The translations under genes were made by a program, and so were the position numbers. The notes under the pieces are model-generated. The model made no database searches and was not told the DNA's origin. It worked only from the letters and a program-made list of their open reading frames with translations. A DNA stretch of 64,000 nt from Plasmodiophora brassicae (lineage: Eukaryota), in contig CP145414.1 in the NCBI GenBank assembly GCA_036867785.1, positions 620,001 through 684,000 on the forward strand. Reading direction: 5' to 3'. This document shows positions 1 to 64,000 of this stretch, one piece after another; within the stretch, counting starts at the first letter, position 1, and each line of letters begins with the position of its first letter.

Positions 1-1438
1 AGGGCGATGGGTCTTTTACGTAAAGACGCCGCTTCGGAAGCTGTCCTTTCGTGCCAAGCATGCGGTGGCCCTATGCGAGTGGCTTCACGGTACGTTCAGT
101 CGCTTGGCACATGGGCGACAGGTCGGCTTATGCCCTTAATGAACAGAGATCCAGCAGACCATCAACCAGTGCAGGCAGGAAGCCGAACTGGCCAATGCAC
201 TGAAGGCGGGAATGGAGGCGGCAAGCGCAGCGGGCGACCGTCCCGTAAAGCCGACGCATCGGAAGAAGCAAAGTCTTCTGTCGACGATCCTTCGAGGGCC
301 CCAGCATCCGCTGGATGCCAAATCGGTCCCGTTGCTGGAGGGCAATGGCGAAGCGAATTCAGCGACGCCGACGACAATGGACATTGCGATGCACCTGTCA
401 CATATTGTCGACCTTCGCGTGGCCGGGTACACCGTCGACCATTGCATCGAGTCGGAGCCGGCCATGAACGTCTTCGTCAAATTCCTGGATGAGTCCGAGG
501 AGCGCTGCCTGCTGGAATGCCTGATCGCCATCGACAAATGCATTGCAACGATACCGATCGATCCAGCTGCTGCCAGACAGCTTGTCGATACGGTCGGAGT
601 CATTGTCGTCCTCGCTCGCTCGCTCTCATGCATCCTTTGCACAGTTTGTATCAAACGGGTCGCCCGATCAATTGCCCCATTTATCGCCGGAGATGGCGTC
701 GGCGATCGAACGCGACGTCCTTGGGCAGGCGAAGATTCCAGTGACGGTGTTCGACGATCTTCGCCGATGGGTCTCGCCGAAGGTCGACCAGCTGTTTGGC
801 AAGCTGAAACGGACGGCACAGTTCCGCGCCATGGTGCAACGAGAGGTTGGCGATACCGATTCCGCCAGCCACGACTTCAACAGTACGCCATGCCGTTATC
901 GCACCATGTTCGGGCTGATCTAATACGGCTGTTACGCATCAGACCCTGTCGATATGGAGCTGGCGTTGCAGATCTCGGTGAAAGGCGAATCGGGCCACCA
1001 GACCTTCGTCCTTGACAGCAAGGCGAACTCGATTACGATTGGACGGGATCCGAGTAACGACGTCATTCTTAGTGATAAGCACGTGTCCAGGTCCCATATC
1101 CGCATTACGTATACGAAGAAACGTACGCGTTGTACCCAACGACTGGCTCTGCTTCCCACCACTGAACAACAACGATGTGATCAGATGCGGAGCTATTCGA
1201 TTTGGGGTCATCAACGGGTGCGACCGTCAACGGCGCCAAGACGCAGCACTGTGCCCTGGTGCCCGGCGACGTCATCGTGATCGGCATAACGTCCATCAAG
1301 TTCGATCTGTACGAATCGCGCGTACGACGCGGCTCCCGATTGGTGTCCGAGATGTTCAGGCGCATGGGCGGCTGGGAGTCGTCCCAGACGAGTCAGGACC
1401 CGCAGGATCGACCCGACAACAATGCGGGTAGTAATTAA
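1..1438 (+). CDS. PH-RGS-FHA multidomain signalling protein, paralog 1 (5' end lies outside the window)
   Basis: Removing GT-AG introns 90-146, 593-644, 883-942 and 1123-1184 gives one frame. It reads: PH C-terminal end (GRWVFYVKTPLRKLSFRAKHAVALCEWLHEIQ), RGS-like region (GYTVDHCIESEPAMNVFVKFLDESEE...FVSNGSPDQLPHLS...VFDDLRRWV), then FHA (ITIGRDPSNDVILSDKHVSRSH...FDLGSSTGATVNG). Colinear with the gene at 33040-35653. Confidence 0.75.
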
Positions 1439-2976
1439 ACACGGCAAGCTTGTCCAGCACCTGCGTCGAAGCGTCCAGCGCGGACTGCCCCACGATACGC
1501 TTGACGGCTGGACGATGGGTCCATCGGTTCGGATTTCGGCTCTCGGCCGGGAACTTGCGGACGGCCCCAGATTTCAAATTGGGCCCCTGTCGTACAGGCA
1601 CTCGTGGAACGCCGCAGGAGGTCATTCATTCCCAATCTACGCAGAGGCACGAGAGAGGACGATTGGACAGCAACCATGAGCGACAAAGGTACGAATACTG
1701 CTAGCCAAGGAAGTGGTGGGACGACATCTGGAGGAGCGGCAAGCGGCCAGAGTGCCGGTCAGGGTCGCGGTGGAGGTGGCGGTACCCATCAGACGTCGGG
1801 TGCTCCGGGTTGCACGGGCGCCGGGTGGCCATCCACAACCGGGAACCCGTCGTTGTCGGTCCGTTGCAGCGCCTGAATGCAGACAGCCGCCTGTTGAATA
1901 CACAACTAGTTCCCGCGTTACATACGTCATTGTACGATGCTTCGGCGTGCTCTTTCACAGGTCGTGATTACCGATGCCGTTTATCTCGTACGTTGTTTCC
2001 TGTAACAGAACGAGGAACCCCCTTGTTGGGTGTAGACCGCTTCGGGTATCGTAACTGGTGCGTGATGAGGACTGGGCATCGCCGATGCTGGGCCAGTTTG
2101 TATCCCTCCGATTTGCTCGTCTCCAACGGATGGAAGGCCACGGTCTACCCCAGCAAACGACCTTCAATATGCAATCGTATATTGCAACCCTCTCTGTGCT
2201 CGTCACGTTCCAGACTCAAGATGTCCATCAAATTTTATGAATGGGTAAGACATGCATTGCCCGAACCTGTCGTACGGGCGGATGTTCCCAACACGCCCAA
2301 CTGGTTGAGCCCCACGCGCTTGACGAGCCAGGGACATGCATGGGAATGGATTCCAGTGGCAGTGCGATCCTCGTGCATCTGCGAATGCCCCCCATGGGCC
2401 AACAGGACGGGACCCGGAATCGGTCTCCCACCTCATGCTTGGGCGCGTTGCAGTGCAGAACGAAACTTAGTATCCTAGCCGGGTGATGAAGACGTGCTGC
2501 AGTACTCCAATATTTCAGCGAACAACGTGGGCTGTTTGAACAGCCACACCGATGACGGGACGAATGTGAATGTGATATGTTTCGATCTCAACGTAAATGG
2601 CGCACTTCACTGTGACGCGTCTGGTTCTCCAGTGCACCAGCTCATGTTGTAAATTCCCGTGCAGGATCGTTGCTTGCAATGGCCGCAGAATTCCTTAGGC
2701 GCTCGCGACCGCTTGGGCTGATCTGCATTCTTGGTTGCTTTGAGAAGCCTGAGCGCATAGCGTCATGGACGGTGCCATCGCCGACCAGATCAGCAATAGG
2801 AGACGCAGGAGGTGTCGGACGAGCCGTGATCGCAACAGTGCCACCTGTGGTACTGCGAAGGGGTGAGGTAGGCGACCGACCCATCGGTGACGCGAGAAGC
2901 CTTTGGGGACCGGGAAGCAACGGTGGAAGCGTGGAGTGCCTGGCTAATGAGACCAGGGTAGGAGCGCGATCGTCAC

Positions 2977-3973
2977 TAGCACGAGCCTTCTGTTCGGCAT
3001 AGCGATACTGGTTCAGATCGTCGGAAGGGAACAGCAATGGGAGCCGCAGCTCTGCGCCCATCTTCAATGGCGCGGTTACGTGTCGTTGCCTGCCGAAGTC
3101 GCTGCCGGTCGTGTTGTGGTAACGACGTCTGAACGGCCTTTGCCTGCCATTTGGTGCGGTACGCCTTCAGCTGAACGTCCGTCTTTCTGAAGCCGTCCAC
3201 ACCATTTGCCAGGCCGTTGAACATACCGGCGATCTAGAAACTGGCATGCGCAGACTTATTTGTCAAAGCGAGCACAGCCCCGTCGAAGCGCGCGTTCAAG
3301 ATCAATGTGCACTGACAGAACTGGAATAGTCTGTTGCAGACGCTGTGCAACGAATTCGGTGCACCCACGTAACGGTGGTAGTGGTTCTGGGCACTTCTCT
3401 TCCAGTGATCTCTTGGTCAGGCGACCGACGCCTTACTGATCCACCGCTGGACGCATATTCGGATAACAGAACCCATTTCGTGTACGCCAACCGGCCAGTG
3501 AGTATGTGTTCAGCGGTGGACCTGTCGCCTGACCAAGAGACCAATGGAAGAGAAGTGTCCGGAACCACAACAACCGTTGCGTGGGTGCGCCGAATTCGTT
3601 GCACAACGTCTGCAACAGGCCATTCCAATTCTGTCAGTGCACACTGATCGTGAACGCGCGCTGTTCGACGGGGTTGTGCTCGCTTTGACAAATGGATCTG
3701 CGCATGCCAGTCTTTCCTATGTTCAAGGGCCTGACAAATGGTGTGGACGTCTTCAGAAAGACGGACAGTCAGCTGAAGGCATACCACACCAAATGGCAGG
3801 CAAAGGCCGTTCAAACGTCGTTACCCTCACACCTCCGGCAGCGACTTCGGCTGGCAACGACACATAACCGCGCCATTGAAGATGGGCGCAACGCTGCCAC
3901 TCCCATTGCTGCTCCCTTCCTCGACCACCTGAACCACCATCGCCACTTCTCCCGCAGAACAGCGGGCGCGTGC
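2977..3973. repeat. Long imperfect inverted repeat (foldback): arms about 2977-3460 and 3500-3973, loop about 39 nt
   Basis: The reverse complement of 3523-3650 aligns almost base-for-base with 3300-3425 (e.g. gtgcactgacagaa, gtgcaacgaattcgg, cacttctcttcca, tctcttggtcaggcgac). Both arms encode near-identical peptides (NGVDxFRKTDxQLKAYxTKWQAKAVQTSLP). Confidence 0.95.
2977..3973. pseudogene. Two head-to-head pseudogenised copies of a transposon-like ORF fragment
   Basis: Reconstructed peptide ...QAIPILSVHTDRERALF...FNGLANGVDVFRKTDSQLKAYHTKWQAK. The left copy has an in-frame TAG near 3235 and the right copy a frameshift near 3715. From memory the motif resembles the C-terminal region of DUF6729-type putative transposon proteins; not verified. 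Confidence 0.4.
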
Positions 3974-4418
3974 TACAGGCTTCGGGCTCCATTATTCGCA
4001 ACTTGACGGTTTGATCTTTCAAGCGGTCCATCTCCGAAGTCCGAAGCCCAGCTGCGTGCTGACAGCTCGGCTGTTGTCCGAAGTCAAGTGCGAGCAAAAA
4101 AATGGAGGATCCGGTAATCGAAACCGGGACCTCGTCGTTGCTAACGACGCGTGATGACCAACTACACCAATCCCCCTGCGGCTGTCCGAGGATCCACTAG
4201 TTGCCAATGATGTTATATTAATCCGTGTGCCTATCGATAACGATAACAGGAGCGCCGAGAAAATTGATATGGCCTGCTCCCTGTTGCCATCTCCGCTTCA
4301 GGTACAGTCTGAGGCCCGGTCGGCGAATTTGACCCCATCTTGTTCGGACAGGTCGACCTGGGGCGATTCCGGGTGTCGCGGATCTGCGCTGCAGACAGAT
4401 ATTACCGATGTGGGGTCG

Positions 4419-7400
4419 ATGACAACAGGCCATGTTCTGCGCGACCTGCAAATCGAGGCCGAACGCGTGCTGCTGTCGCCGACCAGCTCGCAGGGCGAGC
4501 GATGGGGCATCTACAGGCGCCTTATTGCCGCCTTCGACGGCGTCCAGCACTGGTGGTGCCAGCACGGCCACCTGGCCCGATTTCTGTACGGCCATTCTCG
4601 TTGAATCGCTATCAATCCGGCACTAATCGCTGCTGTTTGCCAGGGCCGGCCTGCTTGAGTTCCCTGGATCCGAACCCTGGGAAGCGTTCCAGACGCAGCT
4701 GGCACGATCAACGTGCCTGGCCTGCGTATCGGCGTGGTGTTCGCACGCGAACGCGTTTCTGGTCGGACTATCCCAACGATACGAACAGGATTCCATCGAT
4801 CTACTCGAGGAGCACATGCTCGCTGCAGATGTGTTGCGATTATCTCGCGCTCCTCGGGAGGCGGTCGTCTTCGAGGCCCTGCGACGCGTTCAGTTGCTTC
4901 GAGACGCCGGCCTGTACGACGCGGTCGTCCAGTTACTGCTCGAACGCCTCAGGGAAGCCGGCAGCATGGACGCTGTTATTTCAGACGACTCTGACGGCAG
5001 CCTCCTGCCTGGATCGTTCGTGCTCTGCGTGAGCCCGTTCGCTGTGATTCGCACGCTGGCGCAGAGCCTGGTCAGGTCGCGTGTCATACACGTCCCTGCG
5101 CTGGTCGTCGCGCTTCGAGAGTGTCTACTGCTCGCGAGGCGATTGCCGCCGGCTCGCCACCTGCCTGTACCCGAACGTGGCTCTGCCACTGCATTGTGGA
5201 GTGGCCTCTCCGTACTGCTCTCAGTTATGCCTGACGACGGGTGGCCCGCGTATCTTGATTCAGCGCCTTCCGTTATGCCTAACTTCGTAGAGCAATCGGG
5301 CCTGATCGACACATCTGACCCGGACCGTTGTGCGTTCCTGGCAAGGCGAGAGGATTGTGCCGGTGAAGAAGTCTTCGTCCCAATCATGTCGTGCCTGAGG
5401 TCGGTGCTGTCGAACGTGCCCGATTGTTTCTGGGCGAGCACCACGGTCCCTCCTGTTGTCGTCGACGACGCTCTGCGACATGCCGTTGAGTTTGGGCGTT
5501 CGTCGTCCACGTTGTACCTGTCGGTGTCGGCGGTTTCTGTGATCCCCAGTTGCATTGTCGCGATGCCGCCGACCCTGGTTGAAACACGCGCCGTCTCAGC
5601 ATTGCATTTCCTTGTCCACCACATCGAATCTACTGAACAGAGACGGCTCCAAGATGCTGCACGGTCCTCACTACTTGAATTGCTCTCATTCCTGTTCGAT
5701 TCACGAGGATCTGGCTCACCTGGGCCGGCCCTGAAGGTCGCGTCGCGATGGATCTCTCACGTTGCCGCCCTTGTCACCAGGGACGGTATCGGGCAACAGG
5801 ACGACGTTGTGCGCAACAATGCCAGTATGGTCTTGGCCAGGGCCATTGACGTCAACGGTGTGGCCACTAGTGCCGGATTCAGTGGGAGAGCATCGGCGGC
5901 GACGTTACCTGGAACGCCTGTGATCTGGATCGCGCTGTCGGACGTCCCCGCGGAACAGTTCCCTCCTCTGGTTCATGCGGCGCTTCTTCGTGCGGTTCGC
6001 CAGTGCCTAGCCATGCCTTCGTTCGCGCTACAATTGCAGGTCTCCGCACCCGAGTCCCAGGCATCCATCGATGTCATGTCGCGAATGGCACAGACGTACC
6101 TTGGGCAGGTGGCGACGTTCCCAGATTGCATTAGTGCAGTCACCCGGGACTTTCCATCAGCCATTGGGGACGTGCTGGCGTGCCATCTGTTCTTCCACGA
6201 GTCGTCGTCAGCGTTAAGCAACATCATTCGAATTGCTGCCATGGGCGCCGCCACAGAGTCGCCTGTTCCAGAGTGCCTGGCCGTTCTACTGAAGAGTCAT
6301 GCCGCCGTCATGGGTGAAGCCGTCAACCTATGTGCAACTCTGTGCTCGTCTGACAATGTACACGCCGCGTTGGACCTGCTGATCGGCGCCCGAGGACCAT
6401 ACCTTCTCGACGTGCGCCGCATGCTGTTCTGGATGGACAAGCTGATGTCCTGCTCGATTGAGAATGACAGCAACGAGGTTATCCTTGGAAAGCTCCTCAC
6501 GAAAGACAAAGTATCGAGGTTCTGGTCACTCGTTCGTCGATTGCTGGACACTGGTCCCGACTTATCTGACGTTGACAACTTCGACAGCGCGTTCTCTGCT
6601 GTGTTCGATATTGCCGTCACGATGCTTGACCTGTACAAGTCTGGCTTGATTCCGCCAGATGGCGTTGCACCTGTCGCCGCCAGCGTCCTTCGTTGGCTGG
6701 CTATGCGGGACCGGTTGCCAACTGGTGTTCGCCGACGATGGTTCCGGTTCCTGCGAGCGCTCATGCGGTTGTCGAGCGAGGCGCGCGAGACAATGACGAA
6801 AGGTCTGTCGTCGCACCAGTCCGATGTCAGATGGTATTACAAGGAGGGCGCCACTGAACAGTCCCAGAAGAATTTCCTCGTTCATATCCTTCCCGATCTC
6901 GCGCCGTCGTGGACGGCTTCCAGTCTCCCAACGACATCCGCCCCTGTCGGAGAGCCTTCCATGGCCAAGCCGGTGGCTCTGCCGAGTGCACCGCCACCAC
7001 CGGTGATCGTTCGTAGGAAGCCATCGATGGACTCGACCCTCCTGGACAGGGCGTGGCTTGAAGCAGAGGCCACGAACGGCTGCAGTCGATCGTCCACTGT
7101 CAGCGCTGGCGGCGGTCATCACCAGAGAAACCCGGGTGCCTTTCGAGAGGCGTTCCAGTGGATGCGAGACGATGCCGTCCAGGTCAAGGGCAACAAAGAC
7201 GTGCCGGCGTTAAGCATCAGCGATTCGAAACTACGGATGGTGCAGGCGTCCTTGGCGGAGCAGGCGGCTCAGGCTCGGAAACGGATTGTAAAGAAGAGCT
7301 CGTCGTCAAGCGCAGCGGTCGTGGCAGTACCATCGCCGCCCCGCCCGCCGTTATCCCTGGAATCGCCGAGGCACTTGATCGAACTCGTTCTGGCAACGCA

Positions 7401-10068
7401 TCCTGTCGACCTGTTGGTTCGCCAACCACCGCCGGTGACGAAGGAGCGTCGAAAGGCGAAGGTTCCTACGTCGTTCGAGGCGATCTGGGACTACCGGGAA
7501 CACTTCGGGGCCCTGATTGTCGAAGAATGCCGGGCGTCGATTTCGTCGGATTTCAGCCTTGCCAGTAAGCAGGACGGTCCCATCGTCCTGTGCCCGCAGG
7601 CAATCGACAAGGCGTCCCAGGCGTTGCTGCCGGGGGTTGCCGTCCTGTTCTCGTTCGTAAACGCCTCTGACAAGAGAATGAGCGACTTCGCCGAATCCGA
7701 TATCGCTATAGTTTGGCCTGAGGACCGAGCAGCGTCGTCAACGCCCGACGATTGGTCGTTCGTTCAGTTCGCCTACGTCGAAGGGCGCTCCTCAAATCGC
7801 ATTTCGTTTCGTGTCTCGCGAGCGCCACCCGACCTGACGGAGCCCACCTCGGCGTCATCGACATCGAAGCCACGAAAGTACTCTTGTATTCGTATTGCAT
7901 CTATGACCACCTCTCTTCGCCAAGCTCGAGCCCTGGAAACTGTCGGACGGTTTCGGCTGTCTTCGTCGTTGGTGGTGGCCGCGAATAGTCAACCTCCCGC
8001 TGGGGTTCCACTGACGTCTGCGACATCCGGTTTCGCCGTACCGCCTACATTGAACAAGGTTCAGCAAGAAGCGATCGAGCATTGTTTGACAACGACAAGT
8101 CCGATAGTTCTGCTGCAAGGCCCTCCTGGCACAGGCAAGACCACAGTGATCGTCGCCCTCATCCAAGCGATCCTTGGGCTGTGCTCGGCGCCCGACGAGG
8201 ACGCAGCTGGTGATCGAACAAAGCGCACTGGCTGGCGGAAGGCGTCGTCAAAGAAGGACCTGCCGCATATCCTCCTCTGTGCGCCATCGAATGCGGCAGC
8301 AGATGAACTCAGTTTGTACCTGTGGCCGCATTGTGTAACCCTGAGCGCCTAACGAACGTGACAGCTTGCCGCCTCATCTCGGCCAACATTCAAGGGTTCC
8401 CCAGCGGCAATCCTTTCCCCTTGATCCGTCTGGGTAATAGCGTGAAATCTTCGCACCATATCAGGGCTCTGCTGACCGTGTGTGGCCTCCTCCAGGGAAT
8501 CAAGGTGACAAAACTTCGTCGGCGTATTCGGTTTCTCTGGAGAAGCTGGTTGGCACCGTTGCGGCCACCCGGGTGCGATCCGGAAAGCAGGAAGTCCAGT
8601 CGAAGAACTCGGAGACGGTGAACCGGCCCGAGTCGTCCGTCAAAGTGCTGCGCCAAGAGCTTCTTTCGAAAGCGAACATTGTTGTGTGCACGCTGTCTGG
8701 AAGTGGGAGCCCTCTGCTATCCAACGTCGCGCATGGATTCCACACCGTGATTGTCGATGAGGCCGGCCAGGCCGTTGAACCTGACTCGCTCGTTCCCCTT
8801 CAATACTCGTGCCGCAAGCTGATCCTCGTTGGTGACCCCAAGCAGCTGCCTCCAACGGGTCCAGTATTCACAAGCCGGCAACTGTATTCGTGTACTCATT
8901 CCTGCGTTCTAGTTATATCTCAGGCGGCAGACGCGAAGGGCTTGAGTCGGTCTCTGTTCGAACGGCTTGAACCTGTGTATCCCCCCGTTATGCTCGTCCA
9001 GCAGTATCGCATGCATCCGCAGTACTGTCCACCTCGTTGCTGTCCCAGCTCGTCAATGTACTCAGATCGTATCGCACAGGATTTGCTCTTTCCCCTCGGA
9101 ACAGTTTTATGGAGGTCGCCTCGTCACTGCCATTGACAGGCCGCCTGCTGCGTTCCACGGCGACCCGTTCGTCGTCCCGTATGCCTTCTACGACATTGCC
9201 GGCAATGACTTCCAGGTCGGGTTGTTCACTAGGGGTCGTGATGCCGTCCACGTTCTTAACGTGGAACGATTCAGGTTGGGCAATCTAGAGCCAACAGGAC
9301 GGAGGCCGTCTTCATAGTCAAGCTTCTAGCTCATGTCAACAAGATCTTGCGGGGCCGTGCACAACCGTCGATTGGAGTCATAACGCCATACCAGGCGCAG
9401 GTTCGTGAGGTGTGCCAGCAGGCCGATAAGTTGAACCAGCAGCGACCCGACGTCCGCACCATTGATAGTTTCCAAGGCCAGGAGCGCGACGTTATTGTGT
9501 TCTCGGCCGTTCGTGCCTCGAATGCCGACGATCACGTCAGCGCCGGTCTTGGTGCGTTAGATGCCACCGTTAGCCGCGACGGGTCTGATTGCTTCCCTGC
9601 TTAGGGTTTGTGGCCGACCCGCGTCGACTAAACGTTGCCCTAACGCGGGCGAAGCAGAGCTGCCTCATTGTCGGCTGCGCTGCAACGCTGGCAGCGTCGA
9701 ACCACGTCTGGAGGAATCTCGTCGACGACGCCTACAGACGGTCCGCCGTCTTCCGAGTTGACCCCAAGGTTGACATGCGCGTCTGTATGAATTAGTCGTT
9801 CGCTGAAAGCATCGTGCAGGACCTGGATGGCTTCTTTAGGTCGGCACCTGTTGCCGCCCGGCAGAAGCGAAAACGCCCTGCGAGCGGTAACGAACGACGA
9901 CAGAAGCGGGTCGTCGCTCCGAGCGAGAGCCGGGATCATGGTCGTGCGGCGCCTTCAGCGCCGGTACCGGCACGTATACCAAGGAAGGACCCTGCCGCTC
10001 CGACGTCGTCAGCGACTGCGCGTACCGTGTCCAGCTTCAATCTCGACGATATCCTATCCAGCATGTAA
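4419..10068 (+). CDS. SEN1: Sen1/senataxin-like superfamily 1 RNA/DNA helicase
   Basis: N-terminus with HWWC and CLAC motifs like the Sen1 N-domain. Helicase motifs QGPPGTGKT, ILLCAPSNAAADEL, VIVDEAGQ, LVGDPKQLPPT, SLFERL, QYRMHP, IGVITPYQAQ, TIDSFQGQE and RRLNVALTRAK are spread across exons. Confidence 0.9.
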
Positions 10069-10300
10069 CCACTGTCCATACCTGTCGTTGTGCATTTCCC
10101 AGTCGGTCGATACTATTTCTACGAGTCCATAAGGCGCAGCCCCAATATACAACGTTCGTTCTACCTGCCTACATAGTGTGGCTCGACCGGATGACTCGAC
10201 CCAGGCGCGCCCACCAGTTGTCGAAATATCCATCCTGGGAGATCCCTGACGGCTGGGCACGCGCATGCTGCCAGCCAGTTGCCATTTCGTCGGCGCACGA

Positions 10301-11334
10301 ATGTATGACGTCCTGTTTCTATTGGCGGTATTGGGCATAGCACGTCTATCCGGCGCCGCCACGTACAAACTGACGACGCGGTCGACGACGTACGCGCTGT
10401 CTGGAGCCGTTCCCTTGATCCCCGGCCTATCGTATCAGTCGACGACTTATGCGGTTCGGTACACAACCGATGTCCTCGGCGCGTTAAACGTCGAGCAGAG
10501 GAACGGGTGGGCAGTCAGCTGCACGATCGACATTGCCAAGGCGTGTCGAGTACGGCCAGACCGGCTCGTCTGCGCCACGTACCTGTGGGACCCGCCGGAT
10601 TCGGCCATTGTGTTCTTCGATCTGCTGCCAACTGCAACGGGCAACGCCACCGACGTCGCTAAGGTTTGCTGTGCGTCACCTGGTAGCGCGCGTGTGGTCG
10701 CTCTGACGGGCGTGCCCCCTTCCGGCAGTTCACAGAGACCCTGCAAGCGCAGATACGACTGAAGAACGGCATCCTGCAGAACGCCGGTGTGGCCCCGGGT
10801 CAAACTGTCGTACCGGTGCCATCGTCTGTCAACGTGTGCAGGGATGGGACACTTGTCGACGGGCAGTCCCCCTGTCCGTCACCCGAGGCGGCGGCGTCGG
10901 ACACGCCCCAGATCTCACCGACCGTCATATACGTGATCGGGTTCACGCTCGTCTTCACGATCCTGGCGGTCCTCGTCGTCCTAATTCTCCGCTGGAAATG
11001 GCTGCTGGACGAGATGAGGAGAGCCCGGCCGCAGATGCAAATGCAGCCGGCGTCGCTCGCCATTAACAGCATGAACATTCGCGACCCAGCGACGCGCGCC
11101 GATCATAATACGACGCTGAACACGCGCACCACGACAACGACAACGGCGACGACCACCACGATGGGGACGAAGTCGACCATGGGAACGGGGACGACGTTCT
11201 CCACGTTGACGTCGTTCCTCGGCCTAAGCGGAAGCCAAGGCATTGTATCGTCCCCGTTCAAGAAGAACATCGCCGCGGTCTCTCCATCCGAAGCACCAGC
11301 CAAGCGAAAGTTCATGAAGAACACGACAGGCTGA
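10301..11334 (+). CDS. Predicted type I membrane protein with signal peptide, Cys-containing ectodomain and Thr-rich cytoplasmic tail; function unknown
   Basis: Signal-like MYDVLFLLAVLGIARLSGA, intron about 10664-10728, TM segment VIYVIGFTLVFTILAVLVVLIL followed by RWKW, then a poly-Thr tract. Confidence 0.65.
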
Positions 11335-11422
11335 TCCGGCGTATAATAACAACCCCCGCCATAATATTGGTGACACGACGTTCTGGACGCACGCAAACAA
11401 GCAGCAGCGTCGTTGTCGGGTT

Positions 11423-13567
11423 TCAGTCATTGCGTTTGCAGGGTGGTTCGCCGCGCTCGATATACGCGGTCCCTGACCCAATCATCCACTTCAACAGGTT
11501 GTAGTACCCGGAGCGAAGCGACGACGGGTCCCAGACAAAGCTGTGACATATGATGGCGCACGTAATCATGAACGAGGCAACCTCCAGATGCGGAACGTGA
11601 ACGCGGACCTGGCGTGCTGTGCAAGCTCGCTCAATGTACTACGACAGCAATGCGTGACATTTAGGTGGCGCTCGTGCATGAAAACGCTCCAGGCACCCTC
11701 ACATGTCCAAATGTGTACAATGCTCGCGAGAGGACATAGAGCGCAAGCTCAATGCGGCGAGGTCCCTTTTCGATTGCAACAGTTGATCCAGCAGCCAGCC
11801 CAGAAAGGTATCCGGAAATGGGACTCTTGAGCCCAATCGTCCTACAGGCACCAACGGTTAAAGTGTTAAACTGCTACTGCAGGGGGCCGGCCATTACCGT
11901 GCCCAGCAGGAAACCAGCCAGGCAACCGAACAGTACGAGGCAAGGAAAGACGAGGAGCGAAGTATCCCTAGCACAGTGTGCCACGACTGCTGCCACGGTT
12001 GACTGAGAATTCGTCTGGTCTTGAACATCAGGAGAGGCAGGAAGTAGACCGGGACGTACACCGGAAGGGCTCGCCTCATGGATTCTAAGAAGAACGAACT
12101 GCCCGGTAGATGGGTGAGCTGCGCTCCCACAGACGGAACAGTGTGCACGCGACGTACACAGTCGCTCCGAAGCACGACGACGTGCCTGGGTGCAGAATCT
12201 CGCAACCGTCATGCCCGGGAGAGACTGGTGCGAGACCGATTCGCTGACGATGAAGGTTCAGTTTCGCCAGTTGCCCACCGGGGATCTCTTTTCCCATCAT
12301 GCAGTTGGAATACGAGTCAACCACCACACGGGCCTTTCCGCCTGTACCAGAATTAGGATACAGGGTAAACAGCGAACACATATTCACCTTGATAGTTCAG
12401 GAAGCCTAGATAGCCCTTGTCAAGCAGGCTGGGGTCGAACACGTACGCGTATAGGACTTGCCCTGATGCCAGCGCCATCAACAGGACGTCGCTGTGAGGG
12501 ACGTGCGGCAGCAGGCCTCGCCTATTCAGCAGCCTGACTGACACCTCTGACAAACGCGAGCGTCAGCCACGCGGCTTCAGGGCAGACGTGAACAAGAGTA
12601 CCAAGAGCTCGGACGCCAAAGAACACGGCAAGAGGAACACGATACGATTTAGGGGCAAACAAAAGTGATGTACCTGCGCAGGCCCCTACAACGGCAGTGC
12701 TAATCGGGAGCGTAAGCGAAAGACGAATCTGTACCAGGGCGTTGTCTGACCTGATGGACGTCATTGGCACGCCAGGGTTGTAATTGTTTGACCAGGTCCG
12801 AGATCGAGGCACAACGACAAGGGTACCGATATCGTCGTCGGCGCCGCCGGGCGGTCCCGGTTCATGACTTCGCGCGTCCTCGCCAACCTCATCCAATGTG
12901 CGAACACATCGACTTTCAATCAGCAGCATGCCAATCTCGAAGATCGTCAAGAACGACCCAACGAAGCATCCGAAGCCGAAGATGTCGTTCAGCCCCAGCG
13001 CTTCCCTGCGGGAATGGGACCGCGTTAAACGGGCACTGGACAGCATCATGCACGGCAGGCCGACGATACATTGGCGTTGTGCGCTTCTTCGTTTGGCTCG
13101 GCTTCCGTTTCAGGACCATTTTCGACGTTGTAAACAGCGCCTGCACTACGACGTGTCTGCTTAGTGCGATGAAGAACCCCCCGCGATTGTAGGGCAAGGG
13201 CCGGCGCTTACGTAGGGCTCCAACGGCGAATCCTTTGCCGAACCGGCGCACAGCCCGCTGGGCCAGCAGCAGCAGCAGGTTCGTCGACCGTCCGGGCCCC
13301 GAGGCGCCATCGCCCTCCGGCGCCAGTGGAATGTCCACATCGTCAGGAAAGAACAGCGGCCCGCCCGCCCTGCTCCCGAAACGGTTCAGCAGACACACAC
13401 GCGCGCTCACACACCGTCGTCCCATACGGCAGCTCGAACTTCTTCGGGAACAGCTCGTTCTGCAGATGCGCCGACGAGTCCCGATGGCGCTTCACGCGAC
13501 GCCGGTCGGTCAGCTCGGACAGGCCGGCGTTCAGCGACTCCCACCGCGTCAGCGCGTTCACCTCCAT
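11423..13567 (-). CDS. TMEM135: Transmembrane protein 135 (PMP52/Tim17-like family)
   Basis: Exon peptides typical of TMEM135: HSDVLLMALASGQVLYAYVFDPSLLDKGYLGFL, CEILHP, RALPVYVPVYFLP, LRSSSFLASYC and DPSSLRSGYYNLLKWM. Multi-intron gene. Confidence 0.8.
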
Positions 13568-13760
13568 CGACGCCCAATCCCCAAAAATGAACGACGACGA
13601 CGACGACGACGGCGCGCGTGCGACTCCGAAACGTCTCCTCCCGGGGCAGCACCCACCGGATCACCCTTGCATGTACCTGTCGGCGGCCGCAGATTCTACA
13701 CAGAGGGATCGCTGCGTACGCTTGGGCGGGGCTGACGAACCGTAATTAGGCAGCAACAGC

Positions 13761-15012
13761 ATGAAGGCAGCGCTCGTCGTCGTCGTTGTCGTCGTCGCCG
13801 TCGCTGTCTGTGCAGCGCAGAACGAGGTCGTCGTCGACGCGGCGAATGGGGTGACGCTGTCGTGGACGATTGTGAACGGGACGGTGACGATGTCGGTCGC
13901 GGCAAAGAGCAATGGATACGTGGCGATTGGGTTCTCGGCGACCGGCGACATGGTCGGCAGCAGCGCCGTGATCGGTTGGCCCGGCAACGTGAAAGAGTAC
14001 ATGCTGAACGATAAGACTGTCGACGGCATCGTCCCTGTCAGTGACCCGATTATCCACGACGCGAGCGCCACCCAGGCTGCAGGTACACAGCCTCCGCCAT
14101 GTGACCCGGGTTGCCGTTTCACATTCCACAACGAACTAGGCACCTTGACGATGACGTTCTCGCGGCCGCTCGCCTATCCCGCCCGTCCGATTCGGCCCAG
14201 CGGACGTCAGAGTATGATCTGGGCGATACACCCGACGTACCAGGGCTTGATGCAGCACCAAGGCCATGGGTCGTTCGAGATTGACCTGGCGACGGCGTCG
14301 GTCGCGTCAGGGCCCTCCAGACTTCGCATTATTGAAGCCCATGGTTCGTCGCGGAATCGCAGCCCAGACGAATCGTCGAGCCAAGTGACACTGTGCAGGC
14401 TTCATCATGTGGACCGCGTTCGGCGTGCTGTTCCCGATCGGGATGCTGTGTGCCCGGTTCATGACCAAGGTGACCAACTCCTGGTTCCGCGCCCATCGAA
14501 TGCTCCAGGTCACTGGCACCGTTCTAGTCATCGTGGCGCTGTTGCTGGCCATCGACTACTTTGCGTCTAGCGGCCTGGACCACTTCTCCAGTACGATAGG
14601 CATCCGTGTGCTTCGGCGGTACGTTCGCTGACCCGACCTCTGAACAGGTGGCCACCCTCAAGCCGGAATCTGTACGTTCGCTATCCTCCTATTCCAGGTC
14701 TTCGTCGCTGCGATACGTCCTCATAAGGGTGCGCGCCTTCGCAAGCCTTGGTTCTTCGTGCACGCCTGGCTCGGCCGGTTCCTGTTCATCTGGGGACCCA
14801 TCCTGGTCTACTCGGGGCTTCTGACGTTCAACAGCCTGTTCGGGTCGGCCATGATCCCACTCCTCGTTGCGCACACGATCGTGACCGCCCTCATCTGGAT
14901 CGCTGCGTTCATGCTCGAGCGGCAGCGACGCCGTCTTCGCACGATCCAGTTCGCGACCGACAGCGGCGACGCCGCCCAGCAACACAACGTCAACGCCGAT
15001 ATGCAGATCTAA
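13761..15012 (+). CDS. DOMON + cytochrome b561 (CYBDOM) protein, copy 1
   Basis: Signal peptide. DOMON region GYVAIGFSATGDMVGSSAVIGW...TMTFSRPL...MIWA...MQH. b561 helices with His ligands (AHG, WFRAHRMLQ, HP, VHAWLGR). Confidence 0.88.
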
Positions 15013-15307
15013 CCAGGGCTGTGCGCGCTCGCTCCTCCCCACGTATGCACCCCTACTCCAATAAACAACTTCCAATCGTCACATCGTCGGCTGTGGTGTG
15101 ACCACGAACAAGCCATTCATTTGCTGTGACGAAGGGGGTCTCTGGCGTGCCCACGAAGGCCGCAGCCGGGCCTAGGCCCATGGGCTTTAGGGTTGCGTTG
15201 CCACTTGCCGGTCGATGGGCCACCTGGATCGACCGCTTGAGGGTAAAGGTACTATCCAGTTGTCGCTGTCCATAGTGGATCAACTGGAGTAGAGCGATCG
15301 CCTAGCG

Positions 15308-16512
15308 ATGGGGTTCCACGTGTTGTTCATCGTAGCCGGCATCGTCTGCGGGGCATCCGGCCAGGGCCCGCTGCTCGTCGACTCGCCCAGAAATGTGGTG
15401 CTGTCCTGGTCGGTCGGCAACGGATCGCTGACAATGTCGGTGTCGATGGATGCGGGCGGGTGGGTCGGCGTCGCGTTCTCCCCCGACGGGAACATGGTCG
15501 GGAGCCATGCCATCATCGGCTGGCCCAGCGGCGTGTCCGGCAACATACAGGAGTACTGGTTGCAATCGCAACAACCCAATGGCGTTGTGCCCGTTAGCGA
15601 CCCGATCTTGACTGGCGCCTCGATAACCGTCAGCGGGGGTCGGTGCCATTTCGTCCTTCGCACTGGTGTTGACCGTTAACGGAATGTGCAGCAACGATGA
15701 CGATGAATTTCACAAGGCCGCTCGAGTACCTTGGACGACCAATCACGTTGTCGGGCATGCAGACCATGTTGTGGGCGATGAACATGCAAACGCGTGGCCT
15801 CGTCCGGCACGATTTCCGGGGGGCGTTCCAGATCGATCTATCGTCGGGCGTCAGCGCTGCCACATCTGCCAGAACCCAGCTGATCGCAGCGCATGGTCGG
15901 GTGAAGGGTTATGTATCGTCGGCCGTTGCTCAACCGTCCCTAGGGGTTCTCATGTGGTTCGCCTTCTGCGTCTGCTTCCCGTTGGGTGCGATGTCGGCCC
16001 GATACCTAACGCACAGCAACCTCAGGTGGTTCCATGCGCACCGCGTCCTCCAGGTGACGGGCACGTTGCTCATGTTGGTGGCGTTTGCGTTGGCCATATC
16101 GTACGTGCAGCAAGCCGCTGGATCCCATTTCGCAAGTAGGCCAAATCGGCACTGGTCGATGCACACCAATCTCACTGAGGCGTTCGCAGCATCGCACCCG
16201 CTTGCTGGGCTGTGCACCATTGTCTGCATGTTCGTCAATTTCCTGGCGGGCCTCAGTCGACCTCATAAGGAGAGCCCATGGAGACGGTCGTGGTTCCTGT
16301 TCCATTCCACGATTGGACGTTGCGCGTTTATCTGGGGGCCCTTGATGGCGCTGTCGGGAATTCTGACATACCAGAGCCTGTTTGGGGATTCAATCCTGCC
16401 GCTGCTCTACGTGTACGTTGTCGTCACACCGATTATCGTTCTGATAGCCATTACACGCGAGACTTTGCGGTCCCGAGCAACAAGGCCATCTGGCGTCGCG
16501 ACACCGCTATGA
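15308..16512 (+). CDS. DOMON + cytochrome b561 (CYBDOM) protein, copy 2 (tandem paralog)
   Basis: GWVGVAFSPDGNMVGSHAIIGWP, MNFTRPL, AAHG, WFHAHRVLQ, SHP and FHSTIGR, colinear with copy 1. Confidence 0.88.
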
Positions 16513-16536
16513 TGAAACAATCACCATGTTGAACCT

Positions 16537-18472
16537 TTATGAGTCGTTTCGCTCCCATATCTGGATATAGCTCTCCGACAGGGCGACGAGCTGAGGCATA
16601 GTCTCTTGAACATGGAGGTCTTGGATGTCGTACCACTGACGGTTGCTACAACTCCAGATATGCGCCCGATACCTGCCTGATGATTCCTTCATGTTCGCCG
16701 TTGCGGCGGCCGTATCACCAGTGACCGTCTGCTCGGGTTCATGACATACTGACGCCACGAGGTTGTACCTTGTCGAGACGTCCATGTCAGCTGTCCCTTT
16801 GGGGGAATCTGTGGCGCTGTTAATGCACAAGTGACGAGTCCTGCCACGAAGGTACGACATACAATAGTCTTTCATCTCGAGATTAGTGACGGGGAAATTG
16901 ACAATGGTCGTGTTCTTCTCCATAAAGAAATTGTTGCGAGTGAATCGCTTGAAATGAAGAATAAGGTATCGAGGCAGACGGCGTATCGTATGTTTGCGCA
17001 TTTCGCCATTCGGCAGGTTCTAAAATCACATTAGGCATGTGCTGCGTATGCGAAACAACGTTACGGAAGTTCCTACATGAATGGTGGAACCATCGAACTT
17101 CTGCAGAAGTATGAACAGAGGCACTTGGGGAATAACTTCACGGTCCGACTCTCTGTCTTTGAACAACGGCACCGGTGGCAAATCAAGGGATAGATACAGG
17201 AAAGGTATGGTCTTTGGCGGGGGCGGGTTCGGAATTCCAGACGTAACGACTTCCACGTCGCCTTGGAAGATATCCGTGATGATCGACGATTTCCGATCAG
17301 GCGACAGCTCTGCCAGCTCGCGATGGACAGTGTTGAGAAACCAGGTCAGAAATTTGATCGGATCCGCGAGTGTCCCTGGAATCCAGTGGTATCAGACTCC
17401 TCGAAGCAACATGAAACGACGACCTCGGCTTACCAATGCGGAACTGTTTACGTGAAGCAGACGAGATTGCTTGCAGGAGCTCATGGGGAGATACGTGGGA
17501 ACGAAACAGACGGGGATTCCAAAACTTTCGCACAAGCTACAGCAAAGGAGCTAAGAACGATGAGTACAGCACGGCCGAGACACTGGCCACGCATACCTCA
17601 CCGAACCGTTGAACCAATTGCGACTTACACGAAGCATAGTTTTCAGCGACGACGAAGTAGTCTCGCAGGGGCCGCACGCCTAAAGTTAGACAGTCAGACG
17701 ATATCCGGCCGCATAGAGCCTACCCTACGCATCAGGGCTTGAAGGATAGCGTTGAGCCAGTCTGTGTGTTTGATGTTGTTTAAACCAATTACGCCAGGCA
17801 AGTAATCAACTCCATCAAGGACTTGAGAGAAGCGTGGATTCGTATCGAGCACATGCAACTGATCAGGGGTCGTCCTGGGGAACAAGTTGAACTGGATGTC
17901 CTCCAAAGACGGGTCATGGACTTCGTAGCCGTCCGGAAGGCAATAGAATTTCGCCGTCGACAGATTGATGAACACATGGTGATTCTGATGCAACGCATGG
18001 GTGTACGCATGCGATGATGGACCGCGTCCCTGGAAATACTTCCCGCAAACCAAGCATCCGTAAACGTTGTGCGTCGACAGCGACACAGAGCACAATTTCT
18101 CGAAATCGAAATCGAGAAGCCGACGATTGATCGTATCCAAATATGGGCACGACTCTGGTACCCGGGCACGATCAGCCACTACCTTGTACTCCTGCGCAAC
18201 ACGTTAAACAACACAGGTCGACGAGCAGGAAAGCTAACCTCGTCATCGTCAAGTTCTGCCCGTTCAGTGCCGTCCAGTTCTGGTCGTTCAGCACCAACCG
18301 CCTCGTCAACACCGCCGTTACTGGCAGGCGCTTCACCCTTCCCGTGGTCACCGTCGTCGTCCATCCGTATGCGTTTCGCATCATGCGCAACGCCGTCACC
18401 CGCATCGGCGTCGTCCGCCTGGGCGACCTCCCGCCGCCGGCGCTGACGTCGCGTCTCCCGCTCGGCAACCAT
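16537..18472 (-). CDS. USP39: U4/U6.U5 tri-snRNP-associated protein 2 (USP39/Sad1), ZnF-UBP + inactive USP domain
   Basis: CPYLDTINRRLLDFDFEKLCSVSLS..NVYGCLVCGKYFQGRG, YLPGVIGLNNIK, RKFWNPRLFRSHVSPHELLQA, LPRYLILHFKRF and WYDIQDLHV...LSESYIQIWE. Confidence 0.95.
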
Positions 18473-18726
18473 GATCGAACTGCAAAGGAGCGGCAGAGCG
18501 GCGACGCACTTTTTCGATACTACCGTCTGCTCAGACTCGCGTCGGGCCACTGGCCAACTCACCTAAAGCTGCACGGTGTGTACCGGACTCAGCCGCTGAC
18601 TCGGTGACCGCACTGGCGGCAAGTCGCCATGGATTGGTCCACACGGGTCACATCACATCGCAGGCGGCGGAAGACCGCGTGCGTGCGGGACAATGGTCGG
18701 CAGGGTGATATCCGGATATCTAAACG

Positions 18727-19302
18727 ATGGACAAGGCGCGGGCGGTCGCTATCTGGGCGGCGGCTGTATGCGGCAACGGTTTGGTGCAGGCTGTGGCGAC
18801 CCAGCACGATAGGCGACGACGAGGCCCGTCGGAGCTGGATTTCATATCGGGCAGGATAGCGACGTATTTCGCGATCGCCGCCATGCTGGTCCATATTGCG
18901 GCCTGGGCGGTGTACTACATTCGTAGCCGGTTGATGACGAATTTCACTTGGTTCGCGTTCTTCTCCGTCATCCTCGGCATCGTGGTCGGCCGGTTGGGCG
19001 CCCGAATCCTAAACGTCGTCTCCGTCGCGTGCTTGGCTGCCAGCGGCATGGCCGCGTTTGCCTACCTGAAACGGGCACGACGACGAGGCCGTCGCCCCGC
19101 CAGGGACACCCTGATCACGGGGCCAAGCCGGTTCCCTGAACCGATGACGTCCGACGAACTGCTCCTGTTGGCCGAATCCCTACTGATGTGGGGCCTCGGC
19201 ACCCTGGCCAAGGTGTCCGTTCCTGCCATCCTGGCCCGGGCGCCTGACTGCGACTACTGGCGGGACATGATGGGCATCCTCGTGCGCGGTTACGACCACT
19301 AA
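18727..19302 (+). CDS. Hypothetical multi-pass membrane protein
   Basis: 191-aa ORF with 3-4 hydrophobic segments and GC-rich third codon positions; no family recognised. Confidence 0.5.
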   Translation: MDKARAVAIWAAAVCGNGLVQAVATQHDRRRRGPSELDFISGRIATYFAIAAMLVHIAAWAVYYIRSRLMTNFTWFAFFSVILGIVVGRLGARILNVVSVACLAASGMAAFAYLKRARRRGRRPARDTLITGPSRFPEPMTSDELLLLAESLLMWGLGTLAKVSVPAILARAPDCDYWRDMMGILVRGYDH

Positions 19303-19433
19303 TACATAGACAGCCGAGCCTGTCCCGAGGTGTGTGACGACTGACGGCGCCGAGAGTCTCGGCCCGGGCCGGCGCCTGGCGGCCGCGGTCGACCAAATCC
19401 AGGTGGCGCGCACCCGCGCAGACCCGGACGGAA

Positions 19434-21311
19434 ATGCAGACGACCGTGCTGGGTGGCACCCGGCGGCGTTGGCGACGGGTCCTCGTACTGCCGCGCAGGG
19501 CGCTCCACTACAAGATCGAGCGGGTCGTGCATGGCGTTCGCGCCCGGGACATGGTCCGATGCTGCGCCCCGTTGTCCGGCCGCCGTGTCCTGACGGTGTC
19601 GTAGTACGCTGTGGTGGCCGACGTACCGCATTACTCCGAGTTCGTCCCCTACTGCGAGATGTCTCGCGTCGTGCAGAAGAGCGCCGATGGCCGCGAGCTG
19701 CTCGCCGACATGTCGATCGGGTTCAGCCGGTTTTCGGAGCGGTTTGTCGCTGGGGTGTCGCGCGCTGGACGCTGGGCTTACCTAGACGTTGTCGCCGTGG
19801 TGGCAGATACCGATCGCACGTCATCCTGGAACAGAGCCCGCCGACGAGGTACTGCGTCGAAGCGCGCGCTGTCGACTCGGTACTGTGCTCGTCGTCCGGG
19901 TCTTGCAGAGGCGGCCGGCTGACGAACGAACGGGCAGACATTGTTCTCCAAGATGCGGACTCGTTGGGAACTGGAGTGCCGCTCTGGGACCGACACGAAC
20001 GTCTCGTTTGACATCGACCTGGAGCCCGCGTCCGTCATGCACAGGATCGCCCTGCGATATGTGTTCAAAGACGTGGCCGAAAAGCAACTTGGCGCATTCG
20101 TAAACAGGTACGGTGCCTGGCGCTGTGTCGCTTGCGTTGCCTGAGTCGCCTACCTATGTAGATGTCTTCGCCTATTTCCTAGGAAACCCGAGCCGCCCGT
20201 CACCGAAGGAGTGCTGAGCGACGAGCAGGCCTTCGAGGACTTCCAAGCAAGTGTCCGAACGGCGCTGTTCCCACTGAAACATCAATGTGACTCCGAGCAC
20301 ACTATCCGATTGCCCTGTCGTCATGCTGACGGCGTCTCTTCAGGCTCGTTGTCGTTCGCTGATTTCCGAGTCTACCGGAGGTGCCTGGCACTTGCCGAGA
20401 AGCCGGTCGGCAGCCTCGAACAGTTCCGAAGTGTTTGCAGGTACTGACTATATGACGACGCGTACGTAACGCAAGTAGCTGACATGGTCGTTGAAGTTTG
20501 GTTGTTGAGGAATTCCACCGGAAGAGCCTGGTTGCCCGCCATGAATATGACGTTGCGCGTATGGTCGCAGAGAACGACTTCATCGCGTCCCATGTATGGA
20601 CGTGTTTCGGCCCCGAGGAGCGCGTGAATGCGGCCACGCTTCTGTCCTACCTGTATCTCATAACCAAGGCCTCGCCTCTCGAATGGTATGCACTGGTGGA
20701 CCCTCTCCACGTCTGTAACCTTCCAAAATCAGGCTGTTCGCTTGCATGAAAGATTGCTCGCTTAACGATGGCGAATGTCTTCAGCGCATCACCAATGATT
20801 ACTTTCGGCTGCGAATCGGTATCATTCGCGCGGCGCTCCCGGGTAAGCAACCGTCATGCGGTACTGAATCGTTAGTCACGTTCGGCACCACTCTTCTTAG
20901 ATCTGCTTGTCGACGGTATGGCTTCTGATGCGTTCAGTGCCCGGCAAGCCACTCGAGACCCCATGATTGTCCTAGGTCCGAATATTCGGCTGTAAACATC
21001 CTCTGTACTAAACGTGGGTGATAGGGGTATATGGAGCTATGGAATCTGTCTTGCAACAGTACGAGCAGGAATTGCTGTTGGCCTCAGGAGACGTCGCATC
21101 ACGGGTATGGATTTCCTTGAATCACTGCTCTGTTCTAACAGTAGAGCCTTGTTCCCAGATGGCCGCTAGCGAGTCGCCGTGTATTGACGCGTGGGCTCTT
21201 TCTTGGTCGCATCATGTGGCCGCTGTCGAGAATCTGTCGACGCATAACGTTGTGCTGTGCTTGCGTCGACTAATTTCAACGATTGCCTCCAGTCATGTGT
21301 CGTCCTATTGA
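19434..21311 (+). CDS. COQ10-like START/polyketide-cyclase domain protein with long C-terminal extension
   Basis: Arg-rich presequence-like N-terminus, then YAVVADVPHYSEFVPYCEMSRV...ADMSIGFSRFSERF, LFSKMRTRWEL and VAEKQLGAFVNR. Further exons run to about 21311; the 3' structure is uncertain. Confidence 0.7.
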
Positions 21312-21383
21312 CGTATAACTGTGCCCCATAAACTAAGATGCTTAACCTACGACTTGCAACGGACTGTAGGAGAATTGCGTTTA

Positions 21384-22555
21384 TCAGTTGGCTATGGTAA
21401 TACCGGATTCTGTGATCTGCATCGTTTCTCAACTAAAGATCCGCATCAGTCGACAGCAACGATACCTGATATCTGAACCAGCAGTCGGCTGACACTGGAG
21501 ACTTCTTGATCGTTAAGAATCGGTCCTTTGTTGCAGCGTCCAGTTCGAGTATATACCGTACGTTGACAGAGTGTTCCCAAGGAAGCCCTGTCGTCTTGCA
21601 ATGTTACAAGAGGCTAAGGGGGAACGAATACATGTCGAATACAAACCGAGCGCAGGGCGGACGTTTGTGACTACAGGCGAATCGAGAACGCTATCGCGGT
21701 CTGATCTGAACGTACTTGACACCTGACGAAGAGCGCGTGATCGGCAACGGTGCACGGGAGCAGCATTTCAACTTCCCCCAACCTGATTGGTGACCAAGCA
21801 TGCAATGTCGTACTTTTCGGATAGATTCTTCAGCTCCATGGCGATATCGGAGAGGTAGCTATGCATTCTAGCCTGATCCATGTGACGGCAAATGGCAGCT
21901 AGAGAGTCGACAACGACAGCGGCAGCATCGCGATACAGTATCTCTTGGTCAAGCTCGCTAACTCTGGCGCAGCCACAATCAGGCCATGTACCAATGACTT
22001 AACAGGAACGCAGTACAGCTTTCGAAACGACTGCGGATCCGATTCAGCGATAACGATGACTGACGACATTAGTTCGGTTAGGCGTGCGGGGCACCCCAGC
22101 TGTTCCGGGTATCGCGATGCCGCAATCTGAAGCAACCTAACACGATTGGTTGGCAACATCGGCTTGATTAGAGAACCTGGTAGCCGACCTGGCCGTTGAT
22201 AAGCTGTTCTCGGTATCAACGAAGATTACAGGCTTTCGAGTCATCACGAACGTATCGACCGCGAACGTCATGCATGCTTGCGTCTTGCCCGCCGACGAGG
22301 CTCCACACAGTTCGGTGACAATTCCAGGAATGACCGGTGCAGGAGCGATTATCCCTGCCTAAATGAGAAATGAGCAGCCACCACAACTCCAGTGGTTGCA
22401 TGGAGAGCGGTCACATGTCGGGTTGAGGCCATCTTTAGAAGCTGAAACGCGGTTTTGGGTTTGGGCGCACGTCTAGCAGCATCGGCATCCCGCTTCCTCA
22501 CAGCATCAAGCCCAAACTTCCGGCAGACCCCGATGTCGTCTTCGAACGCGTCCAT
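21384..22555 (-). CDS. RAD51 paralog (RAD51D-like) recombinase-family ATPase
   Basis: Manual translation gives GIVTELCGASSAGKTQAC (Walker A), VIFVDTENS, IAMELKNLSEKYDIACLVTNQV, VRPALG and PWEHSVNVRYIL...IKKSP...ITESGI. Mostly missed by the ORF track. Confidence 0.8.
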
Positions 22556-22631
22556 GATGGCCGAATTCGGATCCAGCGGCGGAACTCGCGCGCGCGTCCG
22601 GGATTGGGGTGCCGACCAGTCCGTTGTATTA

Positions 22632-23946
22632 TTAGATCTGGTTGCTAAGGTGGTTGTGCCATCCTGATAAGCCCAGGAGCGCACAGAACCAATTGAATAT
22701 CCGCATGGGCAGCAGGCCTCGCAGACAGGAAACAGCGCCAAGATAAGACGGGACGAACAGGGTCGAATCTCTTCGACAGATGCCGTCGATGATCTTGTAG
22801 GCCGCATTCTGAAGCTTGACTGGAGGACATAGCTGCTGTTTGGAATGCGTCTGCCCGCTGCAGTGGACCGTCAGAGGGCATCCGGCGCCGGAGAACGTTC
22901 GTCACGGACCTGAAGACGGTGGCGTCGATCATGTTGAGATGGACGCACGCCCAGAACACATTGATGCCGTCGAGGCCGTATTCACAGAGCTCGGTCCGGA
23001 GAGCGTCTGTCAGCCCACAGGCGGCGAACTGGTTTGCACAGAAATGACTCTGATTGGCGACACCTGGCCCGCAGATTCCAACACCGTCAAATGGGCATTC
23101 GGCCGATGGGGACGAAGATCTACCTGTGATGGCCGCACTTGACGAGACGATGGCGAGCGTCCCCCGATTCGACTGTATCATCTGCGATCAAAATTACCCG
23201 TCTCAGCGATATGATCGATGAACACGTCGTGCACGAGTGGACAACCTCAGAAAGAAACGCTCGTAGGACAGTGAAATGCCCCAGTGCAGCGACATCGAAC
23301 TCCTTCTTGATTGATTCCATCGACAACATGTGCAGCGGCTGGGCCAACTTCCCGTCAACGGGGGGACGAACATTCACGTCGATGACAACCTCGACGGGCG
23401 CTGCCGTAGAGCACGATCAGACAACAGGGCCGGACGTGTCCACACAACGATGACCCTATCCGAACCAATTTTCTTGTCCTGGATGAGTCGCCCTAACGGT
23501 ACCAACAGCTTCTCGTTCAGCGTCTTCTCGTCGGTCGTATCACAGCTGAAGCAGAAAGCGCGTCCATTGCGCATGTCGATGACGTTGGCACAAGACGCCG
23601 CGCTTCCATCGCTACAGTCGACGACGACCACTAGGCTTGCACATAAATGCCCAATTCCAGTGCATTCCCGCGCAGAGGGTACCTGTGGCGCCCCTTGCCC
23701 CACATTCCAAAGCGATATAATGTCCAACGCCCGAGCCAACTCCATTGACGACCACCGTCTTCCCATCCAGAGATTGCTCCCTCGTTTGCGCCGCTCTTCG
23801 CTTCCGCCGCACAGCGATGATGGAATACAGGACAATTAAGGCTGCACGGCGCCCAATCAACCAACGCTTCACCCGAGGCAATCGTCACAATGCTGACCAG
23901 CGACGGTTCGCGTTCGGCGTCCGGGCGTCGACAGGAACAACCCCAT
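22632..23946 (-). CDS. Membrane-anchored short-chain dehydrogenase/reductase (RDH10/17beta-HSD11-like) with non-canonical catalytic motif
   Basis: N-terminal TM (ALIVLYSIIAV), LDGKTVVVNGVGSGVGHYIALE, FSCDTTD, NRGTLAIVSSSAA and GVANQSHFCANQFAACGLTDALRTEL. Confidence 0.8.
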
Positions 23947-24269
23947 CGGCGGGCAACGTACCGCTCGCAGTCCGCGCGCGCCAGACGTTTCTGGCACTCC
24001 GACTCTGACAACAAGACCTGTACGGCGGGCAACGACGATGCCGTTGCCTAGCTCCGCTTTCGTCTACCCGTTACTGTCAACCGGCTGCGCACCACAGTAC
24101 GAATTGGGGCCAGGGTCAGCACCCACTACAGTACTGTACTGCGGTTCGATTTCACGTCACATGCAGTAGCGACGTGCAGGAGAGGATGCAATTCTGGATG
24201 TGGCGACGACACGGAGGGTACGCACGGGAACCGGGAAGGAGGAATATATTAAGCAGGGCGGGAGAGACC

Positions 24270-24521
24270 TCAACAGGTGGTGGCAGCCGGATTAGTAGTC
24301 TGCTCGATGCTGTTGTAGGACTGTAGGATGCTGAGGACGGTGAACCTGGGCAGGTTCACCATGGAGCGCCGCCTGTGCTCGGTCTGGCTCTGCCGGAACG
24401 CGGTCAGCGACACCGGGATCTCCGCCTCCACCGACGCCGCCCGCTTGCGCTCGACGCCACAGTGCACATCGTCGGGGAACGCCATCGTCATCGCTCGCTT
24501 GCGTCCTGCTACTGCCGTCAT
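24270..24521 (-). CDS. Small hypothetical protein (83 aa)
   Basis: Intronless ORF MTAVAGRKRAMTMAFPDD...PAATTC with strongly GC-rich third positions like neighbouring genes. Confidence 0.4.
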   Translation of the reverse strand: MTAVAGRKRAMTMAFPDDVHCGVERKRAASVEAEIPVSLTAFRQSQTEHRRRSMVNLPRFTVLSILQSYNSIEQTTNPAATTC

Positions 24522-24954
24522 CGCCGCGCCTGCTCTGACTAGGACGTCCCCGTTCCCGAACGCAGTTGGTGTCGAGTTGGCACGACAGATTGCGTTGTAG
24601 GTCGGTGGCGGACCTTCACCAACGCCCAATCTGACTCGCCGCTATTTTCGGCCACTGCTCGCCCGCTCTGCAGTGCAGCTCAACGCCTGCGAAATCGCCC
24701 CCGCCCCGATTCCGCCACTGGGGCCGCTGTTGCAAGCGAGATTATGCGCGTCGCCGCCACTGGGACAGAAAGTCCGCCACAGTCATCGTGTTCCGTTCCG
24801 ACGGGGGCTATTCCGGGCCGCCTCCGCTAGACATACCTCGCTGCCGGCCAAGAAGGTCGCCAAGTTCGCTCCACCTGCAGATCGTCGGTACGGATGGCGA
24901 ATCGCGCGTGCCTTGCATGGATATTTGCTGGTAGTGAGGCGAAGGCGTCGGTCG

Positions 24955-27354
24955 ATGCCGGGGACGTTGTCTCTGCACATATCGGCGAGCAGTGCGATCT
25001 CGGACGTGGACAACGTCGTGGTCAGCGCGGAACCTGTCGCGTTCGAAGGCAGGCTGAAACTGTGCGAGTTCGGGAGATCCCCGGCTAACCGAGATGTCGA
25101 CACGACTGCACCGAAATTCTTCCAGCTTCGTGGCAACCAGCTGCTCATGGGCGACAGCGCCAGCTCGCTGAACGTGTTCTGCGTGCTGAACAGCGGGTAC
25201 CTGATCCGGGACCAGCCCGACAGCATCATCTCGATCTTCAAGCCCGGCAAGACGAAGATTTCGTTGCAAGCGCCATCGCCCGACGAAGCGAAGCAATGGG
25301 TGACGCACATGCGGAAGGCGCTCATCGGGTACCGCATCGATAAGACCATCCTGGAGTCCCGCATCCAGCAGCAGGCGATGGTGAAGAAAGCCATGGAGAC
25401 GTCCCGCGAACTGGATGATGTCGTCGTCGATGACGATGATGACGACGAGGACACTGACGACGATGCCGACGATGGATTGGAATCGGCGCCGGCGGCAGAC
25501 GCAACCGGCTGCAACAGCAGTGAAATGGTTTCCTGGCAAGGGACTTGGCATGGACCCGCGCTGAAGGGCGGCATGCGGACCGGCCTAGGCCTGTACCGAC
25601 TCGGCAGCATTGTCTACGAGGGCGAATGGGATCGCGATATGAGTACGGGTGCTGTGCACGCCGCTGTGTCATCGGGCGCTAACGTACGAGACAATGGTGT
25701 GCAGTGCACGGCCAAGGGCAGATGTTCGACGAGAAGACCGGTGTTCGGTATAATGGGAAATGGCAGAACAACTGCCAGCACGGACGCGGCGAGGTCGAAT
25801 TTGCCAATGGCGATAAGTACAACGGCATGCTCTTCCACGGCCGGATCATGGGGTACGGCGTCCTCACGCAGAAGGTGACCATCGACCCGGCAACGGGCAA
25901 ACACCTGCCCTTCCACCAGTACCGGGGCGAGTTCGTCGATGGCGTCCCGACTGGGCACGGCCGCATGACCTGGGCGAATGGAGGTGCGCGTCGCTTCATT
26001 TGACCATGACGCCACATGATTAATGTGCGTCCCAGACGTGTACGAAGGGCGATTCAGGGATGGCGTCGGGCATGGTCGGGGTCGGCTCACGTACGCGACC
26101 GTCGGACAGGTCCACACGGGCTGCTGGCATAAGGGCGTGCTTGGTAAAGGCTCCTCGGCGGGCGACGTGTCAAATGACAGGACAATGACATTGCGTGTTT
26201 GTGTGTCTCTCTTCCAGAATACGGCGAGATTCAGTTCACGGCGACGGGGAACGTCTACCGTGGGCAGATCCAAACGAAGCCGGGCGATGTGACGAGCGGG
26301 ACGCTGATCTACAAAGACGGCGGCGCGTACGAAGGCACCGTGGCCGGGGAATCCCGACATGGAACGGGCAAGATGACCTGGTCGAATGGCGACCAGTACG
26401 AGGTTTGCAGGAATCCGGTGAATCCCACGCCGAGTTCGCTGGGTTGACGCGCCGTTGTTAGGGTTCCTGGGCCAACGACACCATGCACGGATTCGGCACC
26501 CTCGTGCGCTCGGACCAATCACGATACTCTGGGTACTTCAGCAAATCACGAAGAAGCGGTGTGGGCGAATTCGTTTTCGGCAAGCGCTCCTACAACGGTA
26601 TCTGCAGCAGCGTCCTCCACTCATGGTTCTAGCACTCACAACGCGGATGTTAGGGACCTGGAATGACGACCTGCCCAACGGGACCGGGGTCATCATGTAA
26701 CAACCCGCCGTGTCGATTCCAATGGCTCGCGGGCTGCTAACCACGCTGGCGAGCAGGTTCGCGAATGGGAACAAGTACAGTGGCGTATGGAAGGCTGGAA
26801 AGCGGACGGGTGTGGGGCGATTCACGTTCGCACGCAACAAGGCTGTCATCGATGGCGAATTCCTCGGTACGGTTGGACAGTTCCTCGTCGGTCGTGGTGC
26901 TCACCATTCCCCAGACGGGAAGCCGCACGGGCAGGCGACGTTCGCGCTGGAAGACGGTCGGTGCTTCAAAGGCACGTTTGCCGGGTACATGCGCATCGGC
27001 AAGGGAACCATTGTCCTCCCAGATGGGAGAGCTCGCGTCTCCCAGTTCGTCGACGACCGCGAGGTCGATGGCAGCCAGCTGCACGGGCACCTCGTCGAAG
27101 AGATCGCCCTGGACGACGATATCGACGATAAGCCCGACGACATCGTCCTGTCGTCGGGCAAGAAACAGCATCGCGCGCCATCCGAGGATGAACTGTCGTT
27201 GAAGGGTGACGCCGATGTCGACGACGTCGGCGTCGACATCCCCGACTTCTTCGACTTCTCCGCCGGCATCCACGCCCGGCCTATATCCGTTGACGGGTTT
27301 GACATCTTCCCCGTCGACGAGATTGATTGCCCGTTCGTCAAACCCGTCGCATAA
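24955..27354 (+). CDS. PH-domain + MORN-repeat protein
   Basis: PH region FEGRLKL...KFFQLRGNQL...ISLQAPSPDEAKQWVTHMRKAL, an acidic linker, then many MORN units (YEGEW..D..HGQG, YNGKWQNNCQHGRG, YSGVWKAGKRTGVG). Ends DCPFVKPVA*. Confidence 0.88.
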
Positions 27355-27409
27355 ACTAACCGATTGTGTACTACGAATGCGACAACGCGCGTTGCCGCCA
27401 CCCTGCTGA

Positions 27410-27800
27410 TCATGTGGCCGTGCACGCCCAGACGGCAAAGTGCAAAGTTGTGCCCCGATGTACAATAATATAGCGAGTACTCCCGGCGCGGATTGGGAAC
27501 CCAGTCGTCGGAACCTGTCTTGACGGCCACGGTGCCCTTTCCTGCGTGAACGTAGGCCGCGTACAGGCCATGGCGCGCCACGTCGATTTACAACGACGAC
27601 ATCGACGAGGTTCCGGTTGACGCTCGCACACCCATCAATGCCTGGACCGGCTTTCATTCGTAGTCATTCTGCACGCGACGACGACTGTGATCAGAACCGA
27701 CCACCTATGCGCAATGTGTCGTGTACCTCCCAGTCCTTCCAGAAGATGAACGGCGGCGTGCCCAGGTGGGCCAGGATGTCGGCATAGCCTGGCTGCGGCC
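27410..27800 (-). pseudogene. Degenerate copy of the alpha-amylase 3' end
   Basis: Encodes VARHGLYAAYVHAGKGTVAVKTGSDDWVPNP, matching the amylase C-terminus at 31374-31620. Contains indels and has no 5' part. Confidence 0.85.
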
Positions 27801-28254
27801 GTCCTGCACCGAACGTTTTCTAGTCGATCCTCGACTCGCACCAGTTGTTGGCCTCCGAGTTTCGGTCGTTCGCGGCCCCGCGCCAGGACCAATGTCGCCG
27901 TCGTCGCCTCGTGAACCGAAGACGTAGCCGTGGGGCAGGGGAACCGTGCAGACCTTTGCAAACGGAAGCCAGGATCCACGGCATCATCTCAACATCGCGG
28001 GCTTTGCCACGTCATCATGGAGAGATACGACCGTTCAGGCCCCCTTTTTCCATTTAGGTATTCTTGGGCGTTGGCCGTTGGGCGCCTATGTAGGTATCTG
28101 TAGGCCGGAACCAGACCGGAGTTTGGAACAACTCCGCCCGGCATGCGGCAGCCGGGGCGTAGCCCTGGGGCCAGACCGATATCGGACCTGTCGTACGAAC
28201 TGTCTCGGTGTCTCCCCCTTCCGCGCTCGTGGACCAGCAGGCTCCCGACCCGGA

Positions 28255-29239
28255 ATGTCCATCTTACGGCATGTGTGTGGCCAAATCATTCCTAAGGCGC
28301 GCACATTAGTGCTGCTGGGGATCCTGAATATGGTTTTAAATGTCACTGGCGATCACATTACTCTTCGATCCGCCAATGGTGAAAGCTTCAAGTTGCCTTT
28401 CGACACTGTACTAAAACACTGCCGTGCCTTTCGCCCTATCCACGCAAGGGAGGTCGATGGACGCTACGTTGACGCCGTATCACCTCCCCAACATCACGAC
28501 GTTACGTTCAATTCGAACGAGTTGGCCACGCTGGTGAGCGTCATGCAGAACACGGTCGATTTTGGTATTGCAGCACCTGACCACAGTGGTACTGAAGTTG
28601 CTTGCGATTGCACAGGCGCCATTCGTCGAGGATGCCGGGCAGTGGGTCGTTACCGAGCTGAACAACAAGGTTCTTTTCTGGACCCGGATCCCGCGGATCT
28701 TGTCAGCTGCTCGTGAACTGAAGATGTATTCGTTCATTGTTGCAATTGGACTATATGTTCCGTTGCCACCGACTGGGCAACCCGTGCTTGAATCGCTCGA
28801 CAGCCTGCTTAATGAAGACCGGAGACAAACAACGTTCTACGTTAATGGCATCGTCCAGAATTCCCCCAGGTAAAGTTCCGCGCTGCAGTCGACTCGCACA
28901 ATGTCGTCTCATACCGTCTCCAGGTGCGGATTAGGATGCCGGGATGAATATTCTCGTGACAACCTGCCCATGGAATTGCCCTGCCGCCACACGTTCCACA
29001 CTGCATGTGTCATCGATATGTTGGGCCAGCACGGCTGCTGTCCATTGTGCGGGCGCCCGATCATGGACCCGGATGTCATGGCTCAAATCCGAACACGCAC
29101 TGTCAGAGATGTTACCGCCGTCAAGATGCACCAAATCGTACAAGTTGAACACAGTTGGCAAAAGTGCTACGCGGCCATCTTTTGTGGGTCATGTAGACTC
29201 GTGGCCGCTTTGCCCGCCACCCGTTGCAGTTCTTTCTGA
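28255..29239 (+). CDS. Predicted secreted Skp1/BTB-like + RING-H2 protein, copy 1 (candidate effector E3 ligase)
   Basis: Signal-like TLVLLGILNMVLNVTG. HITLRSANGESFKL and RILSAARELKM resemble Skp1/POZ motifs. Introns 28555-28615 and 28870-28923. RING CGLGC...LPCRHTFHTACV...CPLC. The 3' end is uncertain. Confidence 0.75.
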
Positions 29240-29401
29240 ATACACGGCACTACCAACTTGTGGGTTTTCGTTCATCGCATTGCAGGCATCTGCACACGGG
29301 CACTCCTCTCCGGTGTCGGCGGAGACGTGTCTCCAATGCCAGACCAGATGTCTCCCGTTCGTCAAACCCATCGTGTACTGAGAATGCGAGAAACGCGCAT
29401 T

Positions 29402-29810
29402 GGCGCCGCCCTGCTCATGTGGCCGAGCGCACCCAGACGGCAAAGTTGTGCCCGGATGTATACAGCGAGTACTCCAGGTGCGGACTGGGGATCCAGTCGT
29501 CGGAACCTGTCTTGACGGCGACGGTCCCCTTTCCTCCGTGAACGTAGGCCGCGTACAGGCCATGGCGCGCCACGTCGATGTACAACGGCGACGTCGACGA
29601 GATCCCGGTTGACGCTCACACATCCATCAGCGCCTGAACCGGCTCTCGTACGTAGTCACCCTGCACGAGACGACGACAGTCATCACAGTTTTCACGTCAC
29701 CCGATGTACCATGTACCGTGTACCTCCTCCCAATGCTTCCAGAAGACGAACGGCGACGTAAACCGGATGGGCCAGGGTGACGGCGTAGCCTCGCTGCGGC
29801 CGTCCCTGTA
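29402..29810 (-). pseudogene. Second degenerate copy of the alpha-amylase 3' end
   Basis: Near-identical to 31374-31640 (cttgacggcgacggtcccctttcctccgtgaacgtaggccgcgtacaggccatgg). Truncated upstream. Confidence 0.85.
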
Positions 29811-30263
29811 CCCAACGTTCCAGTCGGTCCACGACTCGCTCCAGACGTCGGCATTCGTATTCCGGTGGTTCGCGGCCCCGCGCCAGGACCGACGTTGACG
29901 TCGTCGCTTCCTGAACGCGAATTGCCGTGGGGCAGGGGAAAGTTACTGTCGTCCATAGCGTGTCCCTCATTCCATTGCAAACAGAAGCCAGAATCCATAG
30001 CATCTTCTCGACATCGCCTGCCTTGCCGCGTCGTCACGGAGACAGTACCTCCGTTTCACACTTCAGGCCCCCTTTTTCCATTGATACTTGGGCGCCTATC
30101 TATAGGCCGAACGGCGAACACAGACCGGGCTTTGGAACAACTCGGGCGGCATGCGGCAGCCTCGGAGAACAGCCCGGGGGCCAGATCGATATCGAACCTG
30201 TCGTAAGAACAACGAGCAGGTGTCCCCTCTCGCGCCCGACTACCAGCAGGCTCCCGACCAGGA

Positions 30264-31318
30264 ATGTCCACCTTTCGGCGTGTCTGTGCCCATACCAGGC
30301 CTAAGGCGCGCACATTAGTGCTGCTGGGGGTCCTGATGGCTCTTACTATCACTGGAGATATACCTGATCATTGTACTCTTCGATCGCCCGATGGTACAAG
30401 CTTTACGTTGCCCTTCGAAACTCTAGTGAAACACTGCCGTGCCGTTCGCTTTCGCGTTGCCCACGATAACCAAGTCGGCGGACCCACTGGTACCGTACGC
30501 CATCCCGAACCCGAACCGTACGACGTCTCGTTCAGTTCCGACGACTTGGCCACGCTGGTGAACTTCATGCAGAATACGGTCGTTTTCGGCATTGCAACAC
30601 CTGACTACAGTTGTACTGAAGATGTTTGGGATTGCACAGGCGCCATTCGTCGAGAATGCCGGGCAATGGGTCGTCGCCGAGCTGTACTACAACCTTCATT
30701 TTTGGACCCGGATCCCGAGGATCTTGGCAGCTGCTCGCGAACTGAAGATGTATTCGCTCATTGTTGCAATTGGACTATATGTTCGGCTGCAAACGACTGG
30801 GCGACCCGCGCTTAAATCGCTCGACCGCCTGCTCAATGAAGACCGGAGACAAACAGTATTCCACGCCCATGGCCTCGTCCAGGATCCCCCCACGTAACGT
30901 TCCGCGCTGCAGTCGACTCGCACAATGTCGTCTGATACCGTCTCCAGGTGCGGAATACTGGAATGCCACGATGAATATTCTCGTGAAAATATGCCCATCG
31001 AATTACCCTGCCGGCACACGTTCCACTATTCATGTGTCAGTGATTGGTTGTGGCTGCACGGCTGCTGTATATCATGCGGGCGCGCGATCATGGACGAGGC
31101 GAACATGGCTCAAATCCGAACACGCACTGTCGAAGGTGTAACCGCCGTCAAGATGCGTCGAATCGAACACGTTGTAAACAGTTGGCAAGTGTCGTAGCCC
31201 CGTGGCCTGATTTGTCTCCCGATGCCCGTCGCAGTTCTTCCTGAATACACGGCACAACCAGCTTGAGGTTTTCATTCAGAACGTTGCGCGTCCCCCGTTC
31301 GTCAAACCCATGGCGTAA
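30264..31318 (+). CDS. Predicted secreted Skp1/BTB-like + RING-H2 protein, copy 2
   Basis: TLVLLGVLMALTITG signal, HCTLRSPDGTSFTL and RILAAARELKM. Same intron positions as copy 1. RING CGILEC...LPCRHTFHYSCV...CISC. The putative last exon after intron 31189-31234 ends RPPFVKPMA*. Confidence 0.75.
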
Positions 31319-31373
31319 ACTCTAACCGATAGTGTACTAGGAGAACGAGAAACGCGCATTGAGGCCGCCCTGC

Positions 31374-32849
31374 TCATGTGGCCGTGCGCACCCAGACGGC
31401 AAAGTTGTGCCCGGATGTATACAGCGAGTACTCATGTTGCGGATTGGGGATCCAGTCGTCGGAACCTGTCTTGACGGCGACGGTCCCCTTTCCTCCGTGA
31501 ACGTAGGCCGCGTACAGGCCATGGCGCGCCACGTCGATGTACAACGGCGACGTCGACGAGATCCCGCTTGATGCTCGCACATCCATCAGCGCCTGAACCG
31601 GCTCTCGTACGTAGTCATCCTGCACGAGACGACAACGGTCATCACAGTCCGCGTCACAGGTGCGCAATGTGCCCTGTACCTCCCAGTCCTTCCAGAAGAC
31701 GAACGGCGTACCCGGATGGGTCAGGATGACGGCGTAGCCTTGGACGATCTGCGGCCGGTCCCCGAATCGGTCGTCGCGGGCCGTGTCGTGGTTGTCGAGG
31801 AACGTGCAGGCGTAGAGCGAGTTCCTGGAAACGATCCCGGTGAACTTCAACCAGGAGTAGTCGTTCGACGTGACGGCGCTCTTCAGTTCGGAACGGTACG
31901 GGAAGTCGAACGCGGACGATTGCTGCTGGGCGCCCTGGATCCACGCCCAAACACGGTCCGTGTCCGACCACACCTCGCCGACCGAGAATTCGGGTTGCGA
32001 ATCGCGAACGTACTCGGCATTGAACCTGGCGTCATACCTGCTCGTCGCTGTCACCGGCCTGCTCTGCGTCGTGTTCGTTGCAAGTTACCCGATTGCCATG
32101 TCGAATCGCCAGCCTTTGAACCCGACCGACTTCAGCCAGTGCAGGTACTCCTTGACGAGGCGGCGAACCTGACCAGAAACAGGTTCAGCAGCGGGGCGTT
32201 CAACGGAGCGAGCATTGCGAACCCCATCGTTCGTATGGTCCAGGTCGGGAGACGGGCAGAAGTTATCGCCGGTATCGAAGTTGCCACAGCCGCAGTCGCC
32301 CTGGCAGAACCTGTCGCCGCTGTTGCACTTGTAATCGTCGGCGACGACGGCCCAATTGCCCATGTCCGGCTCCTGGAACGCGGTGCTAATGTGCATTGTT
32401 ACGAAAGCCCACCAGGTCAGCAGCGCACGCGCCCTACTATTCATGAGTGCACGGGTCGACGTGTGGTGCGCCACGATGATTGATGACGATGTCAGCGACG
32501 CCGACCATGCCGCGCGAGTTCATGTCTTGAAGAAGAGCGACGAGCGAGTCGTGGTCGACCAGGCGGTACCATCGCTGAGGAATGTATCCTTGCGCGTCGA
32601 CCGATTCCGACTGGGGCGGCAGCCAGGCGCCATGGAACCCAGCGGACGCCCAAGACGAGACCTGAGCAGGCCGGCTCGTCAAAGACGCAGGCCGGACGTC
32701 GCTTGCAGCGCGCTCACCTGGGTCTTCAGGTACCGCATATGGCCAGGCCGATCGGAGATGGATTCCCAATCGAAGGTCTGAAGGTAGACCTGCGACTGGG
32801 CGATGACCACCAGGAGGGAGACGGCGACGACGGCAGGCGCCAGCGACAT
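31374..32849 (-). CDS. Secreted alpha-amylase (GH13, plant-type)
   Basis: Signal MSLAPAVVAVSLLVVIAQS, QTFDWES, WLPPQSES...GYIPQRWY, ADIVINHR (region I), GWRFDMAIG (region II), VGEVW (region III), TFLDNHDT (region IV) and GYAVILTHPGTPFVFW. Confidence 0.93.
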
Positions 32850-33039
32850 CCCCCGTGTGGAACAACGATATACGAATGACGGGCGACGCCGGTCCCCTCC
32901 ATTGGTCGCTCCTCGTTACCCAGGGGCCGATACTGTCTGACTGTCTGCCGGGTGACGAACGCGGGCACCCGAGTTGCGACATGTGCCTTTCGTAAGGGTT
33001 GTGGCCCGCCAGGGGGGCGGGAGGCAACCCCATGTTAGT

Positions 33040-35653
33040 TCATTGGGATTGGGGCGCTGGCGAGGTGGCGGCCGTGCCTGACAGCTTCAAGCTGAGACGA
33101 CGGAACGTGTTCACAATCTTCTGCCCGATGTTCTGCTTCGGCTCGACGTGCGACAGCCTCAGGACGAAGGTCATGTTCCCGATTCGGACGGTGTCGTTCA
33201 ACGACACCGGTGCGTAGTGGACGCGGCTGCCGTTGACGAAGGTGCCCGATGATGATCCTAGGTCGAACACGTCGACGTTGGTGCGCGTGTACCCGAACCT
33301 GGCATGTGACCTCGACACGTCTGCGCTTTCCTGGACCAGGACGTCGCAGGAGTAATCGCGCCCGATCGTCAGCGTGTTGAGCTCGTGCGGGAACCCAACG
33401 GTGATCGGGGGGTGTTGGTGCCCGGTCGTCGACGAGGACGGCAGCGTCAGGACCAGGCTTGGCATCTCCAGTTCGATGTCATCTGCACGGGCGTGTTGAG
33501 AAAGCCGCAAAGGAGAACCTATCGACACCGACTTGGGAACGATGCCTGTTTCGGGTCGATAGGAAGCTCGGCGCTAGCCAGTTCACACTTCATGTAGTGG
33601 TGGAACGGTTTCGTTCGCCTCAGCTCCTCGAAGCACCCTTGCATTGTGGCACGAAGCCAGTCCCAGACCTGGAACACGCAGATCAGACCTCAGCGTTTGG
33701 TCTGACCGTGACGTCTACTAGACCGGCTCCAGGACATCGGCGTGGATGGGCGTGCCGCTTGACGCTGCTTTCATCAGGTACGATGCAATCGCTGCGGGAT
33801 CGGCGCCGGCCAGTGGTGTTAGCGCGTCCCTCGCGAAGAACCGTTTGTACAGATCGTGAAGCAGAGCAGGACGCTGTTCGTCATCGACGGATTCGTCCTG
33901 GAATTGAACGCAGGCCGCCATGACTGACATGGTTGATCACACAACGAGGCCCAGACAGGAGCGACATGTGGCTACTGACTCTGGGAGAGCGCCAAGCGGC
34001 TTGTATCTCGTAGAAACGTCAGGAATAGTTTTCGACCGTTCGGCCTGGCCATGAGCTCATCGACTGTGTACCCCGACTCCCTCATCGATGCGATCGCTTC
34101 GAATATCCGCCTGAAGCAATCGTTTAGAGGTGAAGCCGCCGAACGCAAACGGACGTTCGTGTAGCAGACAATGAACGGTCTGACTGAGATTCGTGCTTGA
34201 AGGTGACAGGGTCGTTCTCGAGCAGGGGTTCCTCGGTCGGGGTGTTTAGCAGTTTGCCATTGCCACCCCGGATGAGCTTCGTGAATGTGCTCATGCGTTT
34301 CGCGTGCGGTCGTCGATTGAAGCTCGATGATCGGCGGCGTTCCCGTTCGAGTTTCTCTTGGCGGCACCGGATCAGAACCGCCTCGATGGCCGCCATCCAT
34401 TCGCACAACGCGATGGCGTGTGGCATGCGAAGCTCGATCGAACGCAGGGCCGTCTGAATGGACAGCATGAATCGCCCCTTTCGGATCTCGTCCACGACTA
34501 GTGCCACCGTTGCAAGGTTCATGTTGAAGAACCTGGCGCACACGGTTCCTCATTGGGTATAGGCGACCAGAGGCGACGGCGTTTACGATATGGGTTCGTC
34601 AGCGGATTCGTTCTCGAACCAGTAGAGCGATTGATCTGAGCACACGTCGTTGGCACCGACATATGCTGCCAGTCAATGAATCATTACCATGGAGGACGAA
34701 CCAATACGTTCGGCCACGCCTGTCGGCGTCCGTCGGGGCGACCATCTCCAGGTGACCCGTGATCAGCTTTGAGAAGCTCTTCTGCAGAGATACGTCCATG
34801 GCGACGAGTCCTGCGGGTGACAGTTTGTCAACCAATACCGTTGTGGTCAACGGGGTACCCACCCGCATCTGACAGCACTTGTCGCATACGCAGCCGGCGC
34901 TGTTCGAGGACGTAAAATTGGTCGCTGTCGGTAATCGTTAGCGTTGTAGTGATCGTTGACGCGTCGGTATCATACCGAAGCATTGGCATGGCTTGTACCG
35001 CGGCCTGCGTTTTCTCCTGCCAGAGATCATCGCCGAGCAAACGTCGTAGGTCAGTTTCGACGGCCCTGACGAAGGCGGCCTTCGTGGGCTCATCTGGGCA
35101 TTTCAAGATGACGATCTAACGCGCAGGTCAGCAAGGGGAACTGCGACGAAATGACCCTATAACGAACCTGGTCGTTCGTCATGATCTTGATGACGTGGGC
35201 CGCCGTCTCGAACTCCAGGTACACCTTGTAGTCGGCGTCGTGTGCGGGCAGCTTGTCGTCGTCGCCTCCTTCTTTGCTAGCGTCCGCAATCGAGTATTCA
35301 CTCGGCAGAAGAAACGCAATGCGGAAGGCGCCAGTGTTGCTGGTGTCCTCCTGGCGTGGGCGATAGTACAGCACGTTGTTCGAAACTTCAACGTGGGACG
35401 TTTCCCAAGCGCACCCGGCCACGAAGTTGAACGACGTCGGCAATTGCATCTCAAGAGTGCCGAAGAAAACCGGCGTCTGCGTGTAGCTGAGCTTCTTGTT
35501 CGGCGCTGTGTGGTCCGGCAGGTACCGCAGCGTTTCAAGCATGTTCATCGTTGAGTCGTCCATGGACGACACCGAGTCCATGGTCGTCTCGACATCCGGT
35601 AGCGATTCGAACGCGGCATAGCTGATGTCCGTCTCCGTCGTCATGCCGGCCAT
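33040..35653 (-). CDS. PH-PH-RGS-FHA multidomain signalling protein, paralog 2
   Basis: PH1 FFGTLEMQ...WETSHVEVSNNVLYY...AAFVRAVE. PH2 ITGHLEM...YWFVLHG...LRMPHAIALCEWMAAIE. RGS-like GYTVDELMARPNGRKLFLTFLRD...LYKRFF...VWDWL. FHA LTIGRDYSCDV...VSRSHARF...FDLGSSSGTFVNG. The RGS and FHA exons are joined in frame by GT-AG introns. Confidence 0.78.
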
Positions 35654-35861
35654 GACGGTCGGTCGGCCTCGGATGCGTACCCTAGATACTGCTCAGGGTC
35701 GATCGAGGGCCGTCCCCATACAGATTCCAGGGTCGTTGACATCATGTATAAAACGCGCCCTGAACTGGCGTCCGTGGAGGGCCCGATGAAGGGTGCCGAT
35801 GCTGACGAGCCATTGTTGTTGCGGACACATTTGGGCGTTGTGTGCGTCGGTTGCGTCGCGC

Positions 35862-36311
35862 ATGACGGACGTTGCCCGCGACGCTGGGCAGAGTCGGAGC
35901 GCGACAGGGCGCGGCAGCTCGCAGCTGGCGGTACGGTACTGTGCACATTGCGGTGCGTCCTCCTTGATCACTGGTGAGGAGGGTTGCCGTTTGCGTGCGA
36001 TGCGTCGACCCGTGTCTGACGCGCTGCGCGGAGCAGATGTGGACCTAGAGACGAGCCCACGACGGAAGACGGATGGAGCAGCCATTGTCAGCGAAGTGGA
36101 GTCCGTGTGTCGACCGTTGATGAACTGGTCGGATTCGGCGACGATTATCAAGCGCGGCCCGAATCTGGTAGAGCAGCAAATCCGGCTGTTGTGCAAACGG
36201 TGCACACTCCCGCTCGCGTACCGATCGGATTCGGCCCCTGGATTGCTGTACGTGATCGACGGCGCGCTGTCGGACGACCCAAAAGCTTTCATGACGAAAT
36301 TCAAACACTGA
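35862..36311 (+). CDS. STEEP1/CXorf56 (UPF0428) family protein
   Basis: YCAHCGASSLIT[intron]DVDLETSPRRKTDGAAIV...IKRGPNLVEQQIRLLCKRCTLPLAY...LYVIDGAL. Confidence 0.8.
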   Translation: MTDVARDAGQSRSATGRGSSQLAVRYCAHCGASSLITGEEGCRLRAMRRPVSDALRGADVDLETSPRRKTDGAAIVSEVESVCRPLMNWSDSATIIKRGPNLVEQQIRLLCKRCTLPLAYRSDSAPGLLYVIDGALSDDPKAFMTKFKH

Positions 36312-36552
36312 CGACCTGCTTTCCGTGTTCAACGTCACCGTGCGATTTGACTGACCTATAAATTATTGTTTCTACGAGGGCTGGCGGGTATCGTTGCTCC
36401 TGCTTGTTCCTGTTTGTGCGGCCGCTCCAACCTACATGCACCGTTGGCAGACATAAATAAAGCAGGGGCATAATAAGTCATTGTCGTCGTGGCAGGCGTT
36501 CTGCCGGTCACACCGGCTTCAGCTCATCATTTTGGTTCCGGACCCCGCAGCG

Positions 36553-36902
36553 ATGGTGGTGGTTCCCGTGTTCACGTCCATTAACGCCGCTGTCAAGCGG
36601 ATGGATATGTGGGCGAAGATGTCGCGGCTCGCTGCCCCAGGTACCCGGACCTGACGTTCTGACGTTCAGTTGGACCTGATCGGGTGACAGCTCACCGAGA
36701 GTTCTACGAACGGCCCGGTGAGGTCCGCCGTCAAGCGCGAATGAAGAAGGAATATAGCAGGAAGATGCAACGCATTCGAGAACTGTTCCGGATGGACCAA
36801 GGTATCTTGTGGTGATGATAATGAATGGGTGTGGTATAACCGTTGTCAATTTCAGAGCAACGCGGGGCGAAGTTTGTCGCATTGAGTTGCTTCGTAGGTT
36901 GA
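36553..36902 (+). CDS. Mitochondrial ribosomal protein bS21-like (absent from the ORF track)
   Basis: Introns 36641-36690 and 36802-36855 give MVVVPVFTSINAAVKRMDMWAKMSRLAAPAHREFYERPGEVRRQARMKKEYSRKMQRIRELFRMDQEQ.... REFYERP..VRR matches the S21 'R.FYEKP' motif. Confidence 0.65.
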
Positions 36903-37084
36903 GTGCTCACTGTTATCTGTAGGAAATAGGCATGACTGCGTCCCGTAAACGAGTCGCCGCAACGCCATCAGAGTAACATGTTCCCAACACAATACACTCT
37001 GCTGACAGGCCATTCACCGATTCGCGACGTCGGTGGAAACTGATGTTTACCAGAACGGACGAGATGCACATTTTAAGAAGATAC

Positions 37085-38467
37085 TCAGTAGCCAAAGAGC
37101 CACCCGAACAAGTAACAGAACCAGCTGTTACAGGGGAATTTGACTCCCAGCTCCATGAGCTTGTTGAAAGCGGCGCTGAAGTCTTTGAAGAACAGAGCCT
37201 CGTCCTTTGCGTACATCTCGACGTACTTCTTGAACTTAGGGTCTTCGATAAGCGCGAGGTCGGTCGGCAACATCATCAGCTTGCCGGTTTTGTCTTCGAA
37301 CTGCTTAGGACCCTTCCACTTCTTCTCGGTCCATTTCTCTTCCAAAAGAAGACGGAAGAATTCGTTGCTGAACGTGGTCGGGGCATTAGTCCAGGGCCCA
37401 GAATATCCAGATGCGTTGGGATGGCAACGGCCAATGGCTATAGAATGGGGGGAATATTAGTCACAGGCTCACAACGGTATGGAGGTTGCTTACCATGGGC
37501 TCCCAAGAGAGCGACGATTTCGCGATCGTTGAAACCCATGCGGTAGAAGATATCGCGGATGTGTTGGGGTCCCTTTTCGGCATCAGGTAGCCGACCGTCA
37601 GGCGGGCAGTAAGTGCCATCAACCTTGTCGCTCCGGCCTGTTATCGAGTGTTCACAGGAGTCATGAAGGTTCCGCGCTAAATGGATTACCTGGACGCCAT
37701 GGGATTGCCGGGCCACCCATCTCCTGGATCGCGACGACGCCCGCGAGTGTCCACATATCGGCATACGACACACCTACCAGGCGCTTCGGTGTGAGTGGCT
37801 ACGGCTAAACCGATCTGATTGACATCGATACCAGGATACTTGGCCTTCAGGGGCTCCAGGACCTGACGAGCGACCGCCAGACCAGCATTTGCACCATGGT
37901 CACACTCTGGCTTGAAGCGCATTGTGGCTCCATCCGACCTGACAGGCGCTCAGGTATTTGAACACACGCCGGAATCTAAAGTAGAGTCTTACCCTCCGGG
38001 ACATTTCTTGTCACCCTTGTCGAATGTTCCCGCCGCGTGCCATGCAAGACGAACCAGGACCGGGCCGTACGAGCCATCGTCATATCTAGGGTCCTTCTCA
38101 AGGATTGCGGCCTATTGGAGCTCATTCAGAAGGGAATACCACGTCCGGTACAAGGCAGATCCATACAATATCTTTGCGCAACTGGGCGTAATCCACCTTT
38201 GCTTCCGCTTCCTTCTTGGGAGCGTCGCAGAATGCAGTCCCCATCGTCACAGCAACCACCGATACACCAGCAGCCGCACCCGCAAATGGGAGCCACCCGT
38301 TGCCACTTCCCCATCGGTCACTCCCCGCCTGAGTCGCCAGCGTACGAGCCGTGAACCCGGCAAACGCCCCTGTAACCACTTCGTTAACATGCCAACGTAG
38401 CCGGACACCAAAGCGAACCTTTCGGGGTCGCGCGCACAGCCACCGAGCGAATCGAACGACCCAACAT
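37085..38467 (-). CDS. CCP1: Mitochondrial cytochrome c peroxidase (class I heme peroxidase)
   Basis: Presequence [69 protein letters not shown] and [16 protein letters not shown]...[16 protein letters not shown]. Confidence 0.92.
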
Positions 38468-39125
38468 GACGACGGAAGTCGGCGACCACCGAATCCGGTT
38501 GCCCAAATTTGATGTCAAAGTTTTCGCCACGTGCCGCCCCACGCCCACTGGCCGTGCCGTGACGGTGGTACGTGTGCGCATGCGCGCGCACCCGCGGCCC
38601 GCGCCGCCGCCTCGTTACGCGTTTTGTCACTGGTTTTGCTCACGGCAAGGAACTTGTGGGCAGCCGCCAACGGCCATCCTCAATGTCGATTCTGGTGCAG
38701 TATGGTGCGTCTGTGGAGATCGGCACCGTTTGCAAAGACACGGAAATCATAATACCGAAAGTGCACGACCGCATCGTCACGACACGAAAGTGTGCTGACG
38801 CAGCTCCGTCGGTCGCGTCTGCACCATTTCGTTCATATCGGCAGGTACAGCACAGGCCGTTGCCATCTCCGGTCACCTGACGCTGAAGTAGGTATCGGCA
38901 ACGTAAGGTAAATATAATTGGCTTTTTATTCCCTGCATCGGCGCCATGTCGTAAGCCGCCTGATTCTGAAGCAGCTATCGCGTTCCTGCGCAGTGGCGCC
39001 GCCAACTATTACTGCTTTTGTTTGCCTGGGATGACGCCCTTTTTTACAGGAAATCAGCCCAGCTGACGAAGCGCCCTCGGTCAATCTTCGGGGATAGAAA
39101 ATATCTACACAGTCGTTCGGGATCG

Positions 39126-40514
39126 ATGACGGAACGGGAGCATGTCGATGTGGCGGTCATTGGAGGGGGGATCGGCGGTTTGGCTCTGGCCCACCGTCTT
39201 ATGCAGCGCCAGGGGACGCCATGTCGCGTGACGGTCTACGAGCGGGATGTGGGCGCCCGGTCGCGGCCACAGGGGTTTCAGATCGGGTTGAACCCGGACG
39301 GCATCAACGCGCTGCGAGAATGTTGTGGCACTGAACCCGATGTCCTCGAGGCGCTGTCGTCCTTGTTCACGCGGGACTCGGTCCAGGGATTCGCAATGGT
39401 CGACGCGAACCTTTCGCCAATGATGTCGTTCGGTGTGAAAAAGATGGCGGATGCAGTCTCGTCTGGCCTTCGATCTCCATCAGCATTTGGTGGCACGGTC
39501 GATCGCTGGCGCTTGCGTGACATCCTAGCAGACTCATTGAAGGAAGGCGAGCGGGGTGACGGTACACGTGCAGGTATCGTGTACGGCAAGCAGGCCGTCT
39601 CCTACGAAATCACACCGACCGGGGCAGTTCAAGTTCGGTTCTCAGATGGGTGGGACGTGACGGCTGATATCGTTATCGGGGCCGACGGTGCCAATTCAAA
39701 GCTTCGCGCGATTCGGACCCCCTCCCTTGAGCACCGTCCGATTGGCGTCATCAACACCGGCGGGTTTGTCGCGTTTGATGGCAAGCGCTTTCCTAAAGTG
39801 AACTCGGCCGTGTTCGGTGATGGGAAGCGCCCACCTCACCTGGTACGCGCAATGAGCCGTAACGGCGTGTCCGTCCTCATGCTGCCCTTCCGGAGTCCCG
39901 ACAACAATATGCAGCTGATCCTGGGTACTACAATGCCGGCGCCTGGCGGAGACGCCATCGCGTTTATCCAAGAAGCCGGGCTGGATAAAGGCACTGCGGA
40001 GCCTGAAGTGCTTCGAGGTCGCGTCAAGCAGCTGTGCTTGGATGCTGTTAAGCGCGCGAAGTTTGATCAGGAGCTGATCACCATGTACAGCGAGATGGAC
40101 CCGTCTTCCGTGTTCGACAAATTCCGAAACGATCTGGCCATTATCATGCCCATGAAGAGCAACCCGTTCGCAACCGGCAACGAGCACGAGGGGCGCGTCA
40201 CCCTGATCGGGGACGCGCTTCACGCTATGACAACCCATCGCGGCCTGGGTGCGAACACGGCGCTGATGGACGCCGCCGACCTCGGCGCTGCCATCGAACG
40301 TGCCGCCTCTTCGGCTGGGGCCAGCAGCAATCGTATCTCGTCGATACGCTCCGCCATCACCGCCGTCGAACCGAAACTCGCCAAACGCGGGTTCGACAAT
40401 ATACGCGCGTCCCTGCAGAGCACGAACTCGATGTGCCTAACCGGGTGGAAAGCCATGATGCGTGACGCCGTCATCCGGTGCATCGGGTTCGTATTGTGGG
40501 TGCTGGGCAAATAG
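39126..40514 (+). CDS. Class A FAD-dependent monooxygenase (intronless)
   Basis: VAVIGGGIGGL (GxGxxG), VIGADGANS (DG motif), VTLIGDALHAMTTHRGLGANTALMDA (GD motif) and a hydrophobic C-terminus. Confidence 0.92.
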   Translation: MTEREHVDVAVIGGGIGGLALAHRLMQRQGTPCRVTVYERDVGARSRPQGFQIGLNPDGINALRECCGTEPDVLEALSSLFTRDSVQGFAMVDANLSPMMSFGVKKMADAVSSGLRSPSAFGGTVDRWRLRDILADSLKEGERGDGTRAGIVYGKQAVSYEITPTGAVQVRFSDGWDVTADIVIGADGANSKLRAIRTPSLEHRPIGVINTGGFVAFDGKRFPKVNSAVFGDGKRPPHLVRAMSRNGVSVLMLPFRSPDNNMQLILGTTMPAPGGDAIAFIQEAGLDKGTAEPEVLRGRVKQLCLDAVKRAKFDQELITMYSEMDPSSVFDKFRNDLAIIMPMKSNPFATGNEHEGRVTLIGDALHAMTTHRGLGANTALMDAADLGAAIERAASSAGASSNRISSIRSAITAVEPKLAKRGFDNIRASLQSTNSMCLTGWKAMMRDAVIRCIGFVLWVLGK

Positions 40515-40737
40515 GCGGGTGGAATACAGCCGACTGGAAGACAGTACCGTTATACCCAGCACGATGACAATACAGAGTCATGTGGGCGAGAATGGATTAC
40601 GCCCGAGAGCCGAGCGTCGGTTTTTGCGGCGTCGCCGGTTCATTTCTGGAATGACGTCGTCACGGTCGTTCTAACGGCGACGTGCGGATTGTGGCTCTTT
40701 GCCATTGCGACGGGGCCGGCGGCCGGCTGGCATCACG

Positions 40738-43465
40738 ATGAACGCGAAGTCGAGTCGCGTGGCGCGAGGTCTGCCCGAGACAGTGGGATCATCGGATGAT
40801 GCCTGAAATGGTTTGCAGGTTTGGTCCCGAGGCGGCTCAAGAAGGTGGCAACTGGAGGCGATGGCGAGCTGAAAACGGATGAAGAGGCACCGGTGGCCAA
40901 TACGCCGCTTGTAAATTTGAGGACGACGCTGGAACTGTTCGGGCTGCCTGGTTTCAAGGTCGACATGTATGTCGAGCGGAGGATCAAGGACAGCAAAGAG
41001 GTCAGCGGCCACCGGGACGAACTGTCGACAAGGAAGGTGCTCTTGAACGAGGCTTTGAAGACGTTTGTCACCGATAATTACCGGAAATTCATCCATACCT
41101 CGAAGGAAATCGAACGTAGTCTACGCGCGCGCATATGCTCACTTCGCGTCTCTAATCACGTTTCTCTGGCAGACATCGAAGGGGACATGTCCAACCTGTA
41201 CAACACGCTGACTCACTATTCGGGTGCATTGAAGAAGTTGCAGGATATGTCGTTTACGTCCGAAATCGAGGACGGTTGGTAGATCGTCCGATGCATTCTT
41301 CGACATTGTGTGATTCCACTTTGTGTAGGGAACATCACGCAGTCAATGGATAACGACACCCAGGACACGAAACCGCACAGCACGGATCTTCTTGGTGAGG
41401 TGCTGGAAGAACTTGGCACCCTGATGTTCGAGAGCAAGTTGGATCAGGCGGTTACTCTGATAACTTCGGTTATGGACCGCATCAATCTTAGTGATCCGAA
41501 GAAAGATGACGTCATAATGGCAAAACAGGCCATCAAGGGCAAGCTGGGACAGCTGATTGGGCTGTTGTCCGAAGCCACTCAGGTCCGGCCCCTGTATGGT
41601 TCGTTGCACGAGCGTTTCTGAGTTTGCCTCAGTCGGACGTTCTCAAATCTAGTGAGCGGCGACGCTACTTGAACCATATTGTCCAGCTGGGGTATCCTGA
41701 AAAGGCATTGAGGCTCTTTCTGCAACATCGACGTTCTGTCCTTCGCGCGTCCTACGGTATGCTCGGCATGACGAGACCAAGATGGTTACGCAAACTCAGT
41801 TCGTGGCTGTGTACAGGCCAGATTCGGTCAACTGGCGAGTTGACATCGTACATTACTGACGTATCCGGCATTATATTCTCAACTGTCGCAATGGCGTGGA
41901 TCGATTTCCGCCGTATATTTCGCCAGCCAGCTCGAGCATCGGCGTTCTATCGTTGGGTCATTGACGAGCTGTACGCCTTCGACGACACGTTTACTCGGCT
42001 CGTGTTCCAGTCCGACTCAGCCTTCCGCGTCGTCTGCCAATGTGTTCACCTAGCTGTTCTGTCTTGCAAAGTATTGGAAAAGCAAGGAATGCGCTTCTCG
42101 TTCATGCTGGAGACCCTCTTTTATGATGCACTGGTCGGTTCGTACTGCAGTCCTACTACGAACAGTCTAACATGGGATTTGGACGCAGAGAGCCGCCTTT
42201 CAGTCCTACAGTATAGCTGTTCGACAAACTGTATCAAAATCGGTCAAGGCCGAGAACTGGGAAATCGAGCAAGCCTGGGTAAAGCAATCGGTATCGTCGG
42301 AAACTGCAGAGAAGGTCGGAATCGTGCCGCAGTCTGCACGGGCAAGGCTCATGACTGTTTTACAGCTCTCTATAACGAAGAGCGCCCGCAATCTCTACGA
42401 TACCGTGCATCAGTTCATCCTGGATATGAAGTTGGTTCTGATCAACCCGGCTCTGTTTGACCCGACTGTAAACGATCTACTTCCGTTGGCCATATCCGGC
42501 ATTCGTAGTCTTTTCGAAGACTATCTCTTGGCAATGACCGCTGCGTCGAAATCGGATATGATATCAGATGCACAAGGCATGTCGATTGTAGCAAACTGCT
42601 ACTTCTTAGCGGAGGATCTGTTCCCCCGCATCAAGAAGCAACTCGCTGGAAAAGTCGACATGAAACGAGGTACGTTACCGTTCCGTTTGATACTGGGCCG
42701 TTGTTACCTACTGGCGATCAGGTTTGTCCAACATTGCCGCGTTTCACGACCAGCTTGGGAAGTTTTACAAGGCGCAGCGCGACTTTTTCTTTCAACAACG
42801 CGGTGAAGTATGGGTTCGAGATGTCATCCGATGGCCCGCAAATGCCAGTGCATGGTACAAGGAAGGCGGTAATCCGGACGCTCCCGTTGAGACGCCTTCC
42901 CCGGGTTTCATCAACTTCGGAAAGTACTTGGAAACGTTGCAGTCGTTGGCGAAAAGCTGTTTGGATGTAAGTCACTTGTGCTGCTTGTCTCCCTTTGGGA
43001 TCCTTATTCGTCGACGTAAAGGCGGAAGTACCGAGAATGCAATCCCGCGCCGTTGCCGAAGTTCTGTCGCTTCTACGTTCGGATGCGCAATGGTCACACG
43101 CTCCCGAGAAATTCGACACCCGAGCCTACCGGCAGCTCGTTCTGGACATGATGTTCACGAAAATGGCTGAGGGTGGCAGTGGCCACTACCTGGACAGCAT
43201 ATCGAGGTACATCGGGGAAATTGTAGGGCAGGCCCGTAAACGCTTGGTTAATCCGGGCGATGCATCCGCCGTCGATGAGGCATGGGCTGTCACCATCGTG
43301 GATTGCATGCCCGAGAAATCCCGACTGTCGCTGGTGTCCGTCGGGGATAACGCTGCCCCTGATAGACCGCCCGCTCAATTGGTGCTGCCGGCCCGAACTC
43401 CTCGAACTACCCGGGCGCTCTCAACAATGCCCTCTAAACCTAAATCATCGAGTAAAGATCTATAG
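40738..43465 (+). CDS. EXO84: Exocyst component Exo84-like (Vps51/Exo84 family)
   Basis: LKTFVTDNYRKFIHTSKEI..IEGDMSNL N-terminal coiled motif. HIVQLGYPEKALRLFLQHR, GELTSYITDVSGIIFS and SAFYRWVIDEL match the Exo84 C-domain pattern. Confidence 0.75.
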
Positions 43466-44144
43466 ATGTGTGCATAGACGCGACTGTTCGAGGAGGACGA
43501 AACACCGGAAGGCATCATCAAGGTCCGGTTGCCAAACGGAGAACCCAGGAGTTGTCCACGAAGGACACCGTCGCACTCGCGAAAGTGGGGTCTGCAGCAA
43601 TTCACAAGGGCCGCGCTCTTCAAGCGATTCCTTATCTGGCGGTCTCGAGCGCTTCCGTCAAACACGTCGACGCACTCTACCGAGGCCGCCCTTGATCCGG
43701 GCGTTAAGCTTGCTCGCTGGCGAGCGTTGCCTCGGCCTTCGGTTGCAGAAGGGCGAGCGGTCGAGACATTGGGTCGGTAGTCGAGTTGCATCGTCGTCTG
43801 GGGAGCAAGTAGCAGTACCTAGGCGATGAGGTCGTTGAGAATCCATGACGTCGGGAGCTCGTCCCGATTCTGGTCTTTGCAGCGGACCAGCTCGACAGGG
43901 CCTGGCCTTATCGTCAACAAGCGACACCCGAGTTACCAACGCCATGTCCCGACGACGAGGGACAGTCGTCCGCGATCGTTGCCGGAATCGGGGGCCTCCA
44001 CTCGGCGTCATGGTCGTCGCTTGCCGTGCACTATGCTCAGTAGTACGTAGATCGGCAACGGCGACCTAAACTGTCGAGTCGCGACGTCTGTGACGCGTCT
44101 CTGAATAAAATGTGCTGAACGGGGGGATCACAACGGCGCCGACC

Positions 44145-46352
44145 ATGAAGGCGCTGGCAGCGACGGCCGTCCTGCTGGCCTGCCTCCAGGCATTATCGTC
44201 TGCGGCAACGACGTACACGATCAGCGCCGGGTGCTCTATTGCGGCGGATGGCGTCCCCGACTCGGCGACCTCGTCGAGTGTCGCAGCGATCCTGCGGTCA
44301 GCGACCACCGCCACGAACGCGACGTCCAGCTGGCCGATCGGGTTCACCCCATTCGCCGTCAAATTCCTGACGGTCCTCTACCCTGGGCGCGTCCTGCGCG
44401 CCGTATCGAACACGTCCACGCCGCTGACGACGTACATCACCATCGGGAACACGGGCCGCGCCTCTGGCGTCATCACCGACCTACGCGACCTGCCCGACGC
44501 GTTCACCATCACCGAGTACACGCCCGCCGTGAACGTCACCGTCTCGTCCGACAGGTCGACGATGACGTTCCAGAGCGGGCTGACGGCCGGGAGCCTAACG
44601 GACGCGTTCGTGATCGGGTGCGACGTGATGAACGCGTCCCGGGCGCTGATCCAGCAGTCGTCCGCGATCCAAACGGGGAACGCCGCCCGGTACAACAACG
44701 CGCGCGTCCTGGTCGTCGTCGAGTGGACGCTGATCGGGCTGTCGATGCTGGGCCTTGTGATGATGTCGTCCGTGTTCCTGACCTGGATCCGGTTCCTGCC
44801 CGAGTTCGACACGTACAACGTGACGAAGTACACGTTGCTGACCTTCGTCGTCATCAACATTGCCAGCTGGTTCGGCGGGTTCTTCGGCTGGGTCATCTCC
44901 GGCGTCGTCCTCGTCCTCGTCATCCTGGTCTGCGCCACCTGGCTGCCCCTGGCCCGCTTCTGCCCTCGGGCCGGGGCCGGCCTCGAACGAATGACGAAGG
45001 GCGGATCCGGACAGCGTCTCGGGCGCTGCCCTGCCTGGCTGACCAGGACACAGAAACGCGTCATGCTCGTCGGTGTCGCGATCGTCGTCGTCCTGATGGG
45101 GACCTTCACCCTCGTGTTCTTTGTGTGGTCTCCCGACCATTACCTGGTGTACAGACGCGATACGCAGCAGCAGGAGGTTGAGATCCAGCCCAGCATCGTC
45201 GCCAAAGGCCTGCTGATGGCGTACTCCTTCAACGGCCTCGCCGCCTGGCTCCACCTGAACAACGTGTTCTCCGTCCAGAGCGACGAATGCGGGAAGGTTG
45301 CCAGGCGCCCCGGTGCCTGTTAACATCGCTGCTGGCTAACGGGTCCGGCGTTTGCTCAGCTTGCGGACGCGCCACTGAACGACGCCCAGAAGGACAGCCG
45401 CATCAACCAGGAGTTCATCGTCCCGTACAAGATCGACATGTCGCAGTACGTGGCCAGCGATTACCGGCAGTACAGCACGTTGAACGAATGGTTCGAGCGG
45501 CGCATCCGCCCCGACCTTCGACCGATCCACATGCCCGGCGACCCGACCGTACCGACTGGCGATGCTGCACCACATGCAGGCTGACAACGGCGCAGGTCCT
45601 AACGTCGGGGGCCGACTCGCGCACGACCGTGTTCAAGTCAGTGCCGGAGGACAGCGCCATGTGGCTGAAGGGCAACTACCTGACCGTCGGCCAGCTGCTG
45701 AACTTCAACGCGTACTGGGACACGTTCGCCGGCGGGTCCGCCGTCATCCATCGTCTGGCCCCGCAGGACTATCACAGGTGGCCGGTCCACAGCGGCGATC
45801 GGGCAGCCGGTCGCTGAAACGGCTGGAGCAGGTTCCACTCTCCCATGACCGGGACGGTCCTGTCGCAGGACTTCGTCAGCGGCCCCCTGTATTCAGTGTC
45901 GGCGGATGGGATGCGGTCCGTTCGCTGGGGCACAATCGTCAGCGCGCGTCGTCCGGTCTGACACGCACACACACGGCGGGGCAGGTCGAAGAACGGCGCC
46001 ATCTTCAACCACAGGATGATCACGATCCTGAAGGACGCGGCCGGGCGCCTGGTCGCCTACGTGAACCTCGGGGCGACCTGCGTCGGCTCCATTGTACGTC
46101 GTCGCCAAACGTTCCCAGGGACTGCCCCCCTCACGCCTGGACCATGTCGTCTGGCAGATCCCGACGGTGCCGGTGGGAGGGACGGTGCGGAAGGGCGGCG
46201 AGCTCGGCACGTTCGCGTTCGGCGGGTCGACGATCGTCATGCTGTTCCCGCCGGCGACCGTCGCGTTCGACCCCGACCTGGCGTACATGTCGTCGCAGGC
46301 CACCGAGACCCTGGTCCAGATGGGCATGCCGATCGCCAGGTGGATCGTCTGA
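44145..46352 (+). CDS. Phosphatidylserine decarboxylase (PSD2-type) with N-terminal signal, ectodomain and about 4 TM helices
   Basis: INQEFIVPYKIDMSQY...YSTLNEWFERRIRPDLRPI, WLKGNYLTVGQLL, IHRLAPQDYHR, VNLGATCVGSI and GELGTFAFGGSTIVMLF (GGST autocleavage site). Confidence 0.9.
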
Positions 46353-46632
46353 TACACACGCTGCTGGCGGGCGCGCCGACCTACCTACATAGGCCGACAC
46401 GTCAGATCCGTCGTGCGCGGTGCCGCCCCGGCCGCGTCGCTGAACCCGCATGGGCGGCCGCCGCGCGGGGGCACCCGTCGGCCAACGTTACGCACGTCAC
46501 GAGCGCCTCGGATCGCGGTCGGGGCCGTCTGGTGGACGCGTCACGAAGAGAGCGCGCGCGGCGATATATTCATTGTGCGAGAGATCCGCCGGCACGACGA
46601 TCGGTGGCGGACGGGGGCGTCCGCAACCGGCG

Positions 46633-47812
46633 ATGGGGGAGACGCGCGACCAGCTGGAGGCGCTGTCGCGTCGCGACCTGCAGGCGCTGGCGAAGGCGCG
46701 TGGCGTGCGCGCCAATATGAAGGTCAGGGGCGCTGGTCCACACACACCCCGGGTGCTGACGTTGATGTGCCAGTCGGCGGATATCATTGAGGAGATACTG
46801 GCTGGCGCGTCCAGGACGGCCGACGAAGCCGACGCAGAACCCGCCGCGCCTGCTATCGAGGCCCAGCAGGCGATGGTCGCTAGCGAAGAGGGTGTATGCG
46901 AGCGCCCGGTGGAGCAGGCCACCGTTGACGCCGCTCCAGGAAGCGCACCGGCAGCGGCGGTCGACACACTCGCTTCGGAATCGGCCGAGGAGGAGCCGAG
47001 CCCACGCGAATCTGTCGAAGCGGGTGATGCAGGCGATGGTCGAGAAGGTGGCGAACAGGAGGAGGCGGCTGTCCTGGCCGATGAACCAAGGGCCGACGAG
47101 GCAGCCGAGGAGGACCAAGACGGGCCTGAGGTTTCCGCAGCGGTGCAATCGGAGGACGTCGACGATGAACCCGTGGACAAGACGGGAAGCGACGCGGGCG
47201 TCGTCGGGGACCCGCTGGTCTATGACGTCGCCATCGCGACGTACCGGAAGATCGCGATCGAGGCCTACGAGGAAATCTCGCCGGATGCGTCGCAGAACCA
47301 AGGTGGTGTACGTACTTGCTGCTCTTGGGCCCGTTCCCTAATCAGCGAAGACGATCTGGGTGCAGATGGCAACACGGCTGCGAACGTGCACGATGCGGCC
47401 CGTGCCCCCATCAGCGCCAGGAAACCGCCGAACCCTCAACCGTCATCGGCGGCCAAAGCGAAACCCAAACCCAGGTTCGACCTGCAGGAAAGCCTGAAGC
47501 GACCGATTGGCTGGGAGATGAAGAGGGGTACGTGTCAGGAGCGCGCGCGCGCGCGCGTTTCCCCATCCTGACGCGGGTCCCACAGGGCCCCTTCCTCCGC
47601 TGGCCACGACACCTGTCGGGGACGCGCGTGTCGGCGGCACCATGTGGTCCCCAGCCAGGACCGCCGAACGCAAGAAGGAGTTCAAGAGCAGCGAGTTCGG
47701 CGGGACGAAGCGCCGTATCGACAGCTACCTGTCGGGCGGGCACTCCAAGGCGACCCAGCGCATCCAGGAGCTGAGGCAGAGGCCCGCGTCGAAGTCCCCG
47801 CCCCGCCCCTGA
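46633..47812 (+). CDS. NuSAP-like protein (SAP/HeH-like N-terminus, acidic middle, FDL..SL.RP C-terminal motif)
   Basis: LEALSRRDLQALAKARGVRANMK at the N-terminus and KPRFDLQESLKRPIGWEMKRG near the C-terminus resemble the two conserved NuSAP blocks. Confidence 0.65.
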
Positions 47813-47994
47813 TCGCTGCGCGGGTGTGTGCCGCCTGCCATGCGCGACCTTGGTGAACATGTGAACCCGCCTATTATTGCGTTACTGTGCCGTTCGTGTC
47901 GCCGATCATCAGCGATCGGCCACAATTCACACACGACCACGTCGTCGTTAGTCCGCATGCGCCCATTCGCAATAATTAGGTCGGGGGTGAGGCG

Positions 47995-48484
47995 ATGCCG
48001 AGGATTGTCAACGGCGAGATCGTGCCGGACGACGAGACGGGCGTGACGGCGACGAGGCGGACGTCGGCACGGGTGAGATGATGGGCGCCCCGGGGAACCC
48101 AAGGTGACGGTTCTCTGACGTGTGATGCAGCGGATATCGGCGCCGCGGGCGGCGCCAGCGCCGACGACGCCGGAGCCGACGCTGGATTCGTTCCTGAACG
48201 CGGACTGGTTTGGCATACCGCACGCGACGATCATGGGGACGCCTGTCCGTCCGCAGCATTTCGCGCTGGCGTTGCTGCTGGTCTTGTTGCTCGGGCTCGC
48301 GAACGGGTCCATCGTCGCCTTGGTCCTGTTCATGTTCTATCGGACACCGCCTGGAGGGCTGGGCGCGCCTGCTGCGACGCAGCCCCCAGCCGGTGCTGAT
48401 CCGCCACCGACCGAGCGTCGCTCGTCTACCAGGACGCGAGCACCACCAGCCCGTGGCTATCACTCGATCCACGACTTCAAATGA
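47995..48484 (+). CDS. FAM241/DUF4605-like small membrane protein
   Basis: N-terminal MPRIVNGEIVPDD motif, intron(s), then FGIPHATIMGTPV and a hydrophobic hairpin LALLLVLLLGLANGSIVALVLFMFY. Confidence 0.55.
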
Positions 48485-48696
48485 CGACATACAATTGGGG
48501 CCAACGGTGTTCATGTTTCATTTCGTAAACGATGCGTTGGCGGTGATGACTGCGTGCGACTGTCCCGTCGCGACACGACAGAAGCGGGAATGAACCCGCA
48601 GGCGGCCGCTCCGCTGACGTTCAGCGGGCCAGCAAGCGCACAGCGTGTTACGAACCAGACAACACCCAGACTGTCGCCAATGCATATGGGGCCATG

Positions 48697-49052
48697 TTAT
48701 GACGGGCGACGTACTCGCATTCGCGTGATCAGCGTGGTGAGGGAGACGGCCACCGCCTGGATCGCCGTGTACAGCGCGACGACGTACGCGCGTTGCCACC
48801 CGGGATACATCTTGGGTCGCGGGACGTGCTGCTGGCGAATGCTCTCGACCTCGGTCGCGTCCAGGTCCCTGATTCGCAGGACGCGCGCTGCCACACGTCT
48901 CCGGTTGCGATCCTGCGGCGTCTCCTGGTGCTCGACCTGCGGCCTGGGGGTCTCCATCATCGGGCGCGACTCGAGAATCGGCTCCAGCTCGACGGGCCTC
49001 CGGACCAGTGCGGAACGCGACAGCGGCGGCATCGGCCTCCACTGCTGCATGA
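48697..49052 (-). CDS. Possible small hypothetical protein with C-terminal hydrophobic segment
   Basis: MQQWRPMPPLSR...AYVVALYTAIQAVAVSLTTLI with GC-rich third positions; no family recognised. Confidence 0.35.
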
Positions 49053-49523
49053 CGCGGCAGACAGACCTATTCCTTCCGCGGTCGACACCGCACCGCGGGA
49101 CAAAGGCGCCAACTGACTGACAGCGGCACGCCAACGCGGTCGCCGCAGTCGGGGCGACGCTGCGCAATTTTTCAGCGGACACTGGTCACGCAATCACCCC
49201 GACGGTCAACCATCCCGTCCACGGGAGCGCGCGCGCAGTGACACTCGTCGGGCCGGGGCCGCGCGCCCGCGTCATCACCCCACAACCACCATCATGGATC
49301 AGCAGCACGTCTACACTCGCCACGAGGGATTACAATACACCGGCAGGACCGCATGTCGCCTGGACGTCAGGCGTCGGGTTGGCAACCCAACGTGCGTGAA
49401 CGCTGCCCGACAGAAAGGCCTGGCGCAGTATGACGCGCCGGGCGCGCCGTTTGCCGCCCGCCGTGGTGCTGCAGCGCCCAGTGGCTGCGGAGTATATCGG
49501 GCCCCACCGCGGCGCGGCGCGGT

Positions 49524-51537
<2,014 letters not shown>

Positions 51538-51654
51538 TGTGCTCGCCGCAAGACCTTCTCAATATATGTATCGTTGAGTGACCGTATGCGATCCCTCACT
51601 GGCGTTAACATAGCCATCTGGTACGATCGCCTGCCGACAGTTGTCGTTGGGGTC

Positions 51655-52290
51655 ATGTACAGGTGCTCTGCTCTCGCTGGCGTCGTCGTGGTCGTCCTGC
51701 TCGTCGCGTCGGCGCAGTCGTTCGAGTTCGAAACATGGGGCTTTTCGGGTAAACAGGCCGCGAAGGACGACACGCCGCCAACGGAACCGCCTGTCCCTAC
51801 CGAACCGCCTGCCCCTACCGAACCGCCTGCCCCTACCGAACCGCCTGTTCCCACCGAACCACCTCAGCAAGGTATCCCGACCGTTGAGCCTACGGCCGAC
51901 CCGGTTAAGGTCGCAGGCGAGACAAGCGATTGGGGAGACGACTGGAATGACGATCAGCCGAATGCGGGGGCCGCGACCGAAACGAAGCCGCCAGCGGATG
52001 ATGATGATGACGACAATGCCATCAACCCGTACGTGCTGGATATGATCAGCTACCTGTACGGCAATGACCCGTTCTTCGAGTACTGTGCACCAAAGCCGGA
52101 GCACGGCCCGTGCACGGGCAACTACACGCGGTACGGCTTCTCGTACAAGGAGGGCGCATGTACCCAATTCACCTGGGGCGGGTGCATGGGCGGCCTCAAC
52201 ATGTTCGAGACGGAAGCCAAGTGCATGCAGGCGTGCTGGTATGGACCGTTGCAGCGCAGTGGCATCAACCTGGGGGCAACGGCCTTCTGA
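51655..52290 (+). CDS. Secreted BPTI/Kunitz-type protease inhibitor with Pro/Thr/Glu-rich linker
   Basis: Signal MYRCSALAGVVVVVLLVASAQS and a six-Cys Kunitz domain CAPKPEHGPCTGNYTRYGFSYKEGACTQFTWGGCMGGLNMFETEAKCMQAC. Intronless. Confidence 0.9.
   Translation: MYRCSALAGVVVVVLLVASAQSFEFETWGFSGKQAAKDDTPPTEPPVPTEPPAPTEPPAPTEPPVPTEPPQQGIPTVEPTADPVKVAGETSDWGDDWNDDQPNAGAATETKPPADDDDDDNAINPYVLDMISYLYGNDPFFEYCAPKPEHGPCTGNYTRYGFSYKEGACTQFTWGGCMGGLNMFETEAKCMQACWYGPLQRSGINLGATAF
51778..51864 (+). repeat. Coding 18-bp minisatellite, about 5 units (PTEPPx)
   Basis: Repeated cc(t/c)accgaaccgcctg(c/t)c, encoding PTEPPV PTEPPA PTEPPA PTEPPV PTEPP. Confidence 0.9.
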
Positions 52291-52361
52291 AACAGCGTTG
52301 TGCGATTCCTCATTACATCGCGCCGTCTCTTGTTCCTACGTAGGTCCATATGTGTAGAATA

Positions 52362-55300
52362 TTAGCTGCCGTTGCTGGGACGTGGTAGATGCATCTCGAC
52401 GGTGACGTCCAAGCCCAGATACGTGTCCGAAACGAGGTGGATCATGGGGTCAACAGGTGCCTCCGATGAGCTGCTGTCAGCGGCGATGTTTCGAAGCGGC
52501 AAGGTTACGGTCGATTCCCGGCGAGCGGGTATTCGACCAAACGCGCAGATGCGGCCCAAACGGGTCACCACAATATACCACTACACACGTGTCACGTGAC
52601 GCGCAGGGGCACTTGAAACGCAACGACTGACCGAAGTGCTTTCATTCAGGGTATTCGAACGACCGCAGGAAACCGTTGTTGTGACGGATAGGGACGCCAG
52701 ATCCGGCGCCACTTCGTAGGTGAAGCGGGCGTAAGGCAGAGTAGCGACACACTTCTCCACAGCCTGCACAAGCCATAAGAGCACGGAACCGGAGCAAATG
52801 AGGTCAGCCGGGGCTCACGGCGACGTCGACGTTGTTGTGTCCCTTCAGCATCTTCGTAAGCGTATTACTGTGTGCCATCTCGAGTATATCGCGGACTGTC
52901 GCCGAATGACGTCAGCATTGAGCACCGAACCGCGAAACGTCCCGGCTTACGCTTGACGTTCCGACGCGTAAGCCAGTTCAAAGTGGAACTTGGAAGCGGA
53001 AGCACAGAGCAATCATTTGCGTCCTCTGTAAGCATATGCACTGTTAGTGACGGGGCACAATGCATACACCGTAAGGATGCCCACCTGTACGAGCCTGGTG
53101 AATACACTGCATTAGCGAGATAATGCTGAGCGCTGTCTCTGCCATGTACTCTGACGTGGCCAGCGTCAACATAGCCTGCAGAACTCGCTTCGCCTAGGGC
53201 ATTCGATTCGTTCGTTACAAGGCAGAAATTATATTCCGAGGCGACTTACCTGGTCAAGAACGGTCTTGGTGTCGGTCACGTAGTCCACAACAGGCAGCGG
53301 CAGTCTTTGAAGATGTGCCTGGATGAGCACGAACGCTTTGAAATGCGGGGATTGAGGGTCAGGCGTCCGAATCGATTGCCATCGACATGATTTCGCTAGT
53401 CTGGCGTTAGTATCGTCTTCGCTGTGCCGCACAGGTAGTTCATCGAACTCGCAGGCGGATGCCAACAGGTCGCAAACATCGACGATGTTCATGTTCGCAG
53501 TCATATCACGACGCCAGACGCCGACAGTTTTGAACTTCAGGTAGTAGAACGATGCAATGCCGCCTAGCTCAAGAGGGCCAACTTTCCCTTCTTGTTCATC
53601 GAACTGGATACAGCCTGCGTCCCGCAGATCACACAGGGCTTGGGTTATTGTTTTCAGTAGAAACGACCGTATTCCTAGGTTGCACGCCGGGTTAGAAATT
53701 CGGACAACACAACCCGCGGCCATATCGACACCTTCCGGGCTCGAGTCTTTCAATCCATAGTAGGTGGGATTCTTGGTCAACCTGCGGAAGAGGAACGTCC
53801 ACGACAGGTAATCGACACAGTCAGAAACTGAACGCAAGGTGCCTCCTTGGACTTCAGCGTTAATGTGATCATGTAGTGCGCCCGCCAACGATGACTCCAC
53901 AGGGAAAGGAGAGTACAAGAACTTCATGTAGAACGCCTTCTTCGGTTGATGCACAAGGACGCAAGCGTGTGCTTCTGAGTCCTTGTACTGAGGACGGCCT
54001 GCTCGGCCCATCATTTGAATGATATCAGTTATGGGATAGTCCACGTATTTGTTTTTCGCCGCGTCGTAGTATTCGGTTCCTTTGATAACGCACAGATGAG
54101 CTGGTAGGTTGACACCTGACGCGAAACGTCAGCGGCGACACGTCCTTTACCATGGCAAACGTACCCCATGCTAACGTCGATGTACAAACCAGGACCTGGA
54201 TCTGTCCGGCTGAAAACATGCTTTCCACAAGACGGCGGTCATGATCCTGCAGGCCAGCGTGATGAAGGCCGATTCCGAATTCGAGAGTCTGACGTAGATT
54301 GACATCGGAGACACTGGTAAGCACCTGGGTATCGCTGTCAAGACGGCGAATTCATTGGAACCAGCCGAAGTTACCTGTTGAAGGTCGGCTGTGCTGATAT
54401 GCAGAAACTTGTATGGATGGCCGTCCGCAATGGCCAACGATATGATTCCCAACGCGGTCAGACGCGTTTGCCGCCGGGACGAAACGAATACGATTGCAGG
54501 CTTATCGTGAGAATACGCCATGATGGACGCGTACGTGGGCTTGTTAAGCATCTGCATTCGCGGGCAGTAATGTCGCGAACCGGGGTAGCCTAAGGAGCAC
54601 GTTTAATATGCGAAACCAACAAATGACCTTGGGGAAACTACCGGCAATATGGACAGACAGAGATGTCGGCCTGACGACTGGATGGAAGTTGTAGACGGCA
54701 CGGGGATCAATGTTCAGCCAATCGACGACGTCATCAGGGTTCGCAAGCGATGTAGACAGTCCAACAATACGTATAGGCGACGAAGTTGACGCAGACATCG
54801 AACGGAGACGCGAGACGATGACCTCGAGAACGGGACCGCGATCTGCACCCAGAAGGTGGATTTCGTCAATAATAACGAGGCCACATTGGCGAAGGTAGGA
54901 GCGCGTCCGCCACTTTCTTGACATGCTATCCATCTTCTCCGGGGTTGTCACGAGGATACGAGCACCGCGAAGCTCCGCACTCGTAGGGGACACATCACCT
55001 GGACGAAACGCGTCAGCGAGCGTACAAACAGCAATGCGGCGCACGAACCAGTGATTTCAACGATTTTGACGCCTAGAATCCTGCCGAGAGACAGCCTCCA
55101 GCCGATTAGTCGTTCCCGTGCCAAGGCTTTCAGAGGCGCAATGTAGATCACACTGTGTGCCGAAGGGTCAGCATATAAACCCGTTGCCGATACAATACGA
55201 AATCCTAACGTTTGGTCCGGTTGATCCCGAAACAGCTTTAAAATTGCAAGCTCGGCTACGATTGTCTTGCCGGAACCAGTCGGAGCACCAAGGAGAACAT

Positions 55301-58300
55301 TGCTATCCATGTGGTACATGACGTGGAAGCACTGCGTCTGGACCGTGTTGAACTGTGCGAATACCGTCAGAGGCTGCCGGGAAGAACAACAACAGCGAAC
55401 GAAGAGGAACCTGTCCAAAGGAGTAGAGCTTCTCGAACTGACGGTTGTTTAACGCCGTAACTGGTAATGGATGCAAATCCAGCAGAGTGGTGTGGGGAGG
55501 ACCTGCAAGGATATTAGTCCCAGTTTCTAGCGCGGGCAATCCCCACGACAAACTTGGATCAGGTAATACAACGCCATCGAAGGAAATTCGTTCAGCGGTT
55601 TCAGACCCGATCCAAATATCGCTGTCTACCGAGACGAACAGATTTTCCGGCAGCGCCGCTCCATCGGCGACTGACACATAGAAGTCCACCTCATACAATC
55701 CATTTTCGAAATCCGCCCTGTGAAAGATGATCTCTTCGGCGTGATGAACGCCTTCAAACGAATCGCTTTCAAATGCCAGTAGCCGGAAGATCTGGACATA
55801 GCCATGAAATCTTTCTGCCCAGTGAAAGTCAGGGCGCAGATCCAAGTGGACTCTAAGCAAGCCATTAAACAAAAGTCGAGCAAACGATTCTGCAGTGATC
55901 TGACCGGCACACGGTATGGTTGATCGGTTGGATCCTCCATTCGATGAACAGACGTGGTACACAACGTGCCATTTTCTTAACAACGGATCCTTGTCCTCGG
56001 GATGGTAACAGCTCGCCAAGTTCAGCAGTACCGAGTTCGATGATTCGCGAGAACGTCAGCCCGCGCTCTTCGATTTGATGCGCGAGTTCCATGTTGATAG
56101 CAGAAGGGAACTGGCGAAGTGGTGTCTCGAAATCCCACATGCGCTTGTCTATCATTTTACAGAAAGCGAGCAGGCGCAAAGACAAGTGGCTCCATCCTCT
56201 CTTCAAAGCGATCTCAAAGAGAGCACGACAAATCCGCCCAGCACTGCGTCCCGTACAAGTCAATGACTTGGAAGCAATCGTTCACCTTCACATTCGTACC
56301 TTTGAATGACATAGTTCGTATCTGACGACAAAGATGGCATTGTAACCCGATGCCGAGAGATGTACGCTTGAAGAAGAATGTTGACCTTATCCCGGGTATC
56401 CAGCAGATGGGTAACCTCAACTGGGCATGATTGCTGTCGAAGGTCTTCCAGATCGGGGATTTCTTCGTTACGAAGCTTGAGCTGTTTGACTGTTAGCAAA
56501 TGCACGGAAACGAGCTTCAAGAAGTGACCTACTTGTGCGAACTCCCGCGAATCAGCGATCACATTAAGAATGACGTCGTCATCCACTGTGGTAGCGCTCA
56601 GACGCTTATTGTAAAGCTCAATGGACCAGTGAGACACGTAGAAGAACGATGCAGTGCGGCCGAGGTCAGTTGGAAAGAATAGATCTGACCCAACGGGCAC
56701 TTTCAGCATACGACACTCGACCAGCCTCGCAACGGCATCGTCGATCAGCATTCTGCATCGTCCGGCAAGGGTAGGGTCATGTTGAATTTCAGCATATTCG
56801 ACCCCGTAGTGCATGGGGTTCCTCAGCATGCGGATATACAGATACGTGTACCGAATCCATCTCAGTGCTTCCTGGACGTTGGCGACCGTTCCAAGGTTGA
56901 TTTCGGCATTGAGGTTGTCCGCCAGCGTCTCAATCAGACGACTTTCGATTGGCATCTGATGGGTCAACAGGCGGAGGTAGTGTGCGAGTTTGTCATGAGT
57001 CGTGATGATAATCCCTTCTCCAGACGTGTCGTACTGAGGACGCCCAGCACGACCGAAGATCTGCATGACGTCCAGCATTGATAGGTCCACGTACCCACCT
57101 TGCTGTGCATCATAGATCTGTGTCCCTTTAATGATGACCCTGTCAAACAAACTTGCTTAGAGCACACGCAAGGTTACGAAAGTACAACCCTTAGTACGTG
57201 TGAGCAGGTAAATTGACACCTAAGTACCGATGCTGTCAGAACAACCGCTGAGAGGCAACTGGAAGTACCTACCCCAGGCTAATGTCGCTGTTGTACAAAT
57301 GACCCGCAAGACACCACTCTCAAAATGCGATTCGACAAGGCGTCGATCTTCACGAAGCATGCCTGCGTGATGGATGCCGATTCCAAATGACGCCACCTTT
57401 CGTAGTTCAGGACTCCCACACTGCAAACCGTTTACGATCGATCTGGGGATAACTAGCTGGGCAACTCACTTTTGCAAACTTCGCTCTGGCGGCGCCTTGA
57501 GTAGAAGACTCCAGGAGATGCAGAGTTTCGTTCTCCGTTGCACGCTCGATCATCGCTTCAGCGGTAGCCGCTGTATCCTTTCGTGAATGAACGAAGATCA
57601 TCACCTGAACCATGTTCCAAGAAAATGTTTAGCATCAATTGCGGAACATGCCGATAAATATCAGACCTGGAAACCAGATTCCAGGGCAGCAACAAGCTTG
57701 TCGTAACATATCGAATTCAGAAGAAGCGCTCGCCGCGCAGCGTTAGGATGCGATATTCCGATATACGTTTGGGATAGTGGGACGGGGCGGTATGATGGGT
57801 CGAATACAAGCAACCCTGAAGATGTCTCAATCGGAATAGAATGTTATGGGCGAGACAAACGTAACACAAACCTGTTTGCGGGTTAACTCGAAGGAATGCA
57901 GCGACGTCCGCATAGTTGGGCAATGTAGCACTGAGGCCGACGATACGAATCATAGATTGCGAAGACTCAACCTGACGGATCGTTCTGGCGACCAATATTT
58001 CGATAACGGACCCTCGCGTATCGTGCAGGATATGGACCTGGAAGTCGTGACGAGACGCTTCAATCACACTGGACCTTTGTCGAATAACATCGTGTTACCT
58101 CATCAAATATGAGGAGACGGACGAGTGAGATAAAATCGTTGCTCTTCCTAGTGATGACATCCCATTTCTCAGGTGTTGTGACCTATTTCATAATCAGTTT
58201 CGACATCTGCAACGCCAAATTGGGCAACGTACAATGATATGGGTTTCTTCGATTTCCTTCTTACTGAGCTGCATATCTCCTGTCAGCTCTCGCACCAAAA

Positions 58301-60089
58301 TCTTAAGAAACGACAGCGCGCGTGAAAACTTGGCGACAATCTCCTGAGCTAACGCTTTCATTGGGGCGACATAGACAACCTACTGCACAGTCAGCAACCT
58401 GCACCATCAAGTGTACGATGGAAGCATCCCCTACTTTGAACATGTCCGCTGACACTGAACCCGGAATGACAGCACCCTTTATGTCGGCAGGAACGTGCTG
58501 CTTGATTTCGTGTAGAACGCATAACAATGCTACATTTGTCTTGCCTATAGGAAAATGGACGATACCTGAGTGATCGTCGTTGCCACATGGCGAAAGCATT
58601 TCAAGACATTACCTGCCCCAGTCGGGGCGCAGATCAGCAAGTTCTCGTTGGATCGGTAGGCTGGTTCAAAGCAGCGCGATTGCATGCGGTTGAAGAGAGT
58701 GACCTCTCTGAACGCTGGACGCGCCCATACGTCAAGCTGCGCTATTGATATCAGGGTGGATTCAAAAGTCGACTTATCAGGTGGCATGACAGCAGGAATG
58801 CTGATCTGAATCCGAGGTTTAGGATGACAATCAAAGTTTAGCATTCATAGAAGCAAACCTGTTCCCAGCCTTCGAAGGTTTCACGTGTGGTACCGGTCGG
58901 CAACGTTACCCGCTGATTGCCAATTCCGAAATCAGCCCTTCTAAGGGCGTCAAGAGGAGACACTTCCGATTCAGCTGCAGTCTGTTCATTTCGTGAGAAA
59001 CGAATTAGCGCAAATGGAGCAGACAAACGTCATACCAGTTTGGCGTTGACGTCCGGACGTGTCCCTCTCATCATCTTTCTCTGTTCCTGTCGTTTGCGTC
59101 TGAACTGCTGTTTTGAGCCGCGAGATGTGACAGTAACCTGGCCGGTAGGGAATATCAGCTTAACTAATTCGATAAAATGGGGCATCGCGGCTAACCGATG
59201 AATGCGGAACAGCAGCCAGTGACCCGCCAGTGACCTGGCAGCCAGCACGAGACGCTGATCGAATTGCTTGACGCCGTTCAATGATCTGAGAAATATCATC
59301 AAACCCTTCGATGCCGATTAAATCGAATAGCTCCATTTGGATTTCGTCATCTGTTTTTGTAGAGCACAAGATCTGATGCAGGGCATCAATAAGAAGAGAG
59401 AGAGAGGCTCTAAAAAGAATGTCTCCCGACCTTAACGACCGCTTCGTAAAGGTGTTGTGCAGGCATAACTGCAGCACCATCAACGCCAACGCGCTCAAGT
59501 CGGCCACAGGTTGCCTCAAGCCAGTTGACGGGCGATTCTTCATCGCCAGGGGGCGGTAAATAAGTCTCTGCCGCAGAAGTACCAACTCCTGAAACTGGTT
59601 CTACAGCGTCTTTGGGACCTCATTAGCGGGACAATTCTTTGACGCATCAGCGGAAATTACCATGTGGTAACGCAGACAGATGTGCGAGTCTTGCACATTC
59701 CTCGGCATCGCGAGTGAGCGGCAGAGATTCCACATTAGGCAAATCGAGCCCTAGCAATGATCTGGCATTGCCAACCCACTTGTGAATAGCCACCATCAGC
59801 TCGAACGCCTTGTCGATCTTGCCCTGGTCACCGCCACTGCCGACGACTTCGGCCAACAGCATTTTCGGCATCACTTCACGACCATATTCGACAGTGGCGA
59901 ACACAGTCTGGCCGACAAACTCATTCATCTGGGTCAACAACGAGTACAGCCGGCGACGCGATTCGGCAATGGCCAGGTATCCATCCAGGCGCCTGAAGCC
60001 TATACGGCCGCCGTCAGGAATCAACACCAGGAACGGGCAGCGATCGCAAGTGCATTACGGTCGGGCAGGTCTGCAGGCGCAGTCGACAT
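52362..60089 (-). CDS. ASCC3: ASCC3/Slh1-type Ski2-like helicase with two helicase-Sec63 cassettes
   Basis: Cassette 1: FNRMQS...[60 protein letters not shown]. Cassette 2: FNTVQTQ...[72 protein letters not shown]-terminal SDTYLGLD. Confidence 0.93.
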
Positions 60090-60149
60090 CGCGCCGCTAT
60101 ACGGAGCAACGAGTAATGACGCTTCCGCCTTCCGCACACGCACTGCCGA

Positions 60150-61487
60150 ATGACTGCACGGGTGAAGCGATTATGGAAACGGGCCGGCTGGCGCAGACTG
60201 CGGCGATTCGTGCGATGCGCCAATGATTCTGGTGCCGAATGGGCGTGCCGACTTCAGCGGTTCCTGAGATGCTGTACAGCAATCCACGATTCCCTGTGCC
60301 GAAGCACCTATGACGCGTACGTTCGAATGGCGCTCGCCCATTCGGATGTCTGGCTAGACGGTCTGAATGCGTTGCGGTCTCAGCTAGCGACGATGCCTGG
60401 TGTTCAGATATGGACGAGGTCAGCAAATACATGAACAGGTCGCCTTACCCGCGTATGCATCTCGCGAAACTCCCGGACACGATCGTCGAGCTGACCAACA
60501 CCAAGGTCTACACACACGAGAAAGAGGTCGACAAGCGCGAGATTCTACTACGGTTGGCCCAGCGCAAGCTCGAGAACGACAAGCGACGGTCCAAGTACGA
60601 CTGTCCGGGTCATTCGTACATTCAGGGCGACCGTTCGTTGACAAGGCGGACGATAATGTTTAACCGGAGCTTACATAGCCCATGTCTGGTCTCTGGCAGG
60701 TCGATTGGATATCAGACGAGGGCGGGTCCGTACGGCGGCGCCAGAAATGCAGGCGTTAGCACGGCGTGCCCTTCGCCGGTCCCTGTCGACGTGTCCTGTA
60801 CGAGCAGCGGTCATGTCCTGGATCAACAATGTCGTCGTGAAGAACAGTCTGTGTCCATTTGCCCGCCAAGCCGTCGACAACGGTGCCCTGCGTTTGGTCG
60901 TGAGGTGCACGTCCTGCGCTGACGTATCTGGCATGCTGAGCATCTCACAGTGGCGATCCGTGTTAGTGAGGAGACCGATGCGTCCCAGATTGCGAGCCAC
61001 GTCTTCCAGGAGTGCAAACGTATACAGCAGCTTCCTGACGACATTCGGGAAACGACGATTATTGTGACGCCAAACGGCCTGTCCAGATTCGCCGAGTACC
61101 TCGCCTGTGTCAATGTGATCGAGAAGATACTCGACAAGACGCACTACGACGAGTTTGTCCAGGTTGCGACGTTTCATCCCGACTACGAGTTTCAGGGTTT
61201 GGATTCCGAACCTACTGTTATCTGCCGTTGCTGATACGCAGATCATCGTTCTAGATTGCGAACCTGACGACCCGGCAAACTATACGAACCGGTCACCGTT
61301 CCCGATGATCCATTTGCTGAGGTCGAAGGAAGTCTTCTATGCTGTTCACAGCCTTCCTGATCCCGACGAGGTATGGCAACGAAATCAAGCTGTCATGCGC
61401 GAGAAAGGTCTAGAGCAGGTCCAGCGAGATCTTGAAGATTGTCGATGCCCCATTTCGAAGCAGGACAACCAATCAGATGTACATTAA
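60150..61487 (+). CDS. DUF1415-family protein with a partial N-terminal duplicate of the domain
   Basis: SWINNVVVKNSLCPFA, VQVATFHPDYEF and DDPANYTNRSPFPMIHLLR. Upstream exons carry a second YVRMALAHSD...SKYMNRSPYPRMHL. The start is uncertain. Confidence 0.75.
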
Positions 61488-61519
61488 TTTGTCTGCGACG
61501 GCTCATCGCCCACTTGCTG

Positions 61520-62640
61520 CGAACGCCTGTCTGCAACGGTCGCCCTTAGTGTCAGGGCTCGTAGAAAGACATCTGCCGTTACCATCCCTTATGTGGAGTA
61601 TGTTTCAGCCTGGGAATAGGACCGCCACATCCGACCCATGTCTTTGCTCAAGAATTGCCCAAGAAGGTGGTCAGGGACAGGTCGGACACGACCTTGTTTT
61701 GTGCCGGTCGCCATGCCGATTTCCACATTTGGCACGTTGCCTACATAGATTCAGGAGATGGCCGCACAGCGTCGCGCTAGCTTCTGTCGCATTCAGGACA
61801 ATGCCATTGAAGACATTCGTCCGAATCCTACTTCTGTCTTGCACCGGGCGTCTCGTCAACCGGGTCTGTTTCGAATCGGCTGACAACTCGAGGGGGCTGT
61901 ATGCCATCATGTTAGCCGGCATTATCACAGAAAGGTCTTCGGTAATAGGGTGCTTGCTGAGAAGTCGGAGGCGTCCTGTTATGTCCATTATCGCTGTCTG
62001 AAGTACTTCTGTGCCATGATCGGCGACTACAAATCACTGATTTTGCTTGGTGATAGCGTTCCCAAGTACGCCCACCCCATGCTAGACTGCACGATTGTAC
62101 GCTACATGGACTGGAAGACCGGCGAAGAAGGATCTGCACTGCTTGACGTTAATGGCGCCCCAGTAGTTGACGTACGGTAACGCTGTCGTATGCGACGGGC
62201 AGTGGAAGAACCCGGGAACGCTTGTCCAGTTTCTAGCCGCGGTTTCGAACGCACACAAGAATGTCTTTGATCCTGCCTGAACCTATCGAAACGTTCCTAA
62301 TGTCATGGGTTCCTTTGGGGACACAATCGAGTCACCCGTGGGGACGTATCCACGCAGGATGACCTTGCTCAACCGGGCGTAGGCATCCATAACGTATTGA
62401 ATGTTTCCGCATTGACCCAACATAGGCATCCGTCCAGCATGGTGGCGACAGCCGCTGACCGACCCCTCGTTTCGTACAGTTGGACACATTGGTCGCATGG
62501 TTCGGCGTCAGCGTTCAACGTCGATAACTGGGGCGCCATTAAAGTCAAGCAGTGCAGATCGACTAGAACACACCTGAAGATGTGTCCTACCGGAGCATAT
62601 CATGGGCAACACGTCAGCGGATGCCGTACGTTCCCAAACG
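61520..62640. mobile_element. Degenerate, rearranged transposon-like remnant (possibly Crypton/tyrosine-recombinase type)
   Basis: Broken ORF pieces on both strands (YFCAMIGDYKSLILL...IVRYMDWK...VVDV...GQWKNP; CRHHAG...GYVPTGDS). An inverted copy of about 50 bp (62130-62180 vs 62511-62560) encodes SALLDxNGAPVxDV twice. The family assignment is from memory only. Confidence 0.35.
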
Positions 62641-62741
62641 TATCGTTGTTGATGCGCGCTCGAACGTGGGGAGGTTGGAGTCGAATGGAATTTCATCTCT
62701 TTATGGAGCGCACCACTGACTTGCAGGATGGTGTTGCCGGA

Positions 62742-63848
62742 TTATGACGGGGTGGTCGATCGCCGCTCAATGGCACGAACATGGTCGACATTGACCAGAG
62801 CGAATCCGGCAATGACCAGAGCAGACCCGAGCGCGTACAGTGCTCCTGGAACGGCATCCTTCAACGCAAAGTCGCATAGCATCGCCAGCGGGATCGACAT
62901 TGACAACCCAACCTGGGCAGCGGCTCAGCACACACACATATAGCACGCCTGGAGTAGATGACTCCTGTTTACGGTGGCAATGAGCGGCGACGTCATGACG
63001 ATTGACTGCGCCCACAGCAGGTCGCTGAAGACGGACAACAGAGCGTTGAGAAGGAGACCTTGCCAGGCAGCCGCGGTCGGGAACGTCACCATCCTTAACG
63101 TGGAGAAGTGCAGAACAATGAGGACCGGGGCGCCGATGCCGACGACCCAGGTGCCCATCCAGCCGAACATTCTCGACATGCTAAGTCGGCGCCATTCACT
63201 GCCGACCTGCTGCTTCAGACCGACGGTGTATACACCGGACAGAGCCGCAGACAGCAAGGCGGCCATATCCCCAAGCGTCGTTGACGATCCCGCATCCTTC
63301 TCACTGTCTTGGAGCGACACGATGCACGCTCCGGCGAAGGCAGCGAACACGCCAGCGACCTTCGTTACGGTGAACGATCGCGGAATGAGAAGGAGCGAGA
63401 ATATCAGGGCGAACACGGGAGCGCTAGACGACAGGATGGTGGTCGAGCTGAGCGTTGTTCGCGACAACGACCAGTTGTAGCAATACGACAGCGCGAACCA
63501 CAACGGCATGAACCGGATCGCAATCCGGTTCGTCTCTCGAACGGACAGCACATCTGGCGTCGGGCGACCGCACACCAGGAATCGCACTTGGAACAACGCG
63601 AACGATGCCGCATTGACGAACGTCAGAAACAGCGGGTCATCAAATTGCAGTTGCCCGAATATCCTCTACGACGCGCGACCGTCACCGACGGCGACGGCCC
63701 GGCGCCAGGCCCGTACCTGAGTCAGGACGCCGGACACGACCCACAGCGCGACCACCAACGCGAGCAGCACGCTGCCGCACACGAAATCGTGCCGCCGGCG
63801 CTCCAGGAGCGGCTCGCGGGCCGCCCCGGCCCCACTCAGCTCCATCAT
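62742..63848 (-). CDS. SLC35F5/THI74-like drug/metabolite transporter (EamA) family protein
   Basis: LLALVVALWVVSGVLTQ, PLWFALSYCYNWSLSRTTLSSTTILSSSAPVF, GDMAALLSA and SDLLWAQSIVMTSPLIATV...GLSMSIPLAM. Confidence 0.88.
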
Positions 63849-64000
63849 GACGGGCCAGACGCCCCGGCACCGTTTTGTCCGACACTTGACGTGACAAAAC
63901 GGCACGCTGCAGCGAGCTGTTCCCTGCCTGTTGCTGCTGCCCCCCAATGCCACAGCAGCGCCGCACGACACGATGGGTTGTATATAAAAGTCGAGCAACA

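Follow-up and report, generated by a model that had tools for sequence, protein, structure and literature searches.

Two related, intron-rich genes, gene A on the forward and gene B on the reverse strand, lie in the window analysed here (the whole stretch of 64,000 nucleotides) of the clubroot parasite Plasmodiophora brassicae (Rhizaria). A preliminary description had read both as PH-RGS-FHA proteins, which raises the question whether each gene encodes these parts in one polypeptide, and what such a protein would do to a G-alpha subunit. Our best explanation, to which as a whole we assign a probability of about 0.65, is that both are intact protein-coding genes specifying one polypeptide each, and that the two paralogues share a beta-rich N-terminus, a basic, Ser/Thr-rich linker, a divergent RGS-homology domain and a C-terminal canonical FHA domain (Table 1). 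The span from 1 to 35653, which had been described as a single finding, also takes in about 31 kb of unrelated genes separating the two loci.

Table 1. Positions of genes A and B and of their parts within the window; domain names marked "-like" are putative.
Feature	Positions or lengths	Strand	Content
Gene A	2-1438	+	5' end beyond window edge; one open frame after GT-AG intron removal
Gene A introns	57, 52, 60, 62 nt	+	All GT-AG
Gene A exon 1 (partial)	2-89	+	PH-like C-terminal part, ends ...HAVALCEWLH
Gene A exon 2	147-592	+	PH-like helix end (CRQE), linker 185-388, RGS-like N-half from 389
Gene A exon 3	645-882	+	RGS-like C-half (domain end ~845), lead-in to FHA junction
Gene A junction intron	883-942	+	RGS-like/FHA junction, 60 nt
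Gene A exon 4	943-1122	+	FHA first half, GR and SRSH motifs
Gene A exon 5	1185-1438	+	FHA second half (DLGSSTGATVNG), C-terminal tail, stop TAA 1436-1438
Gene B	35653-33040	-	730 aa, single frame after GT-AG intron removal
Gene B introns	52, 28, 52, 54, 74, 56, 55, 50 nt	-	All GT-AG
Gene B exon 1	35653-35168	-	ATG at 35653, acidic N-terminus, beta-rich PH1-like from ~35470
Gene B exon 2	35115-34839	-	Putative last strand and helix of PH1-like (to ~35032), Thr-rich spacer
Gene B exon 3	34810-34688	-	N-terminal strands of PH2-like, ...RTYWFVLH
Gene B exon 4	34635-34587	-	16-codon micro-exon of PH2-like, SLYWFENESADEPI
Gene B exon 5	34532-34185	-	PH2-like C-terminal strands and helix (ALCEW...CRQEK, to 34352), basic PLLE linker
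Gene B exon 6	34110-33980	-	RGS-like start, GYTVDEL...LFLTFL
Gene B exon 7	33923-33724	-	RGS-like middle; collinear with gene A across its intron 2
Gene B exon 8	33668-33533	-	RGS-like end (~33579), lead-in to FHA junction; aligns with the end of gene A exon 3
Gene B junction intron	33532-33483	-	RGS-like/FHA junction, 50 nt
Gene B exon 9	33482-33040	-	Complete FHA (~33411-33154), C-terminal tail, stop TGA 33042-33040

After splicing, the frames of all exons are open, over 401 codons in gene A and over 730 codons in gene B. GT-AG ends were found in 12 of 12 introns, and retention of any of them leads to an in-frame stop or a frame shift. Eleven introns are 50-74 nt long, the 28-nt intron of gene B being the sole outlier. 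An alternative donor GT is present at 34862, 24 nt upstream of this intron. Its use leaves the phase unchanged, yields a 52-nt intron (exon 2 then ending at 34863) and shortens the gene B product by 8 residues; we consider this version more likely than the 28-nt one. Sequence reading and spliced models agree with the coordinates and junctions proposed before for both genes.

The spliced products of genes A and B are collinear over 404 columns (28% identity, E 4e-36) in an alignment spanning four junctions in each gene, which bears out the earlier proposal of paralogues with the same order of parts. The motifs said to be shared (ALCEW...CRQE, PLLE in the basic linker, GYTVD...F..FL) were all detected in both genes, too. 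GC content at the third codon position is 0.72 and 0.75 in the two genes, compared to 0.43 at the second. An annotated SEN1-like neighbour exhibits the same bias (0.67 versus 0.49) and, after mapping of its public protein onto the window, seven of seven introns with GT-AG ends and lengths of 53-62 nt; its 5' splice consensus is as weak as that of genes A and B. Because of the collinear alignment, the third-position bias and the matching introns of the neighbour, the models reflect more than chance. Public spliced proteins that include exon 2 of gene A, or exon 5 or exon 9 of gene B, were not retrieved, though that of the SEN1-like neighbour was. This result and the 28-nt intron of the first gene B model would suit decaying pseudogenes at one or both loci, with frames that are open only through a favourable choice of introns, but the long open frames, the strong third-position GC bias, the regular 52-nt alternative to the short intron and the complete set of FHA pocket residues (see below) render this reading scarcely credible.

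The RGS-like and FHA parts had been placed in one frame, joined at equivalent introns, and both the splicing models and the alignment confirm this. The junction intron is in phase 1 in both genes, and the Asn codon that it splits falls into the same alignment column (FN-N-PVDMEL in gene A, FP-N-DIELEM in gene B, the split residue between hyphens). Since codon and phase coincide in paralogues only 28% identical, this intron is probably old and functional. The same coincidence speaks against separate RGS-like and FHA genes, or a usually retained junction intron, in which case a PH-like/RGS-like protein would be the main product, with no more than a small FHA protein beside it. A Met does occur within eight codons of the FHA exon start in both genes (DIELEM, PVDM), and retention would introduce a stop within 4 (gene B) or 13 (gene A) codons past the donor. 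However, a promoter could hardly fit into the gaps of 50 and 60 nt, and their GT-AG ends and lengths are those of typical introns; we therefore consider separate products very improbable.

FHA domains read phosphothreonine. The profile PF00498 of Pfam matched gene B exon 9 with an E-value of 5.5e-15 (56 bits, cut-off 20.7). In gene A the match is divided between exon 4 (E 1.2e-7, 32.5 bits, profile positions 1-30 of 67) and exon 5 (E 1.3e-3, 19.5 bits, positions 34-67 of 67). GR, SRSH and DLGS..G..VNG are conserved, as a comparison with 40 other FHA segments revealed. Thus, the earlier FHA assignment holds for both genes, and judged by these motifs the domain is firmly predicted to be canonical, with the phosphothreonine-pocket residues intact.

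The middle domain comprises about 135-140 residues (approximately 429-568 in gene B). PF00615 (RGS) was the only family listed for gene B exon 6 (E 0.23, 12.3 bits, profile positions 2-23 of 117); for one family named beforehand among 24,736 models, we put the equivalent per-model p at about 1e-5. Four of the five RGS-region pieces gave no RGS match in Pfam at E<=10, gene B exons 7 and 8 gave no Pfam match at all when searched alone, and no piece reached the gathering score of 23.9 bits. A two-sequence profile of the N-halves of A and B retrieved 12 PDB matches, the best of them the RGS domain of CG5036 (4igu_A, E 0.07); RGS domains account for four of the 12 (CG5036, RGS17 twice and GAIP). 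The C-half profile yielded four PDB matches, none of them RGS. In single-piece PDB searches, exon 2 of gene A and exon 7 of gene B matched nothing, and exon 3 of gene A had two matches, both non-RGS.

Atlas, the measures of which are by its own statement uncalibrated for parts of proteins, placed an RGS cluster first for residues 85-148 of gene A (exon 2; score 0.90, 172 shared features). For exon 3 of this gene its first match was a cluster in which 33% of the members carry RGS (0.92, 188 shared), 23 of 30 matches belonged to that set and a cluster of the RGS-like family PF09128 came ninth; the recognition value of 1857 is low compared to 2300, a value reached by 91 of 100 known-family proteins. 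AF2 predicted three helices for exon 3 alone (pLDDT 63), and Foldseek found no PDB match with this model. When the two halves of the gene A domain were submitted to ESMFold2, the packing score was 0.87 (best control 0.02), at least 99% of the contacts were shared between runs and partner pLDDT was at least 88, whereas the same halves combined with unrelated proteins reached a pLDDT of 34-50. The ESMFold2 mark is attained by 51 of 78 solved complexes but by 2 of 108 mismatched pairs; for eukaryotes the values are 39 of 65 solved pairs for which older structures include no similar complex, and 2 of 126 unrelated ones. The halves encoded by exons 2 and 3 are thus predicted to pack as one compact domain. 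As halves of one domain tend to pass through their likeness to solved folds, the packing indicates likeness and complementarity, nothing more.

Taken together, a divergent RGS-homology domain is the most likely identity of the middle domain, based on several weak but convergent results (Pfam, PDB profile, Atlas and packing of the halves). The RGS homology claimed in the preliminary description stands in this form. Alternatively it might be that a helical domain unrelated to RGS merely resembles it in the short N-terminal GYTVD...F..FL stretch: every sequence-level match covers just 22-28 residues or so at the N-terminal edge, and the C-half had neither an RGS match by HMMER nor a Foldseek hit. 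Against this, Atlas ranked RGS first for the C-half, too, which has no residues in common with the N-half, and the length, the all-helical prediction and the tight packing of the halves fit an RGS bundle. An unrelated fold is therefore unlikely.

The PH assignments fared differently. Neither Pfam nor PDB sequence searches gave a match on any PH-region exon of the two genes, and the AF2 model of gene B exon 1 shows five strands at a pLDDT of 33, too low for use, so that no tool backs them. By sequence pattern only, gene B contains two putative PH-like modules and gene A one PH-like part. Exon 1 of gene A is open from the window edge to a GT at 90 and aligns to residues 331-359 of gene B; in gene B, exon 4 restores the reading frame only when joined on both sides. 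The linker that follows is basic and Ser/Thr-rich in both genes, with conserved short motifs.

A reading along the lines of the preliminary description goes further and sees a catalytically competent RGS domain, a GAP for P. brassicae G-alpha, with PH domains binding phosphoinositides or G-beta-gamma and an FHA domain gating by phosphothreonine. All the RGS leads given above serve this reading equally, and the best PDB matches are small RGS proteins (CG5036, RGS17, GAIP), which we take to be GAP-active. Two sites of the canonical RGS motif, a Glu-Asn pair and a later loop Asn, contact G-alpha. In an ungapped hand alignment made after the shared F..FL, against the canonical motif, gene A has Cys-Leu at the Glu-Asn position and Pro at that of the loop Asn, and gene B has Ala-Leu and Ala, respectively. 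The Asn and Glu residues needed for GAP activity thus appear to be absent from both paralogues. In a plant RGS protein, mutation of the corresponding Glu and Asn is described as abolishing both binding and GAP activity (PMC11061236), and certain RGS domains are described as having lost GAP activity and turned into scaffolds (PMC3971589). Because of the apparent replacement in both paralogues, a GAP-inactive, G-alpha-binding scaffold of RGS-homology type is at least as likely as a true GAP and slightly favoured. A GAP, which would also bring in the PH domains that no tool backs, is possible but doubtful; of the claim that the RGS domain acts on G-alpha, the homology is retained and the GAP role is in doubt.

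The favoured adaptor or scaffold might work as follows. The FHA domain would dock the protein onto a Thr-phosphorylated partner, e.g. a receptor tail or a kinase substrate, while the basic linker, together with the N-terminal modules, may keep it at a membrane. The RGS-homology domain could then bind an activated G-alpha subunit, similar to the role of such domains in GRKs or axin.

Small R4/RZ-type RGS proteins (CG5036, 4igu; RGS17, 6am3 and 1zv4; GAIP, 1cmz) share with genes A and B the N-terminal signature (G/W)..(V/F)D.L.......F..FL, the domain size and the all-helical character. They comprise little beyond the RGS domain, whereas here about 430 residues precede it and an FHA domain follows; moreover, their G-alpha-contacting Glu-Asn and loop Asn seem replaced in A and B according to the hand alignment. 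GRK2-type kinases (RGS-homology, kinase, PH) follow a like logic, in that a single protein unites an RGS-homology domain that is probably GAP-inactive with a PH-type module for membrane targeting and is linked to Ser/Thr phosphorylation; PMC3971589 describes the GRK RGS domain as inactive and scaffolding. GRKs, however, write phosphorylation through their kinase domain, whereas the A and B proteins would read it through FHA, and the domain order is reversed, with the PH-like part first here; we claim homology for the RGS fold only. A similar idea is found in SNX13/14/25 and the RGS-RhoGEFs, where an RGS or RGS-like domain is combined with modules that bind lipids (PX, or DH-PH) in conserved multidomain architectures (PMC3971589). 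Their accessory domains are others, FHA occurs in none of them, and no sequence relationship to A or B was detected.

Our searches found no relatives of either protein and no paper with this domain architecture, and the main text of PMC3971589 contains no occurrence of FHA as an RGS partner domain. That the family is lineage-specific is plausible from negative searches only. The same source describes RGS families as having radiated independently, rhizarians among them, each lineage having architectures of its own, and genes A and B fit the pattern of the lineage-specific RGS architectures of protists such as Naegleria, Bigelowiella and ichthyosporeans. The RGS family is already known and highly promiscuous. 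We rate genes A and B as a variant of it that is specific to the lineage, in which an RGS-like and an FHA domain within one protein would be an unusual, not a revolutionary, combination.

Removal of short GT-AG introns joins the RGS-like and FHA coding frames at both loci, as the preliminary description had proposed, and the scripted splice models obtained are open and spell two paralogous genes, gene A and gene B. Both share one layout, consisting of PH-like region(s), a basic Ser/Thr-rich linker, an RGS-like middle domain and an FHA domain. The frame of gene A is already open at the window edge and ends after five exons with a TAA at 1436-1438; its introns comprise 57, 52, 60 and 62 nt. Gene B starts at ATG 35653, ends with TGA 33040 and comprises nine exons (730 codons), with introns of 52, 28, 52, 54, 74, 56, 55 and 50 nt. 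GT-AG borders were found throughout (4/4 in gene A, 8/8 in gene B), and retention of an intron leads to a stop or a frame shift in 12/12 cases.

As yardstick for genuine introns in this genome we used the neighbouring SEN1-like gene. Mapping of its public P. brassicae protein, P0151, onto the window yielded 7 introns of 53-62 nt, of which 7/7 are GT-AG with a weak 5' consensus. Intron 2 of gene B has two donors 24 nt apart, GT 34838 (28 nt) and GT 34862 (52 nt), both giving phase 1. Because 28 nt falls outside the local intron size range and 52 nt fits, the longer form, which shortens the product by 8 residues, is more likely to be the correct one. GC at the third codon position is 0.72 and 0.75 in spliced genes A and B, respectively, compared to 0.43 at the second; the annotated SEN1-like neighbour exhibits the same third-position bias.

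Features of the window, with coordinates in window positions
Feature	Position	Strand	Remarks
Gene A	2-1438	+	401 codons seen; 5' end outside the window
Linker of gene A	185-388	+	8 K+R, 10 S+T
SEN1-like helicase gene	4269-9879	+	seven introns 53-62 nt; exons 98-99% identical to P0151
DOMON and cytochrome b561 open frames	13746-16512	+	
Frames with DIVINH and GWRFD	32085-33039	-	
Gene B	35653-33040	-	
Linker of gene B	34351-34110	-	12 K+R, 10 S+T
Intron 2 of gene B	34811-34862	-	
Region of raised G+C	44000-50000		0.64-0.67
Long open frames without Pfam match	44109-45323, 45484-46392, 46444-47571	+	
Kunitz/BPTI open frame	51538-52290	+	Pfam PF00014, E 6e-13
Three frames, Sec63/Brl and SNRNP200 winged-helix domains	53229-57156	-	

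The spliced products of genes A and B align collinearly over 404 columns with 28% identity (E 4e-36). Since this alignment crosses four junctions in each gene, it is not a product of chance intron choices. The intron preceding the FHA domain is in phase 1 in both genes and cuts an Asn codon at one common alignment column, which bears out the equivalent site claimed earlier for the RGS/FHA junction; the motifs named as common to both genes (ALCEW...CRQE, the PLLE linker and GYTVD...F..FL) were likewise all present in the alignments. The remaining introns of the overlapping region differ in position between the two genes. Searching the window with both products by tblastn returned only these two loci and no third copy of the family.

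FHA is the sole domain of the two genes that was found by a routine Pfam scan of open frames, and its identity is firm. Exon 9 of gene B matches PF00498 with 56 bits (E 5.5e-15, profile positions 2-67 of 67; gathering score 20.7 bits). An intron divides the domain of gene A, with positions 1-30 of the same profile matched at 32.5 bits and positions 34-67 at 19.5 bits. In FHA domains, Gly-Arg, Ser-x-x-His and Asn-Gly are the residues of the phosphothreonine pocket. Aligned against 40 other FHA segments, both genes retain GR, SRSH and DLGS..G..VNG, and their GR, SRSH and VNG fall in columns conserved in at least 80% of these segments. The pocket motifs are thus intact, and from the kept pocket residues both FHA domains are predicted to bind phosphothreonine. 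An exhaustive HMMER search with the FHA exon of gene B gave 16,333 matches at E<=0.001, swamped by multi-FHA proteins; among the 150 matches listed, none aligned to the non-FHA parts of gene A or B (BLAST, E<=1).

The middle domain had been described as an RGS domain. It is split over two or three exons, a severe handicap for the Pfam, PDB and fold tests, which were made on single exons. One of the five RGS-region pieces matched PF00615 (RGS) in Pfam at E<=10, namely exon 6 of gene B (43 aa; 12.3 bits, E 0.23, profile positions 2-23), below the gathering score of 23.9 bits. PF00615 was the only family listed for this exon and the position of the match fits the expected domain start; no RGS match was obtained for the other four pieces at the same threshold. 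With RGS named beforehand, E 0.23 over 24,736 models would amount to p of about 1e-5 per model. A profile built from the exon 2 piece of gene A (N-half, 68 aa) and exon 6 of gene B matched 12 PDB sequences at E<=10. Drosophila CG5036 came first, its RGS domain matching over GYTVD...F..FL (E 0.07), and RGS17 (twice) and GAIP were also among them. A profile for the C-half (exon 3 of gene A, 79 aa) and three single-piece sequence searches gave no RGS match in PDB.

In the Atlas feature search, whose measures are uncalibrated for protein fragments, the first match of the N-half was an RGS cluster (0.90, 172 shared features). For the C-half the first match was a cluster in which 33% of the members carry RGS (0.92, 188 shared); 23 of its 30 matches lay within this set, and rank 9 was taken by an RGS-like PF09128 cluster. 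The recognition value of the C-half was low (1857), which counts against the assignment. Both searches were led by RGS-bearing clusters for two pieces that have no residues in common.

As to the fold, we looked for a nine-helix bundle with the N- and C-terminal helices packed together. Exon 3 of gene A alone was modelled by AF2 as three helices with marginal confidence (pLDDT 63), and Foldseek with this model of the C-half retrieved 0 matches from PDB. Co-folded as two chains, N-half and C-half reached a score of 0.87, compared to 0.02 for the best control. This mark is reached by 51/78 solved complexes and 2/108 mismatched pairs and, for eukaryotes, by 39/65 solved pairs without a like complex among older structures and 2/126 unrelated pairs, halves of one domain tending to pass the test via likeness to solved folds. 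Three runs agreed in at least 99% of contacts (116-119 contacts), with pLDDT of at least 88 for the partner and 92 for the other chain; with unrelated partners the values of the same halves went down to 34-50. Residue 11 of the N-terminal helix contacts residue 64 of the C-terminal helix, and the F..FL segment is packed against the long helix of the C-half. Exons 2 and 3 of gene A are accordingly modelled as complementary parts of a single compact domain of helices, a prediction that leaves the fold type unproven. Taking the Pfam, PDB profile, Atlas and co-fold results together, we consider the middle domain to be an RGS-homology domain with a probability of about 0.85.

A GAP-type action on G-alpha, the other part of the earlier assignment, is doubtful. 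The motif following F..FL was compared by hand, ungapped, with the canonical RGS motif, in which we take a Glu-Asn pair and a later loop Asn to be the positions contacting G-alpha. In this alignment gene A has Cys-Leu in place of the Glu-Asn pair and Pro in place of the loop Asn; gene B has Ala-Leu and Ala, respectively. In a plant RGS protein, mutation of the corresponding Glu and Asn abolished G-alpha binding and GAP activity (PMC11061236), and certain RGS domains are described as having lost GAP activity and serving as scaffolds (PMC3971589). These replacements, the inactive plant mutants and the scaffold-type precedents weakly favour an RGS-homology adaptor over a GAP for the products of genes A and B, and GAP activity of either product appears questionable from its sequence.

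The PH domains of the preliminary description found no support by tools. With the five exon pieces of the PH region, Pfam gave no PH match at E<=10, a weak negative for short pieces of a strongly divergent family, and PDB searches yielded none either, whether run with single sequences or with two-sequence profiles. For exon 1 of gene B, AF2 gave a model too uncertain to use (pLDDT 33). A PH fold is a beta sandwich of seven strands closed off by a C-terminal helix that carries a conserved Trp; judged by eye, the second module, which spans four exons, exhibits the expected pattern in both genes (..YWFVL.., ..LYWF.., ..ALCEW..), with the Trp of ALCEW lying within the closing helix. This second module, common to both genes, is a probable PH domain; the first PH-like module of gene B is simply beta-rich.

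In protein searches no spliced public protein containing exon 2 of gene A or exon 5 or 9 of gene B was detected; the public protein of the neighbouring SEN1-like gene was found in this way. Word-based searches gave only P0190, the window's own unspliced ORF, for exon 2 of gene A, and no homologue among longer proteins for exon 5 of gene B. Public annotations may lack both genes or model them wrongly, or the collections searched may simply not contain them. A 542-residue stretch of the SEN1-like protein shows 98% identity to P0151, the next best match being Spongospora subterranea with 30%, which places the window in P. brassicae (Rhizaria, Phytomyxea). As the SEN1-like exons fall short of 100% identity to P0151, the window probably derives from an isolate other than the annotated P. 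brassicae genome.

Open frames of this eukaryotic window carry SEN1, Exo84, Brr2/Sec63 and DOMON/cytochrome b561 domains. The DOMON and cytochrome b561 frames are close neighbours and may belong to a single gene, and the three frames that carry Sec63/Brl and SNRNP200 winged-helix domains look like exons of one Brr2-type spliceosomal helicase gene. Gene B is followed immediately downstream on its own strand, with almost no spacer, by frames with DIVINH and GWRFD, which by eye we take to resemble conserved regions of GH13 alpha-amylases; two pieces of these frames had no Pfam match. The long frames lacking a Pfam match lie in the region of raised G+C (about 0.58 elsewhere in the window). The product of the Kunitz/BPTI protease-inhibitor frame could be a putative secreted inhibitor of this biotrophic plant parasite. 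Scanned against Rfam, the window yielded 0 matches.

No RGS-FHA architecture was found in the literature searched; the principal survey of RGS architectures (Anantharaman et al. 2011) or a supplementary figure of PMC3971589 may list one, and FHA is absent from the main text of the latter. According to the same source, independent radiations of RGS families took place in several protist lineages including rhizarians, each with unique domain combinations (PMC3971589). Searches for RGS, GPCR or heterotrimeric G proteins of P. brassicae gave no relevant literature. The preliminary interpretation is partly supported, and genes A and B plausibly represent an RGS architecture specific to their lineage that includes a phosphothreonine reader, the lineage variation of RGS proteins itself being already known. 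Since RGS domains are known to recombine freely in protists, a further combination is no more than modestly surprising.

The function of both products is wholly inferred. Both linkers contain a basic-x-x-Ser stretch ahead of (I/L)(I/L)RG as well as PLLE and TPT motifs, which could, purely speculatively, be phosphorylated by kinases and possibly bound by the FHA domain of the same protein. A phytomyxid-specific device is conceivable, if improbable, in which the FHA domain would make the RGS-homology module conditional on Thr phosphorylation, coupling Ser/Thr kinases to heterotrimeric G proteins at the membrane. Within such a device autoinhibition may occur, the FHA domain binding phosphorylated Thr-Pro in its own basic linker (TPT in both genes). 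If true, this would be an undescribed reader-based counterpart of GRK logic.

The two genes illustrate that short-intron genomes can conceal multidomain proteins from exon-by-exon searches. To our knowledge, almost no signalling proteins of the supergroup Rhizaria have been studied by experiment. P. brassicae is an obligate parasite of plants and of economic importance; little is known of the pathways that act in its zoospores and in host sensing. Provided that this architecture exists and is expressed, it would give a simple, testable link from phosphothreonine signalling to G-protein regulation in Rhizaria.
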